Positions 1 through 63,153 of a DNA stretch of 63,153 bases are shown here, one piece after another; position 1 is the stretch's first letter, and the number at the start of each line of letters is the position of its first letter. Below the pieces are notes generated by a model. It saw nothing but the letters and a program-made list of their open reading frames with translations. It did not search any database and was not told the DNA's origin. The stretch comes from a virus. Lineage: Duplodnaviria; Caudoviricetes. The position numbers and the translations under genes were made by a program. The stretch is from the IMG/VR virus record IMGVR_UViG_3300037422_000132, positions 1 to 63,153 of that record; one strand, written 5' to 3'.

Positions 1-142
1 ACGGGGATACCGGCCCGGACCCTGAACCAACCACTTTCGGCGCATCCAGCCCGCACAAACGATCAATCAAGTCCTCGCAGTTATTGAGGGCCTCGTAAAC
101 ATCGTCAAACGACGACTCGGCCATGTTGAGTCTGGTTGACGT
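1..142. repeat. Terminal direct repeat, left copy (circular overlap)
   Basis: nt 1-142 match 63012-63153 except T127 versus C63138; an ORF reads through the junction. Confidence 0.95.
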
Positions 143-373
143 TTTAACCTCGGAGTTTGCCGCTTGCCTGCTTCCCGGCGGAACCTGGTTCGCCATTTTT
201 GGCCCTGTAACGGGTTCCTCCTTCTTGTCCTTGTCGATCCTGGACAGCCCGAATGAGGCATCGATACCTTGCTCCCTCAAATTCGATACCAATTCAGCCA
301 CGCTCATGGTGGCGATTGTGGGCATAATCGCTGCCTTTCGTTTTTTCACATTGCCACGCCCTGTCATTGCCAT
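1..373 (-). CDS. Hypothetical protein, 5' part; continues across the circular junction to 62914 (~156 aa total)
   Basis: AAGGAG RBS, ATG at 373, open frame MAMTGRGNVKKRK...RLNMAESSFDD joins ORF 62914..63135. Confidence 0.75.
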   Translation of the reverse strand, partial: MAMTGRGNVKKRKAAIMPTIATMSVAELVSNLREQGIDASFGLSRIDKDKKEEPVTGPKMANQVPPGSRQAANSEVKTSTRLNMAESSFDDVYEALNNCEDLIDRLCGLDAPKVVGSGSGPVSP

Positions 374-387
374 ACGCCACGCTCCTT

Positions 388-555
388 TCAGGATTTTTTT
401 CGGTTACGGGTTGGCTCCCAGCCGTGATCTATGGCGTTCAACAAGCGCCGCTGGGCCTCCGCATCCCGTTTGGTCATGTATCTGCCCTTGGTGCCGCCTG
501 GAGTGCTGGTCCGGTAACCCTTACCGCCCTTTTCCTTCTCGATTTTGACCGGCAT
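388..555 (-). CDS. Small basic phage protein (55 aa), below the ORF-track cutoff
   Basis: AAGGAG RBS; MPVKIEKEKGGKGYRTSTPGGTKGRYMTKRDAEAQRRLLNAIDHGWEPTRNRKKS; fills the gap between neighbours. Confidence 0.7.
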   Translation of the reverse strand: MPVKIEKEKGGKGYRTSTPGGTKGRYMTKRDAEAQRRLLNAIDHGWEPTRNRKKS

Positions 556-904
556 TGTCCATCTCCTTTTCCAAAACCAAAATGAATTGCTTCAAAATCT
601 TGATCGCTTCGCCGAAGCCGTTTCCGAGGTCAACCCCCATAGGGTAATGATTCTCGGATGCTCCGGTTTTTGTCTTCGGGTAGCAGAACCGCATATAGCG
701 CCGCCCGTCCGAACCATCGAAATACGGGTTCAGGCTGATCTTGTCGCCGTATTTGGTCAGCTTGATACCCTCGTGCTCCCGTCCGATTTGAACATGGTGA
801 AGCTCGATCGTTTCGGGCTTGCCGCCTTTAGGCCCTTTAGGCTTTGAATAATTCTGGCTGTTGCTTCGGCCGCCAGTCCACGGTCCATCATCCTCCCACG
901 CCAT
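521..904 (-). CDS. Hypothetical protein
   Basis: GGAGG RBS, tiles with minus-strand neighbours. Confidence 0.65.
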   Translation of the reverse strand: MAWEDDGPWTGGRSNSQNYSKPKGPKGGKPETIELHHVQIGREHEGIKLTKYGDKISLNPYFDGSDGRRYMRFCYPKTKTGASENHYPMGVDLGNGFGEAIKILKQFILVLEKEMDNAGQNREGKGR

Positions 905-1178
905 TCCGTTTTCCTCCTTCCTTTTGTTGTTGTGTCATTTTCTCCAAAAACTCGGACCATCGCCAAACCGACTTGGTTTCGACACGATACGGCATCAAGG
1001 GCCGCGACGTGGCCATGTCGAGCGTGTAGAACAGTCCTCCGGTATTCACGTCCTCCTTCCAATACGACCAATGGACGACGATGCCCTTATCGTCGCCAAG
1101 CGGAAATGGAAAGGAAAGCCGCTCCGGCCGGTGCTTCCAACCTCCAGGGATGTAAACGACCCTTGGTAATTCGAGCAT
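888..1178 (-). CDS. Hypothetical protein
   Basis: Tiles in minus-strand operon; protein-like composition. Confidence 0.55.
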   Translation of the reverse strand: MLELPRVVYIPGGWKHRPERLSFPFPLGDDKGIVVHWSYWKEDVNTGGLFYTLDMATSRPLMPYRVETKSVWRWSEFLEKMTQQQKEGGKRNGVGG

Positions 1179-1181
1179 TAC

Positions 1182-1271
1182 TTACAGGCCCATTTTGCCC
1201 ATCATGAAAGCCGTCAGAATACCAAGTATCGCCAACCCATACGACACGAAAAGTATCAGATGTTGTTTCAT
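1182..1271 (-). CDS. Tiny single-TM protein (29 aa)
   Basis: ATGA overlap with upstream stop; MKQHLILFVSYGLAILGILTAFMMGKMGL is hydrophobic. Confidence 0.45.
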   Translation of the reverse strand: MKQHLILFVSYGLAILGILTAFMMGKMGL

Positions 1272-1549
1272 GTCACTGGCATCCCCAATGCTTCTCTTTC
1301 GTTCTCTTTTTCTTCTTGCGATTTGGACTCTTTGAAAAATTCGTCCAGTGATCGGCGAACGGCCGGCTGGCAAACAGCCTGCCCGGCCGCATAAGAAGTG
1401 AAATCGCGCGACATGAGACGATTGAGAAGATCATCGTTGACCTTGAGTAACCGCTTGCGCTCAACCATGTGGGTTACACCCTGGTAGACTATTACGAGCA
1501 ACAAGACGACCACGGTTGCCATCAAAAAAACGCTCAGTTGAAAAGTCAC
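1268..1549 (-). CDS. N-terminally membrane-anchored phage protein
   Basis: Hydrophobic N-terminus followed by LLNRLMSRDF motif; GTG start after G-rich RBS. Confidence 0.6.
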   Translation of the reverse strand: MTFQLSVFLMATVVVLLLVIVYQGVTHMVERKRLLKVNDDLLNRLMSRDFTSYAAGQAVCQPAVRRSLDEFFKESKSQEEKENEREALGMPVT

Positions 1550-1565
1550 TTGTACCCACCCCCCT

Positions 1566-1832
1566 TCACTTTTTCGGGGAAACCGGATCGCTGGCACCTT
1601 CGCTGAAAACGCCAGTTGCGGCACATATGACACGGACCTCACCACTCGAAACCTGGCGATAAGCTTCCTCGAACGTTGCCTTTGGGCTCCATGACATATA
1701 GCCGTCCGGGTAAACAACCTTGTACCCGGCCCGGTTCTCGCTCCCGCTGAAGTCCTGGCCGCGTGATTGATGGTACGCCAATTCGTCCATCGGCTCGGCC
1801 AAAATGATTTTCACTCCGATAAATGCTTTCAC
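1566..1832 (-). CDS. Conserved small phage protein of the xIGxK..AEPM..GYKVVY.DGY.SWSPK..FE.AY family (often fused to DUF2829)
   Basis: Motifs FIGVKIILAEPM and GYKVVYPDGYMSWSPKATFEEAYR; GGAGGTG RBS. Confidence 0.8.
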   Translation of the reverse strand: MKAFIGVKIILAEPMDELAYHQSRGQDFSGSENRAGYKVVYPDGYMSWSPKATFEEAYRQVSSGEVRVICAATGVFSEGASDPVSPKK

Positions 1833-1856
1833 TGTCTTTCACCTCCGATGTTGAAG

Positions 1857-2312
1857 TTAAACGACCCTAAGTCCCCTTTGAAAAAACGGGTTAAAAACCC
1901 CCGCGCAAAACGGGCGATAATCAATCGGCCTCACCTTGATAAAAGCATTGCGCTTCCACGCTTCCGCCGCATCGATGCAAGCCGAACCCCCGCCGGATGC
2001 TCCGATGCAATGAGACTTGTCGATCATTACCTCGACATGGATAATTCGATCATCGTCCAATCCGGCCTTGAAAAAAATCAGATCGCCCGGCTGGGCATCT
2101 TTCCAAGGCATATCGACTTGGCCCGGCTTAAACCTCTCGTACAGCCCGGATGCCGTCAGGTCGGCCTTGTGCGGTATGAGCCCCACGGCCTGTAGACATT
2201 CGCATGCCAGCCCGGAGCAATCAAAGCCACTCGGATCATCGCCGCCCCACACATACGGAGTCCCCAAAAAATGCCATGCAATTTTCATCATGATTTCGCG
2301 TTTTGCTTCCAC
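1857..2312 (-). CDS. NlpC/P60 (C40) cell-wall endopeptidase, probable endolysin
   Basis: LGTPYVWGGDDPSGFDCSGL catalytic Cys motif, QPGDLIFF, HVEV His. Confidence 0.9.
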   Translation of the reverse strand: MEAKREIMMKIAWHFLGTPYVWGGDDPSGFDCSGLACECLQAVGLIPHKADLTASGLYERFKPGQVDMPWKDAQPGDLIFFKAGLDDDRIIHVEVMIDKSHCIGASGGGSACIDAAEAWKRNAFIKVRPIDYRPFCAGVFNPFFQRGLRVV

Positions 2313-2323
2313 GCATCCCCTCC

Positions 2324-2587
2324 TTAATTAAAAGAGACAAGCGGCAGAATTGTAACGGATGCCTGATCCCCTTCCGCTTTTAATGGATGAATTTCTTCCT
2401 TCCCGTCTTCGGGTTTATCGTCCTGGGCCATGTACGCGTCAATGTCATCGGCACTCTGTAACCCAGCGCACTTCATTGCATATGCTCCCAACATTTGAGC
2501 CAACTTCATTAGACCGCGCTCCGTGGTCGGGATCAAACGCTTCGATGTAAACAATCCCGTCTTTTTTTCTCGCGCCAATACTACCAT
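2324..2587 (-). CDS. Hypothetical protein
   Basis: Fills the gap between terL and the peptidase on the operon strand. Confidence 0.55.
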   Translation of the reverse strand: MVVLAREKKTGLFTSKRLIPTTERGLMKLAQMLGAYAMKCAGLQSADDIDAYMAQDDKPEDGKEEIHPLKAEGDQASVTILPLVSFN

Positions 2588-2593
2588 GGGTTT

Positions 2594-4072
2594 TCATGAC
2601 CACCCCGTTTCGTTTGATTGTTCGATTTCCTCTTGGATCCGCTTCAGTTCCCCCCAAACCTCTTGGTGCGCTTTCGGGATTTGGTCCAGCTTGGCCTTTT
2701 CTTCGGCCGCCTTCACCTTTTCATCGATTTCGGCCTTGGCGAAACCGTATGCCCTGGCCATGACGATGTGGCAGACCTCATCATAGACATGATCCTCTTG
2801 GTCGGTGTCTATGTCCTCCGGGTTGTCTGCGTCCATCGCCAGCGCCGGCATGGTACGGATGAAATGACGGCATTCGGACGACGTGACCAACTTCGGAAGC
2901 TTATTCGATTCGATCGGAATGACGAGCCGCTCGCGCATGGCTCGGATTTTGAGGATTCTGCTTGGGTCGCCCGGTCGTAGGATAATGCCTTTGTCTCTGA
3001 AGACTTCGGCTGTAGATGGTCCTTGACCGCCTCCGGCATAATCGGCTTTTTTGTTCCAACAATCCGGCCCGGCGAGCCGAACGATATGGCGGCCCGCAAT
3101 GCCAAGCTTATGTTCGCGCTCGATGATCCCTTCAGCGATAGCTGAATCGGGCATCCGTAAGCCCTCATCGGGTACGCCGTTGTATCCGTACCACTCAGAA
3201 AACCGATAGAGCCGGTCTTCAGAATCACACCACCACCATCCGATTGAGAACGGCTTGCCGAAGCCCCAATCGAACGTTTGATAGAGCGCCACATACGCCG
3301 GCGGCGCCGCCTCTTTCGAAGACAGGATATGCCTGCGAGTGATGTTGAACGCCTGCCCGATGTAAACGTCCCAATCGCCATCCAGCCACGCCTTTCTCAA
3401 AACCGGGTCTTGGATCCCTGTCAGTTGTAAAACGTACTTCGGATCGTTTTCAACAAGAATCCTGTTGTCAGCCAAAAACGATTGGATATAGACCTTGAGC
3501 AGACCTTGCGCGTCGCGCCAGGGTTTTCCGCTCTGAACCCCTCCGGTTCCAAGCCGGAAGTGCTCCTTTACCTGAAGGTGGCCCGGCCCCCCTGGGTTGC
3601 CCGTGCAAAAAATCGCGGTCGGTATCCCGTGGGGCGATCGGTTCGCGCCTTTGAGTTTATCCAGTAGCTTCGCAAACCACGGAAAGTTGGTACATTCGTC
3701 AACCGAAATTTCCGGGTATTGATGCCCCTGAATATCCTCGGCTTGCTCCAGCCGTTGAAACGCCAGCATCGACACGTTGGCGCCATTCGCAAACCGAATA
3801 TAGTTCGGCTGTGCTTCGCCGCCGATCCGCTCGGCCGGAACCCCCTTGCCTATCAACTCATCCCAGCGCCGCCTGAGTTCGGCAAAGTCCTTGTACTTGC
3901 GCCGGATGATTAACCCATTCCACAAGCTGCCCCAACGCTCAACGCCAACAAGGTGCCGACCAATCAGCGCATCACTCTTGCCGCCGCCGCGCGTCCCACC
4001 GAAAATGATTTCGTCGGCGGGACACGAGACGGCCAGCATTTGAGGCCCGGCTTGTGGGGTCCATAACGACAA
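2594..4072 (-). CDS. terL: Terminase large subunit
   Basis: Walker A GGTRGGGKS, Walker B ISVDE, TGNPGG motif III, nuclease motifs FDWGFGKPF and EDHVYDE. Confidence 0.95.
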   Translation of the reverse strand: MSLWTPQAGPQMLAVSCPADEIIFGGTRGGGKSDALIGRHLVGVERWGSLWNGLIIRRKYKDFAELRRRWDELIGKGVPAERIGGEAQPNYIRFANGANVSMLAFQRLEQAEDIQGHQYPEISVDECTNFPWFAKLLDKLKGANRSPHGIPTAIFCTGNPGGPGHLQVKEHFRLGTGGVQSGKPWRDAQGLLKVYIQSFLADNRILVENDPKYVLQLTGIQDPVLRKAWLDGDWDVYIGQAFNITRRHILSSKEAAPPAYVALYQTFDWGFGKPFSIGWWWCDSEDRLYRFSEWYGYNGVPDEGLRMPDSAIAEGIIEREHKLGIAGRHIVRLAGPDCWNKKADYAGGGQGPSTAEVFRDKGIILRPGDPSRILKIRAMRERLVIPIESNKLPKLVTSSECRHFIRTMPALAMDADNPEDIDTDQEDHVYDEVCHIVMARAYGFAKAEIDEKVKAAEEKAKLDQIPKAHQEVWGELKRIQEEIEQSNETGWS

Positions 4073-4076
4073 AACC

Positions 4077-4484
4077 TTAAACCTCCGGAGGCGGCTCCGG
4101 CGCGGCCGGCGTATTCTCGACCAACGTTTCTTCGATCTTCTGGATGCTGAGAATCATGTTTTTAGCGATCGAATCCACCTGAGCCTGCTGGGCTGCTGTC
4201 AGGTCGCGCTGCTCCAGCGCTTCCAGTTCAGCCTTGATGCCGTCCACTTTCGCCCGGAAACCGTCCAGCGCGATGTTCAGCGCTTCGATCCGTTGAATTT
4301 GGTTTACCGACAACTCCTTGATTTCGTCCAGCGTCGTCATAATTTGCTTCTCCTTTTCGATGATTAGAATGATTGCCTTGAGGACAATATCCCACCTTTT
4401 ATTCTTGGGCGTCCCCCATCCAAGAAGATTGCGAAGGGCCTCGATTACCGTCATGCCCACCTTGACTTGAATTGGATCGATCAC
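4077..4484 (-). CDS. Coiled-coil hypothetical protein
   Basis: GTGA overlap with upstream stop, GAGG RBS, heptad-rich TTLDEIKELS...AQVDSIAK. Confidence 0.6.
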   Translation of the reverse strand: MIDPIQVKVGMTVIEALRNLLGWGTPKNKRWDIVLKAIILIIEKEKQIMTTLDEIKELSVNQIQRIEALNIALDGFRAKVDGIKAELEALEQRDLTAAQQAQVDSIAKNMILSIQKIEETLVENTPAAPEPPPEV

Positions 4485-5125
4485 GGGTTTAACCTCATAC
4501 CGGAAATGGCGCCCGGAGGATTGGGGGCCGGTGGCGCCGGGTCCGTGACGCGCACGATCCAGCCACGCGCCGCCCCGTCCACGGTCGCATGCGCCGGGTC
4601 CGTAGACTTTACCCACACGGAGACTTCCTCCTGGGTGCCTACCGTTCGGATGGTTTGCACTTCCAGCACTAAGTCGCCGGAGCCGTATCGCAATTCAATC
4701 GGAGTGCCGTTGCCGATTACCTCGCCGGCCAACGCTTGCGCCGGCTGGCCGCCGGCAGGGGTCAATGAGCCCCTGTAGCGATAACGATAGACTCCCGTCC
4801 AAGTCGATCCATCGGCGTTATACCCTGGGACCGACGCCGCATTTGCTGTCCAGGTCAGTTGATAGGTTCTGGAATTGCAAACAAAGGATCCATTCACCCC
4901 GCGCGCAAAGTTATGAGTGGCCATCGTGCCCCCAGCCACGGGGGCGCATGTGAACGAAGCGCCCACATGGTCCCAAGCGAAGGTCAAGCCGGTACCCCCA
5001 ACCCTGGGGTGGACATGCGGCGAGGTCTGAGCCCATGCCGAAAGAGCAAAAATAGCCAGCGCCCAAAACACCAAGGAACATGCAACCATCTTCACTAAAA
5101 ACCCCAAGATTCGCTCTCTCGCCAT
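4481..5125 (-). CDS. Secreted or periplasmic beta-rich protein (FN3/Ig-like)
   Basis: Signal peptide ending ALSAWA-Q, LTFAWD strand, Pro-rich C-terminus. Confidence 0.6.
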   Translation of the reverse strand: MARERILGFLVKMVACSLVFWALAIFALSAWAQTSPHVHPRVGGTGLTFAWDHVGASFTCAPVAGGTMATHNFARGVNGSFVCNSRTYQLTWTANAASVPGYNADGSTWTGVYRYRYRGSLTPAGGQPAQALAGEVIGNGTPIELRYGSGDLVLEVQTIRTVGTQEEVSVWVKSTDPAHATVDGAARGWIVRVTDPAPPAPNPPGAISGMRLNP

Positions 5126-5245
5126 AAAAACCCCCGAAATATTAAAGGTTATTGATTTAACTCGATATTTCACCGTTGCGCATAGTTTCCTATGGACCCC
5201 GCCGCGATCGCTCAACCTTGGGCCTCTAATGCGGCCATTTTCCAC

Positions 5246-5659
5246 TCAAGGGGTGTTGACGTACAGCGCCCAAGCCCTCGGAGAACCAGCTACGACGCCG
5301 CAAACCGGGTTTAGGCTGTTACACCATTCCCCGAATAGCTTGGCCCCGTCCACGGTCCTCCAGGGGCGAGCGAACACGATATAATGGCCCCTGGTGCGCC
5401 ATGTGATGTCGATTTTGGGTGCCGTGGTCAGCCAACCGGACAAAAACCTACGCTGATCCTCCATCCGTAAAACGTACAACTCGTAGCCTTCGGCATTTTC
5501 AGCCGGTACCCACTCAACCGTGCGGCGAGTGCCTGATTCGACCCAAAACACAAACCCGTCAAAATCGGACCCCGCGCTGGCCGGCGTGTGCGCGAACACC
5601 ACGACCAAGGCAACCAAAACGACAACGACTCCCAAAATATCCCAAACATTCGTTTTCAT
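5246..5659 (-). CDS. Secreted beta-rich protein (FN3-like)
   Basis: Hydrophobic N-terminus with ASA cleavage site; VEWVPAENAEGYELY resembles FN3 B-C strands. Confidence 0.6.
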   Translation of the reverse strand: MKTNVWDILGVVVVLVALVVVFAHTPASAGSDFDGFVFWVESGTRRTVEWVPAENAEGYELYVLRMEDQRRFLSGWLTTAPKIDITWRTRGHYIVFARPWRTVDGAKLFGEWCNSLNPVCGVVAGSPRAWALYVNTP

Positions 5660-6351
5660 GCGGCTTTTTCCTCAAACTGCAATGGTTGCGCCTTCCGCGC
5701 GATCATCCGTAGATGCACCGCTTCAGCCTGTTTTTCCCATTCCTCGATTGTCATGGGCCTCGGCGCGTTGACCAATTGGATTTGGATTGGATCGGGTTTG
5801 CCCTGGGCGTTGTCTTTCTCGAATAGGCCGTGGTGTTTGGCGAGAATCTCGGCGGCTTTCTGTCGGTCGGTCAGTTTGTATTCGGTCGTAACTTCCTCGA
5901 TATATTCGTCTTTGGACCCCATATAAGCGCGCCGCTTGATTTTGATGCCATGTACTGCCTGGGCCTGATCGTCGGTCAATTTTGAGCCCGGTATCAACTG
6001 TCCGTCTTCGTCATAGAGTTTGTTCGGCAGAACGCGCATTTGGGTCGTCAGGGTTTCGAGGACTTCCTCCGGGCTGGCGATGGTGCAGTTTGCGGCCCGT
6101 TCTGCCCGGAGCCGTTGCATTTCCTCCCGCACAGCTGGGCGCCGCAAGAGCGCATATGCGCAATGCTTGACAGTTTTCTCGCTGTAGCCAACGGCGGCGG
6201 CTGATTTTTCGGCGTTGAAATAGGTCTTGGTGCCAACGGCGAGGTAATGGCGAGCGAATTCTTGTTGCCGGAGCGCTTCACTGGCTGTTGGCCGTGGGGT
6301 GCGCTTCCGCTTACCTGAACGCCGCTTGCCTTTCCGGCTGGTCTTGGTCAT
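5656..6351 (-). CDS. terS: Terminase small subunit
   Basis: QQEFARHYL..NAEKSAAAVGYSEKT..AYALLRRPAV HTH; YKLTDRQKAAEILAKHHGLF motif. Confidence 0.9.
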   Translation of the reverse strand: MTKTSRKGKRRSGKRKRTPRPTASEALRQQEFARHYLAVGTKTYFNAEKSAAAVGYSEKTVKHCAYALLRRPAVREEMQRLRAERAANCTIASPEEVLETLTTQMRVLPNKLYDEDGQLIPGSKLTDDQAQAVHGIKIKRRAYMGSKDEYIEEVTTEYKLTDRQKAAEILAKHHGLFEKDNAQGKPDPIQIQLVNAPRPMTIEEWEKQAEAVHLRMIARKAQPLQFEEKAA

Positions 6352-6856
6352 TGTCTTCGCCCCCTTCGCTGCGTTCGTTGCGGTAGCGTCGATGGGCAAG
6401 CGCCGCGCACTCCTGCAACCACTCAGCGGTGTTTTTGATAACGGAAATCATTTGATCCCCGATAGCAAAACGCTTTTGGTTGAATTCGATGCTCTTGAAG
6501 ATGTGTCCGTTCGGCCCGTAGTTGGTGGCCGCCATCCAATCACAGACCATTTCGAGCAGGTCGATGATGGTCATGCCGTTCACTCCGTTTGTGAAGTGTT
6601 CGGGATGGTGGCGATTGTGGGAATAATGGTGAGTCAACGCCTCTTGTAGTAACTGCATTTGCTCGGCGTAGGCAGGTGTACCGTACTCGGCTTTTGAGAG
6701 TGTGCCGATATGCTTGGAGAACACGGATAGCTCCGGTTCTTCAAGTTTGGTCCGGTCATGATCTATGAGGCGCTTCCATAGTTCCGCCATGCAGCAACCC
6801 AATAAATCCCGGACCATTTCACGGTGTAGCACAATAGTTCCTTGAGCGCTGGTCAT
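6311..6856 (-). CDS. DUF5662-like HD-type protein
   Basis: HDRTKL, HHYSHNRHHPEHF, DLLEMVCDWMAA motifs. Confidence 0.8.
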   Translation of the reverse strand: MTSAQGTIVLHREMVRDLLGCCMAELWKRLIDHDRTKLEEPELSVFSKHIGTLSKAEYGTPAYAEQMQLLQEALTHHYSHNRHHPEHFTNGVNGMTIIDLLEMVCDWMAATNYGPNGHIFKSIEFNQKRFAIGDQMISVIKNTAEWLQECAALAHRRYRNERSEGGEDNDQDQPERQAAFR

Positions 6857-6981
6857 TTTTCAATGCCTTTTTTGCGATCGTCGATGTCTTTCAGTTTAAT
6901 CGCAAGAAGCGCATAGGCCAGCTTAACAGCCTGTAACCCAAAACGCTTCCACCACGGGATTTTGTCTTCCTTGTCTGGCAT
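6853..6981 (-). CDS. Small hypothetical protein (42 aa)
   Basis: AAGGGG RBS, MPDKEDKIPWWKRFGL..., ATGA overlap with the next gene. Confidence 0.55.
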   Translation of the reverse strand: MPDKEDKIPWWKRFGLQAVKLAYALLAIKLKDIDDRKKGIEK

Positions 6982-6995
6982 GTCGGCCCCCTTGG

Positions 6996-7190
6996 TCAGA
7001 ACGATTCAATTCGATCGTAAAGGATTTCGGAGTACCATCGCATAGCCCGGAATTGTGCTTTCAGCCGTTCGCGCTCCATTGGATCGAGTTTTGCGAATTC
7101 GGATCCAGCGATAAACTTCTCAAGCGCCGCCAGCTTGCCGTCGAGCGCTTGCTTTTCCTCGATCACCCTGGTTTGGTATTCCGGTCGCAT
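6996..7190 (-). CDS. crAss001_48 / T4 denB.1-like helical hairpin protein; candidate signal sponge
   Basis: YQTRVIEEKQALDGKLAALEKFI...LKAQFRAMRWYSEILYDRI pattern. Confidence 0.75.
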   Translation of the reverse strand: MRPEYQTRVIEEKQALDGKLAALEKFIAGSEFAKLDPMERERLKAQFRAMRWYSEILYDRIESF

Positions 7191-7193
7191 GGC

Positions 7194-7409
7194 CTAGTAG
7201 TCCTCGGCCTCGTCCATCAAGCTTTTGCGGCGCTGGTTCTGCGCCCTGGCGTGTCGGGCTCCGATTTGAGCGCTGAACGGATTGCGCTTGGCCTCGTCCT
7301 CGGCCTGCCGGCGCTTGCGTTCTTTCTCGTCCTCGTCCTCGTCGTCGAAGTCGTCGTCAACGTCGATGACCCCCTTTTGAGCCATCCCAAGCATCTTGCG
7401 CAATCTCAT
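7194..7409 (-). CDS. Small charged hypothetical protein
   Basis: GGAGG RBS; acidic tract followed by basic helix. Confidence 0.6.
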   Translation of the reverse strand: MRLRKMLGMAQKGVIDVDDDFDDEDEDEKERKRRQAEDEAKRNPFSAQIGARHARAQNQRRKSLMDEAEDY

Positions 7410-8005
7410 GGCTTTGCCTCCTGGCGTTGTTGTGGCCGCATGATCCTGGGTTCGGCCGGTTGAGGGGCTCCGGCTGGGAGCGCCATAAATTCTTCGTAGG
7501 TTGCAGGGAGGATGCCCTCGAAAATGACTCGCCAGCCAACCCAGCGCCGGATCATGTCGGCGAGGTAATCAGGGTTCACCCCGGCCCAAAAGTCGATCAA
7601 GCCGGCGTCCTGTAGGAATTTGGCCGCCAGTTCGGAGCAAACCGCAAACTGGCCTGTTTTGAAATACTTGGCGAGGGGCGGGATGATATGCAAAAAAAGC
7701 CGATGACCGGCGTACCAACGTCCTTCGAGATACGAAACCCCCCGGAACCCGTTTAGGAAACGCCGCATCGTCATGTCTTGGTGGCGCCCGATGAGGATTG
7801 CCTTGCCGGCGTAGGCTTCAAAGAGGGGTTGCCTTTGGTTCCTCCAAAGGGCTTCGAACGTTGTTCGGGCGTCCACCATGATGCCGGCGTGGCTGTAGGA
7901 CGCCTTGTCGTCAACGTCGTTGAAACGTTGGATCGCGCAAATGATCCTACCCAGCATCATGGGGTTGATCGTGCAAAATATATCCCCCGGCCATAACGTT
8001 GGCAT
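7406..8005 (-). CDS. Permuted papain-like NlpC/P60 protein (YiiX/YebB-type)
   Basis: PGDIF, YSHAGI His precedes VCSELAA Cys, then NPDYL. Confidence 0.8.
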   Translation of the reverse strand: MPTLWPGDIFCTINPMMLGRIICAIQRFNDVDDKASYSHAGIMVDARTTFEALWRNQRQPLFEAYAGKAILIGRHQDMTMRRFLNGFRGVSYLEGRWYAGHRLFLHIIPPLAKYFKTGQFAVCSELAAKFLQDAGLIDFWAGVNPDYLADMIRRWVGWRVIFEGILPATYEEFMALPAGAPQPAEPRIMRPQQRQEAKP

Positions 8006-8014
8006 GCCAACCCC

Positions 8015-8506
8015 CTAAACGAGCAAAGCCAGCCTCTTGGCGTCCTCGATCAAACGCGCGAAACCCTCGTCCAGAATGGCCAGGTCGGCGCCGTTGATCG
8101 GATCGGCGCTTTGGACGACGACCACCAACTCGGACAGCACAAGGAACGTGGCCCCCATCTTGTCGTTAAACTTCTTGATTTCGATGGTCAATAAGGTCTT
8201 CATGCCGTCGTAGGTCATGCCGATCATGGCCTTGCGCGTTTTCTCGGACCACTTAATCAACTCATCCACGGTATAGGCGTCCCAAATAACGCCGACCTTG
8301 GCGGCCGTCACGCAAACCCTGTACGCATCGCACGGGTTGGGGATTTTGGCGCGTATCAAGCTTGGGCCTGCCTTGCCGGCTGTGATTTTGTCCAGTTCGG
8401 CATCGCATGACGGGCTTGGGGTGAATGGGTCCAGGGGTTTAATGATCCCACCGCTGCATGCGGCGAGGATAAAAACGAAAAGCAGCAAAAATGAAAGTCG
8501 TTTCAT
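8015..8506 (-). CDS. Lipoprotein
   Basis: MKRLSFLLLFVFILAA-C lipobox. Confidence 0.8.
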   Translation of the reverse strand: MKRLSFLLLFVFILAACSGGIIKPLDPFTPSPSCDAELDKITAGKAGPSLIRAKIPNPCDAYRVCVTAAKVGVIWDAYTVDELIKWSEKTRKAMIGMTYDGMKTLLTIEIKKFNDKMGATFLVLSELVVVVQSADPINGADLAILDEGFARLIEDAKRLALLV

Positions 8507-8514
8507 AGTCCCCC

Positions 8515-8922
8515 CTATGTGACGCCGTTTGCGGCGCCGTTGGTTGTTGGTAGCAAAACCTTATCGCGTTCGCGTGACGGAATTTCGGTGTGACTATGCC
8601 CGCGTATGGCGTACCAAATCGATTTGTTTTCCAAACGTTGCCGGTCCCACGATTCCTTGCGCAAATCCTCCACGTCCTCCAAGGCTTTGGCGAGAGGCGC
8701 CAGGATAATCTTTTTGTTAAGCTCCACGCAATCGCGCCGGATAGCTCCGCATCCCGTAACGTCCATTTTGGCGGCCATCTTCTCGGTCATGCTCAGGATA
8801 TGGCTATCCAACTTCGTGGCGATTAACTGAGTATCCTTGCGGGTTCCTCGGATTTGCCCGGTTAGAATGGCGAGAAGTACAGAAACTAAAATCCCCAAAA
8901 CTGATTCAAGCGAAATAGTCAA
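8515..8922 (-). CDS. Single-TM coiled-coil protein (holin/antiholin-like), first gene of the lysis block
   Basis: N-terminal TM VLGILVSVLLAILTG; TTG start after GGAG; start uncertain. Confidence 0.55.
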   Translation of the reverse strand: MTISLESVLGILVSVLLAILTGQIRGTRKDTQLIATKLDSHILSMTEKMAAKMDVTGCGAIRRDCVELNKKIILAPLAKALEDVEDLRKESWDRQRLENKSIWYAIRGHSHTEIPSRERDKVLLPTTNGAANGVT

Positions 8923-8952
8923 TGCTCGGCTCCGTTCAGGAATCTGCAAATA

Positions 8953-8981
8953 GGGCGCCTTGGTGCGGTTCCAAGGCGCCC
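8953..8981 (-). terminator. GC-rich hairpin (terminator or attenuator) upstream of the lysis block
   Basis: Perfect 11-bp stem GGGCGCCTTGG/CCAAGGCGCCC followed by TATTT on the minus strand. Confidence 0.6.
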
Positions 8982-9023
8982 GTGCAGAGAGGGGATTCTG
9001 GCGATGGGCGCCATATGTTGGTT

Positions 9024-9052
9024 ATGCTATCACCCTGATCCACCATATGCAA
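9024..9052 (-). promoter_or_regulatory. Putative sigma70 late promoter
   Basis: TTGCAT-17 nt-TAGCAT on the minus strand in intergenic DNA. Confidence 0.5.
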
Positions 9053-9053
9053 G

Positions 9054-9377
9054 CTATTTTTTGGCCTGCATAGAAGCCATTTTGGCAGCCCCGATAGGCT
9101 TTAGAACAATCTTCCCACTTCTCAGGTCTACCTTGACGACTTTCATGGGCCGGTTGTGCGCCACGAGCCTGCCCGGTCGGTCGCCCGGCCACACCAAGCC
9201 GACTCGCCATCCCGGTTTCGGATTCACTCCCGGAGACGCGATATAGATTTCAGGCGGCGGAGGTTTGGCGGGCGCCAGGGGGCGCGTTTCTGTCGCCCCC
9301 CCTGGCTTTGCCTCCGGCCCGTGCTCGTCGGCCTCCCTGAGCGTTTCTGGTTCCACCTGGGTCACGTCTGCGGTCAT
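9054..9377 (-). CDS. Hypothetical protein
   Basis: ATGA overlap with the upstream gene. Confidence 0.55.
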   Translation of the reverse strand: MTADVTQVEPETLREADEHGPEAKPGGATETRPLAPAKPPPPEIYIASPGVNPKPGWRVGLVWPGDRPGRLVAHNRPMKVVKVDLRSGKIVLKPIGAAKMASMQAKK

Positions 9378-10108
9378 TCGATCACCACCCACCCGGCAAG
9401 CTTTTGCACCAAAGCTGCCCGAATTCTCGCCCGCACGTCGCAATCGAATTCGTCCTCGGTCGCCTCGGTCAGCATCGCCAGCACGTTCCCCTTGTGGTCG
9501 CCATCCTTGGGGGGCTTGAACCGAACGAAAAACTTGCTGGGGACGTTCCCCAATTCCGGGAAACAGCGCTTCGGGCTCAATTCGTAGAGGGTTTTGGTTT
9601 CCTTGGTCGAAAACTCGATGCCCTCCTTGACCGTGATCGTCTGACTCACGCCGTTGTCTTTAATTTCCGCGCTATGCTCCACGGAAACGCTAGATGCCAG
9701 CCGGATCAAAGCTTCCATGTCCGGGCCTTGGTGGAAATTGCGCATGAGTCCGATCATAAAATTTTCGAGGGTCATGAATTGCCCGAATTGGAAGTTGAAT
9801 TCGCTCTCGAAGTGGAGCCGCGCCAGCGTGAACCGGCGCCCGTAGGCGTCGATTTGGGTGAACGCCTCGATTTCGTTGGAGTGCTGAATCACGATGAAAG
9901 AGCCTGTCATGCTGAAATTGTCCATCCCGGCGCAATCCAGCAAGTACTGGCAGAACCCCTCCAGGGAACGAAGCAGGACGCCCGTTTTCTCCCCGCGCCC
10001 ATATGGCAGGATGGGGCTAAGGTTTTTGTCCGTGTAGGTGACCCCGTTGATTAACTGAGTCTCCGCTTTCGCCAAATTCAACAAGTACTGCATCGCCTCT
10101 TTGAGCAT
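9374..10108 (-). CDS. Conserved phage protein (YfdQ/DUF2303-like partner of the upstream gene)
   Basis: FQFGQFMTLENFMIGL, DNGVSQTITVKEGI, LSPKRCFPE..SKFFVR motifs. Confidence 0.7.
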   Translation of the reverse strand: MLKEAMQYLLNLAKAETQLINGVTYTDKNLSPILPYGRGEKTGVLLRSLEGFCQYLLDCAGMDNFSMTGSFIVIQHSNEIEAFTQIDAYGRRFTLARLHFESEFNFQFGQFMTLENFMIGLMRNFHQGPDMEALIRLASSVSVEHSAEIKDNGVSQTITVKEGIEFSTKETKTLYELSPKRCFPELGNVPSKFFVRFKPPKDGDHKGNVLAMLTEATEDEFDCDVRARIRAALVQKLAGWVVIE

Positions 10109-10133
10109 GTTTCCCTTTTTGCTGGTTTGTGGT

Positions 10134-10493
10134 TTATTCCTGCCCGGCCGGCATGGACGGGCGGATCGGTGTAACGTTGTCCTCGAATAGCCGTTGCTGC
10201 GGGTCCACGAATTCCCGTGCCACGGGCTTACCGGTGGAGTCGATGCCGATGGATGCCGCCGCGCCCTCCAGGATCAAATTGCCCTTCTCCGGCCGGATTT
10301 TCGGCACGATGTAAACCTCGTCGCGCCGCTTGTTGGGCTTGAATTCCAGGGTGATTTTGATTTTCCTGGTAGACAAGTCATAGTTCGGGTCCAGTAGGTT
10401 TTTTGTGATTTCGGCAATGGTGAGGTTGATCCGCGCCGCCACGGTCCCGCCTTGCATGTTCTCGATCGTCATGTCCTCTTTGCTCGTAATCAT
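10134..10493 (-). CDS. Conserved phage protein (YfdP-like)
   Basis: GGTVAARIN..NLLDPN..RKIKITLEFKP motif. Confidence 0.7.
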   Translation of the reverse strand: MITSKEDMTIENMQGGTVAARINLTIAEITKNLLDPNYDLSTRKIKITLEFKPNKRRDEVYIVPKIRPEKGNLILEGAAASIGIDSTGKPVAREFVDPQQRLFEDNVTPIRPSMPAGQE

Positions 10494-10891
10494 TCCGTTC
10501 CTCCCTGGGGTTGTGGGGTGATGAATACCTGAACGCCTTCCTTCGGCGCAAGCAGAAAAACATGCTCGATGCTAACCACGTTATTCCAGCGATCATCTGC
10601 GACAATCCCGGCCCGCACGAGCCCGTCGAGAACGTACTTGACCGCCGCCGCCACATTGTCCGGGTCGCGGTTCCGGTTGACGCAATGCCAAACCAGCCGC
10701 ACGACGTAGCGCTTGATCGGCTTCCACCCTGAAGGGCGCCACTCTTGGGCGAAAATTTCCACGATTTCGGTGTAACGCTTTTTAAGCTTGTGTCCCGCCA
10801 TCTTGTGAGCTCTAGCTTCCCGCTCGGCTTCATTTCTTCCGGGGAAATGTATGGGAACCCATATCAGCCAAGCGTCATGCAAAACAGCCAT
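10490..10891 (-). CDS. rusA: RusA-like Holliday junction resolvase
   Basis: RDPDNV..KYVLDGLVRAGIVADD catalytic motif. Confidence 0.85.
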   Translation of the reverse strand: MAVLHDAWLIWVPIHFPGRNEAEREARAHKMAGHKLKKRYTEIVEIFAQEWRPSGWKPIKRYVVRLVWHCVNRNRDPDNVAAAVKYVLDGLVRAGIVADDRWNNVVSIEHVFLLAPKEGVQVFITPQPQGGTE

Positions 10892-10893
10892 GC

Positions 10894-11535
10894 CTATTTC
10901 CCCACAATGCCAGCCAATAACCCCCGCACCGATCCAGCGCAATCATCAAGCCGGGTGCGCTCGTAATTACCCTCCCAAACCTGCAAGGCCCTTTGCCGAT
11001 CGCCGATCAAGACGGGCTCGGTTTTGTTATCAAAACCATTCGCCCCGTTTATGCGGTCGTGGGCGCCGTACAAAACCCCGAACGAGTGAATACCGGCGCG
11101 GGCAAACGTGCAGTAGGCTTTAACGAAATCCTTCCGCCAAAATTTGTCTTCTTCCTCGGTCTTCTCGCAAGCCCGCTCCCAGCCACCAAACTGCTGTTGG
11201 ATAACGGCCATCGTGACCGGATCATCAAAAACGACCGACTCATAATGCCCGTAACGGCTTATGGCCGCTACAACCTTAGCGGCCTCGATTATCGCCAAGT
11301 CTTCGAGTTTTTCCGGCGGGCCGATAACCCGTTCCCGGACCTCGGCCGGCGCCGGGAAAAATTTGCTCTCGGAAATAATCGCCGAAAATGCTTTTGAAGC
11401 CTCGTTGAAATCCAAGTCCTCCAGGGTTTTCACATAGAGCACCAACGCGATCGGCGACAACTCACGGTTAAGAAGTTCCGCCGCCCCCTGGATGATGTCC
11501 GTAAGCCTGATTTTCTCGTCCTGGGTCATGCTCAT
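10894..11535 (-). CDS. Replication accessory protein (helicase loader position, DUF6475-like)
   Basis: KFFPAPAEVRE, YESVVFDDPVTMAVI..GGW motifs; directly follows the initiator. Confidence 0.75.
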   Translation of the reverse strand: MSMTQDEKIRLTDIIQGAAELLNRELSPIALVLYVKTLEDLDFNEASKAFSAIISESKFFPAPAEVRERVIGPPEKLEDLAIIEAAKVVAAISRYGHYESVVFDDPVTMAVIQQQFGGWERACEKTEEEDKFWRKDFVKAYCTFARAGIHSFGVLYGAHDRINGANGFDNKTEPVLIGDRQRALQVWEGNYERTRLDDCAGSVRGLLAGIVGK

Positions 11536-12500
11536 ACTTTCCCCTCTTGGATAAGTCGCTTGACGGTATCGGCCGCCGCTATATTGCTTTGGGTCTTTCG
11601 CGGCAACGCTCGGTTGTTATTGTACTGCCCATTGATAATCTTGGCGAAGTTTTTCGGACCCATTACCCACGGGAACGACGCTTTCCAATCCGTCTTACGA
11701 CCGGACAAAAAATCCGATTCGCCGATGTAGCGAAAGAAATCCTCCCACCACTCCAGCGTCCAACGGTCTGGATCCTCAGCCCAACGATTACGCACGTTCG
11801 CGCGCGTCGTTTTATCCAGGAATTTAACCTCGGCAAAAACAGGTAGAATTTCATGCCAACGGCTTACGATTTCCTGGATTGGACAGTTTGGCGCTTTGCC
11901 CTTCCCATTCCATTTACCCGGTTTTGAATCGTCCCCGTCCGAGACGGGTTCACCCGTCGAAGACGAGAGGCCGCTAGGCCTCTCTTTCTTTTCTGGTTCT
12001 GGTAATGGTTCTGGTAATGGTTCTGGTTTCGAATTGACTTCCAGAAGCACTTCAGTAAGTACTTCCGAAAGTCCTTTCGGAAGGTATTTACACTCAGTTA
12101 CAAATTTTTGTAAAATCGATGATTTAGGTAGTTCTTTGAATTTTGAAATTGCAGACTTGATTTGATTGGGGTTGGTGATGGGATTGTGCTTTAAGAGTTT
12201 TTTTACCCAAATAACACACGTTTTTTCATCGTAATCGACAAGGCCATTTTCCACTACGTCAATAAGATCTTGCCGAATACTTTCATGCTCCTTAAATTGG
12301 TCCTTAACTAAGGACTTGGTTAAGTACTTTGGTAAGGTCTTTAAGTCCTCGAAAATATAGCCTATAGGTAAAACAAACAGCCCCATTAAATTACCATGTG
12401 GGCATGTTAATATATAGAGAAATAGGCGCTGTTGCGATTCTGTGAGGTTTTTAAACTTTTCATCGTACCATATCCGGCTCTCTATCTGCTGATACCGCAT
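11532..12500 (-). CDS. Replication initiator (lambda O-like)
   Basis: N-terminal winged helix IWYDEKF..RLFLYILTCPH; C-terminal FLSG..WKASFPWV..NFAKIINGQY; internal repeats. Confidence 0.85.
   Translation of the reverse strand: MRYQQIESRIWYDEKFKNLTESQQRLFLYILTCPHGNLMGLFVLPIGYIFEDLKTLPKYLTKSLVKDQFKEHESIRQDLIDVVENGLVDYDEKTCVIWVKKLLKHNPITNPNQIKSAISKFKELPKSSILQKFVTECKYLPKGLSEVLTEVLLEVNSKPEPLPEPLPEPEKKERPSGLSSSTGEPVSDGDDSKPGKWNGKGKAPNCPIQEIVSRWHEILPVFAEVKFLDKTTRANVRNRWAEDPDRWTLEWWEDFFRYIGESDFLSGRKTDWKASFPWVMGPKNFAKIINGQYNNNRALPRKTQSNIAAADTVKRLIQEGKV
11991..12350. repeat. Iteron-like 12-bp repeats within the initiator gene (putative origin)
   Basis: AAGCACTT/AAGTACTT/AAGTCCTT/AAGGTATT at 12045, 12057, 12069, 12081; AAGGACTT/AAGTACTT/AAGGTCTT at 12310, 12322, 12334; AT-rich between. 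Confidence 0.65.
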
Positions 12501-12729
12501 CCCCTGATCCCCTTTCGCGCTGTCGCCTGTGAGCCTTAATAAGCCGTTTCACGGCAATAATCACTGTAGCCCTGGGGATAATACGCCCGCTTTCCCAATT
12601 CGCTACAGCCCAACGCTCAACGCCAAGCTTGTCGGCAAATTCTCCCTGGGTAAGACCAAGCAAGGCCCTGCTGCTTTGCAGAAACAACCGTGGTGTTTCC
12701 CGGTATTTATTGGTCCCGTCCTTTCGCAT
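12460..12729 (-). CDS. XRE/Cro-type HTH transcriptional regulator
   Basis: RALLGLTQGEFADKLGVERWAVANWESGRIIP. Confidence 0.9.
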   Translation of the reverse strand: MRKDGTNKYRETPRLFLQSSRALLGLTQGEFADKLGVERWAVANWESGRIIPRATVIIAVKRLIKAHRRQRERGSGDAVSADREPDMVR

Positions 12730-12736
12730 AGTGTAG

Positions 12737-12765
12737 AATTTAGCAGACCAAAACCAGATAGTCAA
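12737..12765 (-). promoter_or_regulatory. Leftward sigma70 promoter
   Basis: TTGACT-17 nt-TAAATT, 7 nt upstream of the HTH gene ATG. Confidence 0.7.
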
Positions 12766-12780
12766 GCCCAAAAATATCTA

Positions 12781-12810
12781 TTGACATTCATCGTTAAAAT
12801 ATGCGATAGT
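12781..12810 (+). promoter_or_regulatory. Rightward sigma70 promoter
   Basis: TTGACA-18 nt-GATAGT with extended TGn, at the strand switch. Confidence 0.6.
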
Positions 12811-13266
12811 TACACAAAACAACGGACGCCGGCCGGGTTGCTCTGGATTGGCGAGGAACATTACGCGACTCCCGGTGAATTCCTGGCCGAAGGTGCGCAA
12901 CTCGGATTCTCGCGGCGCATCGCCAAGCTGCCGAACGGTTTTAAAATCGGCGAAACCTGGGTTTTCCTGGCGCACCGCAAAGCCAAGCCCGGCTTGGTCG
13001 AGGGGAAGCTGTTTGACAAAGAGCCGGGCTTTCTGCCTGGGATTTTCCTTGCGATCCGCCCCCAGCGTGTTGAGCGCATCGTATGGCAATCGGAGCATGA
13101 CCATTTCTTCGAAACGCTCAAGCTGCATGGTTCAATGAACGTCATGGGTGAATCGTGGCTCAACCTAATAGACAAATCAGACGAGGTTTTTTGGCGGCTG
13201 AAACGCGACTATGACCGTGGTATCACCCTGGTTGCTGTGCCTGACGGTGACCCTGACCACAAATAG
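12811..13266 (+). pseudogene. Phage hypothetical protein, apparently 5'-truncated or non-canonically started
   Basis: Protein-like AGLLWIGEEHYATPGEFLAEG..FSRRI..GETWVFLAHRK begins right after the promoter without ATG or RBS. Confidence 0.5.
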
Positions 13267-13279
13267 GGCGATAGCGAAC

Positions 13280-13435
13280 ATGCACTACCAGAATGTTGGC
13301 CTTATAGCCTGGGGGATACTGATTGCAATTTTTGCAATCATCGCGCTCGTCAATGGATTGCGCTGCGGATCACGCTTTCTTTGGAAGTGGTTTCAGAAAA
13401 AACTCCGAAGCGAGATCGAACTATGGCGGCAATGA
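13280..13435 (+). CDS. Small membrane protein
   Basis: TM segment LIAWGILIAIFAIIALV followed by a basic tail. Confidence 0.5.
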   Translation: MHYQNVGLIAWGILIAIFAIIALVNGLRCGSRFLWKWFQKKLRSEIELWRQ

Positions 13436-13563
13436 AAACGAGGGAGGTAGGGCGATGAAGACGACCGGAGCGATGGTGGCCACGTCGCCCGGTTATCAGG
13501 TCGCCACGGCCCGGAAGCGGAAAGGACGGGGCTCCGGGCCACGATTTCATAAAGGGGGTGCGA

Positions 13564-14145
13564 ATGGAATTTGATGTAATGAAAATCCCCAACGGCTCAA
13601 GCGGGCCGTGGAAAGTTAGCGAAATAACTCTTACCAAAGAAGATGTATGGCTCGAAAACCTGAGATCCATCTCTCAGCCCGGAGCCCGGATCATTCTTCC
13701 GGGGAAATACAAGCGCCTAACCCGTCACGGCAAAGTGATCCTGTCGAACACGTCGGCCGAAATTTCGGATTTTAGACCTTTCACCCGGAGGGCATACGGC
13801 AGGGTGTTGATAAACGGGCTGGGCCTGGGATGCACGGTCGCCGAACTACTGAACAAGCCCGGCGTGAATTCGGTCGAAGTGGTCGAAATCAGCTACGACG
13901 TGATCCGGTTGGTGGCCGATTTCTTCAAGCCCGATCCGCGTTTCATTCTCCACCATGAGGATGCCTTTAAATTCAAGCCGCCAAGGGGCGCCCGCTTTGA
14001 CTTCATATGGCATGACATATGGGATGATATATGCTCCGACAACCTTCCGCAAATGTCGCGGCTCCATCGGAAATATGGCCGTCGCGTCGAAGTGTGGCAA
14101 GCCTCTTGGTGCCGGGAATTGTGTCGGGCTTATGCAAGACGATGA
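13564..14145 (+). CDS. Class I SAM-dependent methyltransferase (spermidine-synthase-like fold)
   Basis: VLINGLGLG, VEVVEIS, EDAF, FDFIWHDIW motifs. Confidence 0.85.
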   Translation: MEFDVMKIPNGSSGPWKVSEITLTKEDVWLENLRSISQPGARIILPGKYKRLTRHGKVILSNTSAEISDFRPFTRRAYGRVLINGLGLGCTVAELLNKPGVNSVEVVEISYDVIRLVADFFKPDPRFILHHEDAFKFKPPRGARFDFIWHDIWDDICSDNLPQMSRLHRKYGRRVEVWQASWCRELCRAYARR

Positions 14146-14270
14146 TTGGACATACGAAGACGAGCCGCCGCCACGGCCCCGCCATGATTGCCACGATCGC
14201 ATGTGCGGAGCTCTAGACTGTGACCGCTGCTATCCTGGATGGTGGAGACGGCAGACGGAGGAAGAACACG

Positions 14271-14579
14271 ATGAACCGGATAACCTGTTTTTTCATTCTT
14301 GGCGTACTGATTGGCCTGATGCTGTGGACTACGGACCTTTATCCTCAACAATTCAATCCAGGCTTGTATCCGACTTTCGAGGAAACGCCGACGCTGCCGG
14401 GGGTGAGGGGCCGGACCATTATCTTGTTACCGGACGGTGGCCGCTGGGTGATCCCTCCAAAAGCGATGCCTGAAGGGGCTCCGGCACCGTACTATGAACC
14501 GCCGGATGATGATTGCTTCGATGATTGCCACCACAACAAGCGCCGGCATCGCCGGCAGAAAGAGAGACGTTATGACTGA
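14271..14579 (+). CDS. Small exported or membrane-anchored Pro-rich protein
   Basis: GGAGG RBS, hydrophobic N-terminus. Confidence 0.55.
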   Translation: MNRITCFFILGVLIGLMLWTTDLYPQQFNPGLYPTFEETPTLPGVRGRTIILLPDGGRWVIPPKAMPEGAPAPYYEPPDDDCFDDCHHNKRRHRRQKERRYD

Positions 14580-15936
14580 GAAAGAGAAGGAACGGACACT
14601 TTTGGAGCGACTCAAATCCAAACTCGGAGAAGATGAATTGGTCCTGGAAGTTGCCAACGTTGTCAATAAAAGCATCGTGGCGCTGGGGACCGACGAGGCG
14701 TTTGCTCTGCGGGACAATGACGGAGAAATCCGCGCATTTAAGCAGAAGGTACGCTTGACCGCCGCCGAAGGGACATTGATCCAGCCGGTCCCGAATGGCC
14801 CCTATGTAGTTTCGGCGCAAGGATATGAAGTGCTTTCGGAGGCGGCCGGAGCATGCACCATTTTTCCAACCGACGTGCTGGTTGATGGGCAAATACGGCA
14901 AAACCCCTATGTCATGCGCGACACTCAGAACGGGAGGATCCTGAACATCTACGCACGGGCCATTTCCTTCCGGTTTTCGAGCAAGGGGCTGCCGCAAGTT
15001 TGCGATTGGACCACGATCTTTGACACTCCATCCTATCGCATGATCGATCTGTTGGGAAAAGCCAAAAAGACCCCCGGAGCCTTTCGGTTGCTGCCGGCCG
15101 AAATGCCTGCTCCGAAAGCAGGGGGCGCCTCTGAGTCGTGGGCGCGTTATCCATTCGACGAAGCAACGAACCTATGGATAAACACGAGCCACGAGGAAGC
15201 GCTCCAGTGGTACGGGCAAATCCTGAACCGTGAAAAGAAATCCCTGGATTTTGCTCAGACCTTTGCACGGCGCAATTCGCTGAAGCATTTGCTCGGCGTC
15301 CAGAAGGCGCCCGGCCCGGTGTGGGATGTCCCGGTCCTGTGCTGGCGCCCCACGGCTGGCAGCATCGTGAAATGGGATGCCACTCAGTATATCCAGTTGC
15401 AGGGAAAGATGAAGTCGATCATCAAAGGGACCAAGGGCTTCGATAACGAGAGCAAACAGATTGCCATGCAGACGGGCGCCGAAGCCGTTGAACATGGCAC
15501 TATGACGGCGGCCATCGAACACGAAACGGGCATCGATGATCTACAAGGGAAAGATTTGCATGACGTGATTGACATTACCCCCACGGGAAGTGAGCCGCCG
15601 GATGTCGGCGAAGCCGCTCCCGCCGCCGTAGAAAGCAAAACCGACGAGCCGCCCGCCAAGACCACGAAAGCCCCCAGCCGACCCAAAAAACATCCTACGG
15701 TCGCGCCCACGGAACCGCCCCCAGCCGCGCCCCCGGTAGAGGCGCTTATCCGGGAGGCTGAAATTTCCCAGCGTGAACGCTCGGCCATTTCCAAAAGCTT
15801 CCGCATGGCGCGAGAGGGTTTTCCAATAGAGTACCAAACTGCTCTTAAACGGCTGGGCCTGTCGGAGCCGATCCCGCCCGAAAAGGAAATCGTGGTTGTT
15901 GACACGATCAATCGGCTTTTGGACGAGAATGTGTAG
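14572..15936 (+). CDS. Putative single-strand annealing recombinase (RecT/Rad52-like) with disordered C-terminus
   Basis: PYVVSAQGY and FAQTFARRNSLK motifs, DVIDITP linker, recombination-module context. Confidence 0.5.
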   Translation: MTEKEKERTLLERLKSKLGEDELVLEVANVVNKSIVALGTDEAFALRDNDGEIRAFKQKVRLTAAEGTLIQPVPNGPYVVSAQGYEVLSEAAGACTIFPTDVLVDGQIRQNPYVMRDTQNGRILNIYARAISFRFSSKGLPQVCDWTTIFDTPSYRMIDLLGKAKKTPGAFRLLPAEMPAPKAGGASESWARYPFDEATNLWINTSHEEALQWYGQILNREKKSLDFAQTFARRNSLKHLLGVQKAPGPVWDVPVLCWRPTAGSIVKWDATQYIQLQGKMKSIIKGTKGFDNESKQIAMQTGAEAVEHGTMTAAIEHETGIDDLQGKDLHDVIDITPTGSEPPDVGEAAPAAVESKTDEPPAKTTKAPSRPKKHPTVAPTEPPPAAPPVEALIREAEISQRERSAISKSFRMAREGFPIEYQTALKRLGLSEPIPPEKEIVVVDTINRLLDENV

Positions 15937-15942
15937 ACGATC

Positions 15943-15966
15943 GGGCCGGCTGGAAACGGCCGGCCC
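15943..15966 (+). other. GC-rich intergenic hairpin with GAAA tetraloop
   Basis: GGGCCGGCTG-GAAA-CGGCCGGCCC; no U tract. Confidence 0.55.
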
Positions 15967-15980
15967 AACATAGGGGGGAC

Positions 15981-17024
15981 GTGATGAGCCGTATCGTTTC
16001 AGTCATGGCGAAAAATTTTAAGGGCCGGTCGTTTGAGTATGAACTCGAAAACCGGCTTTTGATCCTGGGTCCGAATGGCTCAGGAAAATCGGCAATCGTG
16101 CAAGCAATCCAGCTTGCTATCGACGGGTATGTGCCGGGCATCAACCGCACGAATCCCGTCATCCTGGATACCCTGGGGGGCGTTGGCCCCTCTCTTTACG
16201 TCGAAGTGGCCATCGAACACCCATCAACCGGCGTGATCCGGTTGGGCCGCCATTTCACACGCGAAAAGAATACCGTAAAAGAAGTCTTGATGGTTGATCG
16301 TCGCAAGGTGGACGCACGGGCCTTTAACTTCGCGCTGGCCGCAAGCCAGTGTCCCAAAGCGGTAGCGGTGGACGAACTCCTGTCGATGGCAGATCAAAAA
16401 TTCATGATTTTTTTAGGGTCGAAGGTAGGGGGTGGCCGCTTGCAATCAGCCAGCGCATCCATAGAAAAGGCCAAAGACGAAGTGAACCGAATCCAACGCC
16501 AGCTTGTAGAAACAAACAATTTTATCGCCAAGGCCAGCGACAACGTGGCCCGGCTGAATTTGCCGCCCGGCTCACTGACCGATATTCAGGCCGAAATCAA
16601 GCAACGCGAAAAAGAACTGTATGAGGCTAACGAGGCCCTGGCGAAGTTCAAAGAAGAAGAACGCGAACGCCAAAGGTTAGAGCGCGAAGCATTGGAAAAA
16701 AAGAAAAAAGAACTGGATAAGGCTAACGAAGCCCTGGCGAAAACAAAACTGGAAGCCACGCCAGCCCCGTCAGTTGAATCGCGCACGTCTATAGGGGTAA
16801 CAGCTCCGGTCCTGGCCCCCGATTTATCTCCTGGCCAAGCCCTGCTAAGTGCGGCGCGGAAGGAAGTCCAGAAATTCGACGAGGACGATGCCCTGCGGGC
16901 CGCCGCCGGCCGGAGCATCCGCAAAATTATCGATGCAATCAACGAGGTCGCTTGCCCTACCTGCCACGGTGGCGGCGCTTTGATGGTGGCGAAGGGCGAA
17001 CTGCGCAAATGGGAGGGACGATGA
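15981..17024 (+). CDS. Rad50/SbcC-like ATPase, N-terminal half
   Basis: KNFKG, Walker A GPNGSGKS, coiled coil, terminal CPTC. Confidence 0.85.
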   Translation: MMSRIVSVMAKNFKGRSFEYELENRLLILGPNGSGKSAIVQAIQLAIDGYVPGINRTNPVILDTLGGVGPSLYVEVAIEHPSTGVIRLGRHFTREKNTVKEVLMVDRRKVDARAFNFALAASQCPKAVAVDELLSMADQKFMIFLGSKVGGGRLQSASASIEKAKDEVNRIQRQLVETNNFIAKASDNVARLNLPPGSLTDIQAEIKQREKELYEANEALAKFKEEERERQRLEREALEKKKKELDKANEALAKTKLEATPAPSVESRTSIGVTAPVLAPDLSPGQALLSAARKEVQKFDEDDALRAAAGRSIRKIIDAINEVACPTCHGGGALMVAKGELRKWEGR

Positions 17025-17575
17025 TCGAAGAACAAATTTCCGGGCTCCGGTCGAGGATCGGACAGCTACGGCAAACCGAACGGATCATGCTGGAAGCCTC
17101 TGGTTTGCGAAAGCAAATCGCCAGCGAGACGCAAAAAGCCGATGAGCTACGCACGGCTTTAGAGGCGGCCAAAACCATACATCAAGCGGCAAAGGACGCG
17201 CATACCCAAATACTTTCAGAAGCGACTGCCAGCCTTATGGATAGGCTGAATAAGCATTTGCCGGAAGGGAAGGCGTACCTGGAATTGGATGAGGGCTCGG
17301 TCAACCTGGGATGGATAATCAACGGCGTCCCGCGTCCCTTCCGTTCCTTGTCGGGTGGCGAACGTGTGGCCTTTGACATGGCGATAGCCTATGCGTTAGA
17401 CGCCGGGCTCATTATCAAAGAACTGGCCGAATTGGACAGCATGCGACTTGGCTTGGTGCTGGAGCAATTCTGTAACGTCCAGGCGCAAGTGATTTGTATT
17501 TCATGCCACGAGCCGAAGACGATCCCGGAAGGGTTCTCGGTTCTACGGCAAACGCCACAATTTGCGAGTCGATGA
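17021..17575 (+). CDS. Rad50/SbcC-like ATPase, C-terminal half
   Basis: Coiled coil, signature LSGGER, variant Walker B LIIKE, D-loop ELD, H-loop ISCH; GGAGG RBS. Confidence 0.8.
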   Translation: MIEEQISGLRSRIGQLRQTERIMLEASGLRKQIASETQKADELRTALEAAKTIHQAAKDAHTQILSEATASLMDRLNKHLPEGKAYLELDEGSVNLGWIINGVPRPFRSLSGGERVAFDMAIAYALDAGLIIKELAELDSMRLGLVLEQFCNVQAQVICISCHEPKTIPEGFSVLRQTPQFASR

Positions 17576-17988
17576 AAATAAAATACAAAGCGATGGTTAA
17601 TAATGAGGGGCGCATGGTCCTCCTGGACCATGCGCTTTTCCAGGAAAACATGAAAGCCCTAAAAAGGGGCGAAGTCTTTTACCTGATCGTCGAGCGTCGT
17701 AGGGAAAAGACGGTATCAGACCCCCTGCGCCGCTATTATTTTTCAGTTGTCGCCACGATGATAGCGGAAGAAACCGGGCATAGCAAAGACGTTCTCCACG
17801 AGGCGCTCAAGCGGAAAATCCTCGGATATATCGATGAGCGCACGGGCCTTGAGATGGTTCCGTCAGTTTTCTCGGACGAATCTCAGTTAACTATATCAGA
17901 AAAATGGGCGTTTATTGAGGAAGTGCGGCGCTGGGCCGCCGACTTCCTCAACCTGTGGATACCGGACCCTGAGAGGGCGATTTTCTGA
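17572..17988 (+). CDS. NinB/Orf-like recombination protein
   Basis: RRYYFSVV..IAEETGHSKDVLHEALK..FIEEVRRWAA..IPDP. Confidence 0.65.
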   Translation: MKIKYKAMVNNEGRMVLLDHALFQENMKALKRGEVFYLIVERRREKTVSDPLRRYYFSVVATMIAEETGHSKDVLHEALKRKILGYIDERTGLEMVPSVFSDESQLTISEKWAFIEEVRRWAADFLNLWIPDPERAIF

Positions 17989-18278
17989 TGAGAAAGCTTG
18001 TCGCGTTTCGGTCTGAGAATTACCGGGCATGGCTCAAACAACAACCCTGCGTGGTCTGCCATCGCCCGGCAATCAATCCATCCCACGCGCACCATGAGCC
18101 CCTTGGGGAAAACTTTGTCGGCGGGAAGCCGCCGGACACTCACGGGATGCCATTGTGCGGGGAATGCCATTACGATCGGCACCAATACGGCGCCAAATGG
18201 TTAGACTCGCTAATCGATCCCAAAATGACAATCATCAAACACATAACCCGTTTTCTGTCCGAAGGGAGGCAATTCTAA
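17988..18278 (+). CDS. DUF968-like HNH/zinc-finger protein
   Basis: YRAWLKQQPCVVC..AHH..PLCGECH. Confidence 0.8.
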   Translation: MRKLVAFRSENYRAWLKQQPCVVCHRPAINPSHAHHEPLGENFVGGKPPDTHGMPLCGECHYDRHQYGAKWLDSLIDPKMTIIKHITRFLSEGRQF

Positions 18279-20011
18279 TGATCCTAGACCCTCAGCAACG
18301 CGCGGCCGTTTTGTCGCCTCATAGAAATACCCTGGTGCTGGCTGGCGCCGGGTCCGGCAAAACCCGCGTCCTGGTTTCGCGGATTATACACCTGATAAAG
18401 CACGAACGGGTAAGCCCATACGAAATCATGGCATTGACGTTTACCCGCAAGGCAGCCAACGAAATGCAGCAACGCATACGAAGGGAGTACGGCGCCGTTC
18501 CGGTGAAGGTCGGGACCATTCATGCCCTGGCTCTCAAATTCATTCGCATGTATGGCGACTCGATAGGCTACCGGCCAAACAGGATGACAGTCTATAGCGA
18601 GTGGGAGGAAAACTTTTTGAGAAAAGATACCTGCGGCATCGTATCTGCCAAAATCGGTGATGCTGTGGCGATCGACGCTTATTACCAGACAGGACTCGAA
18701 CCAAAGCCCGATACGATTGAGCGCCGGCTATTCGATGTTTTTCTCTCGCGTTTGCGCCAGTATAACAGCATGACCTATGGGATGTTGCTCGTCACGATGA
18801 AAAAGCTGATCCCCGTAATCGTCGGCCGGGCGATTTCGCATATCCTGGTTGACGAGGCTCAGGACTTAGATCGGCTTCAATGGGGGATATTGCGGGCTTT
18901 CCAAGATGAGCGCCCAAGCTGTACGATTTTTGCCGTTGGTGACCAAGACCAATCCATATATGAATGGCGCGGAGCGTTCCCGGAGTATTTAACCTGGATC
19001 GCGGCCGGAGCCACCGGCCGCGTTTTTGAAGTTTTCAAGCTGGAAACCAATTACCGATCGACGCCGGAGATTGTTAAGCATGCCGCCAACCTAATCACGC
19101 ACAACAAAAAACGGATTGAAAAATCAATGCGTCCGTTCCGTGACGATAACGGGTTGGTTTCGATCCTGGAAGAATGTGACTCTAAGCGCTTGGCAGACGC
19201 TATTGTAAGCATCCAGGCGAAGCGTCCGAACGATCAAATTGCCGTATTGTCCAGGACGCATGTTCTGATTTCCAAATTGTCGCGCGTACTGGCCGATCGG
19301 AGCATCGAGCATCATTACTGCGGTCAAACTCGTAGCGTGATGGACTCGGAAAGTTTTCGCCGGACCCACGCCGTTTTCAAACTGATGAAAAACCCTGCCG
19401 ACGACTTCTCTTTTTCGGTTGCTCGTCCATTCTTTCGGGTTGAAAATAGCGAATTTGCGGCCATTGTGAATCAATCGCTTGAACGGCAAGTATCCCATTT
19501 TGAAACCTGGGCCGATAACTCAGGCATGGGAGAAAGGCTGTTCGGTGGAAGGATAGCGGAAAAGCCGCTTGGTGAAATCATCGCCCGAATTGACCGCGTT
19601 TTAGGGTTTGAATTCGACATTTCAATGAGTCTAAGGATCGCTCAAAAGTGCGCTGAAAATGGAATGACGCTCGAAGAATACTTGGACTTTGTGACCACGT
19701 TTGATCTTCAAGACGACGTGGCTCCGGCGCACAAGGCTGGAATCCAGCTAATGACGATCCATGCTGCCAAGGGGCTCGAATTTCCGATCGTCATAATTGC
19801 CGGTGTAAACGAAGGGATTTTGCCGATCAAACAAGCCATGTCAATAGGTGAATTTGAAGAAGAAAGGCGGCTGGCTTATGTCGCCATGACGAGGGCCGAG
19901 GATTGGCTTTTTATCACTTCTCGGCCGGAAGTAACCGGGGCTAAGGGGCAATTCAAAAATCCAATTTCACGTTTTATCGGAGAAACGGAGGTAAAAAATG
20001 TCAGACAATAA
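18278..20011 (+). CDS. uvrD: UvrD/Rep-family SF1 helicase
   Basis: AGAGSGKT, LTFTRKAA, VDEAQD, VGDQDQSIYEWRG, NYRS, TIHAAKGLEF, EERRLAYVAMTRA. Confidence 0.95.
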   Translation: MILDPQQRAAVLSPHRNTLVLAGAGSGKTRVLVSRIIHLIKHERVSPYEIMALTFTRKAANEMQQRIRREYGAVPVKVGTIHALALKFIRMYGDSIGYRPNRMTVYSEWEENFLRKDTCGIVSAKIGDAVAIDAYYQTGLEPKPDTIERRLFDVFLSRLRQYNSMTYGMLLVTMKKLIPVIVGRAISHILVDEAQDLDRLQWGILRAFQDERPSCTIFAVGDQDQSIYEWRGAFPEYLTWIAAGATGRVFEVFKLETNYRSTPEIVKHAANLITHNKKRIEKSMRPFRDDNGLVSILEECDSKRLADAIVSIQAKRPNDQIAVLSRTHVLISKLSRVLADRSIEHHYCGQTRSVMDSESFRRTHAVFKLMKNPADDFSFSVARPFFRVENSEFAAIVNQSLERQVSHFETWADNSGMGERLFGGRIAEKPLGEIIARIDRVLGFEFDISMSLRIAQKCAENGMTLEEYLDFVTTFDLQDDVAPAHKAGIQLMTIHAAKGLEFPIVIIAGVNEGILPIKQAMSIGEFEEERRLAYVAMTRAEDWLFITSRPEVTGAKGQFKNPISRFIGETEVKNVRQ

Positions 20012-20487
20012 CGTGGTAAGGCTTACGCCTGAACAAGTCGTTGCCGATGATGAGGATGCCATCCGCGATCACGAGCGGGCAACAAAAAAACAATTGGCAT
20101 ATCGTCGGCCAATTCCCTAAGAATTTGGACCTTGATAAGCGGCTTGCCTGGAGAAAGTTCGCATATCGCGCCGAAAGAGCCGCCTCGATTTGGCTGGGAA
20201 TTGAAAACTGGAAACGTGACCGTGATGGGTTTGGAAAAGCTGATGTCGGCGGTTTTGCGGTAAGATGTGGAACCGAACGGGGATATGGTTTGGTTTGCTA
20301 TTTTGCAAGAGACAAGGACTTTCCCTATTTGCTGGTCGAACGATGGGACGATTTAACCTACCGGATAATTGGTATTCTGCCGTTCGTGGTCGCAAAGCAA
20401 ATGAAGGCGCGCGGTATAGGAATGGAAATGCCTGGGAACACTGATTCTTGGCTTATACCGCAAAGTAACCTTAAACTTTTTAAGTGA
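19998..20487 (+). pseudogene. Phage hypothetical protein interrupted by a frameshift at an A7 run
   Basis: GGAGGT RBS and ATG 19998, ORF stops at 20120; the +1 frame is open to 20487; removing one A at 20084-20090 fuses them. Confidence 0.6.
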
Positions 20488-20510
20488 AAAACTGTACGAG
20501 GTAATGGATC

Positions 20511-21335
20511 ATGCCAACAAAGATTGAATGGGCCGATGAGGTATGGAACCCGATCACGGGTTGCACCCGGCTTTCTGAGGGGTGCGCAAACTGCTACGCT
20601 TGGCGCATGGCAAACCGGCTGCGGGGGCGCTACGGCTATCCGGCTCATGATCCGTTTCGGGTGACGTTCCACCCGGATCGGCTGAAAGAACCGCTGCGAC
20701 GGAAGAAGCCGCGCCGGATATTCGTTTGCAGTATGGCCGATATTTTTCATGGCGATGTTAAGGTAGAATGGATTGACAACATTCTAGAGGTTATCGCTGC
20801 ATGCCCTCAGCACATATTTCTGATGCTTACCAAGCGACCACAAAACATCGAAGAAAAATTCTATGGCGAAGCTTCAGCACGGGTGCTCGGAGGTGGGGAT
20901 TACTTGCCAAACCTGTGGCTGGGTGTCACCGCCGAGAACCAGACCCGCGCCGACGAGCGGATACCGATCCTGCTGCAGATCCCGGCGGCGGTGCGGTTCG
21001 TTTCGCTGGAGCCCTTGCTCGGCCCGGTGCTTACCACTCAGGCGCGCCGTGTGGTGTCCGTGGATGGCGAGAATGTATCGCGGATACACTGGATGATCGC
21101 CGGCGGCGAGACCGGCCCCGGCGCGCGGCCGATGCACCCTAATTGGGTGCGGTCGCTACGGGATCAATGTATTGCGGCAGATGTGCCGTTTTTTTTCAAG
21201 GGCTGGGGGGAATTTGTTTTTTCAGATGATGGGTCGCAACCAATTCGCATTGGCAAAAAACGCGCGGGCAACCTGCTCGATGGGAGGGCGTGGACTGAAA
21301 CCCCCTTAACAAAATTCAACGAAAGCAAGGAATAG
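20511..21335 (+). CDS. DUF5131 (phage Gp37/Gp68) radical-SAM-like protein
   Basis: TKIEWADEVWNPITGCTRLSEGCANCYA (CxxxxxxCxxC), SMADIFH, LTKRP, SLEPLLG, GGETG. Confidence 0.95.
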   Translation: MPTKIEWADEVWNPITGCTRLSEGCANCYAWRMANRLRGRYGYPAHDPFRVTFHPDRLKEPLRRKKPRRIFVCSMADIFHGDVKVEWIDNILEVIAACPQHIFLMLTKRPQNIEEKFYGEASARVLGGGDYLPNLWLGVTAENQTRADERIPILLQIPAAVRFVSLEPLLGPVLTTQARRVVSVDGENVSRIHWMIAGGETGPGARPMHPNWVRSLRDQCIAADVPFFFKGWGEFVFSDDGSQPIRIGKKRAGNLLDGRAWTETPLTKFNESKE

Positions 21336-21339
21336 GAAA

Positions 21340-21768
21340 ATGGACAAAAAGCTACTTGCGGAGCAATTGAACGGCCTATCATACCCAATGGACCAAAGCG
21401 CGAATTTTAAAAAATTGGTCCAAATCGCCGCGACAAATAGACTCGTGATTGTCTGTGGTGGAAGTGACGACCGGATGGAGTTTTACGGAGCCATCGATGA
21501 TGAAATCGGATGCTATGAAGGATGCTCGGCCCTGGTGGACAATATCGGGTTGTTGCCAAGCCGTGACAGCATCGACCAAGACGACGAATCCCTGCATTTT
21601 TGGTTGCATCGAAAACAAAAAGCAAAATCGATCACGGCCACATGGGGCGATGAAGATGGGCCAACGTGGAGATTTGCAACCAACATTCCACACGAAACGT
21701 TTGATATAATGGAAAGCGGTGATGTTTTTTGCCGTGGGATAGTTTTTTTACTCGACTCATTAAGCTGA
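21340..21768 (+). CDS. Conserved phage hypothetical protein
   Basis: LVIVCGGSDDRMEFYGAIDDE..IPHETFDIME..FCRGIVF. Confidence 0.8.
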   Translation: MDKKLLAEQLNGLSYPMDQSANFKKLVQIAATNRLVIVCGGSDDRMEFYGAIDDEIGCYEGCSALVDNIGLLPSRDSIDQDDESLHFWLHRKQKAKSITATWGDEDGPTWRFATNIPHETFDIMESGDVFCRGIVFLLDSLS

Positions 21769-21789
21769 TTGCGATTACGGAGGTTCGCA

Positions 21790-21984
21790 ATGACCTATAG
21801 GCGAAGCAACTCTTTCACCGACGAGGAAATTCGAAAAATTTGGAAAGCCCGCCGGCTGTCCGACAAAGAGGCTGCCCCGCTGTTCCCTGGTCGAAACCTG
21901 GCCTCGATTTCATACCTCAGACGAAAAACTAGAGCCCTCCGTATCTTTAGCCACGGAGAAACGTTGCGAAGAAAGGAATGGTAA
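21790..21984 (+). CDS. Small basic protein, possibly DNA-binding
   Basis: GGAGG RBS; FTDEEI..FPGRNLASI. Confidence 0.55.
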   Translation: MTYRRSNSFTDEEIRKIWKARRLSDKEAAPLFPGRNLASISYLRRKTRALRIFSHGETLRRKEW

Positions 21985-22421
21985 ATCGCATGGATAGTTT
22001 TAACCTCAAACGGTTCCAAGAAGAACACCGCGCATGGTCAACCAAAAACTTCGGAGGGAAATACGGATCGGGCTATCGGCCCTTGCTGGGGGCCGTCGAG
22101 GAATTCGGGGAACTGTGCGAATTGATGGACGAGCAAACCCCGATGTGTCTGTTGCTTGGGGTCTGCAAGGTCGGTGCCGCAATGGGCAAGATTGCCCACC
22201 ATCATTTGAAGTTTGAGCAAGGCATCCGCAAACAAGAAAACCATGTGGAAGCGAAAAAGGATGCCATCGCCGACATGCTCATCTACCTAACGGACTACTG
22301 CAACAACGAGGGATTCGACCTGGAAGCCCTGCTATCGGAAACCTGGGAAAAGGTGCGCCAACGGGATTGGACGAAAAACCCGGATACGGCGCACCTTGAC
22401 ATTGAAGACGATCTAAAATGA
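21978..22421 (+). CDS. MazG-like nucleotide pyrophosphohydrolase
   Basis: EEFGEL and DAIADMLIYL motifs, WEKVRQRDW. Confidence 0.85.
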   Translation: MVNRMDSFNLKRFQEEHRAWSTKNFGGKYGSGYRPLLGAVEEFGELCELMDEQTPMCLLLGVCKVGAAMGKIAHHHLKFEQGIRKQENHVEAKKDAIADMLIYLTDYCNNEGFDLEALLSETWEKVRQRDWTKNPDTAHLDIEDDLK

Positions 22422-22423
22422 CC

Positions 22424-22780
22424 CTAGCAACGACTTACAAGCCATGCGTTTGCCGCTGTGATCGTGGCCACCGAAGCTGTCAGCTTGACCTTCATAAAAG
22501 GCCCGAAGTGGGTCAAAGTGAGCAAGTAAGCGTTGTCAGCCCCGGAAGCCGCTGCCGCCGCAACTTCGGCGGCGGTGGCCTCCACCCAATGGCCGTCTTT
22601 CGTCGGTGCGGCAAAAATTTCTATTTTGATGGTCCCGGTTCCGGTGTGCTTCTCGAAAATCTCCAAAGCGGTTACGTTCTTCTCCCGCATGTCCACGATG
22701 GTTTCGACAATGAGCCCTGGGCCGGCCGTGAAAACGTGGTCTTTCGGAAGAAGATTGTCAGTGAAAATTTGCTGTTGCAT
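22424..22780 (-). CDS. Small beta-rich protein, last gene of the virion operon
   Basis: AGGAGG RBS; follows the giant gene. Confidence 0.7.
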   Translation of the reverse strand: MQQQIFTDNLLPKDHVFTAGPGLIVETIVDMREKNVTALEIFEKHTGTGTIKIEIFAAPTKDGHWVEATAAEVAAAAASGADNAYLLTLTHFGPFMKVKLTASVATITAANAWLVSRC

Positions 22781-22793
22781 TTTCTGGATCCTC

Positions 22794-25700
22794 CTATCGC
22801 ATGAGTTTAGCTGCCTCTTTCAATGTCAGCCTGCCCTTGCCGGCTGGTTTTTCCTGTGGTTCCCCTTCCGACCGCTTGGCCGCCGCCCGTAGCTGCGCCT
22901 TGGGCGCCTTTAAATAGGTATCTTGATACCATGTGAGCGCCCGCCGGTAGGTGTTCATTTCCTCCGGGCTAAGGGTCTTTAAATATGCGCCCCAATCCTT
23001 TTGGGCAAGGTTGCCAAGCGGGTGCGCCCGCTGGATGGACTTATCCAGGCCCTCGTCGGAGCCCCCCAGCGCATAGTATTGCCGGAGGTATTTCTCGGCG
23101 GCGCCAAGGTCGCCAAATTTCAAGCCCTGCTTGTAGTAATAGAGAGCATTGGATTTGTCGGTCGGCGTGACTCCAGGGTATTCCTTGCCCTTGCTCTCGC
23201 GGTACTTTATGACCTTGCTGATGGTTTCATAGTAAGCCGATTCTCCAGGATCGCTGTAATAGAACCCGATCGCCATGAGGTCGTTGGCAATCCGCTCGCC
23301 GACGTTATCGCCGCGCTTTGGTTTGCCTGTCAGCCATCGGTGGAGCGAATCGGCCGAAAACATACGCGCAACGTGTTCCATTTTGTCCCGGATCGGTCGC
23401 GGGTTGAAGGGGTCCGGGTAAAATGCCTGCTCGGACAAAACTTCGGCGCCCGTTTTCACGTCCGGCCTGAACGCATTGATGATTTTGATTGGGGTGGCCA
23501 AGACGGAATCCTTTGCGATGTCGCCAAACGACTTACGCCCCTTGTAATACGCCTTGGCATCCTGAATAACGTCTTCCATGCCAAACCATGACAGCGCATC
23601 GCTGAACGCCCCCTGAATTCTCAGCGTTCGGATGGTCCCATCCGCCCGGCGCCCAAGGATAAGATGAAGCTGCCGGCGCTGGTCTTCGCTCAACTCGTCT
23701 TCCTCGTCTCCAAAGAAAGTCGCGTTCCAAAGGTTCACGGCTACGAAAAAACCGGAAACCTTGACCCCCAGCTTGGTGGCTTTCCAGGCAACATTTTTGC
23801 CGAATAAGGCGGCAAGCCGGGCCTGGCCGCTGCGCCCCTCGTGGCGGAAGTTGCGCATCAATCGGACGTACCTCGGCAGGTTAATTTCCATCCAGGAATA
23901 GAAGGGCAGTAAATGATCCCGAATGAACTTGCCCGCATGGCTGATGTTGCCGTAATCCCCGATCAACTCCCTGGCCAGCTTTGCCGCTTTCCGATCCGGG
24001 TCCGTGATGCCGTCCACTTCAGCCCGGTTCGATGCTCCGTAAACCGTGTTGCCAGCTGCCACTTGAACCCTGAAATAACGAAAGGCCGCCAGCCGGAGCC
24101 AATTCTCACGGAAACGGGTGAACTCCTTCAGGTTGCGCCAGCCGCGTTTGATGACGTTCGGCCGATCGCCCCGGAGGGCCTCCATCTTCTCCATTAAGGA
24201 AAGGTTCCGCGTAAGCTCTGAAACCTCCTGAAATGCCCATCCAGAATCAAGGACGGATAGCTCATAGGCTAAGTCAAGCTCTTGCTGAAGGGCTTGCGGT
24301 AGCTCTTTCTTGTCACGGTACTCGGTTGTAAGGTCTTTGACAGCATTGAAGAAGTAATGGGTTACAATTTTAGGATCATAGGCGAAAGCGATGTCCATAT
24401 CACCCGATAGGTTATTCAGATTATAGCGAAATACCCGGTACGGATTGACCAAAATCCACTTTTTCCAAGCGCTCATGGCCGCCTTGCTGGCGCGTGAAAG
24501 CTTTTGGTCGTCATGGGCCTTGTCAAAGCCGTCCAGGGTTTGAGCAACCCCTGTCGGGATGATCCAAACGGCATCCCGGCCCCTGGCCAAGACGCGCGTG
24601 ATTTTGTCGGCGTTGTCCTGGCCGATCACCACTTCCCCGGCTTGCACGGCCGCAACGAGTCGATCCGATAGGCTGTAAGCCTTGTACCATGACTTTCCGG
24701 GCGCCGGCTTCCATTCGATATAGCCCTCCGGGATAAGCTTCTTCACGGTCACGAAACGGCTTCCCAGCGCCCCCTTGATATGTTTGTCCCGGTTGGCGAT
24801 CGCCTTTCGGATCGTGCCGGCGTAAACCGCCCCCGGAAGCTGGGCTTTCATCAAGTGGTTGAGGAACGCGAAGAATCGGCTTTGCTCCATCATCGGACCG
24901 CCAGCCGCCCGGCCGCCTGCCGCCAGATCCGTGATAACGTCGTCCCACTCCTGGCCAACCCCAACGAATTTGTTGTCCTTGGCCATCTTGCGAAGCTTGC
25001 TCGTTGCTATGGCGATCGTCTGCTTGTAGGGCTTGAGGGGGTCCATGTCGGTGTCGATGATGTCGTCACCGGTCAAAGGTGGATTTCCGGGATTCAGCCG
25101 GTTGATCCGGTCGGCTTCCAGGTCGTAGAACATTTTCAGATTTTGCCGCTTGGCCTGGGCTTTTAAATTCGCCGCGATGTCCACGAGCGCCCGGATACGG
25201 TCCAGGGTTTCCCGCGTCTCAAGCTGGCTGAACCCCTGGGCCAAAACCTCGAATTCGGATTCGGCATATTCGGTGTTGTAATCGGCCACTGAGCCGACAC
25301 GGCCGATTTGCCATCCCTTGCGCTTCAGCCGCACGTCGTCGGAGCCTACAGAAAGCCCCTCGTAGGCTTCGCCCATCGCCGCTTTGGCCCGGTAAACCAA
25401 GACTTGATGGTGAAAATACCGATCGTCCTGTAAGACGGCTTCCGGCAAAAGGTCGGCGTCTACTAGAGCTCGCTTCATTTTTTCCTGAAACGCTTGGCGC
25501 CGGTCATAGGCGGAACTAATGATCGGGTCACTATCTGAAACCAATTGCAGATAATCCCGATACTGCCGGGCCTCTGCCTCGGTAAACCCGAATGGAAGTT
25601 CGTCCTTGTTCGCCAAGAGCCCGGAATCGATGTCGCGGATCATGTCGTCCATGATGATCCGCAAGCTGAATACCTCGTACTGCTTAGGCTTCATGCCACC

Positions 25701-28700
25701 AACGATGTTCTGCAAAACCTGCATGGCCCGCCGGATCGCGTTATCCGGCCCGTCCTGGTGTGTCCGTAGAACGTCGGCGACGGTCGCCTGTTCCTCAGCG
25801 TCCAGGAAAGGGCGATGCCTGGTCATGCTGTGCCATACGTCCCGGCCATGAATTTGAACCGATTTCAGGAACCCGGCGAAGGGAACCCCCTTCGAGGCAA
25901 CCATTCTTTCCTTAATCTCATCGCGGAGCCCGGCGAACGGGTCGGCCTGGGTGTCTTGCTGAGACGTGACAAACTGGCTCGGCATGGCTGCCCGGAGCGC
26001 TTCTAGATAGGTCTTGGCCACGGGGCTCATGCGTTTGACACTGAAAAGCGGAAAGCCCTTTTCAATCGCTTTGCTGCGCATTTCAGGCGTTACCCGCATC
26101 GACCAAACTTCCATCGGCGGATAAACCCAATTCATTTCCCCGCCCCATAATTCGGCAACCGCCATGCTGCCGTGGCGCCGGATTGCATCCTCGAACGGCA
26201 TCCCGCTCATTTCCATTTCGTCGGCGATCGCTTTCATCTGGTTTTGAAGTTGTACCGACGTACCCCAATTCTGACTTTGCATGCGCAAATCATGCAGGGA
26301 AGGAATTGGCCCGGTGTAGGGTCCAAAATGCGCCGGCCCGGAGCGTCCTAAGTCGATCCCGTAGGGCTCAACCCTGGCATTACCCCACGCTGGTTTGCCG
26401 AAAAGCTTGTTCATTTCTTGCGGCAAATTCACGTTGTAAATGAACTTGTGAAGCTGCCCGCCGATTGAAAGGTCTTTGCCTTTGAGTTCGCCCTCCCGGT
26501 CCTCTATGATTTGCGCGGCAATTTTTTTGCCAAGCACTTCTTCAAGGCTCTTTCCTTTGCCCGGTCCTGAAACGAATCGACCATCCGACACGTTGCCGTC
26601 GAACGTCATTCTGCCTTCTTTATAGGCATGCACCCTGATATGCGATGATCCTTGGAGACTGCGCTCGGCGATGATCCTTTTGGCATCTGCGATCACCCGC
26701 TGGGGCGAATCGTCCCAAATGGTGATTGCCGCGTTGTCGGGGTCTTTGATCCTCCAAAGGTCGCGCCCTATTAGCTTTACGAGCCGATAGCCGGCCGGGA
26801 GTACGTCGTCCGGAAGCTGGGCAATCCCCGGATCGCCCATATGAAGCCATTCAATCCGGTCCACGTTCTGCCGGAGGGCGTCATTGTAACGCTCGATTTG
26901 CTGTTCTCCGGTCGGCCATGCGATCCGGTCAAACCCGTTTTCCGCCGCCCATCGAACCATGCGCTTCATGGCCAGCATCGACCAAGTGATTTTGAAAGGC
27001 GCATCGGGAACCTGCCCGGTAACACTGACAAGCTCCGAATTCATTTCCTCGCGGTAAATTCTCATTTCCTCGTCGGTAAGCTTTTCTCCGGCCTCCGATT
27101 TCGCTATGATCCGCTGATGGACAGGGTTTGCATAACCAAGCTTGCGCCCCTTTTGGTGCCAATCGGATTGAACTTCTTCGATAAATAGGACTTTTTCGGT
27201 CGCCCCCGTGGTATCGTTATGGAATTCCCGGTGGCGGGAGTACTGTGCCGCTTCAAGCTGGGTGATCGCCCCCGCCCTTACGGCCGCCGCCGGCCCGCCG
27301 CTGCCTATGTCGTCCGGGTTTTCGACGCCAACGACCTTGGCGATCCTATTTTCTATGTCCTCGATTTGTTCGATCGTATAAGTGGATTGCTCCCTCTCGT
27401 TGAATCGCATGTGAACGACGATGTTCGGGATACTGTAATGGCTTGAAATGAAGTTGGTGGCTGGGCTTACCCTCTTTGACTCTCGCTGAATTCTGGCGCT
27501 TTCCTCCCTGGCCATATGAGCGATCGCTTCTTCGTCGGTTCCACTGAAACCGAATCTTGTCGCAATGATAACCCCCTCGCTATCCCGGATGCTGATGTCG
27601 CGTTGCCCGGTGTGCTCATAAGTTCTCACCGTGAAAACCTTCCAATCACTTGTGTCAACGGATCCAACCTGCGGGGAAGGGTTTACCGGAATGGACAGGA
27701 CAAGCTCCCGGTAGTTTCTGGCGCCGCCAAACTGATAGCCCGCGTAAATAGCCTTTGGCTCGTCAAGAAGGCTTGCGGCCTCTACGATCATGTTCCTTTC
27801 TTCTGGCCAAATGACGCCTTGCTCAACAAGGTATTCAATGTTGCCTTGGATTTCTTCGTCTGTATCGATTTCCCTCAAGTAAAACCCGATTGAATACCGC
27901 CGGCCGTCCTCGTCACGCCGGTCGCTTGGGATTTTGATGCTCAATGGCTCGGTATCGATTTCGTCGTCGTACTCGATTTGCCATCCGTTTTTCTTGAGGG
28001 CTTTCATGTGGCTTTTCAACTTGGAATCAGCCTCACCATAAATTGTCTCGTGAACGTGGATGTTGTTCAAACTCAGCCAATCAAGCAATTGACGCTTGGT
28101 GATCTTGTCGCCCGGCTCCATCGCCAGCGCATCCGTGACGTGGGACCACTCCATTTCCTCGGCCTTGTATTTCCCTTCTTTTGCCCACTTCGTTATCATT
28201 TTGATAAAATCAGCCGGTCGGCCCGATCCCGGAAGCTTCTCGGAAAGGAAGTCGTGCATTTGGGAATAGAACGGAGAATCGGAGGGTTTCACGACTGACG
28301 GATAAACTTCAGGTTTTTTGTTCGCAAGCCATGCGTCGGTGGCCGCCACGATGTCGTGATCCGCCCCCATGTAGCCGTCATAGGCTTCCCGGAAATACTG
28401 CGCCCGGCTGGCCTCAATCATGGCCCGGTCGAAATTGCCCGCCTCAACGTAGCGCTTGGCCAAAATTTTTGAGACGGCGTAAAATCTCAGCATTTCCTCG
28501 GCGCCGGCCTTGTCTGACTCCTGGCCATACTGCCGCGCTTCCTGGGTGGTGGCAAACTGCGGGGCGCTGGCAAGCTCTGCTTCAAGCTCAGCCGTAGCCA
28601 TATCCTCGCTTTTCTTGATCGACGCCAGGACGGGGCCGGCATAGGGGCGCTGGAGTGTCCGAACCTGCTTGTATCGGATCAACCGCTCAATAGTCTGAAC

Positions 28701-31700
28701 CCCCCGGCTGTCGGTCGGGATGAAATAACGGTATTTGAATTGGACCATTTCTTGAAAGACGCCGTACCCCTGAATGGATCGAAAATCGTAGAAGTCCGGT
28801 CCCACGATTTCAATCCTATCATCGCCGGACAAGTTGACCCGCTTGATTTCCCAACCGTTTACAAGAACCGCCGTGGCGTTGTTCTCAAGGATTTCCCGGT
28901 GTACCTCGGCCGGATCATAGTTGCGTAGCTCAACGGTCACGCCCAAATTTTCCAGGGTTACGGCCAGCAATTTTTCAGGGATAACCCGTCCAAGGATTCG
29001 TTCGCCGTCGTCGGTTTGCATCCGGTAAATGCGCGTGTCTCCCTGGAGACGGTCCCATATCGGCAAAAGGGGCGCGGTCAAAACGTGATGGGTTTCCGTC
29101 CTGGAAGTCGGAAGCGCTTTGAATTCTTCGTTCCAAAGCCGCTCGGCCTGCTCCCGGTCAACTTCCTCCCATTTTTCGCGGTCGGAAAGTACGCCAAGAT
29201 CAACTTGCTGGATAGAGGATTCGGACGGACCCCGGAGGGTCTTGTAAACCACGGTCTGCCCGGCGGAACTTCTTGACCGAACATCGGATGCAACCCAAAT
29301 TCGGCCGGATTTTATGTTACGGTGATACTGAACATCATGGGTCCGATAGTTGAAAAGCCCCTGGCTGGCCTGGAACGTGATATTCTTGGTCGGCTTTTCG
29401 ACTTCAATTTGGATGTACTTGGTTTCGGCCGCCGTAAGTGGATCCACATTGACAGACTGTTCGGATATTTTCCGAACACTCGTTCCACTGATGGTTTCAA
29501 TCCCAACGTCCAGGGTGCCGGCTTCCGCGTGTCGAGTGACAACGGCATCGATTCGCTGAAAGAATTCGTCAAAAATCATGCTCTGCCGCTCAAGAGTCAT
29601 GGCCAGCGCTCGGTTCAAAAACCGTGGGGCACCCGGGAACCCATTGGGTGGAACCTTCTGGCCATTCTCGTCCACAAGCAAAATGCCCGTCTCGGCATGG
29701 AATTGCTGGGGCGTAATCAAAACGTTGCCATCCGGGTCAATAAGCGCCTCGTCCTGAATATCCATTAAAAGCCTGGCAAGCCCTTCCCGTGCGTATTCGT
29801 TTTCGAGGTTATCACGAGCCTGAAAAATCCCCTGAGAGCCGGTCTGCCGCTGGCCCTTGGTCAGCGCTCCAAGCTGATCCAAGCGCCGGGCGATCGTTGA
29901 GATGAAGCGCATTTGGCCCTTGATGTCAGTAGTGACGAGCCAGAACTTTGGTGCCACGGCCTGATTAGAACGGTGCGAACGACCAAGCCCTTGAACAGCC
30001 CGGACAGCGTTCCAACCGGATTGTAACAGGTAGTGAATACGTTTCTGCTGGTTTTTGGAATCAAGATCGGCGTGATAGCTGGCGCCCGTGCCGCCGGCTT
30101 CCGAAAAAATCAAAACCCGTTTTTTGAAGTCCATGAAGGTGGTCGCGTCCTTAACGCTTTTGTCCTTGCTCCACGCCTCTTTCACCAATTTACCTTCATC
30201 GTTGTAAACGAAACGAAACGGACGCGAAGTTACCTCGGCCACATTGTCTTGCCCGAAATGGTGAATAATCATGTCCAGTGGGCTCGTGGGAATTCCCTGG
30301 ATGGTGTTCACGTCGGCAATCAAGGCATCCCGCATTTCAAGGGCCTCCTGGTTGATTACCGGGTTGCCCTCTGAGTCGTAAACCGGACGCATCCTTGTTT
30401 TGCCGTTATCGTCCGTATAGGGCTCATACTGTTGAATGGGAAAGTAGGCCGTTAGGAAGTTGGTCAAAACCTCTTTGGGGCTCAAGTCGAGGTCTTCAAG
30501 TTCCTGGTCTTCCTCCTTGCTATCGTATGCCCGTTTGGCCTGAGCGTTGCCTGTTTTGGTAAGTTGAAAAATAACCGAATGGCCCGCTTCAAGGTCGCGC
30601 TCGGCGCTTTGAATCACGGAGGGCATTTGCATGGCGGTCACGACCGAATCGAAAAAGCGCTGCTGCGATCCCCAAAACATCGACCACATTTGACCCTTTT
30701 TGCCTCCGGTGTGCGCCATCGCATCGTGAATCCCACGGAAAATGTTCTGCCATGCCTCGGCCATTTTGTCGTAAGAGGCCCGTTGCCGGTCGTCCAGAAC
30801 GTGCGTCATGCGATCATATTCAACGTCGTCATACGACAAGGCGCGCGCGATATAGAGCCCACGGGCTTTAAGGTCGCGGGCGATCATCTCCATGCCGGCG
30901 ATCCCGGAACGTAGCAGGGAACCGACAAAACGCATCGCGTTTGTAAAAGCGGTCCCTTCGCCCCACAACCCCAGCCGATCGGCGTACACCAAATTTTCGA
31001 CTTCTACCGCCCCGGTAGCCGACACATAGACGATCCGCGCATTAGGCAGTAGGGTCGATAACAGCATCCCGGCTTGAGCCTGTTTGGCTGGCGGCCTGCT
31101 GCCTCTCGCCCCTGCGGCCGGAGCCAAATTGCGCATGTTGTGCGCTTCGTCGAAAGCGATTACCCCGTCAAAATCACGTCCCAGCCAATCGACAATTTGG
31201 TTTAGTCGGACGGTCATATCATTCAGGCTGGCGGGCTGATCGGGGCGAATGTTTTCAAATTCTTTGCGAAGGGACGCATAGCTGATGAATAGAATCCCTT
31301 CTTCCCTGGTGATCTTCGGCAATGGGGGGACTTCTACCTGTTGCCCGCGTTGCCTCCTGGGCCGTGGCGGTTCCCCCTTCTTACGCTTGGGCTGCTCCGC
31401 GTTCGGGGCTTTAAAGAGGATTTTGCGCCCGTGTTCCCAACCGATCCCGGTAATGCGCCGCTTGCCGGTATTCGGATCTTCTTGTTCCCCGTACAGATCG
31501 CGGGCCGCATCTTTTCTAAGGTCCGGCTTTTCCGAAACCCAAACCGCCTTTTTCCGGCCGCGCAAGTAGTTCTCCCAAATGATCGCCCCTATTTCGCGCC
31601 CCTTGCCCACGCCGGTCCCGTCGCCGATGAAGAAGCCACGGCGCCGGCCATCGGGCAAAACCACTTCAAACGACTGATTGGAATAGACGATCGCCTCGAT

Positions 31701-34700
31701 TTGCGCTTCGCTGATGTTGCCGTTTTCGATTACCGACATTGGAATGAGAAGCTTGTAAGTGGGGGTCGGCAATTCGGTATCCGCCATCGCCACGGACTGA
31801 ACAAGCTTCGAGGGGTGAGGCTGGGCGCCGGGAATTATAACCCTGGGCTTGTAGTCGTCAAATAGGGAATCCTTGATTTCCTGGGGCGACTCGGCCTTGT
31901 TCTTCCCCTGGTCGGTGTAGTCAAGCTCATTCGGGGGAAGTTGCTCGTCTTCTTTCTTTTTGGCTTCAAGGGCCGCCCGGATGTCCTCTTGGATGAACTT
32001 GTTGATATAGACTTTGCCCTTCGCCGGAAGCTTCGTGTAGGCATGCCGGATAAAAGCCTTGGCCGCTTCTTTCAAATCGGCGATCGCCTCTTTAAAACCA
32101 TCCCACATTTTTGACAAGGCCATGTGGACGGCCGGCCATTTCTGTGGATCGATTTCCAGTTCGTCGTCTTTTTTGATCGAAGCAAACAGGTCGTTGAAAT
32201 CCTTGGTCGCTTCGTCAATTTTTTTCTGCGCGTCGGCCGCCTTCTTTTCGGTCATGTCCTTTTCTTCTGGAGTCAAAAGCGGCGGCGGGGTAATGAGAAC
32301 GTCACGGGGCTTTTTGGGCGCCCTGGGCTTTTTCTCTTTCGGCGGCTTCGTCGGTGCGGTCGGTGCGGTCGGCGCGGTCGGCGCACCCCGCTCCAGCAAC
32401 TTGAATTGACCCCTTACGTCTTTATGGTAGGTAGTGCTTTCCGAAGTTTTGACAACAACGTATTTCGCCCCTACTGCGGTTACGACTCCCTCATTTTCAG
32501 GCGTAGGACCGGCTCCGGGATAGTCCTCAAATTGCACACGGTCGCCAACTCGCAAGCCGGTTCCGGTTATAAGGGTTTCCGAAGTTGTGGATGGTGTGGC
32601 GGCGGGCTCCGGCGCGGGGGCCAGTTTTTCTTCGGCGGCTTTTTTCTCGGCCTCTTGCTCTGAGAAGTCCAAGAGGTCGTTGATGTCGCCGTCTACGCTT
32701 CCTCGTCCTCCGGCTCGATCCCCTTCATCCGGTCGCGGAGTTCCTCCGCTAACGCCTGGGCCGTCGATGTCGGGCTGGCTGTCGGCAGGTTGTGGAATTC
32801 CAGGCGTAACAGTTCCGCCACGCCCTCCGGGTCTTGATCCGGTAGGCCCGGCAGGTAATCCGCTAGCTCCGGCTCCAGTTCCAGCCGCCCCTTCTCCTGA
32901 GCCCAAAGTATCAGTTGGACCGGGTAAAGCTGCTGGTGGTCGATCGGCGCTTTCAGGCGTTCCAGGTGACGGAGGGATTGCTGGCTGATCGGAAGTTGGT
33001 TGAGTTCCTTGATCGCCGGTAGATAACGAGGGTCGGTCATTTCGCACCCCCTCAAGTAGAGGGATCAATTCTTCAATTTTCTCTGCATGACCTGTGAGGG
33101 GATTATACTTTGTCCGGCCGTTTTTGTCAATGACGATGATTTGATTGTCGAACGTGGTCCCATACTTGGCATACTCCTGGCCCGATATGGAAATGTTCGC
33201 CCGGACATTGTACCGTGCTTTGATCGTTTTCCACCACGCCTTGAACGCTGGCGCGTTGTCGGCCATGCCACGCCCAACAATTGCAACCAGCCGGCCGTTT
33301 GGCTGAAGACGGGCAAGGGCCTGCTCAATATGCCGGGCGCCGTACTTCGTTCTATTGGTAGCGGTGCGCCCCCCGGTCGAGGAAAAGGGTGGATTCATCC
33401 CGATGATGGTAGGCCGGATGTTGTGGGGCAAAACGTTGTTGATCTGTTCCCCGTCCTCGGTGAAAATGCGATCGATTTTCAAGCTTTGGAGAATGGCCGC
33501 CCGGCGCTTACTCAACTCGTTTGCATAAACCTCCTTCACGTCGGCGTTGATCGCAAAAACGAGAATCCCGCCGATACCCGCTGAAGGTTCGAGGAAAACG
33601 TCCTCCGGGTCCATCTTTAAAGTCCAGCCCACGACGTAGGCAAGCGGCGGCGGGGTTGAAAATTGCTGGAATTCCTGTTGCTCCTGAGTGCGCTTGGTCT
33701 GTGTCGGAAGCCGCTCGATCACAGTTTTCAAGTCATTGATGGTGCGCCTGGCCGCTTCCGGGCTGGCGTCCATGTCGATGGTAAGGCTGCGCTGAATGGC
33801 GAAATTCACGCCAAGTTCCATTGCGTCATAAGCATCCTTGGGGGTGTATTTCCCCTCGGCCTGGGTGCCGCCGAAATACTTGTCGGCCGCTCCAAAAAGT
33901 TCACGCCAATCAAACGCCTCTTTCTTTTCGATCTTGGACAAAACCCAATAACCAAGCTGCTGGGTAGCGCTCCGCGCCCTGGGGCTCCCGCCGGTTTCTT
34001 CCTCGGTGAGCTCTAGAATCGAATCGCCGTTTTGGTTGGTAGTACGTCGAAGTTGGCCCTTTTCAATAAGGCTTTGGATTACCTGGGCCTGCTGGGGCTT
34101 GGTGGCGCCGTCGATGATAAGGTTGTCCTCGGCGATCCGGTATCCGGCGTTTCTGATTTTCCGCAAAGCCTGATCCTCGAACTCCTTGTATTTTGCGGTG
34201 ATGTCGCCGGGCTCCAGGGGCTTTGAAAGAAAGTAAACAGTAGTCGGAGGGTTGTTCGGGTGTTCCAGGCTTTTTGTCGTTAAAGCCACGATTTGATTTG
34301 TGTCGATAAGGCGTTGGAGTGAACTTTCAACCTCGGCGGGGACTTCTCCGGCAAGAATTCGTTCCCTCATAACCAAGTCGGCTACGTTGCCACCTTCTTT
34401 CCGTAGCCCTTCCAAAATTTTATTTTCAAGCCGCTCGTTGCGCTCGGCCGGCTTTTCGGGCTTTGCCGTTGCTGGCGCCGTCGGTTCCTCAACCCGCTCG
34501 AAATCATCCGGCCTGAAAGTCATGGCGCCGGTATTCTCGGTTTTGATCCACTCCTTGCCCTCGGTGTCCCGCCGGATGAAAGTGACTCGACCGCCAATGC
34601 CCGGAGAAAGCCCGCTGCCCTCCTTCGGGCGCACGATGTCGCCGACTTTGAACGGGCTGATTTGCCCTTCCTCGGCCCGCTTAAACTCGCTGGAATCCCG

Positions 34701-35762
34701 ATAAATGTTTCCGCCGCCCACGACCGCAACCCTGCCATTCTCAGGCTCGATGTCCGAAATGGTCATGACTTCCCGGTTGAATCCATATGTAAATTGGACC
34801 TTGGCTCCTACCGGGCCAAGCCGCTCAATGGTAAGCTTTTGGTTTTCCGTCAACGGCATCGGTTCGGGCTTGATTTCGGTCTTTTCATGGCCCTTGAGCA
34901 TTGAATCCCAACGGGTTCCAAAGCCCTGGGCAATGAGGTTTTTGGCAAACATGAGCGCATAACGCCTATCGCGCCCCCGATGTTCCCCTCCGGACAATGG
35001 ATTCGGAACAGCCGTTTCGAGCAAGGATAAATGCCCTTGGACCCCAACGGCATAGACCATTTCGGAATCCATCCAAGTATCGCCGGAGCCCTCCTTGTCG
35101 TGGATGTAGTGGGTGAAGTAAATGGCATCATGCCCGGATGGGTGCGCATGTCGCTCGATAACCAAGTCAAGGTATGGGTCATGCTTTACAACGAGGTAGT
35201 AATCGGATCCTTCCAGGATTTCGAATGGAATTCCAAGTTGATAAAGCAACCGCGCAACCGTCTTTTCAGCATTACCGCCCACTTGCGCTTTCGGCGGCAG
35301 AATGAACGGCCGCGCGGCCGATGGACTTTCAACCGGGCGCCAAACCGCCCACTTGTCCGGGCCGTCGAGGATTACCTCGCCGCCGACATTATCGGCCAGT
35401 TTTTGAGCATAGGCTTTGTTGCCCACACCCCTGGCAATTATTTGGTTGTATCCCGTGGTTTCATTCCCAACCACGGTGCCGGGACGCGCCGACGACCAAT
35501 CGACCAAGGGCGTCGGCGCCGGCTTGGCCTCATACTTCTTGCGCTCGATGTCGTCGAACTCGAAGCCAAAGATGCTCTTGATTTGGTTTTCGATGTCCCT
35601 GCGCTCTGATTCAAGCTGGTCTATGTAGTCTTTAACCGCCCCGGTTGCCGCCTCGTGGGCTTCGTAGCCCTCGTTCTTGCGGTCGTCCACCTTTCCGTTG
35701 ATGATCGCCGCCTCGTGTTCACCAAGGCCGATTTTGTCTAAGCAAAATTTTAAGCCGCCCAT
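22794..35762 (-). CDS. Giant polyvalent (DarB-like) ejection protein, 4322 aa: DUF6908-like domain, N6-adenine methyltransferase, strawberry-notch SF2 helicase, further polyvalent-protein domains
   Basis: QQFSTP/LEPSAG/NPPF; GDGTGVGKG/FDEAH/VSATG/SEAGGTG/QGLGRSHRSNQ; FIEEVQSDWHQ; C-terminal GDYGN..PFYSW. Confidence 0.9.
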   Translation of the reverse strand: MGGLKFCLDKIGLGEHEAAIINGKVDDRKNEGYEAHEAATGAVKDYIDQLESERRDIENQIKSIFGFEFDDIERKKYEAKPAPTPLVDWSSARPGTVVGNETTGYNQIIARGVGNKAYAQKLADNVGGEVILDGPDKWAVWRPVESPSAARPFILPPKAQVGGNAEKTVARLLYQLGIPFEILEGSDYYLVVKHDPYLDLVIERHAHPSGHDAIYFTHYIHDKEGSGDTWMDSEMVYAVGVQGHLSLLETAVPNPLSGGEHRGRDRRYALMFAKNLIAQGFGTRWDSMLKGHEKTEIKPEPMPLTENQKLTIERLGPVGAKVQFTYGFNREVMTISDIEPENGRVAVVGGGNIYRDSSEFKRAEEGQISPFKVGDIVRPKEGSGLSPGIGGRVTFIRRDTEGKEWIKTENTGAMTFRPDDFERVEEPTAPATAKPEKPAERNERLENKILEGLRKEGGNVADLVMRERILAGEVPAEVESSLQRLIDTNQIVALTTKSLEHPNNPPTTVYFLSKPLEPGDITAKYKEFEDQALRKIRNAGYRIAEDNLIIDGATKPQQAQVIQSLIEKGQLRRTTNQNGDSILELTEEETGGSPRARSATQQLGYWVLSKIEKKEAFDWRELFGAADKYFGGTQAEGKYTPKDAYDAMELGVNFAIQRSLTIDMDASPEAARRTINDLKTVIERLPTQTKRTQEQQEFQQFSTPPPLAYVVGWTLKMDPEDVFLEPSAGIGGILVFAINADVKEVYANELSKRRAAILQSLKIDRIFTEDGEQINNVLPHNIRPTIIGMNPPFSSTGGRTATNRTKYGARHIEQALARLQPNGRLVAIVGRGMADNAPAFKAWWKTIKARYNVRANISISGQEYAKYGTTFDNQIIVIDKNGRTKYNPLTGHAEKIEELIPLLEGVRNDRPSLSTGDQGTQPTSDQPAIPPSPGTPESADRPPAALPGPTDTLGSGEGAAGTGAGASGLPAGPTGSRPGGRGGTVTPGIPQPADSQPDIDGPGVSGGTPRPDEGDRAGGRGSVDGDINDLLDFSEQEAEKKAAEEKLAPAPEPAATPSTTSETLITGTGLRVGDRVQFEDYPGAGPTPENEGVVTAVGAKYVVVKTSESTTYHKDVRGQFKLLERGAPTAPTAPTAPTKPPKEKKPRAPKKPRDVLITPPPLLTPEEKDMTEKKAADAQKKIDEATKDFNDLFASIKKDDELEIDPQKWPAVHMALSKMWDGFKEAIADLKEAAKAFIRHAYTKLPAKGKVYINKFIQEDIRAALEAKKKEDEQLPPNELDYTDQGKNKAESPQEIKDSLFDDYKPRVIIPGAQPHPSKLVQSVAMADTELPTPTYKLLIPMSVIENGNISEAQIEAIVYSNQSFEVVLPDGRRRGFFIGDGTGVGKGREIGAIIWENYLRGRKKAVWVSEKPDLRKDAARDLYGEQEDPNTGKRRITGIGWEHGRKILFKAPNAEQPKRKKGEPPRPRRQRGQQVEVPPLPKITREEGILFISYASLRKEFENIRPDQPASLNDMTVRLNQIVDWLGRDFDGVIAFDEAHNMRNLAPAAGARGSRPPAKQAQAGMLLSTLLPNARIVYVSATGAVEVENLVYADRLGLWGEGTAFTNAMRFVGSLLRSGIAGMEMIARDLKARGLYIARALSYDDVEYDRMTHVLDDRQRASYDKMAEAWQNIFRGIHDAMAHTGGKKGQMWSMFWGSQQRFFDSVVTAMQMPSVIQSAERDLEAGHSVIFQLTKTGNAQAKRAYDSKEEDQELEDLDLSPKEVLTNFLTAYFPIQQYEPYTDDNGKTRMRPVYDSEGNPVINQEALEMRDALIADVNTIQGIPTSPLDMIIHHFGQDNVAEVTSRPFRFVYNDEGKLVKEAWSKDKSVKDATTFMDFKKRVLIFSEAGGTGASYHADLDSKNQQKRIHYLLQSGWNAVRAVQGLGRSHRSNQAVAPKFWLVTTDIKGQMRFISTIARRLDQLGALTKGQRQTGSQGIFQARDNLENEYAREGLARLLMDIQDEALIDPDGNVLITPQQFHAETGILLVDENGQKVPPNGFPGAPRFLNRALAMTLERQSMIFDEFFQRIDAVVTRHAEAGTLDVGIETISGTSVRKISEQSVNVDPLTAAETKYIQIEVEKPTKNITFQASQGLFNYRTHDVQYHRNIKSGRIWVASDVRSRSSAGQTVVYKTLRGPSESSIQQVDLGVLSDREKWEEVDREQAERLWNEEFKALPTSRTETHHVLTAPLLPIWDRLQGDTRIYRMQTDDGERILGRVIPEKLLAVTLENLGVTVELRNYDPAEVHREILENNATAVLVNGWEIKRVNLSGDDRIEIVGPDFYDFRSIQGYGVFQEMVQFKYRYFIPTDSRGVQTIERLIRYKQVRTLQRPYAGPVLASIKKSEDMATAELEAELASAPQFATTQEARQYGQESDKAGAEEMLRFYAVSKILAKRYVEAGNFDRAMIEASRAQYFREAYDGYMGADHDIVAATDAWLANKKPEVYPSVVKPSDSPFYSQMHDFLSEKLPGSGRPADFIKMITKWAKEGKYKAEEMEWSHVTDALAMEPGDKITKRQLLDWLSLNNIHVHETIYGEADSKLKSHMKALKKNGWQIEYDDEIDTEPLSIKIPSDRRDEDGRRYSIGFYLREIDTDEEIQGNIEYLVEQGVIWPEERNMIVEAASLLDEPKAIYAGYQFGGARNYRELVLSIPVNPSPQVGSVDTSDWKVFTVRTYEHTGQRDISIRDSEGVIIATRFGFSGTDEEAIAHMAREESARIQRESKRVSPATNFISSHYSIPNIVVHMRFNEREQSTYTIEQIEDIENRIAKVVGVENPDDIGSGGPAAAVRAGAITQLEAAQYSRHREFHNDTTGATEKVLFIEEVQSDWHQKGRKLGYANPVHQRIIAKSEAGEKLTDEEMRIYREEMNSELVSVTGQVPDAPFKITWSMLAMKRMVRWAAENGFDRIAWPTGEQQIERYNDALRQNVDRIEWLHMGDPGIAQLPDDVLPAGYRLVKLIGRDLWRIKDPDNAAITIWDDSPQRVIADAKRIIAERSLQGSSHIRVHAYKEGRMTFDGNVSDGRFVSGPGKGKSLEEVLGKKIAAQIIEDREGELKGKDLSIGGQLHKFIYNVNLPQEMNKLFGKPAWGNARVEPYGIDLGRSGPAHFGPYTGPIPSLHDLRMQSQNWGTSVQLQNQMKAIADEMEMSGMPFEDAIRRHGSMAVAELWGGEMNWVYPPMEVWSMRVTPEMRSKAIEKGFPLFSVKRMSPVAKTYLEALRAAMPSQFVTSQQDTQADPFAGLRDEIKERMVASKGVPFAGFLKSVQIHGRDVWHSMTRHRPFLDAEEQATVADVLRTHQDGPDNAIRRAMQVLQNIVGGMKPKQYEVFSLRIIMDDMIRDIDSGLLANKDELPFGFTEAEARQYRDYLQLVSDSDPIISSAYDRRQAFQEKMKRALVDADLLPEAVLQDDRYFHHQVLVYRAKAAMGEAYEGLSVGSDDVRLKRKGWQIGRVGSVADYNTEYAESEFEVLAQGFSQLETRETLDRIRALVDIAANLKAQAKRQNLKMFYDLEADRINRLNPGNPPLTGDDIIDTDMDPLKPYKQTIAIATSKLRKMAKDNKFVGVGQEWDDVITDLAAGGRAAGGPMMEQSRFFAFLNHLMKAQLPGAVYAGTIRKAIANRDKHIKGALGSRFVTVKKLIPEGYIEWKPAPGKSWYKAYSLSDRLVAAVQAGEVVIGQDNADKITRVLARGRDAVWIIPTGVAQTLDGFDKAHDDQKLSRASKAAMSAWKKWILVNPYRVFRYNLNNLSGDMDIAFAYDPKIVTHYFFNAVKDLTTEYRDKKELPQALQQELDLAYELSVLDSGWAFQEVSELTRNLSLMEKMEALRGDRPNVIKRGWRNLKEFTRFRENWLRLAAFRYFRVQVAAGNTVYGASNRAEVDGITDPDRKAAKLARELIGDYGNISHAGKFIRDHLLPFYSWMEINLPRYVRLMRNFRHEGRSGQARLAALFGKNVAWKATKLGVKVSGFFVAVNLWNATFFGDEEDELSEDQRRQLHLILGRRADGTIRTLRIQGAFSDALSWFGMEDVIQDAKAYYKGRKSFGDIAKDSVLATPIKIINAFRPDVKTGAEVLSEQAFYPDPFNPRPIRDKMEHVARMFSADSLHRWLTGKPKRGDNVGERIANDLMAIGFYYSDPGESAYYETISKVIKYRESKGKEYPGVTPTDKSNALYYYKQGLKFGDLGAAEKYLRQYYALGGSDEGLDKSIQRAHPLGNLAQKDWGAYLKTLSPEEMNTYRRALTWYQDTYLKAPKAQLRAAAKRSEGEPQEKPAGKGRLTLKEAAKLMR
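32693..33040 (-). CDS. Nested out-of-frame ORF (115 aa) inside the giant gene
   Basis: GAGGGGGTG RBS then ATG; helical amphipathic product; coincides with a Gly/Pro-rich linker in the main frame. Confidence 0.6.
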   Translation of the reverse strand: MTDPRYLPAIKELNQLPISQQSLRHLERLKAPIDHQQLYPVQLILWAQEKGRLELEPELADYLPGLPDQDPEGVAELLRLEFHNLPTASPTSTAQALAEELRDRMKGIEPEDEEA

Positions 35763-35953
35763 TAGGCTTCCTCCAAGGCAATCATGATGATGGGAATGAG
35801 TTCCATAAGTTCTTGGTCGTCAATTTCCAGGTAGTCATAAGGGGCTTGCCCAAAGCCCTGGGCATCGCGCTTCGGCTCCGGGCCAATGGCGATAACCGGC
35901 GGAAAATAGACGGGGGCAAAGTAGTTGCCAGCAAAATAACTTCTCGGAAACAT
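35762..35953 (-). CDS. Small cassette protein with YF repeats and a DDxEL hydrophobic tail
   Basis: SYFAGNYFAPVYFPP..DDQELMELIPIIM; TAATG overlaps on both sides. Confidence 0.7.
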   Translation of the reverse strand: MFPRSYFAGNYFAPVYFPPVIAIGPEPKRDAQGFGQAPYDYLEIDDQELMELIPIIMIALEEA

Positions 35954-37107
35954 TACAGGTCGAGTGTTACCGTTAGCCGGTTGCCGCTGGAGTCAACGGC
36001 CGCCGTGATGATGTCTTTAGTGTCCTCCAAATCCCTGATTTTCACAAGCGACGTGCCGGCCCCGGACAGCTTGCCGGCAAGGGCCGCCGTGATGACCTGC
36101 ATTAACTGTGATGCCGTGATGGTGCCGCCAATCAGGACATTCGACCAAACCGTATTGGCCACTTCCGCCTTTTCTGTGTCGTTCATGGCTGCGAGCACAT
36201 TGGCGAACTCGAAATTGAGTTGATCCGTTTTCGCCCGGATCGCCGCCACGTCGGCGGAAATTTGGTCGTCGGTGCTGATTTTTTCAAAGCTGACCCAATC
36301 AAGATGCAAGACGTGGGTGGCAATATAAGTGCCGACGCTATGAAGAAAACGAAGCTGCATTTCTCCTGTCGATGGGTCATGGTACTCGGAGCCAAGCGGA
36401 ATAACGTAGTCAAACGGGGTGAGCCGCGTGAGCATGGTTCCGCGAGTCGCCCACGAATCGGTTACATAGTTGTATGCCTGAATGGAAATCGTGTGACCGG
36501 ACCCACCGATATAGACGCCTGTAATCCGGCAAAGAGAGGGCGCTTCATCCGTGTCGCTGGAATCGACCGTTACCACGACCTCAATGCCCGGAGATATGGA
36601 AAGTTCCCCGGTTGACATGCGAACATCGTCGAGGGCCGCGAGGTCGCTAACGTCGCCCCCATCATTGTCTCCCGAAACCCTGGTCGCGCTGGTCGGAGCG
36701 TAGGAAGTCGGTCCAACGGGCGCCGCCCCGCCGCCATCCGTGGAGAAGGAAATGGCCTGAACGGGCTGCTGGTAGTTGATCCGCACAATGTAGCTTCCCG
36801 TCGTGTTGACAAACGGATCGCCGGCGCCGTCCACCAACAAGATACCGTCAGTGATATTAAGGGTATGGTGCGCTTCCTGCGGCTTTATGCGCCATCCGTT
36901 GAGCATGAACGCATAAATCGGGATTTTGGTGCCAGCGCCAGGGTCGATGTCGTCGCCCCCAAGGTTTGAGAAGGCCGGCAGGTATTTCGAGTTGTCGGAC
37001 AACGCAACCCAATCCGCCCACCGGCTCCATACGTCCCGGACGCTCATATCGGTTGTTCCCAAACTGAGGTTGATCCTCTTGTTTGGGCCATCAAAGGTGT
37101 AGGCCAC
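35953..37107 (-). CDS. Virion structural protein (fibre or spike cassette)
   Basis: Beta-rich; N-domain resembles that of the upstream 540-aa protein; C-terminal ALAGKLSGAG..DSSGNR. Confidence 0.65.
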   Translation of the reverse strand: MAYTFDGPNKRINLSLGTTDMSVRDVWSRWADWVALSDNSKYLPAFSNLGGDDIDPGAGTKIPIYAFMLNGWRIKPQEAHHTLNITDGILLVDGAGDPFVNTTGSYIVRINYQQPVQAISFSTDGGGAAPVGPTSYAPTSATRVSGDNDGGDVSDLAALDDVRMSTGELSISPGIEVVVTVDSSDTDEAPSLCRITGVYIGGSGHTISIQAYNYVTDSWATRGTMLTRLTPFDYVIPLGSEYHDPSTGEMQLRFLHSVGTYIATHVLHLDWVSFEKISTDDQISADVAAIRAKTDQLNFEFANVLAAMNDTEKAEVANTVWSNVLIGGTITASQLMQVITAALAGKLSGAGTSLVKIRDLEDTKDIITAAVDSSGNRLTVTLDL

Positions 37108-37118
37108 GAGCCCCCCCC

Positions 37119-38741
37119 CTATACCAAGTAAGCGCGATCCGTTTCAGCCGTCAAGGTAATGGAAATGGCCTTGCTTTGCGTGATCGTCCCGGTGGCCACG
37201 ACCGGCTTCGCGCTGCCGGGGTTGCCGGCCACGACCGTGACCTCCGCGTCGGTGCCGGGGGTCCGGCCGCCCTGGTTGTTATTCGAATAGTCGAAGGTAA
37301 ACGCGATCTGTGCGGCGCTGATCGTCCCGGCGATGTCCACGGCGTCCTTGTCGTCCACCGTCACGGCCCCGGACTCGCCATAATCGTTGCCGGCGCCGGG
37401 AAGGGTCGTGAAAAACGCCCGGTAATAACCGCCCACCAGGTTGGCGCTGAAATTGAGGTTGCCCGCTGAAGCGTAGGGGTACTCGCGCGAGGTTCCCGTG
37501 TTGTCCCAAAAAACGATGCTGTTAAGATCGGCCGCCCGGATCCCCTGCACCAGCACGCCGGTCCCGCCGCCGTTGGGGTTGGTCGGCGTGTAGAACCCGC
37601 ACTTGAGCGAATCGCCGACGAAGTTGAGCAACAGCCCGGCCGTGGCCCCGGTCACGCTCCCGGACACCGCGTTGATGTTGGAGTTCTGCCGCAGCAGGTA
37701 CTGAATCTTGGTGTAAATCTCGGCGAGGGTCGCCGACACAGGCGTTGCCCGTTGCGCCGTGAAGGACAGGTTCGACCCGCTGGCGATCGTGCCGGTGACG
37801 GTAATCGTGGTCGCCGTGTTGCTCACGATCGGAAAGGTGACATTTTTATCGCTGCCCTCATAGATGGTGAGCACGCCGCCCGCGAACTCGTTGACGGCCA
37901 TGGCGCTGCCGGCGCTGGTCAGCACCGAGGCCCCGCCGGGGGCTGAACCGTCCACGCCGGAGTTGGTACCGACATCGATCACGATGCCGAAGCTGCGGCT
38001 CGTGGACGAATCGACATCGCGGGTGAACGCCTGCCCGAAGTATTTGACGTCGATTTCTGTGAACGGCGCGTTGGCCGCCACGTTGATGTCGGTATCCTCG
38101 ATGTTGAGGTCCGCGCCCACCGCGATCGGCAGCGCGACCTTGTAGGCCCCGGTCGCGGTTTCGCCGACATCCCCCAGGATCGCATCGTCGTAGAGGTATT
38201 GATATTCGCGGCAGAAAAGTTTGAAAAAAGCGCGCTCGTCGAAATTACCGTTGCTCGCATCCCCGTAGACCTGGATCGCCTCGTTCGGCGCGTCGGTGAA
38301 GGTAAAGTTCGCTTTGGCCCCCGTGCTGGTGCGCTGGTAGTAGAACTGCGCCCCGGTCGGGAACCCGGAGGCGAGCGCGACCATGCCGACGTACTGGCGG
38401 TTCAGCACCCCGGCCACACTGTATTCACTCCAGCCGGCATCGCGGATCATCTGCCGGGTCGCGTCATTGCTCGGTTTCCACCCGGTATATTTTCCGCCAG
38501 GATCCTGGCCGAAAACGTACTGACCGGACCGGGCGTCGAGGACGTTCATCGGAAAGTCAAACGGCTGATACGTCGTGCCGCTGGACCAAAGGTCAATGAA
38601 TTTGGCCCAAAGGGCATTCCCGGTCACGCCGTCTTTGGCGACCAGGTTTCCGGCCACGTTCAGCGTGAACGTCTTTGCGCTTGTATCCATGGTCAGCTCG
38701 GTGCCAACATTGAGATCATCGGGGTCTACGATCTTGGCCAT
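37119..38741 (-). CDS. Virion structural protein (fibre or spike cassette)
   Basis: Thr/Gly/Ala-rich beta protein, AGGAGG RBS. Confidence 0.65.
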   Translation of the reverse strand: MAKIVDPDDLNVGTELTMDTSAKTFTLNVAGNLVAKDGVTGNALWAKFIDLWSSGTTYQPFDFPMNVLDARSGQYVFGQDPGGKYTGWKPSNDATRQMIRDAGWSEYSVAGVLNRQYVGMVALASGFPTGAQFYYQRTSTGAKANFTFTDAPNEAIQVYGDASNGNFDERAFFKLFCREYQYLYDDAILGDVGETATGAYKVALPIAVGADLNIEDTDINVAANAPFTEIDVKYFGQAFTRDVDSSTSRSFGIVIDVGTNSGVDGSAPGGASVLTSAGSAMAVNEFAGGVLTIYEGSDKNVTFPIVSNTATTITVTGTIASGSNLSFTAQRATPVSATLAEIYTKIQYLLRQNSNINAVSGSVTGATAGLLLNFVGDSLKCGFYTPTNPNGGGTGVLVQGIRAADLNSIVFWDNTGTSREYPYASAGNLNFSANLVGGYYRAFFTTLPGAGNDYGESGAVTVDDKDAVDIAGTISAAQIAFTFDYSNNNQGGRTPGTDAEVTVVAGNPGSAKPVVATGTITQSKAISITLTAETDRAYLV

Positions 38742-38754
38742 TTAAAAAATCCTC

Positions 38755-41421
38755 CTAAGCAAGATAGAATCGGTCCACTACCTGTGAAATCGGTACGCTC
38801 GCGTCCGCGTTGCTCTTGGTGTAGGCGCGAATGTAAAACGGCACATAGCCCGCCTTGAAAATACCTATGTCGATCGAATTGCCCGCCTCGCTCGCCGGGT
38901 AGTCGTAGACGTAGGACGTGCCGGCGAGATCCTGCGAGGACTCGATAACCGTGGTGGTTCCCGCCTCATAAATTACAATGTCGCTGCCCGTGACGATCGG
39001 AGTGATGGTGAGGTTACGGGCGTTTACCACGGTCACGGTGGCGCCGGCCGTGCGGATGCTGGGGGTCGATCCGCCTCCGGTTATGCTGATTTGCATGGTC
39101 CCCGATCCGATGTTGACGTAGATCGCCTCGTTGCCGGTGCTGCCGTCGCTCGCCGCGTAGCCGCTGAACTGGCAGCCCTCCAGGCTGAAATCCGCCGCGC
39201 TGCCGGAAATCTCGATGGCATGTTGCGTTCCGGTGGTCTTCGTAAAAGCACATCTCTTGATCTTGGCGGCGTTCGCGGGCGACGATGCCGCGATCTTGGT
39301 ATTGGTGAAGCTGCAATCCTCTATCTCGGCCCCGTTCTGCGTGAACACCGGGCAGTTGATAAAGGCCATGTTGGCGAATGCGGTGTTCAGGTCGCGCAGG
39401 GTGACGTTGGCGTTGATGACCGTGCAGCCGGTGAAGTCGATGGTTGCGTTGGCGGCCGTCGAGGCGTCCCACTCCCAGCGGTAGCGGCTGGGGCTGGTGA
39501 AAACGGAGTTGGTTATTTTGATGGAGTCGCCGCTTTTCGGGTAGAACTTGACGCCGGCCACGTCCTCGGCCGCGTTCCAGCCGAAATTGTTCTGTCCGTC
39601 ATACCGGGTCGGGAACTGGAAGGTGTTCAGGTCGCAACTGATCGCCACCGGGTCCCCGCCGCCGAATTGTAGCGGCGCCCAAATCAGCACCGCCGCGCCC
39701 GATTGTTGGATGTGCGGAAACAGGCCGACGCAGTTGTTGGCCACATAGGCGATGTCGTCCAGATTGAGAGGCAGCGCGGCAGTCCCGCCGGCCACGCCGA
39801 TCCGCGTGACCAAGTTCAGCATGGACCACTGCACGGCCGCGGCCCCGAACTGGCCGAGGGTGGACAGATACGCCCGCGTGACCGCGCTTTTGTTGACGCT
39901 GCCTCTCGTCGCCCATGGCGCCGCCGATCCGTTCCAGTCGATCGCCCACACCGATCTGCCGTCGAGATCCAGGTTTTTGCATCCGCGCGCGCCGATTTTG
40001 TACGATGCATAGTTGAGGTTCGTGTCCATGAGCGTGACCTGGACCCCGCCCGCGTAGTTGACCGGCAGCCCGATGTCCACCGCGAAGTCCCGCGCCAGTA
40101 CCGGCCGGATCGTGCCGAGAATGATGCCGGTGTCCATGTCGAGCGCGGCGCCGAACAGAATTTCCGGCCCATTCAAAGTGGTGGTCGAGGACGCGCCGGC
40201 ATTCTGACAGGCATCCGTATAGGGGTTGGTCCCTCCATCGCCGGCGGCCGACGCCACGATGTAGGCCGCCGGGTGCCCGTTCGCCCGGCCCTGCGACACG
40301 ATGACCGCCGTGGTGTAGGCCGTGCCGATGTTGGCCCGCACCCAATACTTGGTCACGCTGTTCACGGAAACCTGGGCCATCGCCGCTTTGATGGCCGCGC
40401 CGAAGTCGAGCCGCTGCCAGCCGGTCGCGGCCAGGTTGTTGGTCGGCATCCCCGTTGAGGACCATACGGCCCCCGTGTAGTACTCCCAGGCGATCGTGCC
40501 GGTGACTCCCGCGGTCGATACGTTCAGCATCAGGATCTGCCAGGGTGAGTCGAACCCGAAATAGACGAAATCGGTTCCGGCCGTCGGAAACGTCACATCG
40601 GCCGCCGTGGGGTTGTTGAGGGCGGTCAGGATGCTGGTGAACACCCCGGGACCGACATCCGTATAAGCGTCCGTGAAATCGGCGCCGATGGCCGTCAACT
40701 GCACGGAGGTCGGCCATGAATCGCCGAACATGGTGCCGAGCCCTACCAGCGGGCGCAGATGGGTGGCGGCGCTGACGGCCGGGTCGGAATAGCGCGGCAC
40801 GCTCGCCCCGCTCGAACCGTCCTTGACCGCGACCACCACGCCCCGGCCGTCATCGTTGCCCCGGCCGAACCACGAGGCCGCCGCAACGGCGCCGGCTGCT
40901 TTCTGGAACGTATAGGCAACCGCTGTGCTGTTGGCCCCGTTGTCGCCGGCGTGCAGATTGACCAATGGTGGATAAGCGGTGGGGCTAAGGCCGGAGTCGG
41001 TGAACCAGGCATGCAGGATCAGGCAATTGGTTTCGGCCCCGGTATTGCTCGATGGGCCGTCAAAGGGCATGGCCGTGTCGTCGCCTGCGCTCTCGGCGCT
41101 CGCGGCAATCGGTGTAGATGTCGGCGCGCCTTCGATGGAGACCACCACGACATTCCAGTTTTCGGTGGTGGGGGTGGTCAGCGTCAAAGCCTCTGCCGCG
41201 CTCGCGGCCACTTTCCACCCGCACCGATACGCCGCGCCGGCCGAAACGCCGTCCTGCAGGCTCGTCCACCCGGCGGCGGGGTCGTTCACGACCGGGGTGC
41301 CGTCCTTGCTGGCGAAATACAGCAGCAGGTCGTTCGCCTGATGGACCGGCATGTTGCAGACGAGCGAAGCCGTGGTCGCCGTGCCGTACTCTGTAACTGC
41401 GAAGTCGCGGATCTTGGCCAT
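38755..41421 (-). CDS. Tail spike or fibre-like protein with C-terminal beta-helix
   Basis: Repeating FTGCT/AFINC/EDCSF/KRCAF/EGCQF rungs; Ala/Gly/Thr-rich. Confidence 0.7.
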   Translation of the reverse strand: MAKIRDFAVTEYGTATTASLVCNMPVHQANDLLLYFASKDGTPVVNDPAAGWTSLQDGVSAGAAYRCGWKVAASAAEALTLTTPTTENWNVVVVSIEGAPTSTPIAASAESAGDDTAMPFDGPSSNTGAETNCLILHAWFTDSGLSPTAYPPLVNLHAGDNGANSTAVAYTFQKAAGAVAAASWFGRGNDDGRGVVVAVKDGSSGASVPRYSDPAVSAATHLRPLVGLGTMFGDSWPTSVQLTAIGADFTDAYTDVGPGVFTSILTALNNPTAADVTFPTAGTDFVYFGFDSPWQILMLNVSTAGVTGTIAWEYYTGAVWSSTGMPTNNLAATGWQRLDFGAAIKAAMAQVSVNSVTKYWVRANIGTAYTTAVIVSQGRANGHPAAYIVASAAGDGGTNPYTDACQNAGASSTTTLNGPEILFGAALDMDTGIILGTIRPVLARDFAVDIGLPVNYAGGVQVTLMDTNLNYASYKIGARGCKNLDLDGRSVWAIDWNGSAAPWATRGSVNKSAVTRAYLSTLGQFGAAAVQWSMLNLVTRIGVAGGTAALPLNLDDIAYVANNCVGLFPHIQQSGAAVLIWAPLQFGGGDPVAISCDLNTFQFPTRYDGQNNFGWNAAEDVAGVKFYPKSGDSIKITNSVFTSPSRYRWEWDASTAANATIDFTGCTVINANVTLRDLNTAFANMAFINCPVFTQNGAEIEDCSFTNTKIAASSPANAAKIKRCAFTKTTGTQHAIEISGSAADFSLEGCQFSGYAASDGSTGNEAIYVNIGSGTMQISITGGGSTPSIRTAGATVTVVNARNLTITPIVTGSDIVIYEAGTTTVIESSQDLAGTSYVYDYPASEAGNSIDIGIFKAGYVPFYIRAYTKSNADASVPISQVVDRFYLA

Positions 41422-41858
41422 TACTTATCCTCTCGCTTCACCGTGACCTTATTCATGCGCCCGTACCCGTCTCGGTGGATGGTGAGCTCTAGAGCGTCCC
41501 AATTGGCCCGCTCAACATGCACGACCGGGGCGGCCACGTTGACCGTCGGCGCCGGGGCTCCGGCCATTTGACGAGCGATCGACTCCAATCCCTTTCGAAT
41601 GAGGTCGTTCAATTCGACCACACGCGCCATGACCGCCGCCATCGACCGGCCGGCATCCGGGTCCGGCCGATTGGCCGTCTCGATCACTTTCAAGGTTGAC
41701 GCTTGCAATTCACCCAGCTTTGAAATCGACTCGGAAATGGCCCTTAGAATGTCCTCCGGCTTGGGGGGCTCCGGCGGCTTCTCATCGGCCAGCCGAACAA
41801 CCTTAATCCGGCCGGAATCGATTTCGCCCTGATCGACTTTTTCTAGGAATTTAGGCAC
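41421..41858 (-). CDS. Cassette lead protein (helical region, APxVxV repeats, RDxxGR hairpin)
   Basis: GGAGG RBS, GTG start overlapping the upstream gene end. Confidence 0.7.
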   Translation of the reverse strand: MPKFLEKVDQGEIDSGRIKVVRLADEKPPEPPKPEDILRAISESISKLGELQASTLKVIETANRPDPDAGRSMAAVMARVVELNDLIRKGLESIARQMAGAPAPTVNVAAPVVHVERANWDALELTIHRDGYGRMNKVTVKREDK

Positions 41859-44800
41859 TCCAATAACCTCCGGGCAAAATCAAGCTGTTTTTCGTTCTCG
41901 GCTAAGGCAACGTCGGCCTTTTCCTTGACATGGTAATGGTTGCCCTGAGAATCCACCGCCGGGACAGAAACCTCGATTTCAGCAAGCCTTTCCTGGCGCC
42001 CTTTTTCGATGAACGCATCTTTGGCCTCTTGGCGCCTGGCTCTTTGATCTGCCAAAAAGGTTGAGTTCATAGCATCATGCCAGAATGACGCCGTACCCCA
42101 GCCGCCGCCCTCTGGATGCTCAGTTGAGTTGATCCGCTTTTTTTCTTCGTCGGTGAGGGCGTCGGTAAACTGAATCCCGTTGCTGTAGAAAAGCGCCTTG
42201 ACAGCCAAATCCTGAAGACTTTCTGGAATCTCAATCGGCGGCTTGGGTTTCGGTAACCCTTTGCGCAACCGTTCGGCCGTCTCCGGGTCCACCTCTTTCC
42301 ACCCGCGTTCCTTGGCGTACTCGGCAAGGGCCGCTTCGGCTTCCTCCCTAGTGTCAAACCATCGATCGATGCCGCGCATCCGGGTGCCGGGCTTTTTGTC
42401 GGGCTTGTGGCTCCTGAAAAAGCTAAAGTTTCCCTGCGGGCCTTTGGCCACATGGACGATTTTATCCGCCCGCTCGTCGTAGTAGCGCGCTCCCTGCTTT
42501 GGCTCCTGGGCCTTGCCCTCTAAGCCGGAAATCATGGCTTCAAGACGGGCGATCGCCGGGCGCATGGCCGCTTGATGGGCGTCTGCTTCAACGAAGCTGT
42601 CGCCGTGCTCCAGGCTTTTTTGAGCATATTCCAAAAGCTGAGTCAGCCCGGCCTTTAGCGCTTGCTCCCTGGTGTCGAAATGCCGATCACGGACGCTCGG
42701 ATAGCTGCCGCCGCCTTCATGCGAACCATAGAGCCTTCCGTACTCGACCCCATAAACCCATTTATTGTCAGCCGATTGGGCCAAGTAGACCTTGAATTTC
42801 CACTTCGGCGCCTTGCGGGTGTCTTCAATCCCCACGGTTTCCGGCTTGGTGTAAACGCCATGCTCGTTCAGGTGATAGGGATTCGAGGGATGGTTGCCGT
42901 AAACCTGTGCTGCGGTTTCGCGGGCGAAGGAATCAACGAGGGAATCCTCATCGGGGTAGGCATTCAGGACGTTTTCCATGCTCCCAAGCTTGTCCACGCG
43001 CTGCCGGATAAAAACCCTCTGCTCCGTGCTCAATCCCTCTGGCTGTGTTTCAGGCTTCTCCGTCCTACCTTTTGGCCCTGTTTCAGTAGGCTTCTTTGGG
43101 GCCGTCGTTTCCTTGCGGTACTTGGCAACAAGCTTTTCTAATTGATACAACGCCTTGGATGGGCTTTCCTCGGCCGTCTTGCTCTTATAGTAGAACTCGA
43201 CCGCTTTTTTCTCATCATCGGTCAATTCGTTGAAATAGGCATCAAGCCGGGCCTTGGCCTTCTCTTTTTTGGTCTGAGGCGGTTTTTTGAGTTCTTCGCT
43301 GGGCTTTTCGGGCTCGATGACCGGCTTTTCTTCCTCCCTTGGCTTCTCCTGGGGCTCTTTGGCGGGCGCTTCCCCCTCGGTGGCCTCTACTGGCTTGCTC
43401 TTGTCGAAGTCTTCGGCTGAAGGCTCTCTACGGTCCTCTGCCTCTGACATTTTGCGGATTTCGGGCCACGACTTTCCTTGATCGAGCATTTCAGGGTTAT
43501 CGGCCAAAACCCGGCGCATAGCTTTTTCAACGTCGGCCTGTTGCTCCGGTGGCACGACACGATCCAGCCATGCCTTAAAATGGGCCTCCGTGTCCTCGTC
43601 CATATTAAACGTTGTTTCACGGGGAACTTTTTGCTGCGGCGGGGGCTCTTTGGGCGCAATTTTTTGATCGTAGTCGCTCGGCCCCATGTCCTCCGGTATG
43701 CCTTCGTCCAGGATTTCACCAATGGTTTTGGACTTGGGCTTCTTTTCGCGCCGGATGAATTCATTGAAAGTTTCAGCCAATGCGTCCTGAACGGCATTGA
43801 TGTCCCGGTAATAGCTGGCATTTGCGATTTTCTGACCGCGCAAGCTTTTCCTGATTTTTTCAATAAGTTCGGTTACGATTTTCGCTATTTGCTGCGCGAT
43901 GGTCGGGTCTTTTTCGTTAAGCTTTTTCCAAAATTCCGGGTTGGTGAATTGCTGGCCGGCGAAATCGGCCATGTATTCGTAACGTACTCGCGGATCATCG
44001 GCCGCCAAGGGTTGAAGACCGGCTTTCTGGCGCCCGGCGTTTTCATCGGCAAGGAACGCTTCAAACTTGGTTGCAAGCCCATCGGTGGCCGCGCTCATCT
44101 TCTCCCAAAGATCGGGATACTCGGTGTGCATGCGGTGAAAGGTTTCATGGCCAAGGATCGTCAAATACGGCTTAGAGGTTTTTTGGTTGACAAAAATCGT
44201 TCCGGTCTGCGGGTCATAGGCGCCGTTGAACCCGTTAAGCTTGGTGTCTTTAGGCGCTTTGAAAAAGGCCGTCTTTACGCCGATCGCTGCCGCTACCCGC
44301 TGGATCGACTCGATTTCAGGGGTCATGTCGGCCGCTTCGGCTTGCTCGGCGTCCGGGACATGCGGCCCCAAGTAGGTCTTTAGAGCTACAATGTCCTCGT
44401 CGGTTGCTGCCCGCACGGGCGCCGCCGGCTCCGTTCCGGGTGCCTCGCTGGCCTGTCGGACGGTAATGGCGCTGTCCCAAATTTCAGGCGTCGGAGGGTT
44501 AGCCGCGTCGTAATCATCGACCATTTTTTGAAGACGATCGCGCACGGGGTTCCCCTGGGCCATTTGCGCAATCATTTCGTTCAGGTCGTCGGTGTTGATA
44601 TTGCCCGATGTGAAATTGGATTCAATCTCATTCATCCACCGATCGATTACCGGCTGAATAGCCTCCCTGGCCTTTTGCTCTTTGCCTTTGGCGGTAAGCT
44701 TGCTGGCCGCCGACGTTCCGGCGCTGGCGAGCAAACCCATAGCCGCCGTGTTGATAAGAGTCTGAGGGGCAACCTCGACCAAGGCATCCGTGAAACTGAG

Positions 44801-45967
44801 GGCGCCCGGACGTAGTCCGTACTTGGCTTCGATCGCTGATTGCTTGGTGGCCGTCCACGCCTCCGTGAGCATTTCCTCGGTCAGCATGGCTCCGGCTTTC
44901 GCAACCGGAACCCCCAGCTTGAAAGCCAAATTCTTTCCGGCCGCCGCCGCGATCCGCTCACTGATTTGGGCAAGAGTCGATTTGACCCCCAGCTTAGCCA
45001 TTTGGGTCGTACCGAATTTGCCAGCGCCCGCAATGCCCATCGTAAGAAGGTTTCCCACGGTTTCCGGGAAGGCTTCCCAAAGGCCGTACAGGTTGGCATC
45101 CTGTTCAAGCTCTTTGTAAATTTCGGTCCAAAGCTTTTCGTTTTTGGGGTTGATGTCGGGAAAGTCTTTCTTGAACGCCTCGTAGAAAATATCGATGAAT
45201 TGATCCTTGGAAGCACCAACGGATGTCGCCGTACCTCCAATCAAGCCGCCTGCCGTCGCACCGACAAGGGGAAGGGTGGCGCCGCCGGTCGTCGGAGCCA
45301 AAACAAGCCCGGCCGTCATGCCGGCCGCCGCGCCGGCCCCGGTCGAAAACATATTTGCAATCGAATAGGCGATGTTCTGAGGCGCGTCCTCGGCATCGCC
45401 ATAGGTCACCTTTTGCCCGGTAAAGGGCATCGTGAACCATGTCTTTTTACGGTCTTCCTCGCTGAGAACCTTGGCTTTTTTCCCCTCCAGCCGGTTTTCC
45501 TCGATCCAGTTGTCCAGCCATCCGGTTTCCAGGGTCTTGCGCCCGGATCGGATCGACCGACCCACGGTTTCGGGCAAAGCGTCGGTGAGCATGCTCGGAC
45601 CCTGGCGAAGAAGCGCACCAAGCCCACCGACAAAGGTTCCACGGGTTTTAAGTTCCGGGTCGTTTCGGTCCCAAACCGCCGCCATGTTCTCGCCCGTGAT
45701 TGTATCCACGTTGTCGATATAGCGATTTGGATGGGTTTCTTTCTTAAACTGGCTCGGCCAATGGTAGGACGCCGACATTTCATCCCATTCAGGGGATATA
45801 TTGGCCTGATAAGCGGCGCGATAATCGTAATGATGCTCAGGGGCATCCGGGTTTTGGTCCAACCCGATCGTTCCAGCCCATCGGCCATACCAATCCTGAA
45901 AGCCGCGCTCGTCAAACTGATTGCCCTCGTAGGGGACTTCGGGCTCTTGGCGTTCTTCATCGATCAT
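41843..45967 (-). CDS. Large ejection/polyvalent protein, 1374 aa, with zincin-like metallopeptidase domain
   Basis: Gly/Ala hydrophobic membrane-type segment; NGAYDP..IFVN..GHETFH..EYMAD; N-terminal YDYRAA..HWPSQFK..HP domain. Confidence 0.8.
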   Translation of the reverse strand: MIDEERQEPEVPYEGNQFDERGFQDWYGRWAGTIGLDQNPDAPEHHYDYRAAYQANISPEWDEMSASYHWPSQFKKETHPNRYIDNVDTITGENMAAVWDRNDPELKTRGTFVGGLGALLRQGPSMLTDALPETVGRSIRSGRKTLETGWLDNWIEENRLEGKKAKVLSEEDRKKTWFTMPFTGQKVTYGDAEDAPQNIAYSIANMFSTGAGAAAGMTAGLVLAPTTGGATLPLVGATAGGLIGGTATSVGASKDQFIDIFYEAFKKDFPDINPKNEKLWTEIYKELEQDANLYGLWEAFPETVGNLLTMGIAGAGKFGTTQMAKLGVKSTLAQISERIAAAAGKNLAFKLGVPVAKAGAMLTEEMLTEAWTATKQSAIEAKYGLRPGALSFTDALVEVAPQTLINTAAMGLLASAGTSAASKLTAKGKEQKAREAIQPVIDRWMNEIESNFTSGNINTDDLNEMIAQMAQGNPVRDRLQKMVDDYDAANPPTPEIWDSAITVRQASEAPGTEPAAPVRAATDEDIVALKTYLGPHVPDAEQAEAADMTPEIESIQRVAAAIGVKTAFFKAPKDTKLNGFNGAYDPQTGTIFVNQKTSKPYLTILGHETFHRMHTEYPDLWEKMSAATDGLATKFEAFLADENAGRQKAGLQPLAADDPRVRYEYMADFAGQQFTNPEFWKKLNEKDPTIAQQIAKIVTELIEKIRKSLRGQKIANASYYRDINAVQDALAETFNEFIRREKKPKSKTIGEILDEGIPEDMGPSDYDQKIAPKEPPPQQKVPRETTFNMDEDTEAHFKAWLDRVVPPEQQADVEKAMRRVLADNPEMLDQGKSWPEIRKMSEAEDRREPSAEDFDKSKPVEATEGEAPAKEPQEKPREEEKPVIEPEKPSEELKKPPQTKKEKAKARLDAYFNELTDDEKKAVEFYYKSKTAEESPSKALYQLEKLVAKYRKETTAPKKPTETGPKGRTEKPETQPEGLSTEQRVFIRQRVDKLGSMENVLNAYPDEDSLVDSFARETAAQVYGNHPSNPYHLNEHGVYTKPETVGIEDTRKAPKWKFKVYLAQSADNKWVYGVEYGRLYGSHEGGGSYPSVRDRHFDTREQALKAGLTQLLEYAQKSLEHGDSFVEADAHQAAMRPAIARLEAMISGLEGKAQEPKQGARYYDERADKIVHVAKGPQGNFSFFRSHKPDKKPGTRMRGIDRWFDTREEAEAALAEYAKERGWKEVDPETAERLRKGLPKPKPPIEIPESLQDLAVKALFYSNGIQFTDALTDEEKKRINSTEHPEGGGWGTASFWHDAMNSTFLADQRARRQEAKDAFIEKGRQERLAEIEVSVPAVDSQGNHYHVKEKADVALAENEKQLDFARRLLECLNS

Positions 45968-45971
45968 TGGC

Positions 45972-47246
45972 TTACCCCTTCAACTCGTCCAGCCACACGA
46001 AGGATCCGTCCTCCATTTTTCCCACAAGCCTCCCGGTGCGCTCATCGCGTCTGACGGCAACCGGCTTGCCTTTGGGATGGGGCTTGTATTTGAACTCCTG
46101 GCCCTCGACCGTTTCTTTCGGCTTTTTGGGCTCAACTTTCGGAATACGGCTCGATGGGGTATCGGCCTTGCTCGACTCCGGCGGCTGGGACGGTAGCTTC
46201 CCGGTAACGACTTTCGGCTGATCTGCTGGCTTCGGCGCAACCAAATCAGCCGCTTTCGGCGCATTGGAATGAGAGGCAACCGTTTCGTTCGGAAGGGTCT
46301 TCTTGAGCCGATAATTTTGATCGGTTTTCATCAGGATGTTATGGGCTTCCTGATTGATAAATTTAAGCTGCTCGGCAAGTTCCAGGAATTCGGCCTCAAA
46401 TTCCTCCGGCACTTCGGATGCTCCGGCCTGGGTCGCCTTCTGCATAATTTCGCCTTGGCGCTTTAGGATGTCCCGCTTGGTCTTTTGAAGGTCGTCCATA
46501 CGTTTACGCATGTCCTTTGCGTCGGCCGTAGTTCCCTTGGATTGCGCCTGCTGCCTTTTGATACGGGCCTCGTGTTCCTTCGACTCGTTATCAAAATTTT
46601 TCATCATGAAGTTGTAGTAATCTATTTTTGTTTTCCGATCGCTCGTAACCCGGTCCTTCACATGCGCCCGGTAGCGCTTCAACTCATCTTGCCAGAAAGC
46701 CTGTTGTTTCTTGCTGAGACGCCCCCGGTCCTCCCAAATGGCTTGACCTTTAAAAACCTGATTGAATAATTGCGGAAGGCTCTCGGCCGTCAGTTTATCG
46801 ACTTCGAGCACCACGTCAATTTCAAAAGGGTTTCCACCCATGTTCTGAAAAACAACGCTTTCAAAACGCCTTCGATCGTATTGTGGCTGGCCCGGCTGGC
46901 CCGGAATCTCCGCTTGGCCCGGCTGGCCTTTCTGTGCCGCCGCCTCGGCCGCCGCTGAGTCCTGAATTGAACTCCCGCCATAACGGGCCTTGGTAACGTC
47001 GGCCTGCGCCTTGGCCAATCCAGGATCACGCATGTAGGGGGCAATGTCGGTTGATTGCAACTCGACCTGATCGGCCGGACGCCCTGATCCCGGCATAGGC
47101 TGTCCAACGGTCGCACTCCCGCCGTCGTCGAAAAAATACTGTTTCGGCTGGGCTTGGCTGGCGGAAAGGTCCACTTCCCCCGGCAATTCCTCTGCGCCAA
47201 TTTCGAAATTGTCTCGTAGCCTCATGGCGGTTCTCCTAATAGCCAT
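45972..47246 (-). CDS. Putative internal virion (ejection) protein
   Basis: Gln/Lys-rich helical, Cys-free, in ejection-gene position; start may be 47225. Confidence 0.65.
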   Translation of the reverse strand: MAIRRTAMRLRDNFEIGAEELPGEVDLSASQAQPKQYFFDDGGSATVGQPMPGSGRPADQVELQSTDIAPYMRDPGLAKAQADVTKARYGGSSIQDSAAAEAAAQKGQPGQAEIPGQPGQPQYDRRRFESVVFQNMGGNPFEIDVVLEVDKLTAESLPQLFNQVFKGQAIWEDRGRLSKKQQAFWQDELKRYRAHVKDRVTSDRKTKIDYYNFMMKNFDNESKEHEARIKRQQAQSKGTTADAKDMRKRMDDLQKTKRDILKRQGEIMQKATQAGASEVPEEFEAEFLELAEQLKFINQEAHNILMKTDQNYRLKKTLPNETVASHSNAPKAADLVAPKPADQPKVVTGKLPSQPPESSKADTPSSRIPKVEPKKPKETVEGQEFKYKPHPKGKPVAVRRDERTGRLVGKMEDGSFVWLDELKG

Positions 47247-48015
47247 ACAACGGATCGCGTCCTAGTTTCATGTTGTACCCGGCCTGAAACGCCGGCCCAA
47301 TCTCCGGGGTTCCCCAAATATTGCGGCGAACGACCATCGGAACATCAGCGCCGCCCGCCCCCTCATTGGTTTCGGTGATCTTTTCGGCGCTCTGCATGTA
47401 CTTGTTATAGGCGTTCTGATATTCGGCCATCAACGCCTCGGTCGATGTTTGCCAGTTCGCGCGCGCCTCATTGGCCAACAAGTTTAATTCCTGTTGGTGC
47501 TCTTGGCGGGCCTGGGAACCGGCCCCGGCCATCGTGGTTTCGAGCCCGGAGCCGTATCCCTGTAGCGCTTCCCGAAGCGTCATGCGGCGAACGTTCGGAT
47601 TGTCGGTGTGAACGTTCATGGCCTGCTGTACCCCTTCTTGCAGCTTTCGGATGGAAGGGGCCGCGATTTTCTGTGTCAGCGCCCGTACTGCTCGCTTGTC
47701 CACCTTGGGCATTTCGAGTTTGGGCAGGTCCGGCAATTCCGGGGCGTCCCCCATGAAACGCAAGCGCTGAACAGTTGAACGGCTGGATGATCCACCGCCG
47801 CCGCCACGAGACGAGCCGCCTCTCGATGCACCCGATTTGTTTTGAGCCTGGCGCTTTTGATCGGTCGGCGAGCCATAGGCCCATGTCCAATCATTATTCG
47901 TCATAAGTGGCCCGGAACCACGCTTGGCATCCCTCGCGTCCTCGGCGTCTTCCGAATACGTCCTGGCGTTGTAGCCGGTAAAAAGCCCGTTGCTCTGATT
48001 GTATCCCCATGCCAT
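47236..48015 (-). CDS. Putative internal virion (ejection) protein
   Basis: Gly/Ser/Gln-rich helical, Cys-free; AGGAGG RBS. Confidence 0.65.
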   Translation of the reverse strand: MAWGYNQSNGLFTGYNARTYSEDAEDARDAKRGSGPLMTNNDWTWAYGSPTDQKRQAQNKSGASRGGSSRGGGGGSSSRSTVQRLRFMGDAPELPDLPKLEMPKVDKRAVRALTQKIAAPSIRKLQEGVQQAMNVHTDNPNVRRMTLREALQGYGSGLETTMAGAGSQARQEHQQELNLLANEARANWQTSTEALMAEYQNAYNKYMQSAEKITETNEGAGGADVPMVVRRNIWGTPEIGPAFQAGYNMKLGRDPLYGY

Positions 48016-48028
48016 GTCTGGAGCCCTC

Positions 48029-48529
48029 CTATGGCCTGTTCGCTGCCGGCAGGTTTAATTGTGACCGTCGAATAGCCGCCTTCCTGGCCCTGGCTTGTTT
48101 TGCGGCGGTATCGAAAAATTCTTCAAGGTTGTAATCTCTGGCCTCATCCAGCAAGGGCCGCTCGGAATAAATCTCGTTTCCGCACCCTATCAGGTCGGCG
48201 CATTGCCAAACGCATTGGTATGGCCCGCCCACTTGAGCCCTGGGGCTGTGGTTTACTGGAAGTAAATTCATAATCAAACCACAATCGGCGCAACGTCGGC
48301 CGTGCATCTTCAGGTATTGCCGACTCTCTAAAAGCCGCTTGCCCGCTTCGATTTGCTGCCATTTGTTTTCCAGAACCGTCTGATTGATCCGCTCAACGTA
48401 CTCATCGACCGTCCAGCCGTTTGCTTGAGCGATTCGCATTACATGAGCCGCGTCCTGTAAAATACCGGGTCGAAATGCAGCAAAAACCCTATCAAAAACG
48501 TCCTTTTCAATCATCAAGAGCACCGCCAT
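48029..48529 (-). CDS. Zinc-ribbon-containing hypothetical protein
   Basis: CADCG..WQCADLIGCG. Confidence 0.65.
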   Translation of the reverse strand: MAVLLMIEKDVFDRVFAAFRPGILQDAAHVMRIAQANGWTVDEYVERINQTVLENKWQQIEAGKRLLESRQYLKMHGRRCADCGLIMNLLPVNHSPRAQVGGPYQCVWQCADLIGCGNEIYSERPLLDEARDYNLEEFFDTAAKQARARKAAIRRSQLNLPAANRP

Positions 48530-49824
48530 TCATATCCAGTAGTACGGCCGGTGCAAACGCAAACGGCCCAATAAGGATAGTCCAATTCAGTAATACACGG
48601 GACCGATCCTTCATAGTATCCACCCTCAAGGGTGACCGGACCATCAATACATGGGCTACATGGTGCCAGCCCATCGCATGCGTCGGCTCCACAAAATCCG
48701 GTACACGGCTCGCATGTTGGATAAGAAGCATTGTCACTTTTTTCGATAATCGATTCGCACATCCACTTGCCATCATAGCGATAGTGCCGCCCCCATGCGC
48801 TAAGTCCATAATCAACGCCATCCCTGGCACCGCAAATCGGGCAAATGTTATTGCCCAACGATGCCCAAACCCCCACCGTATCAACGAGGACGAATCCTTG
48901 AGCATCTTGCCCGCAATCGTCCTTGACCGTTATTGTCGCCGATCCGCAAGCGCTTGCATTGGAACTGAGCGTATTAGACGCGGTTTGCGTGACGGTCGCC
49001 GCCAACGAGAAGCCGGAGCCACTCACTATCCATTTATATGGACCCTGCCCACCGGTCGCGGCGATTGCAACCGAATCGTTTTGCCCGATAGTGGTTGCGC
49101 TGCCGGTATCGTCCCATACGAGTTCCGGCGGATCGACGCATTGCTGCACGAACCCAAGCGCCGTGCAAACGCCCTGCGTGTAGGGCTTTCCGGGCTCATT
49201 GGCCATGCCGTAGCTGCCCGTCTTTACCGTAATCAAGATGGGAATATCACCCTCCATATTCCTGTATGTGGGGTGAGCCGCTATTTGCGCGGAATCCCAT
49301 GCTTTTACAATGACCGTCCAGGTCCAGCTATTTGACCTCTTGGCCGCTGCGATATTGCCCGGCGAGTTCGACTGAAAAAGGCTAGCGGGGCCTTCGACAT
49401 AAATTTCTTTAATGCTGGCTTCCCCCAGCCCGATTACCAGCTTTGCATAGCCAAGCTCGCCCGGCGTAAGACGAATTGGAGAAATGAAGCCAGGGAAAAA
49501 CTCGCATCCTAAAAAGTCGGGATGGTTTTTTTTGGGGTCGTCGGTCCCAGGCAGAATAGGCGGATCGCCCGGATTGGTTGGGAATTCCGGCGGGGTTCCC
49601 GGAGGGGTCCGGGGAAAGCGGGGATCCCACGGGTCAAATGAATACTCCATGTCCGGGTAGCTGTCTTCCATGTAGGGCTTTTTGCTCTCGGAGTGCTTGG
49701 GCCGTGTACGCCGGTCCATCATCGCATCCGTGACCGTGTGCATTTTGTGGAAGTAGGGCTTTTTGCCGACATAAAGCCGCTTGCCGTAATCCCTGTCTCC
49801 GATCGTATTTTGTGGCTTTCCCAT
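48514..49824 (-). CDS. Tail-associated protein with Ig-like domains and Cys-rich C-terminus
   Basis: TGGQGPYKW..ATITVKDDCG Ig-like; 13 Cys in the last ~115 aa. Confidence 0.65.
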   Translation of the reverse strand: MGKPQNTIGDRDYGKRLYVGKKPYFHKMHTVTDAMMDRRTRPKHSESKKPYMEDSYPDMEYSFDPWDPRFPRTPPGTPPEFPTNPGDPPILPGTDDPKKNHPDFLGCEFFPGFISPIRLTPGELGYAKLVIGLGEASIKEIYVEGPASLFQSNSPGNIAAAKRSNSWTWTVIVKAWDSAQIAAHPTYRNMEGDIPILITVKTGSYGMANEPGKPYTQGVCTALGFVQQCVDPPELVWDDTGSATTIGQNDSVAIAATGGQGPYKWIVSGSGFSLAATVTQTASNTLSSNASACGSATITVKDDCGQDAQGFVLVDTVGVWASLGNNICPICGARDGVDYGLSAWGRHYRYDGKWMCESIIEKSDNASYPTCEPCTGFCGADACDGLAPCSPCIDGPVTLEGGYYEGSVPCITELDYPYWAVCVCTGRTTGYEWRCS

Positions 49825-50252
49825 CAGACCTTGGTGGCTTTTAGAATTCCATCCGGGTTGTCGAATCGGACATAAAAAGTGTTGCCTCCAGGATTGGCCG
49901 TTGCTCCATAGTCCAAAAGAATCAGCAAATCCTTATTGGCCAGGGTGTTGTTGTAAATGGCCACAAAACGAAACGTGTAGTTGGGGGTGTTCCAAAGCGC
50001 ATCGTTGGCGTCCCACACCAAGACCCCGCTGGAAACCGAAATAGACACGCCGCTCAGGGTAACCCCGCCGGCCGTGTAGTTGGTTCCGCTAACCTCATCG
50101 CCACTAATGTCGCTCCAAAACTCGTCGGCTGCCTCATCCGGGACGTGAGAGGCAGTTAATAGAGCCGCCTTCCACGAATGGCTATCCAGGTCGAAGCTAC
50201 CATTGAACAGCTTCGGGAGGGCCTTTTCGTAGATGAATCCTGAAGTGGCCAT
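49824..50252 (-). CDS. Minor tail or fibre-anchoring protein
   Basis: DLDSHSWKAALL..EVSGTNYTAGGVTL..WDAND family pattern. Confidence 0.7.
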   Translation of the reverse strand: MATSGFIYEKALPKLFNGSFDLDSHSWKAALLTASHVPDEAADEFWSDISGDEVSGTNYTAGGVTLSGVSISVSSGVLVWDANDALWNTPNYTFRFVAIYNNTLANKDLLILLDYGATANPGGNTFYVRFDNPDGILKATKV

Positions 50253-52297
50253 CAGACAAGCTCCGGTTTGGTGGCCGACCAAACTCCAATCGGCTTTTTA
50301 GCGTCAACGATCGACAACCTGGGTCTGGCCCCGGACCAAACCGCTTTAGGCTTGGTAGTGGCCTCAACTTCAAGAGTCGGTTTCGTTGCGCTTATTGGAC
50401 AGAATCCAATATGAGCGCTAGCAGCTTGGACTAAGCCGAAACTCCAATCTTCGCCAGTAGCGAGCCCTAGTAGAATAGCGTCAAAAATGAAATTTGACGG
50501 CGCAAGCTCAATTGTCGCGTAATCTTTAATAAGTGTGTCAAAACAAGCATTGTAAAGTGCCTTCTCCCAAGACGCCGAACGATCGATAATAGACAAACGG
50601 ACTTCTTCCAGTACCCCGTCGAAGTTTTGAGGGTTTAAACTATAGGTGTAACGACCGATCGCTGGAGTATCCGCCACTGGATTATTATTTTCCAGCGCAT
50701 TAAACGCGCTGGTGCTTTCTGCTACCTGCGAACCATTGCGATACGCCCTTATCCGATCCGTGACCGAATTTGCAGTAAGGGCGATATGCGTCCAGCCTCC
50801 GGGCGAAAGATCGGATGGGTCTGTCACGCTGTAAAAAGTGCCCATCGATGTCGCGCGCACACCCCCCATAATCCTTGTGTCGTTAGCCGCCTGGTAAGTT
50901 AAATAAAGGCCCGCTCTGGCATAGGCTTGGTTGTATGTCGAATCGTAAAAAATAAACAATGATTGGCCAGATGCCGGACGATCTTCATATTTAACGAGCG
51001 CCTCTATCGTTAAAAGGGGAAATCCGGCTGTGTTAATTCCAATCGGATCGCACGGTACATAAAGCTGAGTATTGGCGTCGTCGCTGAACACATCACTTTG
51101 CGGCGTGAAGTTATTGGTGTAGCGGGCGACATTGGAAAGCCTGATCTCGCTAAAATACCCGCCCACTGAACTGGCGGCGCCGCTATAGTTAATGACGAAA
51201 CCTCCATTTCGATTCGAGGTTGAAGAACTATTGCTGACACTTCCTTTTTCAACGCCGTTCCAGAAAATCTTGAAGGTGTTTCCGCTGCGAACCAGCGCGA
51301 TGTGATTGAAAACAGAATCGCTGTACGAGGTTCCGATCTGAACGTTTAGATCGATGACGGCCGATCCAGAATTTTGGTCAAGATAAAAAAGGCGGTAGTC
51401 ACTGTTGGTCTGCTTTCTGAATCCGAGAAGCCAATAGTTATTGGCATCGTCATATTGGCCAACGAGTGCCGCCGAAAAAACAGGGGATTGTATTGCAATG
51501 CTGACGCTCATCCACCACAATTCTAATGTAAAATCTCCGGTGCCGCCGCCCAACTGCCAAGCGGCCTCATCGCTAAAGTAAGGCCCTGTAACGGCAGGCA
51601 CATAAAGGCTGCCCCTGCTTTTGCTAAACGGTCGCGGAGTAAAATAGTTGTTGCCTGCCAGGTAGGCCGGCGTCCTGGCGTAACTCGATCTGTCCTTAAA
51701 AGAGGCGGCCTTCGAGAAAGTGATATACTGATTGGAACCACGCTCCAGGTCGTACCCTTTAGCCAGCTTGCCAGTTACGAGCGCCGGAGAATTCTGCGGC
51801 GTACCATGCCCGGCGACTGACCAATTGTTCGACGAGTTCTTTACTGAATCCGCGCCTCCGGGAGATTGGTTCAGGTGCCACACGCCGATATGGTGTTCAT
51901 CCCACGCTTTCCACGCGATCCCGGTATTCGTGAGGTCAACATACGCGGTGTTGTTGGCCTTGAGGGGGTCAAAGTATAGGTACAAAACAGTGTCGGCTGT
52001 GTCGTCGATCGATGGGACTTTAGCCCACAATACCGCCAACTCATTCGCGTTGTCCCAATAAGCAACCTCGACATAACACTGAGTTTCACCGTCGGCCAGC
52101 GTCACGGCTATCTTTAGACTGTTGGCGCCAAGATCGTCAAAAACTGCCGTTACGTCGTCGGCCCCCGATCCGGCCGCTGCCGATAGCCGCAACGGAACAG
52201 TAAAATCAGTCAGATCGGCGTCGATCTTGTCGGCGTCGATCGTTATGGCAATCCGTTTCGCCCACGCGCTGCCTATGCTTTCACCAAGCCAAGCCAT
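50252..52297 (-). CDS. DUF2341 + LamG (concanavalin A-like) receptor-binding protein
   Basis: DADLTDFTV..LWAKVP..LYLYFD; two HIAL..NG..E(I/V)RLS LamG cores. Confidence 0.85.
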   Translation of the reverse strand: MAWLGESIGSAWAKRIAITIDADKIDADLTDFTVPLRLSAAAGSGADDVTAVFDDLGANSLKIAVTLADGETQCYVEVAYWDNANELAVLWAKVPSIDDTADTVLYLYFDPLKANNTAYVDLTNTGIAWKAWDEHHIGVWHLNQSPGGADSVKNSSNNWSVAGHGTPQNSPALVTGKLAKGYDLERGSNQYITFSKAASFKDRSSYARTPAYLAGNNYFTPRPFSKSRGSLYVPAVTGPYFSDEAAWQLGGGTGDFTLELWWMSVSIAIQSPVFSAALVGQYDDANNYWLLGFRKQTNSDYRLFYLDQNSGSAVIDLNVQIGTSYSDSVFNHIALVRSGNTFKIFWNGVEKGSVSNSSSTSNRNGGFVINYSGAASSVGGYFSEIRLSNVARYTNNFTPQSDVFSDDANTQLYVPCDPIGINTAGFPLLTIEALVKYEDRPASGQSLFIFYDSTYNQAYARAGLYLTYQAANDTRIMGGVRATSMGTFYSVTDPSDLSPGGWTHIALTANSVTDRIRAYRNGSQVAESTSAFNALENNNPVADTPAIGRYTYSLNPQNFDGVLEEVRLSIIDRSASWEKALYNACFDTLIKDYATIELAPSNFIFDAILLGLATGEDWSFGLVQAASAHIGFCPISATKPTLEVEATTKPKAVWSGARPRLSIVDAKKPIGVWSATKPELV

Positions 52298-52635
52298 CAG
52301 CCGCCTATCCTTGGTTGAATATCAAACCGTGCCTGCAAAGAAAAACTTTTCCCGGCGCCGTACAGAACGGACGTATAGGTTCCCCAGCATGTAATGATCC
52401 GCGCCGCGATGTCGTTTCCAACAACGTCCAAATCGCCGCCCGAAAGCTGCAAGGTCAACGTATCATCCGGGCTGGCTACGGTTACCTGGGTTCGCCCGTT
52501 AATCACGTTCCCGAATAGGTCGGTCAGTTTCCAATAAAGCGTGTCCGGCGTGAACGGATCGTTCAATTCATCCATGAAGGCCACGGTTGGGAAAAAGCTG
52601 CTGCCCTCGTCGGCCTTTTCTTCGATAACCTGCAT
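52297..52635 (-). CDS. Small beta-sandwich structural protein
   Basis: GGAGG RBS; beta-strand pattern; tail region. Confidence 0.65.
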   Translation of the reverse strand: MQVIEEKADEGSSFFPTVAFMDELNDPFTPDTLYWKLTDLFGNVINGRTQVTVASPDDTLTLQLSGGDLDVVGNDIAARIITCWGTYTSVLYGAGKSFSLQARFDIQPRIGG

Positions 52636-52899
52636 TTACTTTCCCTCCTTCATAGGAAGGCCGTGAACGGGCTTTTTCCAAAACCCGGAAGTGTTTAGCG
52701 GCGGCTCTTTGCCGATCTCCTTGCACTCGAAGAATTGCCGTCGCCAGGGTTTTGTAACGTCCACCGTCTTAGGGGCCGGCGGTTTTTCTATCTTGCTTCC
52801 CATAGCTTCGTTCCTAATCCAATCTCGTAAACTTTCATGCCGTTGACGGTTGAGGAATGGCTCAATTCGAGCGTCATTAAATCGCTCGTCAGGTCGCAT
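52636..52899 (-). CDS. Hypothetical protein
   Basis: Fills gap; overlaps the 3' end of the nozzle gene; start uncertain. Confidence 0.4.
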   Translation of the reverse strand: MRPDERFNDARIEPFLNRQRHESLRDWIRNEAMGSKIEKPPAPKTVDVTKPWRRQFFECKEIGKEPPLNTSGFWKKPVHGLPMKEGK

Positions 52900-55199
52900 G
52901 AAAACCTATGCCGCCTGGTGGTATCGCTCGCCCGCTCCGGGACCATCGTAAGCTGCTTCGTCCACTTGAGGCGTTCATTTTCGTAAGCAGACAGCATCAT
53001 CGAGCCGGTCACTTGCGCGGCCATCCTAAGCAAAATCTCATGGATGTTCACCACGAGGGCCTTGTAGTTGACAACAATTTCGATTAGGGCGCGTATGGCT
53101 ACGGTTACGTCGGCAGTCCCGTAATTCAGTTGAAAAATATACCCGTCCATTCCGCCGCCCACGGCGACAATCGGGGACTGCCCGGAGCCAGCTTCCACGC
53201 TCGTCATGCACGATAGGGCCTGCGCCGGGGTATCGAAGCTCCAGGTCTTCGTCACCAAATCGAGTACGGGGAAAACATTGCAAACCGTCGCGGTATCCCC
53301 GCTCACGAGTCCTATGCGGATCACATTGTATGCCGGGTCGTGTTCCAACCACATTTCTTTCTCGTAGCCATAGCGGATACACTCCGGCTTGGTAGGATCA
53401 AAATAATTCTGGATGTCGTCGGACGTGATCGAGATGGTCATTCCGTCGCAAGCGCATACTCCGTAACGGCTGAGGAAGAAGGCGAGCGTCTTGATGGTTT
53501 CTTCGGTCGCGGTCGCGGTCATTACGCCGTCCACCACGGTCATGGACTGCGCGTTGAAGCTGCCGATCTTGGAAGACAGGACCAACTTGCCGAAGGTGGC
53601 CGGCGAATAGCCCTCGAACAAGGTCACGCATCCACCCTCAACGCCCAATTCCTCTTGCCAAACCATAAGTTCATTGTGGAACTTCTTCATGCCCACAATC
53701 CGGTTGGCGCGGCCGTCGCCCGCTTTCAGAATCCCGAAATCTTGACCGTTCAGGACCAACGGAGCGTCTTTCGCCGCAACATAGATGTACTGCCCCCAAC
53801 GGTCGAACGAGTAGCAAGCCCGGTCCTTCCACACGGCATTGGTGTAGGAATTGCCCAACTCGGCAATGTCGAAGTAGGGCATCCCCTGAACCTCGACCAC
53901 TGTATCGGCCGCCATGTTCACGGACCAAATGATTTCGTACCAATAAGCTTGGTAAATGCTGGTGTGAAGTTGAAGCGGCTGGGCCGGACAACGCGCAAAC
54001 GTGATCCAGCCGGCTTGACTCACGCCCGCTGATCCGTCGGTGATCGTTCCCACGGAGGTCCATGCCGCCCCGTTCCAGTATTTCAAGCTGGAAATGCTGT
54101 TGCCGGTCGTGGTCGGCGTCCCGCCGGGGTTGATGTAGATGCCCTCAACGGGGTCCGTAAAAGCCACATACAGCTTTTTACCAGAAACGAACCCATCCAG
54201 GTCCACGGCGCCAGCCGCATAAGTCTCGAAAACGCTGTCACCCTCGACTTGCGCCTCGACCGCATAGACCACGGCTCCGTCCCACACGTTGATAATGGAT
54301 TGCCAGGGAGACGAAAACGTGACGGCCGAAAGCTCGACCTCGGAATCCAAAACCGCCGATACCCGAATCTGATACCAAAACCCGCACGAGCCGAAAGCGT
54401 ATTTGGGCATGATGTCAGTTGGAAGCGTCCAGCTAATCGTGCCGGTTTGCGCCAGGGTGGCGCCGCCGGAAGCGGTCCCATCGGACAGCCCCGATACGGC
54501 CGTCCAAGTGTGATCGTTTTTCCAGTAGTAAACTGAAATGGTCGCGGCGCTGCCATTGGCTTTCCCGGTCGCCACGGTTACGCCGATCGCATTGCACGGC
54601 ACGGGGGAACGAAAAAACACGCAATCATAGTTGGCGTAGGTGTCCAGGCTGTCCAGAATGGCAACCAGCGCATCATCAGCGCTGATAACGTGGTCGGAGT
54701 AATCCTCGCCGCCTTGGGGAACGTCCGGTATCGCGGCTGCGCCTTTGAAAACAATAAGTTTTTCAATTGGACTCGACGTGCCGCCGTAGATTTGGTGCTG
54801 ATTCTTGCCATTCGAAAACAGCATCTTGTCGCCGATGTTGCCCCAGCTTGCAGGGATTTGCCCGGAGGAAGCACCATCAAAGACCTCGGTGCCGAACGTT
54901 GATCCTGAAACGGTCGGCGGATTGTTTGTCGCTTCGATAACGTCGCCATCGCTCATTTGAGCGAAAAAGTGCTTTTCGGAGGTCTGCGTCTTTCTGAATT
55001 GATAGAGGCTGAGCGTCTTGTTTGTCCCTTCGGATGTCGCGTGAAGCCGGCGCTGACCCTTGCGCTGTTCGAAACCCGGATGGGTGTTGCGCACGTTCTG
55101 AAGTAAAGAAAAAGCGCCGAAGGGCAGAAGGGCCTTGTCCCTTACAGTGACGCACCCCCCACGCAACGCCTTGGCATCTATCTTCGTCAGGTCTTTCAT
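52788..55199 (-). CDS. Tail nozzle / head-stabilisation protein (P22 gp10 / T7 gp12-like)
   Basis: ~800-aa beta-propeller-like protein after the adaptor; LLQNV..GFEQRKG N-terminus. Confidence 0.7.
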   Translation of the reverse strand: MKDLTKIDAKALRGGCVTVRDKALLPFGAFSLLQNVRNTHPGFEQRKGQRRLHATSEGTNKTLSLYQFRKTQTSEKHFFAQMSDGDVIEATNNPPTVSGSTFGTEVFDGASSGQIPASWGNIGDKMLFSNGKNQHQIYGGTSSPIEKLIVFKGAAAIPDVPQGGEDYSDHVISADDALVAILDSLDTYANYDCVFFRSPVPCNAIGVTVATGKANGSAATISVYYWKNDHTWTAVSGLSDGTASGGATLAQTGTISWTLPTDIMPKYAFGSCGFWYQIRVSAVLDSEVELSAVTFSSPWQSIINVWDGAVVYAVEAQVEGDSVFETYAAGAVDLDGFVSGKKLYVAFTDPVEGIYINPGGTPTTTGNSISSLKYWNGAAWTSVGTITDGSAGVSQAGWITFARCPAQPLQLHTSIYQAYWYEIIWSVNMAADTVVEVQGMPYFDIAELGNSYTNAVWKDRACYSFDRWGQYIYVAAKDAPLVLNGQDFGILKAGDGRANRIVGMKKFHNELMVWQEELGVEGGCVTLFEGYSPATFGKLVLSSKIGSFNAQSMTVVDGVMTATATEETIKTLAFFLSRYGVCACDGMTISITSDDIQNYFDPTKPECIRYGYEKEMWLEHDPAYNVIRIGLVSGDTATVCNVFPVLDLVTKTWSFDTPAQALSCMTSVEAGSGQSPIVAVGGGMDGYIFQLNYGTADVTVAIRALIEIVVNYKALVVNIHEILLRMAAQVTGSMMLSAYENERLKWTKQLTMVPERASDTTRRHRFSCDLTSDLMTLELSHSSTVNGMKVYEIGLGTKLWEAR

Positions 55200-56059
55200 T
55201 AGAAAATGACTCCACCCGCCTTTGGCTCGAAGCTCGTAAACATTTCCTCCCAATCAGTATCATCGTTGGTCGGAGTGGCGTTTTCGCGGAACAAAGACAG
55301 GAACAAGTCCTGATAGGCAGCCATTTCGTTCTTGGTTAGTTTTTCCTTGGAGACAGGGTGAATTTTGCAAGCGATCAACGCTTTTGGGGCGATTAGGGCA
55401 TGCGCCCAATCGGGGATTTCCGGGACCAAGCCATAGAGGTCGGCCGCCGCTGCGGTGCCTGCAATGGTGGCAACCCTGGCGGACGTGTAGGCTGAAACGG
55501 TCGAAAACCAATCCCCGTTGACACACTCCAAGATCATGCCGTTAAAATAGTCTGTGATCTTGGGCGCATGCTTCGCATCCAGGGTGATGGAGTTCACCCC
55601 TCCGGCCGAGGCCCTGCCCATGTGGATGTTACGAGGTTTGGTTTTGTAAATAAGGCTGTAAGGTGTGGTGATGCCGGCCTGGTCCAGAACAATGGTGCGG
55701 CCCTGCATGTAATAAAGTCGCTCGGAGCCCCGCGCGTCGTTCAAGCGCCGCTCTTGCTGGTCAATGGGGTAAACCCGTTGACCGTATTGATCCCGTAGCA
55801 AAATCAGCTTCCCGTAATCCGCTGGAAGCGTGATGGTCGAGTCTATCGGGGTTACGGAAGATTGCTTGGTAAACTCGCTGGGGCGTCGCTTGGCGATCAA
55901 AGCGAATAGCTCTTTGATCGTGTTGTTGATCTGCGTTATGATGTAATCGTTTCTGAACGCCCCAACGTTGTCGTCCCCGGATGCAAGCGCGTCGTCGTAT
56001 TCGTTCAGCCCTTGGCGCACCTCCCGGACCAATTCATGACAATTTTTGTAGGTCGGCAT
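55199..56059 (-). CDS. Head-tail adaptor protein
   Basis: ELVREVRQGLNE..ITQIN..TLPADY..PEIPDWAHALI pattern; position. Confidence 0.7.
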   Translation of the reverse strand: MPTYKNCHELVREVRQGLNEYDDALASGDDNVGAFRNDYIITQINNTIKELFALIAKRRPSEFTKQSSVTPIDSTITLPADYGKLILLRDQYGQRVYPIDQQERRLNDARGSERLYYMQGRTIVLDQAGITTPYSLIYKTKPRNIHMGRASAGGVNSITLDAKHAPKITDYFNGMILECVNGDWFSTVSAYTSARVATIAGTAAAADLYGLVPEIPDWAHALIAPKALIACKIHPVSKEKLTKNEMAAYQDLFLSLFRENATPTNDDTDWEEMFTSFEPKAGGVIF

Positions 56060-56080
56060 CGCGTCCTCATGGTGGATACC

Positions 56081-56839
56081 CTATACAGGAAGTGAAGCGG
56101 TGGCCTCAAGGGCTGTTGCCGGGTAAGGCTCGTTGTAAAGCCGCTCAAACTTCTCTTTGATTTCGGCCTGAATATCGGCCGGGTATCCCTGGATGATTTC
56201 AAAATTTCTCCCAACCCAATTGGCGAAGTGGGTCCGGTTAATGCCCTTGTAAACCCGCCGAACGTCTTCCCAATCGTCTTTCTTTTCGGCGCCATCGCCG
56301 TTTCCGCCAGCGTTCGCGCTCGTGACAAGCAGCTTTTGCATGATCCGGCGCATTTCGGAAATCTCGTTCTGCATCGCTTCGTTGGCTTTGCGCATTTCAG
56401 AAATCATGTCGTCCTTCTCCTGTACTTTCTGGAGAAGCTCGGCCGTGGCTTGTCCTTCCTGGTTCTTGCTGGAATAGGGTTCGTAAAGTTCAAGGCCCAA
56501 CTCCCGCGCGTATTCTTTCAAGAAGGGTTCGGGGGTGAGGTAGGGAAGTCGCCGCTGCTGTTGCCGGTCATTGATCGCGTTGAAGTCCATAACCTGCTTG
56601 CGCTTGAAAGCCCGATTGCGCTCCCTCCCAATTTCGGCCTTTCGACGTTTGCCGGCGAAGTTGTCGGCGTCGTCACCGAATTCCAACTCCACGAGCCCGC
56701 GCGGCGCCAGCACGTTCAGCACTTGTCGGCCGCGCTGGTCGTCCACCTTGACCATCGCTTCGGGCGCGAGGATCACGTCTTCGCCAACGTACATGGTTCT
56801 CAGTTCTTCATTGGTCGGGTTGTAAAGGATCTTGCTCAT
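56081..56839 (-). CDS. Hypothetical coiled-coil protein
   Basis: GGAGG RBS; head module. Confidence 0.75.
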   Translation of the reverse strand: MSKILYNPTNEELRTMYVGEDVILAPEAMVKVDDQRGRQVLNVLAPRGLVELEFGDDADNFAGKRRKAEIGRERNRAFKRKQVMDFNAINDRQQQRRLPYLTPEPFLKEYARELGLELYEPYSSKNQEGQATAELLQKVQEKDDMISEMRKANEAMQNEISEMRRIMQKLLVTSANAGGNGDGAEKKDDWEDVRRVYKGINRTHFANWVGRNFEIIQGYPADIQAEIKEKFERLYNEPYPATALEATASLPV

Positions 56840-56902
56840 TTGGTCCCTCCGTGCTTTCCCGTCAAAGGTGCATCATTGCATCAAGGACGGAAAAAATTTG
56901 GT

Positions 56903-57334
56903 TTAACGAAATACCTGCCCCCTGGGAGCGAGGTTGATACGCCTGAAAACAGAATTATTCTTGCCCCCGGCATTGGCCAGCCGGGCGAACGCCGGCATAA
57001 GCTGCCGCCGATCGTCTTTGGTCATGTTGCGGAAATTGTCCCGTGCTGTTCGCCTGGATTTCGCCCGCTCGTCCTCCATATGTTTTGCCACTTGCTTGAG
57101 GCGGTCTTTCATCGAAACCCGTTGAAGGTCGCCGCGCTGTAAAGCTTCGATGTCGCGGTCATTGGGCCATCGGAATCCACCGGCCGCGCTCTCGATCAAG
57201 AGAACGTTGACCGGATCGCCGATCGGGCGCTGGTAGGTAATCACAAAATGCTGGTGGCTCGGTTCGTACTTGCAACCCAATTTCGGATCAAGCCGCTTGA
57301 GTTTTTTCAAGAAGGATGATTCGGGCTGGTACAT
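56903..57334 (-). CDS. Hypothetical protein
   Basis: GAGG RBS; FLKKLKRLDPKL motif; head module. Confidence 0.75.
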   Translation of the reverse strand: MYQPESSFLKKLKRLDPKLGCKYEPSHQHFVITYQRPIGDPVNVLLIESAAGGFRWPNDRDIEALQRGDLQRVSMKDRLKQVAKHMEDERAKSRRTARDNFRNMTKDDRRQLMPAFARLANAGGKNNSVFRRINLAPRGQVFR

Positions 57335-57356
57335 GGTGAACCTCTTGAGGTTTTAT

Positions 57357-57454
57357 ACCGGAGGGGGTTTGAAACCCCGGCAGGGAAGCTCTTGCCCCCT
57401 CCGGTTGCCAAGAAAGGAGGTACTTACCCTTAACAGGTATGCCTCCCGTTAAGG
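57357..57454 (-). other. Structured intergenic RNA (two hairpins flanking ACCUCCUUUCU)
   Basis: Stems 57357-57405 and 57428-57454; a G-U pair favours the minus strand. Confidence 0.5.
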
Positions 57455-57458
57455 CTGA

Positions 57459-58067
57459 TTAAGCCCCGCCAACCGGCGCGTTCGCGGTGAATTCGCGCTG
57501 CTGCGCCGTCGCTTCGACAACGTACTCCAGTTCCACGCCAAGGATGTTGATTTCGCTGGCGCTGGCGCCGCCCAAGGCGTCTGCTTCGAAGCAGAAAAGA
57601 ATGGCGATGTCGGAGGAAGTCAGCTTGGTGTGGCTAACCGACTTCTTCCAGTCCGTGACCTCGTAGCTGTTGACCGCCGTGGCAACGGTATGCGCATCGT
57701 GGGTCAATTCTTCATCAGGGGTAGAATTGGCCGCCGACATGGCCTCCAGCTTTGCGATCGCCTTGTAATGCGTCTTAAAAACAGGGGCATCTGCATCGGC
57801 CGACGTGTGGATGAAGTGATACCTCGCCCGGAACGGCTCTTTGCGGTCCATATCGCGGGGAATGGGCCATAAATGGAAAACTTCGTTGCCGGCCGCGTTC
57901 ACAACGAGCCCGGACAACTGAGAGGCGGCCACGGCTTCCCCCATGACGGGGGTGCCGGCGCCGAGGGAGGTTTGCGTCCCGGTGGCATCCTGTAAACCCG
58001 AAAAGCTACGGGCCTGGATGAACTCTCGCTTGGTCTTCCAAGCGATGTTTCTGTCTCGAACAGGCAT
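57459..58067 (-). CDS. Putative capsid decoration protein
   Basis: AAGGAG RBS, directly after the major capsid gene, beta-rich. Confidence 0.6.
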   Translation of the reverse strand: MPVRDRNIAWKTKREFIQARSFSGLQDATGTQTSLGAGTPVMGEAVAASQLSGLVVNAAGNEVFHLWPIPRDMDRKEPFRARYHFIHTSADADAPVFKTHYKAIAKLEAMSAANSTPDEELTHDAHTVATAVNSYEVTDWKKSVSHTKLTSSDIAILFCFEADALGGASASEINILGVELEYVVEATAQQREFTANAPVGGA

Positions 58068-58132
58068 GATATTGCTCCTTCCGTGATAGTTGGCCCCCCA
58101 AGCGGGGATACTTGAAGGATGGTGATTGGTTA

Positions 58133-58168
58133 GAGCCGGGCCGCCCTCGCCAAAGTTTGGCCCGGCTC
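58133..58168 (-). other. Hairpin downstream of the major capsid gene
   Basis: GAGCCGGGCC/GGCCCGGCTC 10-bp stem; no U tract. Confidence 0.5.
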
Positions 58169-58200
58169 CATCGTTGGCCCTCATGCGGCCTTACGTTCGA

Positions 58201-59520
58201 TTAGGTGTAGAGATTCGGCTCCACCAAATCTTTGACGAGCGTGAGGCAGTTCCGCTGTTCCGCGCCGAGGTTGGTATAAACGCGAAGGAACTGATCCCAC
58301 TCGTCGTATCCGGCCCGCTGGTGGATCTGCTGGTCCAGGTTGCCCCAGCCCAACGGGGTCATTTCGTATTTCTGGATAACGCCGTCCGGTTCGCAGTAAA
58401 TCTTGTTCGGGGAAAGGTCGGGATCGATGACCATTTTCACCGAACCGTCACCGCCGGCAAAGGTCAACGTCTCGTAGCCGCCCCGGAGTTCAGTGGGCGC
58501 GAAACGCACGTCCGGCAGAAGGATATTGGCGTACTTTCGGCGCTGGCCAAGACCCATGCGCATGGTCTTGACGCTGAAACCGGACTGAGTGCGGGTCAGG
58601 TCGAGCGCCTGGAGCATGAGCTCTAGGGTAAGCTCGCGGTTTGAGCCCGAATTGTGGAGAATGTTCGCCCGCCATTGCGGGAAGTTGGCAACCGTGATGT
58701 TTTCGAAGGTCGCCAGAAGTGTGCCGTCGTCGTAAATGCCGTCCAGCCCGGTTATTTCAACCGGAACGTTGCTGGTGGCATGGGTGGCCTCGCGGGCGCC
58801 AGAGCGCACGACAAAGCTGCCGGAGGCAACCGTATCGGTGGCGATGGTGTAGCTGCGCGCGGCGACGATCGGATGGGTGGCCTTGAAGGTGCCTTCATTG
58901 GGCTCCATTTCGGCCGTCTTCCCGATGAAGTCCACCGTCGCAATACGGCTGGCAACGGAGGATTGGTCGATCGCGGTCGTTTGGTAGAAGTCAACGACCA
59001 TGCCCGGAATGAGACGGCGGCAACCCAAGTCGTTATTCAGGGTGATCGTCCAGGTAGTTGCGGAAGTGGTGAGAGCATCAGAAGTCGCGCTCAGGGTTCC
59101 CAGCAAGCCGAAACCGTCGCCGCAAGACTGCCGGTTGAGGTCGTTGATGAGGCTCTGATAGATGTCGTCCACGGCATCCGCCAAGCCATCGACGAAAGCC
59201 GCAGTATTTCCCTTGGCCGATTCGATCGCGGGGCCGGTCAGCCGGAGAACGCCATAGACGAACTTCGGCTTAATCGTCCCCTGATCGTATTTGCCGGCCA
59301 CGGGCTCCGGCAAGAGTTCCGACTCGCGCCGGGCGCCGACGCCCTGGGCGCGGGCGTAGCGCATGCCGAAGACGTAACCAAACCCGCTCGGCTTGCGCTC
59401 GGACTTTCCAAATTGGTTGTAGGTTGTGCGCTCATCGGCGAATTGGGCCTTGAGCCCCTCGCCGTAAACGTTTTTCAACTGATCTTGAATAGAGGTAAGG
59501 TCATGGTACTGTCCGGGCAT
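58201..59520 (-). CDS. Major capsid protein (HK97 fold)
   Basis: LKNVY..LNRQSCGDGFGLL..EITGLDGI..NLGAEQRNC pattern; after portal and scaffold; GGAGG RBS. Confidence 0.9.
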   Translation of the reverse strand: MPGQYHDLTSIQDQLKNVYGEGLKAQFADERTTYNQFGKSERKPSGFGYVFGMRYARAQGVGARRESELLPEPVAGKYDQGTIKPKFVYGVLRLTGPAIESAKGNTAAFVDGLADAVDDIYQSLINDLNRQSCGDGFGLLGTLSATSDALTTSATTWTITLNNDLGCRRLIPGMVVDFYQTTAIDQSSVASRIATVDFIGKTAEMEPNEGTFKATHPIVAARSYTIATDTVASGSFVVRSGAREATHATSNVPVEITGLDGIYDDGTLLATFENITVANFPQWRANILHNSGSNRELTLELMLQALDLTRTQSGFSVKTMRMGLGQRRKYANILLPDVRFAPTELRGGYETLTFAGGDGSVKMVIDPDLSPNKIYCEPDGVIQKYEMTPLGWGNLDQQIHQRAGYDEWDQFLRVYTNLGAEQRNCLTLVKDLVEPNLYT

Positions 59521-59551
59521 TTTTCATTCCTCCGTAGGGATGTGGCGGCCC

Positions 59552-60424
59552 CTACTGTCCCCCGCCGCCGCGTAACAGTGGCGGCAATAAGGCATGCAAG
59601 AGTCGCCGGGATTCTTTCAAATTTTTGGGTTTTTGGTCTTGTGCTACCGGAGGTTGAGCGTTGTTTGTAGCCGGAACCTGGGGGATGTCGGCCTTGCCGT
59701 TTCGATAGAGCGTTATCACGAGGTCGGCGAACTGCTTAACTCGCGCGATCCCGTGCTCCTTAGTGAGTTTTTTGACAGCCGAACGGTCAAGAATGTTTAT
59801 GTTATTGACCGGGCTTTCCACTCCCATCAACTCGTTCAGGAATGGCAAATACTCCTTCGGGAAGCTGCTATCAGTCGCCGCCGCCGCGCTAACCGTTGAG
59901 GCGTAATCGGTGAGCGCCTTTTGGGCTTCGGCGGCTTTCCTTTGCCGGGCTTCGATTTTGGTTTTCTTGGTTCGTTCTTCCTCCAACTCACGGTCCAACC
60001 GCGCGATCGTTTCCTCCGGCGTCTCCTTCTCGCGTTGCTTGGCCCGCTTTTCCTTCTCCCATTCCTTATTGAAACGGGTCAGGGTTTCTTTGGCCTTGAC
60101 CAATTCCTCCGGGTCTTCGTCCCCGATCACGCCCCTGATTTCAGCAAGGGAATCGATGAAATCGGCGAGTTCTTCGGGCGAATTCAAGCCGTGCTTGTCC
60201 AGAATGGAATTGATGAAGTCCGTGGTCGCCGGGCGATCGTTGCCCCCCGGCTTGGGCTCGGCGCCTGCTTTCGGGTCCGCCGTTCCCCCTCCGGCCTTTC
60301 CGTCGGACGAAGGCGGCTGGTTGCCGCCCTCCTTCGGCGGTGTGGACGAAGAAGGGGTCGAGCCCCCCGGAGTCATGGCGCCGGTCGATGAAAGGTTAAT
60401 CATGGTGCTGTCGATGATGCTCAT
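59552..60424 (-). CDS. Scaffolding protein
   Basis: Disordered N-terminus, charged coiled coil, KPKNLKESRR C-terminal helix; between portal and capsid. Confidence 0.75.
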   Translation of the reverse strand: MSIIDSTMINLSSTGAMTPGGSTPSSSTPPKEGGNQPPSSDGKAGGGTADPKAGAEPKPGGNDRPATTDFINSILDKHGLNSPEELADFIDSLAEIRGVIGDEDPEELVKAKETLTRFNKEWEKEKRAKQREKETPEETIARLDRELEEERTKKTKIEARQRKAAEAQKALTDYASTVSAAAATDSSFPKEYLPFLNELMGVESPVNNINILDRSAVKKLTKEHGIARVKQFADLVITLYRNGKADIPQVPATNNAQPPVAQDQKPKNLKESRRLLHALLPPLLRGGGGQ

Positions 60425-60503
60425 GGGTTCCGCCTTTCGGTTTGCCGTTGCTGAAAATGGGCCTCCATGCTCAAAACGGCATTTGGTTTATGTTGCCCTG
60501 GGG

Positions 60504-60554
60504 AAAAAAAGAGGCGCAAAATACGGGAGTACGCCCGTACTTGCGCCTCTTTTT
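60504..60554 (-). terminator. Intrinsic terminator between portal and scaffold genes
   Basis: GAGGCGCAAGTACGGG-loop-CCCGTATTTTGCGCCTC-T7 on the minus strand; T5 on the plus strand. Confidence 0.8.
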
Positions 60555-60635
60555 AACTTCGATGGTCGTTGGCTGGCCGGCCAAGCAACCATACCCCAGC
60601 TTGTCGCCTAACCCGCCACACTACTAATTGTGGTA

Positions 60636-60665
60636 ATTCTAACGTTGAAACGCTAAGCAAGTCAA
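60636..60665 (-). promoter_or_regulatory. Putative sigma70 promoter just after the portal stop
   Basis: TTGACT-18 nt-TAGAAT. Confidence 0.55.
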
Positions 60666-60669
60666 GAAA

Positions 60670-62835
60670 TTATTGCGCCGTCGGAGGTGATTCGACCGCC
60701 GGGGAACCCCCTTCCGTGAACACGTTGGGAACGTACCCGTTAACGGGCTCGGCTGGCGGTGGCGGCGCTGGCCCTGTCTCTGCTGAAGCGCTCGCTACCG
60801 CTCCGGCCCTTTTCCCTTCCATGTCGGCGGCGGCCTGGGCTGCTTCCATAGCCTGTTTCGCCATCTCCATTTTCATCGTCCATTGATGATAGTCGGTGTG
60901 AACTGTCAGCGCGGACTGGAGTTCAGGATGCAGGTATTTGAACTCCGTGGACAGGATGAAACGTCGGTGTATCTCAAAATGAGTGGCATGATCGTCGTAG
61001 CGGAAAACCGGATCATCCTCCAGGACAATGCCTTCCTCGCCCATCGCCGGCGCCCCCATCGCCGCGAACAAGCCCGGAACCACGGGAACGGCGATTATCC
61101 CGTCTTCTGCCTGAATTTTAACGACCTTCATATCGGCCGGATCCATGTTCGCAATCATATCATTTTCGTTCATGGCCCGTGCCGCATCGGCGTTGGTCTT
61201 GTCCTTGAACCCTGAAAGCCCCACGCGCCTCAAAATCTCTTGCTTGAATTCCGGGTCCATTTCGCTTTCGGGTGAGAAAAAGTTTTGCTCCACCAATTTC
61301 AGGATCATGTTGGTTTGCCCGGCCCTCGTACTGGCCGCGCCGCTGGCCAACTCGATCCGAACGTCAGTATTGTTGCGGATGTCGGAGCCCTTAAACTTTC
61401 GGACCTTCGGACGGCCGCCCTGGTCTGGAATTTTAATCATCCGTTCCTCGGTGTAGACCTCTTGGGCAAGAATCAACTGCTTGCGCTTGACACGCTTGTA
61501 GGCCCGGTAAAAGCGGTCAATGTCTGGAAGGTGGCCTTGCTCGGCCGCGTCCCGGAGGATGTCCACCATGACCCCGGACGCCTGGGCGTTGGGGGATTTA
61601 CCGCGTAGGACGTTCTTCGGGTCGCCGCTCGCGTCCTGGGCGTTTTGCAGATGCACCATGCGCTCATCGAGAACTTGGCTGGGAAGCGCTATTCCTCGCC
61701 CGATTTCGGGCTTTGAACCTCCGGACAAAAGCGCATCGTACTGGATCACCATGACAGACTGACCGAATTTGGTAAGCTTCTTCATAACTACGTCGGTCGG
61801 AACGATCACGAGGGGCTTGCCCACACCCTTGCGGTTGACGCTCAAATCCTGGTCGATTTCGTTGATGGAGTTCTGAGGGGAAATGAGGTCGTTCACGCCA
61901 GAATCAGACCAAAAACGTCCCGGAACGAAGTGATAATGAAAGTCGGTCAGCGAGTAGTCCCATTTGCCATCCTTGGAAACCTTGATCGGCATGCGGTCGT
62001 AGTTGAAAATCACCGTATCATCCACCATCGCCGCATAACGCCCGTTCTGGTCTTTCTTGGTCGGACGCATTTCGATTTCCTTAAAAATAACCATGTCCTC
62101 ATCGTCTTGAATCGATTGGCTGAAATCCAGCCCGTCGCCCTTCCAGGGGGAAACGTTCGCCACGAGCCGGGCAAGCTGGCGCTCGTAGTCGATCATGGTC
62201 TGATCGGATCCAGTGACCTTGACCTTAAACGTGTCCTCAACCCACTCTTTCGGCCGCAAGGATTTTATGCCGATGTAGCGTTTCGCCCTGAGCGTGTCGC
62301 CGTGCTTATCCACCACGACCGAAAACGAGGAAAGCGACTCGGAAACCACGTTGCCGGTCTTGATCGGGTTGCCCTGCTTGTCGAACATCCATGCGTCGTC
62401 TTCCATGTTGACATACGTTCGATCAAAGGCGGTCCCGGTCAGGATCATCCAAATGGCGATCTTCTCTTTTTCGTCGAGGTGCCGCTCGTCGTCCCACGTC
62501 TCCAGCCATCGGAGGAAGCTTTCCGCCATGTCGGCCGCTTCACGGTCTTCCTGGTCGTTCGAGTTTGGCCAAATGTTGACCGTGTAATCTTTGTTGAGGA
62601 TAAGGGATTTGATCGACCTACAGAAATCACGGATGATATTCGCTACGGGGGTTGGCAAATACGGAGACGGCATCAGGCGCCGGAACGTGTTTTGCCCACG
62701 GACCCACTCGAACCACTGTTCGCCGAGATAGTACAGAATGTTCCTGAACCAAACCCGGTGCAAAAGCTGCATTTCGATTTGCCGGCGGTCGTTGAACAGC
62801 TTATCGAAAATACCTTTGAGTGTGCTCTCATCCAT
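60670..62835 (-). CDS. Portal protein (P22-like)
   Basis: 721 aa; NILYYLGEQW, PNSNDQEDREAA, GRFWSDSGVNDLISPQNSIN, SGVMVDIL, DDHATH motifs. Confidence 0.9.
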   Translation of the reverse strand: MDESTLKGIFDKLFNDRRQIEMQLLHRVWFRNILYYLGEQWFEWVRGQNTFRRLMPSPYLPTPVANIIRDFCRSIKSLILNKDYTVNIWPNSNDQEDREAADMAESFLRWLETWDDERHLDEKEKIAIWMILTGTAFDRTYVNMEDDAWMFDKQGNPIKTGNVVSESLSSFSVVVDKHGDTLRAKRYIGIKSLRPKEWVEDTFKVKVTGSDQTMIDYERQLARLVANVSPWKGDGLDFSQSIQDDEDMVIFKEIEMRPTKKDQNGRYAAMVDDTVIFNYDRMPIKVSKDGKWDYSLTDFHYHFVPGRFWSDSGVNDLISPQNSINEIDQDLSVNRKGVGKPLVIVPTDVVMKKLTKFGQSVMVIQYDALLSGGSKPEIGRGIALPSQVLDERMVHLQNAQDASGDPKNVLRGKSPNAQASGVMVDILRDAAEQGHLPDIDRFYRAYKRVKRKQLILAQEVYTEERMIKIPDQGGRPKVRKFKGSDIRNNTDVRIELASGAASTRAGQTNMILKLVEQNFFSPESEMDPEFKQEILRRVGLSGFKDKTNADAARAMNENDMIANMDPADMKVVKIQAEDGIIAVPVVPGLFAAMGAPAMGEEGIVLEDDPVFRYDDHATHFEIHRRFILSTEFKYLHPELQSALTVHTDYHQWTMKMEMAKQAMEAAQAAADMEGKRAGAVASASAETGPAPPPPAEPVNGYVPNVFTEGGSPAVESPPTAQ

Positions 62836-62913
62836 TTACTTCCTCCTGAATCCCTGCCGGCAAAGTGGTTTAAGTGTCTGGTCGCTTCATCGCGGTCGTG
62901 GAAAGGTGCGCTT

Positions 62914-63153
62914 TCATATTAGATTTTCGATAACCTTTCTCGTAACATCGCGGATACGGGCCGCAAGCGACGTGAGCCTTGGCGGCAGATCGTTTAGGTA
63001 ATGACTTAGGCACGGGGATACCGGCCCGGACCCTGAACCAACCACTTTCGGCGCATCCAGCCCGCACAAACGATCAATCAAGTCCTCGCAGTTATTGAGG
63101 GCCTCGTAAACATCGTCAAACGACGACTCGGCCATGTCGAGTCTGGTTGACGT
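62914..63153 (-). CDS. 3' part of the junction-spanning hypothetical protein
   Basis: In frame with 1..373 through the terminal repeat. Confidence 0.7.
   Translation of the reverse strand, partial: TSTRLDMAESSFDDVYEALNNCEDLIDRLCGLDAPKVVGSGSGPVSPCLSHYLNDLPPRLTSLAARIRDVTRKVIENLI
63012..63153. repeat. Terminal direct repeat, right copy
   Basis: Matches 1-142 with one mismatch. Confidence 0.95.

Follow-up and report, generated by a model that had tools for sequence, protein, structure and literature searches.

Complementary single-cysteine end-modules probably join two giant phage proteins head-to-tail

Two very large proteins encoded by a phage of the class Caudoviricetes each contain a single cysteine, located at the C-terminus of one protein and at the N-terminus of the other. 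We identified them in a window of 63,153 nucleotides, which is the whole stretch of DNA analysed (IMG/VR record IMGVR_UViG_3300037422_000132, positions 1 to 63,153). The two proteins probably clip together head-to-tail inside the virus particle, and we lean towards a reading in which the two residues belong to complementary end-modules and form a disulfide (Cys1371 to Cys7) that tethers the proteins for ejection. The module pair is a real and widespread variant of a head-to-tail tether that has been seen once before; the bond itself we infer.

An earlier note on this DNA had reported one cysteine in each of these proteins and none in two upstream proteins of 259 and 424 aa, and counts on the translated ORFs gave the same numbers. 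The giant protein (4322 aa; positions 22794–35762, minus strand) has Cys7 as its sole cysteine, within MGGLKFCLDK (codon 35742–35744), and the ejection-type protein (1374 aa; 41843–45967, minus strand) has Cys1371, the fourth residue from its C-terminus, within ...RRLLECLNS-stop (codon 41855–41857). Three neighbouring ORFs on the minus strand, of 424 aa (45972–47246), 259 aa (47236–48015) and 145 aa (41421–41858), have no cysteine; the first two, presumed internal or ejection proteins upstream of the pair, matched no Pfam or PHROG family. Together, these five proteins contain 2 cysteines in 6,524 residues, compared to 192 in 14,136 residues (1.36%) for the remaining 58 ORFs of the window as called by a crude longest-ORF caller. 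For the 4322-aa protein, the binomial probability of observing at most one cysteine was 1.3e-24; the 1374-aa protein gave 1.4e-7. By simple arithmetic (~7/4322 × 4/1374), the chance of both sole cysteines falling so near those ends is roughly 5e-6.

The termini had also been described as facing each other, which holds in transcription order only, since five ORFs on the same strand (145, 888, 540, 384 and 63 aa; ~6.1 kb) separate the two genes. The corresponding gap is ~2–6 kb in the other six contigs described below. The 888-, 540- and 384-aa ORFs (35953–41421, minus strand) are presumed tail fibres with a GC content of 0.60–0.63 and fall outside the Cys-free set (12 cysteines in the 888-aa ORF); the 540- and 888-aa ORFs share 36–50% identity with contigs G003/L002. 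The 63-aa ORF (35762–35953, minus strand) is Cys-free, ends in an acidic-amphipathic motif and has a stop codon directly next to the giant gene's start codon. Elsewhere on the window contig we found matches to a P22-type portal, a major head protein and a terminase, and the late genes share one strand. Both single-Cys proteins are presumably located in the virion. The 1374-aa protein has moderately hydrophobic stretches rich in Gly and Ala at approximately residues 200–260 and 300–425, and contains an HExxH region (LGHETFH) at approximately residues 550–740.

Based on its domain matches, the 4322-aa protein resembles the polyvalent proteins of phages and conjugative elements (PMC5512222), and it is a giant multi-domain protein encoded next to the structural genes of a phage with a portal and terminase. 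It contains DUF6908 (residues 169–252; 6.7e-8), a methyltransferase-like region (694–834; methyltransferase PHROG, 2.6e-9) and a strawberry-notch/SNF2-type helicase composed of AAA_34 (1315–1666; 3.9e-101) and Helicase_C_4 (1828–2090; 2.3e-79), so that one very large polypeptide combines at least two different effector or enzymatic domains; its relatives carry LPD39, ART-PolyVal and InPase. For polyvalent proteins, packaging and delivery together with the DNA have been predicted (Iyer et al. 2017; PMC5512222), and gene position and cysteine depletion suggest the same for the 4322-aa protein. The terms 'cysteine' and 'disulfide' are absent from the main text of that paper.

Cys7 lies in an N-terminal module of ~60 aa (M-x-[ST]-L-x-x-C-L-K-K-x-G-L-x-x-H-E-A-A-I-L...), which in the window covers residues 1–65 of the giant protein (35568–35762, minus strand). 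A search of 1.84 billion representatives with the module profile returned 102 matches, of which 101 begin the module within the first four residues and 98 have a cysteine at position 6 or 7. It is the sole cysteine of the whole protein in 75 of these 98 (42 of the 56 with at least 1000 aa), and the N-module proteins contain only 55 non-N-terminal cysteines in 136,959 residues (0.04%). Neither feature is absolute, because three short matches (P0091, P0093 and P0116) show T, S or A at the cysteine position and 23 of the 98 carry further cysteines (up to 9). Across nine loci, the codon is TGC in seven and TGT in two. The module heads a variety of cargo domains, including LPD39, ART-PolyVal, InPase, strawberry-notch helicase, RadC and PRTase.

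Cys1371 likewise belongs to a conserved module, of ~50 aa at the C-terminus, consisting of a β-hairpin and an amphipathic helix that ends in ...LL[ED]CLxx-stop. In the window it comprises the last 60 aa of the 1374-aa protein (41846–42025, minus strand), the largest of the otherwise Cys-free internal or ejection-type proteins, and its cysteine is invariant in the nine aligned sequences. Neither this module nor its N-terminal partner corresponds to a Pfam family. We found no relative in plasmids or in cultured phages, where the 1374-aa protein and the N-module had no match in the phage collection.

The two modules occur together. One N-module and one C-module were found in each of six scanned contigs (window, G001, G002, G003, G004 and L004), and a seventh, G005, had one match to each module profile. 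In all seven, the protein or fragment that bears a terminal cysteine contains no other, and a C-terminal cysteine 3–4 residues from the end accompanies the N-terminal one in 7/7 contigs with enough context (L005 and L006 were too short to judge and were left out). Co-conservation of the two residues, which the earlier note had proposed as a check, was found, in a set of contigs that was ascertained on one partner because it was assembled through the N-module.

To gauge divergence, we compared 23 window ORFs with six of the seven contigs using tblastn. Four contigs matched the giant protein over its first ~54–112 aa and two did so in internal domains, and four contigs matched the last 33–53 aa of the 1374-aa protein. 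With the C-module proteins of the other contigs, the 1374-aa protein shares the C-module only, and its residues 19–98 matched a neighbouring Cys-free ORF in G005. Matches in G003 were obtained for two fibre ORFs, and a single small ORF gave a weak match (E 9e-4); the window capsid, portal and terminase had no match in the six contigs.

Three homologues, P0043, P0067 and P0110, combine both modules in one polypeptide and have exactly two cysteines each, one in the N-module and the other 2–4 residues before the end of the C-module. P0110 (159 aa) consists of an N-module, a linker and a C-module and nothing else. Its AlphaFold2 model (mean pLDDT 82.7, pTM 0.67) has a low-confidence linker of ~45 aa and an N-module of three helices, with the cysteine in the first, short helix. 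In longer proteins, where the homologous region is internal, the C-terminal cysteines of P0017 and P0019 align to L or S, in line with the cysteine loss in fused homologues that the note had proposed to test. Co-folding of the two terminal modules scored 0.53 (runs 0.55, 0.53 and 0.53) compared to 0.00 for the best of three controls, with at least 83% of contacts shared between runs and a partner pLDDT of at least 78 compared to 52–58 in controls. This is a weak pass: among reference pairs, 58 of 80 solved complexes and 2 of 110 mismatched ones attained the mark, but the range up to 0.60 holds only 7 of the 80 solved complexes and both passing mismatches.

The closest precedent comes from the pre-ejectosome of cyanopodophage A4, in whose virion cryo-EM resolved a disulfide between Cys1715 in the C-terminal helix of gp27, which is inserted into its partner, and Cys5 of gp26 (PMC12002296, citing PDB 9K2V). 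Our counts in KF356198 indicate that each is the sole cysteine of its protein (gp27, 1717 aa; gp26, 1114 aa). In both phages, a large ejection protein has its sole cysteine near the C-terminus (residue 1371 of 1374 here, 1715 of 1717 in A4), a large downstream internal protein has its own within the first ~7 residues (residue 7 of 4322 and residue 5 of 1114) and a smaller upstream core protein is Cys-free (A4 gp29). The gp27 and gp26 genes are adjacent, however, whereas the window genes are not, and gp26 is described as an all-alpha structural layer (PMC12002296) rather than a multi-enzyme polyvalent protein. The A4 bond was seen in the virion, whereas the window pair is known from genes and predictions; in the portions of that report on which we draw, the bond is not described as conserved or modular (PMC12002296). 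Searches of A-4L with the 23 window ORFs (tblastn) and with the module HMMs (six frames, E≤1) gave no match, and the module profiles had only unrelated matches among PDB chain sequences (all E>0.1). With no detectable sequence similarity between the A4 pair and the modules, the precedent is an analogy.

Two further systems share parts of this design. The giant ejected proteins of Schitoviridae (N4 gp50–52; DEV gp71–73) almost entirely lack cysteine, which has been explained by their passage through the disulfide-forming periplasm (PMC11445570). That threaded proteins can be Cys-free, as the note had stated, agrees with our counts of 0 cysteines in N4 gp50, gp51 and gp52 (3500, 644 and 150 aa). 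Unlike the window pair, N4-type proteins keep no cysteine and hence no terminal pair, and neither Pfam nor PHROGs identified an RNA polymerase family, such as the virion RNA polymerase domain of N4 gp50, in the window giant. In polyketide synthases and NRPSs, short C- and N-terminal docking modules order separate giant polypeptides head-to-tail; these proteins are unrelated and cytoplasmic and are not known to use a cysteine lock, and the likeness is one of analogy only.

The C-terminal cysteine might be a tolerated by-product of gene packing, and the N-terminal one might have an unrelated function, for example as a site of processing or modification within a leader that targets the capsid. 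In 6/7 contigs, the cysteine codon shares its TG with the start codon of the following gene, and its C opens a proline codon (NTG-CCN, that is, Met-Pro); in the window, this start is the GTG of the 145-aa ORF (41858–41856). The cysteine codon is TGC in 7/7, and Shine-Dalgarno-like purine runs lie 9–13 nt upstream, inside the C-module coding sequence. Part of the conservation of the C-terminal cysteine could therefore be a by-product of the overlap. Nonetheless, contig L004 keeps its cysteine (...ECLAS-stop) without any overlap, conservation extends ~50 aa, far past the junction, and the residue before the cysteine stays acidic although the start codon varies between ATG, GTG and TTG. Packing also leaves the 1:1 pairing, the both-ended proteins and the A4 bond without explanation, and we consider it very unlikely as the whole account. 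A greater but still low probability attaches to independent roles for the two cysteines, as homodimers or through bonds to some third component of the virion, for example the portal (a single cysteine in 721 aa), with co-occurrence reflecting a shared internal-core design. Co-occurrence is silent on which thiol pairs with which, and the co-fold lends little help. Arguing against independence are the both-ended proteins, with cysteines at their two ends only, the confident prediction of both modules in P0110, the hetero-complex score, weak as it is, and the heterotypic, C-terminus to N-terminus bond in A4 (PMC12002296).

The modules may also dock head-to-tail with no disulfide, either because the cysteines bridge a metal such as Zn, together with the conserved His/Glu of the N-module xHEAAI motif and the acidic residue before the C-module cysteine, or non-covalently with the thiols lining the interface. 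This is rather unlikely, but several observations agree with it: among the 98 Cys-keeping N-modules, His occupies Cys+9 in 53 and Glu occupies Cys+10 in 80, E or D directly precedes the C-module cysteine in 7/7 contigs, three Cys-less modules still show the fold signature, and neither the co-fold nor the P0110 model tells the type of bond. Phage assembly, moreover, occurs in the reducing cytoplasm, and a disulfide could form only once the virion has been released. Against docking of this kind, roughly half of the N-modules, and P0002-type variants, lack the His, one cysteine per side would make a weak metal site and the sole solved analogue shows a disulfide (PMC12002296). The bridge that the note had proposed is supported in part, by co-conservation, by cysteine loss in fused homologues and by the A4 analogue, and is weakened by the distance between the genes and by the constraint on the C-terminal codon.

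In the reading that we favour, the C-module of the 1374-aa protein is predicted to dock onto the N-module of the helicase/methylase cargo in the capsid, and the two sole thiols would bond once the virion reaches oxidising surroundings. Because each cysteine is so close to a chain end (within 3–7 residues), the linked pair would be an almost linear thread, which could recruit the cargo into the internal core at 1:1. The cargo may then be towed behind the ejection protein through the tail and freed when the bond is reduced in the host cytoplasm. More speculatively, and with less confidence than we place in the tether itself, the modules may be a portable, cargo-agnostic coupler, in which any N-module-headed protein is clipped to a C-module by a terminal disulfide and both-ended proteins such as P0110 chain at least three polypeptides. 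Such chains would amount to a polyprotein on a string, cleavable by reduction, that passes through the tail in set order and is freed by cytoplasmic reductants; the design would either have arisen in A4-like cyanophages as well or have been kept there beyond recognition.

It was already known that ejected phage proteins shed cysteines, and one cryo-EM study had seen one disulfide between the ends of two ejection proteins. Our results suggest that the A4 disulfide is not a curiosity: we find a pair of end-modules that is defined by sequence, with one invariant cysteine each. Around a hundred protein clusters share it, in phages with capsid genes that are not recognisably related, and its N-module precedes anti-defence enzyme cargos of very different kinds. 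A real link would account for the recruitment of giant cargo proteins to the internal core and for their ordered exit from the capsid. It would also provide a testable rule, a single N-module for every C-type end, and a short tag with which foreign proteins could be loaded into phage particles and delivered into bacteria.

The 63,153-bp IMG/VR record is a complete phage genome that encodes a P22-type portal, a major head protein and a terminase. Its minus strand carries genes for a 4322-aa protein (the giant; 22794-35762), whose sole cysteine is C7 (MGGLKFCLDK), and for a 1374-aa protein (the partner; 41843-45967), whose sole cysteine is C1371 (...RRLLECLNS-stop). The earlier note had read these two residues by eye, and a computed recount reproduced its counts and coordinates exactly; translation likewise gave no cysteine in the 259- and 424-aa proteins that it had listed as cysteine-free, nor in the 145-aa ORF that, like them, adjoins the 1374-aa gene. 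Together these five proteins contain 2 cysteines in 6,524 residues, compared to 192 in 14,136 residues (1.36%) for the remaining window ORFs as defined by a crude longest-ORF caller, and the probability of observing at most one cysteine was 1.3e-24 for the giant and 1.4e-7 for the partner. Just upstream of the cysteine-free set, the content contrasts sharply, with 18 cysteines (4.1%) in a 436-aa ORF (48514-49824, minus strand) and 5 (3.0%) in a 166-aa ORF (48029-48529, minus strand), neither of known family.

The two cysteines had also been placed at facing termini. The genes do share a strand, but they are not neighbors: five same-strand ORFs (145, 888, 540, 384 and 63 aa; ~6.1 kb in total) intervene, among them the 888-aa ORF with 12 cysteines in a GC-richer stretch (0.60-0.63). 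The presumed tail-fiber block (36000-42000) has a GC content of 0.60-0.63 versus ~0.55, and counterparts of its 540- and 888-aa ORFs (36-50% identity) occur in one other contig only (G003). Sequence suggests that the fiber block between the two genes could be a swapped host-range cassette.

The giant contains a strawberry-notch-type helicase (AAA_34, E = 3.9e-101; Helicase_C_4, E = 2.3e-79), DUF6908 and a methyltransferase-like region, while relatives matched through its first 400 residues bear domains of the 'polyvalent protein' class as defined by Iyer et al. 2017 (PMC5512222). Based on both its own domains and those of its relatives, we regard the giant as polyvalent cargo, presumably an injected anti-defense protein in the sense of that study. 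The partner has stretches that are Gly/Ala-rich and moderately hydrophobic, and it matched no Pfam family, no cultured phage (blastn and tblastn) and, when scanned whole, no viral contig. A word-index search returned 2 matches among 8000 scored candidates, the database representatives P0001 and P0002, and no relatives of residues 1050-1374. P0001 (2243 aa, no cysteine) matched only the N-terminal 78 aa, where residues 16-93 (window 45689-45922) are 55% identical over 78 aa to its start; residues 19-98 also match a cysteine-free ORF beside the corresponding gene of another contig (G005). This N-terminal domain looks like a second small domain common to these internal proteins. P0002 matched only the HExxH region (LGHETFH; residues ~550-740, window 43750-44320; 28% identity over 191 aa), which had no Pfam match and may be a zincin-like peptidase domain, a kind common in polyvalent proteins. 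P0002 (1747 aa) itself opens with a variant of the giant's N terminus (MANLSNCLKIHFG), and that cysteine is its only one.

Along with P0002, 3 of the 12 relatives found with the giant's first 400 residues share the same ~60-aa start with a single cysteine at position 7. Searching a profile of this N-module (alignment A1) against 1.84 billion representatives gave 102 matches at E≤1e-3, of which 101 began within the first four residues; the exception, P0083, is internal and probably false. Residue 6 or 7 was a cysteine in 98 of the 102, the cysteine-less entries being P0083 and three short proteins (P0091, P0093 and P0116) with T, S or A. No second cysteine was present in 75 of these 98 proteins, and those of at least 1000 aa (n = 56) had one (42), two (7) or three to nine (7); beyond the module, cysteines numbered 55 in 136,959 residues (0.04%). 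Positions conserved around the cysteine (n = 98) were L at -3 (94), L at +1 (85), K at +2 (68), G at +5 (72) and E at +10 (80), and its codon was TGC in seven and TGT in two of nine loci. Chance as the origin of the cysteine pattern is excluded by these conservation counts and the depletion in the window. Past residue ~65, architectures diverge: ten sampled proteins carried LPD39, ART-PolyVal, InPase, strawberry-notch helicase, RadC or PRTase domains, or no known domain. The N-module has no Pfam model and matched neither cultured phages nor plasmids.

Direct searches for relatives of the partner were near-empty, so its C-terminal module was found only by taking DNA around N-modules and inspecting the upstream side; the contigs are thus ascertained through the N-module. 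Seven contigs had enough context to be counted; L005 and L006, left out of the count, showed no C-module partner within the 4.5 kb and 0.4 kb available upstream. Besides the window (1374 aa, ...ECLNS; 4322 aa, C7), the C- and N-module proteins were, respectively, 1371 aa (...DCLNT) and at least 3394 aa (C7) in G003/L002; 1116 aa (...ECLKS) and 3607 aa (C7) in G004/L003; two fragments (...ECLAS; C7) in L004; 941 aa (...ECLAS) and 1303 aa (C7) in G001; 873 aa (...ECLG) and at least 775 aa (C7) in G002; and 1079 aa (...ECLSS) and 2494 aa (C6) in G005. The N- and C-terminal cysteines therefore occur together in 7/7 contigs, the co-conservation that the earlier note had proposed to look for, and each is the sole cysteine of its protein or fragment. 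Over their final ~50 residues, the partner proteins align as a C-module in which one G, two A and the C never vary (9/9 sequences). Module HMMs found exactly one N- and one C-module in each of six contigs, including two complete genomes, and G005 had a single match to each profile. Scanning with the C-module alignment (A3) added no contig beyond one already known, and a protein-atlas search gave no usable match. In a further alignment of mixed N- and C-module fragments (A6), judged misaligned and unused, MAFFT matched C-modules to N-modules (L-x-x-[IH]-E..., G, A-x-x-A-[LV]), which may be an artifact or a faint sign of kinship between them.

Directly upstream of the giant gene, the stop of a 63-aa ORF (35762-35953, minus strand; L002 counterpart, 9783-10001) abuts the start codon. 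An acidic run and, after it, a hydrophobic amphipathic segment close this ORF (as in ...EIDDQELMELIPIIMIALEEA and ...DDLMLAAMAFTILRRAA). Counterparts of this ending lie in the tails of L003 8485-9309 and L005 3302-4585 and in small frames before the N-module genes of G001, G002 and G005; by eye, all seven contigs examined have a similar ending, on a 63-72-aa ORF or a fiber-like protein tail.

The two modules also occur in one chain. Among N-module proteins with exactly two cysteines (n = 13), the second lies 1-4 residues before the C terminus in six. P0043, P0067 and P0110 finish in a recognizable C-module, and P0110 (159 aa) consists of N-module, linker and C-module with nothing else; P0017, P0019 and P0085 end in ...LIEDCA or ...LEINCD. 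In longer proteins that carry the homolog of the P0017/P0019 end internally, L (P0040) or S (P0014) stands opposite the cysteine, a small sample that agrees with the expected loss of the cysteine in fused homologs; the P0053 alignment ends just before this position. P0017 had no match among viral contigs.

Comparing 23 window ORFs to six of the other contigs by tblastn, the giant's first ~54-112 residues matched four contigs and its internal domains two, and the last 33-53 residues of the partner matched four. Besides the match of the partner's residues 19-98 to G005, the rest were two fiber ORFs to G003 and one small ORF, weakly (E = 9e-4); capsid, portal and terminase had none, nor did they in further searches, in which an empty answer carries little weight. 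From this pattern we infer that the end-modules persist together while the rest, virion genes included, has diverged or been exchanged past recognition. Upstream core ORFs are cysteine-free elsewhere as well (543, 794 and 363 aa in G002; 967 and 371 aa in G005). All members are uncultured. A first DNA pattern matched no genome contig, and a second identified one contig of a Betaproteobacteria MAG carrying the same element as the IMG/VR provirus G005 (L029/L030), namely the 311,814-bp contig 17 of G006 (L024/L026/L028). A class-level genome sample contained the element in 1/400, the MAG itself (G254 unscored). This provirus, the family's only host hint, points to a betaproteobacterial host.

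Next to these data stand two structural predictions. Co-folding the partner's last 60 aa (alignment A5) with the giant's first 65 aa (alignment A4), as the earlier note had suggested, scored 0.53 (runs of 0.55, 0.53 and 0.53) versus 0.00 for the highest-scoring control (n = 3), which gives docking weak support: the mark is attained by 58/80 solved complexes and 2/110 mismatched pairs, and at 0.60 or under by just 7 of the 80 along with both mismatches that passed. The runs shared at least 83% of contacts, with an interaction-partner pLDDT of at least 78 versus 52-58 in controls. An AlphaFold2 model of P0110 (mean pLDDT 82.7, pTM 0.67) has helices at 4-10 (with the cysteine), 15-30 and 35-64, a low-confidence linker, and a C-module of strands 117-123 and 130-136 and helix 137-158 with the second cysteine; the pTM suggests that the modules are placed against each other. 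Foldseek found no PDB match to this model at E≤0.001 (best E = 0.64, V-ATPase stalk and prefoldin-like coiled coils).

Ejected proteins of the Schitoviridae are known to be depleted of cysteine, which has been ascribed to their route through the disulfide-forming periplasm (PMC11445570). In phage N4, whose virion RNA polymerase the earlier note had cited as an example of a cysteine-free protein, gp50, gp51 and gp52 have no cysteine by our count. A solved analog is cyanophage A4 (record A-4L), in which cryo-EM resolved a disulfide between gp27 Cys1715 and gp26 Cys5 (PMC12002296), the only paper on pre-ejectosome disulfides that we found. As in the window pair, a sole, terminal cysteine is present by our count in both gp27 (1717 aa) and gp26 (1114 aa), the same design; gp29 has none. 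Unlike the window genes, separated by five ORFs, the cyanophage genes are adjacent, on one strand. No sequence similarity to the window or modules was found, so cyanophage A4 is a structural precedent rather than a family member. Its gp28 (1058 aa; L021 25321-28497) has just two cysteines, C1036 and C1039, a C-x-x-C near the C terminus. By term search, neither 'cysteine' nor 'disulfide' occurs in Iyer et al. 2017 (main text), and no description of the N-/C-module pair was found in the literature searched.

In 6/7 contigs, the next gene's NTG start combines the third base of the Glu/Asp codon with the TG of the C-terminal cysteine codon (window 41843-41858; L002 4347-4362; L003 ~3433-3448; equivalents in G001, G002 and G005). 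The overlapping [A/G/T]TG is followed by a CCN (Pro) codon and preceded by Shine-Dalgarno-like purines 9-13 nt upstream, and the downstream small ORF (145 aa in the window) opens MP[KRV].... This conserved 16-17-nt dual-coding junction implies translational coupling, and dual coding could inflate the apparent conservation of the last few C-module residues. The cysteine codon is TGC in 7/7 contigs; L004 keeps the cysteine without the overlap, and the C-module is conserved over ~50 aa. That the C-terminal cysteine is a by-product of the start codon, with an unrelated role for the N-terminal one, strikes us as very improbable.

We consider it somewhat probable that the C- and N-modules are head-to-tail docking modules that would bring the polyvalent cargo into the internal core at a 1:1 ratio, and that a disulfide would lock them after the particle has left the cell. 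If present in virions, the joined chains, nearly linear because both cysteines lie 3-7 residues from a chain end, could pass the tail channel in order, and cytoplasmic reduction would free the cargo. The earlier note had proposed such a redox-cleavable chain, by disulfide or metal bridge; the paired conserved cysteines, their loss in fused forms and the solved cyanophage analog favor it, the gene neighborhood does not, and overall it is partly supported. A metal bridge or non-covalent docking in place of the disulfide would equally use the predicted interface, the precedent in cyanophage A4 being a disulfide, and we think it unlikely. That the two cysteines act independently or pair homotypically, to be weighed against the proteins that bear both modules and have cysteines only at their two ends, appears less likely still. 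We rejected a split intein or protein ligation (no room for intein halves in tails of 1-6 residues past the cysteine), a lipoprotein lipobox (signal peptide absent) and CaaX prenylation, with cysteine at -4 (hosts bacterial; cysteine preceding the end by a variable 1 to 4 residues).

What is new, as far as we searched, is a pair of sequence-defined modules, their breadth (~100 clusters at 50% identity), their shared place as leader on varied polyvalent cargos, and proteins that carry both as candidate links.

Follow-up and report, generated by a model that had tools for sequence, protein, structure and literature searches.

A probable second gene nested in the linker region of a phage's giant methylase-helicase gene

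The window analysed here is a 63,153-nucleotide stretch of viral DNA (Caudoviricetes; IMG/VR record IMGVR_UViG_3300037422_000132), whose minus strand carries a giant polyvalent gene (Table 1). The outer gene combines a methyltransferase-like domain and a Strawberry-notch (Sno)-like SWI2/SNF2 helicase in one phage polypeptide, the composition of a methylase-helicase dyad. Both helicase modules are matched by Pfam. The methyltransferase-like (MTase) domain has no Pfam match, and we assigned it from its conserved EPSAGIGG and NPPF motifs, which we take to be methyltransferase motifs, and from its annotated relatives; the tblastn matches of the giant gene are annotated as methylase, 'DarB-like antirestriction protein' or 'strawberry notch-like'. 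Directly after this domain the main frame reads into a low-complexity stretch in which 69% of the residues are Gly, Pro, Ser, Thr or Ala, in agreement with the linker that an earlier note on this DNA had described at this place.

Table 1. Features of the giant gene and of the reading frame nested in it (positions in the window)
Feature	Positions	Strand	Description and basis
Giant polyvalent gene, main frame	22794..35762	minus	4322 aa (~470 kDa); open throughout; Pfam DUF6908, AAA_34, Helicase_C_4
Methyltransferase-like domain (aa 619-911)	33030..33908	minus	conserved EPSAGIGG and NPPF motifs
Main-frame Gly/Pro/Ser/Thr/Ala-rich linker (~aa 908-1023)	32693..33041	minus	same DNA as nested gene; stop-free
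Nested gene	32693..33040	minus	ATG, 115 codons, TAG; +1 frame of giant gene; ORF, coding potential, homologues
Shine-Dalgarno-like GAGGGGG	33047..33053	minus	6 bases 5' of nested ATG (GAGGGGG-N6-ATG)
TGA ending the +1 frame	33065..33067	minus	8 codons upstream of nested ATG; read from sequence
Strawberry-notch-like helicase, N-terminal NTPase module (aa 1315-1666)	30765..31820	minus	Pfam AAA_34, 3.9e-101
Helicase C-terminal module (aa 1828-2090)	29493..30281	minus	Pfam Helicase_C_4, 2.3e-79

The same DNA holds a second ORF that lies wholly inside the giant gene, on the same strand and in another frame. The location given in the earlier note was reproduced, with the start ATG at 33040-33038, 115 sense codons, and the stop TAG at 32695-32693. 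The ribosome-binding site that the note had placed upstream of this ATG is present as the Shine-Dalgarno (SD)-like GAGGGGG, so that at the level of the sequence the ORF has a start and a ribosome-binding site of its own. The MTase domain ends in ..LLEGVRNDRP, which overlaps both the nested SD-like site and the ATG, and the main frame reads the SD-like site itself as a conserved ..LLEG.. motif. The nested product would begin Met-Thr-Asp and is acidic, with a pI of 4.58 (family median 4.71). In a DNA sequencing run that is possibly the source sample, contigs carry an identical, gap-free sequence over the interval. Among the runs listed for the sequence there is no RNA run; two 'RNA-Seq' runs contain it as a small share, and both are flagged as perhaps DNA.

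The length of the nested ORF is by itself ordinary, because the giant gene contains two further same-strand off-frame ORFs of at least 100 residues, neither of which has a coding signal. We note that 150 ORFs of at least 100 residues are listed in the window, many of them off-frame. By codon usage, the nested ORF exceeds chance. Over the interval the nested frame scores log-odds of +27.6, the main frame -31.1, and codon positions 1/2/3 of the nested frame have GC contents of.75/.36/.74, as compared with.60/.41/.65 for the giant gene as a whole. When codon usage was scanned along the giant gene in 425 sliding windows, frame 0 was outscored by an off-frame reading in 11 of them, which form one contiguous block at 33152..32852; this makes the nested interval the sole off-frame coding stretch within this 13-kb gene.

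The earlier note had proposed a homology search with the product, and 1.84 billion representative proteins, searched with a profile, yielded 26 matches at E<=1e-3. The nested product belongs to a family of proteins of about 110-160 residues; roughly 20 of the 26 matches are 112-128 residues long and align from residue 1. The nearest relatives are 96% and 78% identical, each with 115 residues, and homologues as distant as about 20% identity still occupy the one fixed position. The arrangement is not uniform, because one family member (P0008, 157 residues) continues into sequence that resembles the downstream region of the main frame. Long proteins matched by the profile were set aside as spurious (hhalign probabilities of 0.7% and 0.1%); the better-scoring stretch (P0019) resembles by eye an ankyrin-type repeat. 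The name 'DNA polymerase III psi subunit' attached to another entry (P0003) at its source was not reproduced by Pfam. No match was found among cultured-phage records by tblastn with the 115-residue product or by blastn with 3 kb, or in viral, metagenome and genome contigs scanned with the single giant-gene segment, A1 or A3.

The note had also read the product as a folded, acidic helical protein, and structure prediction of the product alone bears this out, giving a confident fold rather than disorder. AlphaFold2, run with 68 sequences, predicts six helices with a pLDDT of 90.6 and a pTM of 0.85. Searches for function gave little to build on: there was no meaningful family in Pfam, PHROG, NCBIfam or PADLOC, no usable match in the ESM Atlas, and no functional lead from any neighbour. 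The best PDB match in a sequence-profile search had an E value of 0.34; Foldseek of the model against PDB and BFVD returned nothing at E<=1e-3, and the best VIA-align score against 48,161 chains was Z 3.1. DNA-mimic anti-restriction proteins such as Ocr and ArdA are small and strongly acidic and imitate DNA in fold or charge pattern; the nested product is acidic, and the absence of any such protein from the Foldseek and VIA-align lists excludes nothing.

To place the gene in its relatives, we compared 80 viral loci fetched using the MTase domain. A family member is found in 70 of the 80 loci at the same spot just past this domain, and 69 of these members lie in the +1 frame. In 71/80 loci the nested start, as placed by script, precedes the MTase match end by 4-10 bases (69 ATG, 2 GTG). 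An SD-like motif at -16 to -5 precedes 53 of the 62 distinct nested ORFs, as compared with 8.8% of other ATG triplets. The remaining 10 viral relatives have no detectable family member; six of these carry an unrelated small ORF in the slot (hhalign probability of 0.2% for the main family against five of these odd-slot proteins) and four carry none. Outside the viral set, the nested gene is present on four plasmids, from Methylomonas, Methylotuvimicrobium and Thioflavicoccus, and, among 80 loci from bacterial genomes, in 17; these are 17 of the 22 loci with at least 40% MTase identity, and none of the 58 below 40% carry it. Identities of the nested product and of the MTase domain correlate with r = 0.67, a value that none of 2000 Mantel permutations reached. 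The related loci share ancestry, and the locus counts therefore are not independent events. By this comparison, the arrangement is old and has descended vertically inside a single clade of such giant genes, which phages, conjugative plasmids and other elements carry in several bacterial phyla.

The earlier note had further expected that standard annotation would miss the gene. This holds for the plasmid gene tables that were examined, which list only the giant CDS under the nested match (the PLSDB tables are incomplete). Some metagenome gene callers, however, emit family members as separate genes, sometimes the small ORF alone.

A tolerated mobile element offers a different account of the nested ORF. 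The nested ORF would then be a selfish out-of-frame insertion like the HNH endonuclease of ShiLan, with which it shares, as far as the available text on ShiLan goes (PMC11855218), a stop-free host frame and a hidden ORF in another frame. That some relatives (the viral loci L066 and L067, and alphaproteobacterial plasmids) have short linkers without the ORF, and that an unrelated small ORF fills the slot in 6/80 loci, would fit such an origin. A selfish element would be expected to occur sporadically, however, whereas this gene is kept in 70/80 relatives, its start is tied to the point where the MTase domain has its conserved end, and its identities co-vary with those of the host domain as vertical descent predicts. 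Its product also does not resemble a homing endonuclease. Searches of Pfam, NCBIfam and PADLOC brought up no nuclease family, and the protein is predicted to fold as a small bundle of helices; across the 68 members no nuclease family recurs in Pfam at E<=1, and each of the best 25 of 33 families was matched by one member only. We regard a selfish insertion as quite improbable.

We then turn to selection, which can be read separately for each frame. In 10 independent pairs of relatives, the differences at main-frame codon positions 1/2/3 number 226/152/143 inside the overlap, while in the same pairs they number 259/178/623 upstream and 333/240/670 downstream; the substitution phase thus changes over to the nested frame within the overlap. 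In all 10 pairs, the amino-acid identity of the nested frame equals or exceeds that of the main frame. For a relative at about 90% identity, a hand count places 11 of the 18 listed differences on nested third positions. The wobble excess of the nested frame, at 43%, is weaker than that of ordinary genes (54-59%). The main frame, for its part, contains no stop in any of the 62 distinct overlaps, while stops in the third frame number 8.4 per 100 codons. At sites where a T would be prone to create a main-frame stop, T occurs 0 times in 2479 in the overlaps, as against 921/4750 and 735/4248 (17-19%) in the flanking single-coding sequence. When synonymous codons were resampled, the main frame came out open with a probability of 0.0021 in the window and of 5e-5 in a related locus (L002); taken by itself, permutation of synonymous codons within the ORF gave only 0.069 and 0.076. 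From the absence of stop-prone T, the absence of main-frame stops, and the nested substitution phase, it follows that both frames are under selection across the relatives. The earlier note had treated the linker as the by-product of an overlapping gene. The overlapping gene is upheld by these data; the linker is not merely its by-product, as its frame is itself kept open.

The same observations bear on whether the giant ORF is one gene. If it were separate MTase, small and helicase genes, with frame 0 open by chance or by assembly error, the atypical codon usage of the main frame over the interval, the frame breaks at the interval in two related contigs (L077, L113), and the occasional calling of the small ORF by itself could be accommodated. 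The main frame, however, runs on without a stop until the fetched sequence ends, at most ~3 kb beyond the MTase match, in 79/80 viral loci and in 16/17 genome loci carrying the nested ORF, the avoidance of stop-prone T and the simulated probabilities (0.002 and 5e-5) speak against an opening by chance, and the gap-free contigs of the DNA run speak against an assembly error. We give almost no weight to this division into separate genes. A functionless chance ORF in a GC-rich stretch is likewise difficult to uphold. The abundance of off-frame ORFs of its size in the window and the lack of matches to known families are what such an ORF would show, but homologues down to ~20% identity at a fixed position, the substitution phase, the start signals and the confident predicted fold are not, and the chance reading is already refuted as far as the comparative data reach.

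It is also conceivable that the +1 frame is entered by ribosomes already translating the giant gene. SD-like elements stimulate the +1 frameshift of prfB, and the SD-like GAGGGGG with its run of five G (33051..33047) lies just upstream of the nested frame; a programmed +1 frameshift near this run would yield an MTase-small-domain fusion ending at 32693 and no independent small protein. The family member that is fused to other sequence (P0008) could be seen in this light. Such entry is possible only in a short stretch because the TGA upstream closes the +1 frame, and in 25 of the 62 distinct nested ORFs a +1-frame stop comes no more than five codons before the start, in 12 just one codon before it. 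A frameshift, moreover, has no need for the start codon that is found at the MTase end in 71/80 loci. No shift-prone codon-plus-stop context was seen by eye in the sequence, gene calls give family members as proteins that stand on their own and start at residue 1, and a search for longer, fused forms of the nested protein found none, although this last point is weak evidence. We consider a programmed frameshift highly improbable.

Taken together, the homologues, their fixed position, the start signals, the substitution phase and the predicted fold support the proposal of the earlier note that a real overlapping gene lies in the apparent linker. We estimate at roughly 0.88 the probability that the interval is truly dual-coding, encoding a linker in frame 0 and a separate 115-residue protein in the +1 frame. 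The giant methyltransferase/Strawberry-notch-like helicase gene would be read straight through in frame 0 to give a flexible Gly/Pro-rich linker, and the 115-residue protein would be made from the +1 frame of the linker DNA using its own SD-like site and ATG, presumably by internal ribosome starts on the giant-gene mRNA at these conserved signals. A sequence-tolerant linker would be a site at which both frames can coexist. Since the nested gene lies inside the linker, the two products would be locked into co-inheritance and co-expression, as for lambda Rz/Rz1, and the nested protein may act jointly with the giant protein.

What the nested protein does can be proposed only tentatively. A dedicated partner of the methylase-helicase dyad, serving as an assembly or delivery chaperone or as a regulator, is a reasonable candidate role that we put forward with reserve. 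The earlier note had put forward a chaperone or inhibitor of the methylase/helicase, which is likewise a candidate role. It seems unlikely that the nested product is instead a small, acidic protein of counter-defence that acts independently and is carried along with the giant gene. Possible, though doubtful, is a broader picture in which the linkers of giant polyvalent proteins are a conserved hiding place and the small acidic protein, together with the unrelated one that takes the slot in 6/80 loci, would be an obligate same-mRNA partner controlling the delivery or activity of a methylase-helicase counter-defence machine in phages and conjugative plasmids; this would amount to an Rz/Rz1-like case of 'two subunits from one DNA' with a fold without match among solved structures.

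Phages seldom carry genes that are fully embedded in another gene and independently selected, and such genes are easily missed. Protection of incoming DNA is the presumed role of polyvalent methylase-helicase proteins, and a hidden, co-expressed component of the dyad would therefore change how such systems are dissected and annotated. The case suggests that the 'disordered linkers' of giant mobile-element proteins can hold a second gene, and it brings forward a protein family not recognised before, whose fold is predicted with confidence and for which no structural relative could be detected. The comparative data set is unusually clean, drawing on viral contigs, conjugative plasmids, and the genomes of several bacterial phyla, and the Methylomonas and Methylotuvimicrobium plasmids provide cultured carriers for tests, among them Methylotuvimicrobium alcaliphilum 20Z with its plasmid MEALZ_p and Methylomonas sp. 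LL1.

The outer gene resembles the polyvalent proteins of Iyer et al. 2017, which contain a dyad of DNA methylase and SWI2/SNF2 helicase (PMC5512222), and the P1 DarB-like proteins, in that it joins a methylase to a Strawberry-notch-like helicase and occurs in phages and conjugative elements. It differs from that description, as far as the main text goes, in the second gene hidden in its linker; in that main text, 'overlapping' and 'frameshift' each occur 0 times (PMC5512222). In the main-text literature searched, we found no prior description of a gene nested in a polyvalent, Strawberry-notch or DarB-type gene. The closest analogues of the nested gene are lambda Rz/Rz1 and the out-of-frame HNH gene of a phage methylase. 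[quoted passage not shown] The present ORF is likewise hidden in another frame of a stop-free methylase gene; unlike that of ShiLan, it bears no sign of a nuclease, starts with a conserved ATG behind a conserved SD-like site, follows the methylase domain instead of interrupting it, and has diverged together with the host gene. In lambda, as far as the available text on Rz/Rz1 goes, the outer gene fully contains the inner one, which is on the same strand in the +1 frame, within a mutationally silent linker of the outer protein, so that the frames do not compete (PMC5295617). The nested gene described here has the same geometry, down to the frame and the linker. Rz and Rz1 are short lysis proteins that form one complex, whereas the outer protein here is a methylase-helicase polyvalent protein of 4322 residues; the inner product here is a soluble-looking, acidic protein of predicted helical fold and a putative partner of the outer one; and, unlike Rz/Rz1, the arrangement is also found on plasmids and in bacterial genomes.

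The 115-codon ORF is a real, conserved embedded gene left out of the annotation that we inspected. The earlier note had placed a real overlapping gene in an apparent linker, and this is borne out by homologues, a fixed position, start signals and selection on two frames. Coordinates, frame and composition, re-read from this complete IMG/VR virus record (63,153 bp), agree with its account of the ORF, the SD-like site and the linker. In the main frame, the low-complexity linker begins directly behind the conserved end of the methyltransferase-like (MTase) domain, ..LLEGVRNDRP, and Gly, Pro, Ser, Thr and Ala make up 69% of the main-frame product over the nested-ORF DNA. The +1 frame is closed in the window by a TGA eight codons 5' of the nested ATG. 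At 33041-33062 (minus strand) and at the equivalent site in relatives, the main-frame motif LLEG[VI]RNDR shares its DNA with the nested SD-like site, spacer and ATG, and the nested start signals may account for its conservation as much as the MTase does.

Positions of the giant gene, the nested ORF and other off-frame ORFs
Feature	Position	Strand	Remarks
Giant ORF, 4322 aa	35762 to 22794	minus	from the ORF listing
Nested ORF, 115 codons	ATG at 33040; TAG 32695-32693	minus	+1 frame of giant ORF
GAGGGGG, SD-like	33053-33047	minus	six bases 5' of nested ATG
Off-frame ORF in giant gene, 141 aa	24523-24948	minus	same strand as giant gene
Off-frame ORF in giant gene, 110 aa	34850-35182	minus	same strand as giant gene
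Different slot ORF in viral loci L018, L019, L025, L037, L039 and L065	about 3850-4230 in each locus		+1 frame

The giant protein matches DUF6908, AAA_34 (3.9e-101) and Helicase_C_4 (2.3e-79) in Pfam, and in the window its gene shares its strand with portal-like and virion-structural-like genes. EPSAGIGG and NPPF, which we take to be methyltransferase motifs, are conserved in the MTase domain; the MTase assignment follows from these motifs and from relatives annotated as 'DarB-like antirestriction protein', 'N-6 adenine-specific DNA methylase' and 'strawberry notch-like'. The giant gene encodes the methylase-helicase dyad of polyvalent proteins described in PMC5512222.

The length of the nested ORF is not unusual by itself, because 150 ORFs of at least 100 aa were listed in the window; unlike its length, its coding statistics are unusual. 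Under a codon-usage table built from 15 other long ORFs, the nested frame of the interval reaches +27.6 bits and the main frame -31.1. GC at codon positions 1/2/3 is.75/.36/.74 in the nested frame, the same shape as in the entire giant gene (.60/.41/.65), versus.73/.75/.36 in the main frame of the interval. When 240-nt windows were slid along the giant gene, an off-frame exceeded frame 0 in 11 of 425, all contiguous at 33152..32852, and the 15 control genes, which are the training set, gave 0-2 marginal windows each. The same scan found no off-frame coding signal for the ORFs of 141 and 110 aa, which look like chance ORFs.

Homologues, for which the earlier note had proposed a search, form a protein family. 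A word-indexed search returned two 115-aa proteins (96% and 78% identity), and HMMER, run exhaustively with a profile against 1.84 billion representatives, returned 26 proteins (E<=1e-3), of which about 20 are 112-128 aa long and align from residue 1; a few long matches were rejected as spurious. The members share N-x-x-P-x-[NS]-Q near the N-terminus and L-Q-L-x-x-W-A. One member, P0008 (157 aa, encoded on a 131.5-kb contig), extends beyond the usual stop, and its tail ..ATKEFNDLFK resembles main-frame sequence farther downstream in the window, ..EATKDFNDLFAS..; an in-frame fusion between the small domain and the downstream part is possible in that genome. The expectation of a folded, acidic helical protein agrees with an AlphaFold2 model from a 68-sequence alignment, which has six predicted helices (mean pLDDT 90.6, pTM 0.85), and with a pI of 4.58 (family median 4.71; 51 of 62 members below 5.5). 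No consistent family match was found in Pfam, PHROGs, NCBIfam or PADLOC, and the best hit of a PDB sequence-profile search had E 0.34. Foldseek gave no match at E<=1e-3 against PDB and BFVD, and VIA-align against 48,161 chains reached a best Z of 3.1, an absence of fold matches that, per the tools' notes, does not prove a new fold.

In the first distant member, locus L002, the nested ORF again occupies the +1 frame of a giant ORF (>3960 aa), with AAGGAG and ATG at the MTase-domain end and a Pro/Gly linker in the main frame. Among 80 viral loci fetched with the MTase domain as bait, an iterated family HMM detected a member in 70. The earlier note would have been refuted by stops in this frame, or a missing ribosome-binding site, in homologous giant genes; 69 of the 80 loci keep a +1-frame member immediately 3' of the MTase domain, and scripted placement puts the nested start 4-10 nt before the MTase-match end in 71 (69 ATG, 2 GTG), with a median nested length of 125 codons. 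The start signals of the nested frame are conserved. In 79 of 80, no stop interrupts the main frame between the MTase match and the far end of the fetched locus. The one remaining member, L077, is on a contig with broken frames; there and in L113, a Polaromonas sp. CG9_12 contig, frames break around the MTase end, with a main-frame stop and the family peptide in another relative frame, a pattern that points to a decayed copy or to a frameshift from assembly. Ten loci have no family match. Four of these have no nested ORF, with a short linker or a different domain in place, and six have a different ORF in the slot, with acidic products of 116-123 aa and SD and ATG as in the main family. Between these six and the main family hhalign detected no homology (probability 0.2%). 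Either the slot may take in small genes of different origin, or this lineage may have diverged past recognition.

Outside the viral loci, 589 plasmid records match the MTase domain, and the nested gene was found in four plasmids (two of Methylomonas, and those of Methylotuvimicrobium alcaliphilum 20Z and Thioflavicoccus mobilis) and was absent from four more distant ones inspected. The plasmid gene tables, which are incomplete, enter only the giant 'strawberry notch-like' CDS over the nested ORF, in line with the prediction that standard annotation would miss it. On the plasmids, the giant gene is preceded by genes for a type IV secretion DNA-transfer (coupling-type) protein, TraF signal peptidase and topoisomerase III; of two Methylococcaceae plasmids (L083, NC_016108.1; L084, NZ_CP064652.1), L084 also has a small 'TraD' gene. 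The giant CDS as annotated in NC_016108.1 begins within the MTase match, behind a separate 'hypothetical protein', and its N-terminus may be split or mis-called. Bacterial genomes carry the nested gene in 17 of 80 loci (17 of 22 at >=40% MTase identity, 0 of 58 below); in 16 of the 17 it sits in the +1 frame and the main frame is open. Going by record titles, it occurs in Burkholderiales, Clostridia-type MAGs, Syntrophales, Methylococcaceae, Chromatiaceae, Opitutaceae and Xanthobacteraceae.

For the per-frame selection check that had been proposed, differences were counted by main-frame codon position over 10 independent locus pairs. Positions 1/2/3 gave 259/178/623 in the 280 codons upstream (MTase), 226/152/143 in the overlap and 333/240/670 in the 250 codons downstream, so that the maximum within the overlap shifts to main position 1 (nested position 3). 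Nested identity equals or exceeds main-frame identity on the same aligned DNA in all 10 pairs (pooled 0.81 vs 0.74). A ~90% relative has the same bias: 11 of 18 listed differences fall at nested third positions, with 37 more unlisted. This relative is seen in short contigs from two wastewater runs (X2 and X3), which cover nearly exactly the nested ORF with little flank (32692-33053); the runs, labelled RNA-Seq, are flagged as possibly DNA and the contigs are only 150-214 nt long, and on both grounds they are uninformative on expression.

The main frame is constrained too. For a main-frame stop to arise, a nested codon must end in T and be followed by one that begins AA, AG or GA, and across 62 distinct nested ORFs T occupies 0 of 2479 sites where this could happen. 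At the other sites of the same ORFs T accounts for 9.8% of third positions, and in flanking single-coding sequence it takes 19.4% (921/4750) and 17.3% (735/4248) of equivalent sites. In the third frame, 8.4 stops occur per 100 codons. When synonymous codons were redrawn at genome usage, the main frame stayed open with P = 0.0021 (window) and 5e-5 (L002); shuffling just the ORF's own synonymous codons gave P = 0.069 and 0.076. Because the loci share ancestry, these figures on both frames do not come from independent trials, but their direction is unambiguous. The two frames are under separate selection. Farther along, at 32318-32391, a main-frame APTAPTAPT-type repeat draws many unrelated contigs of a freshwater run (depth 110-226 vs about 8 elsewhere, loose ends on both sides), which looks like a low-complexity cross-match and not a feature of this phage.

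The nested protein would be made by internal initiation. Frameshifting from the giant gene is disfavored by the start codon, which in 71 of 80 loci sits where the MTase ends, by family members that begin at residue 1, and by near upstream stops (a +1-frame stop lies within 5 codons 5' of the start in 25 of 62 distinct nested ORFs). Nested-protein identity tracks MTase identity (r = 0.67; Mantel 0/2000), which argues for vertical inheritance rather than homing; the nested protein diverges faster, at ~0.50 identity where the MTase has 0.7-0.8. Either the small gene or the read-through may have come first: with a linker frame that is otherwise nearly free of constraint, the gene-like codon usage of the nested frame could be ancestral or a later acquisition. 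A functional tie between the nested product and the giant protein is the weakest step; it is suggested by the way the two stay strictly together in phages, in plasmids and across phyla and, by analogy, by the embedded lambda spanin genes Rz/Rz1.

A literature search over main texts found no prior description of the nested gene, and 'overlapping' and 'frameshift' each occur 0 times in the main text of the polyvalent-protein paper (PMC5512222). The out-of-frame HNH endonuclease ORF in the DNA methylase gene of phage ShiLan (PMC11855218) has the same architecture as the nested gene and differs from it in encoding a nuclease and in its selfish distribution. In lambda, the whole of Rz1 is read in the +1 frame of Rz, from DNA that encodes a mutationally silent linker of Rz (PMC5295617); the nested gene in the giant-gene linker follows the same design logic.
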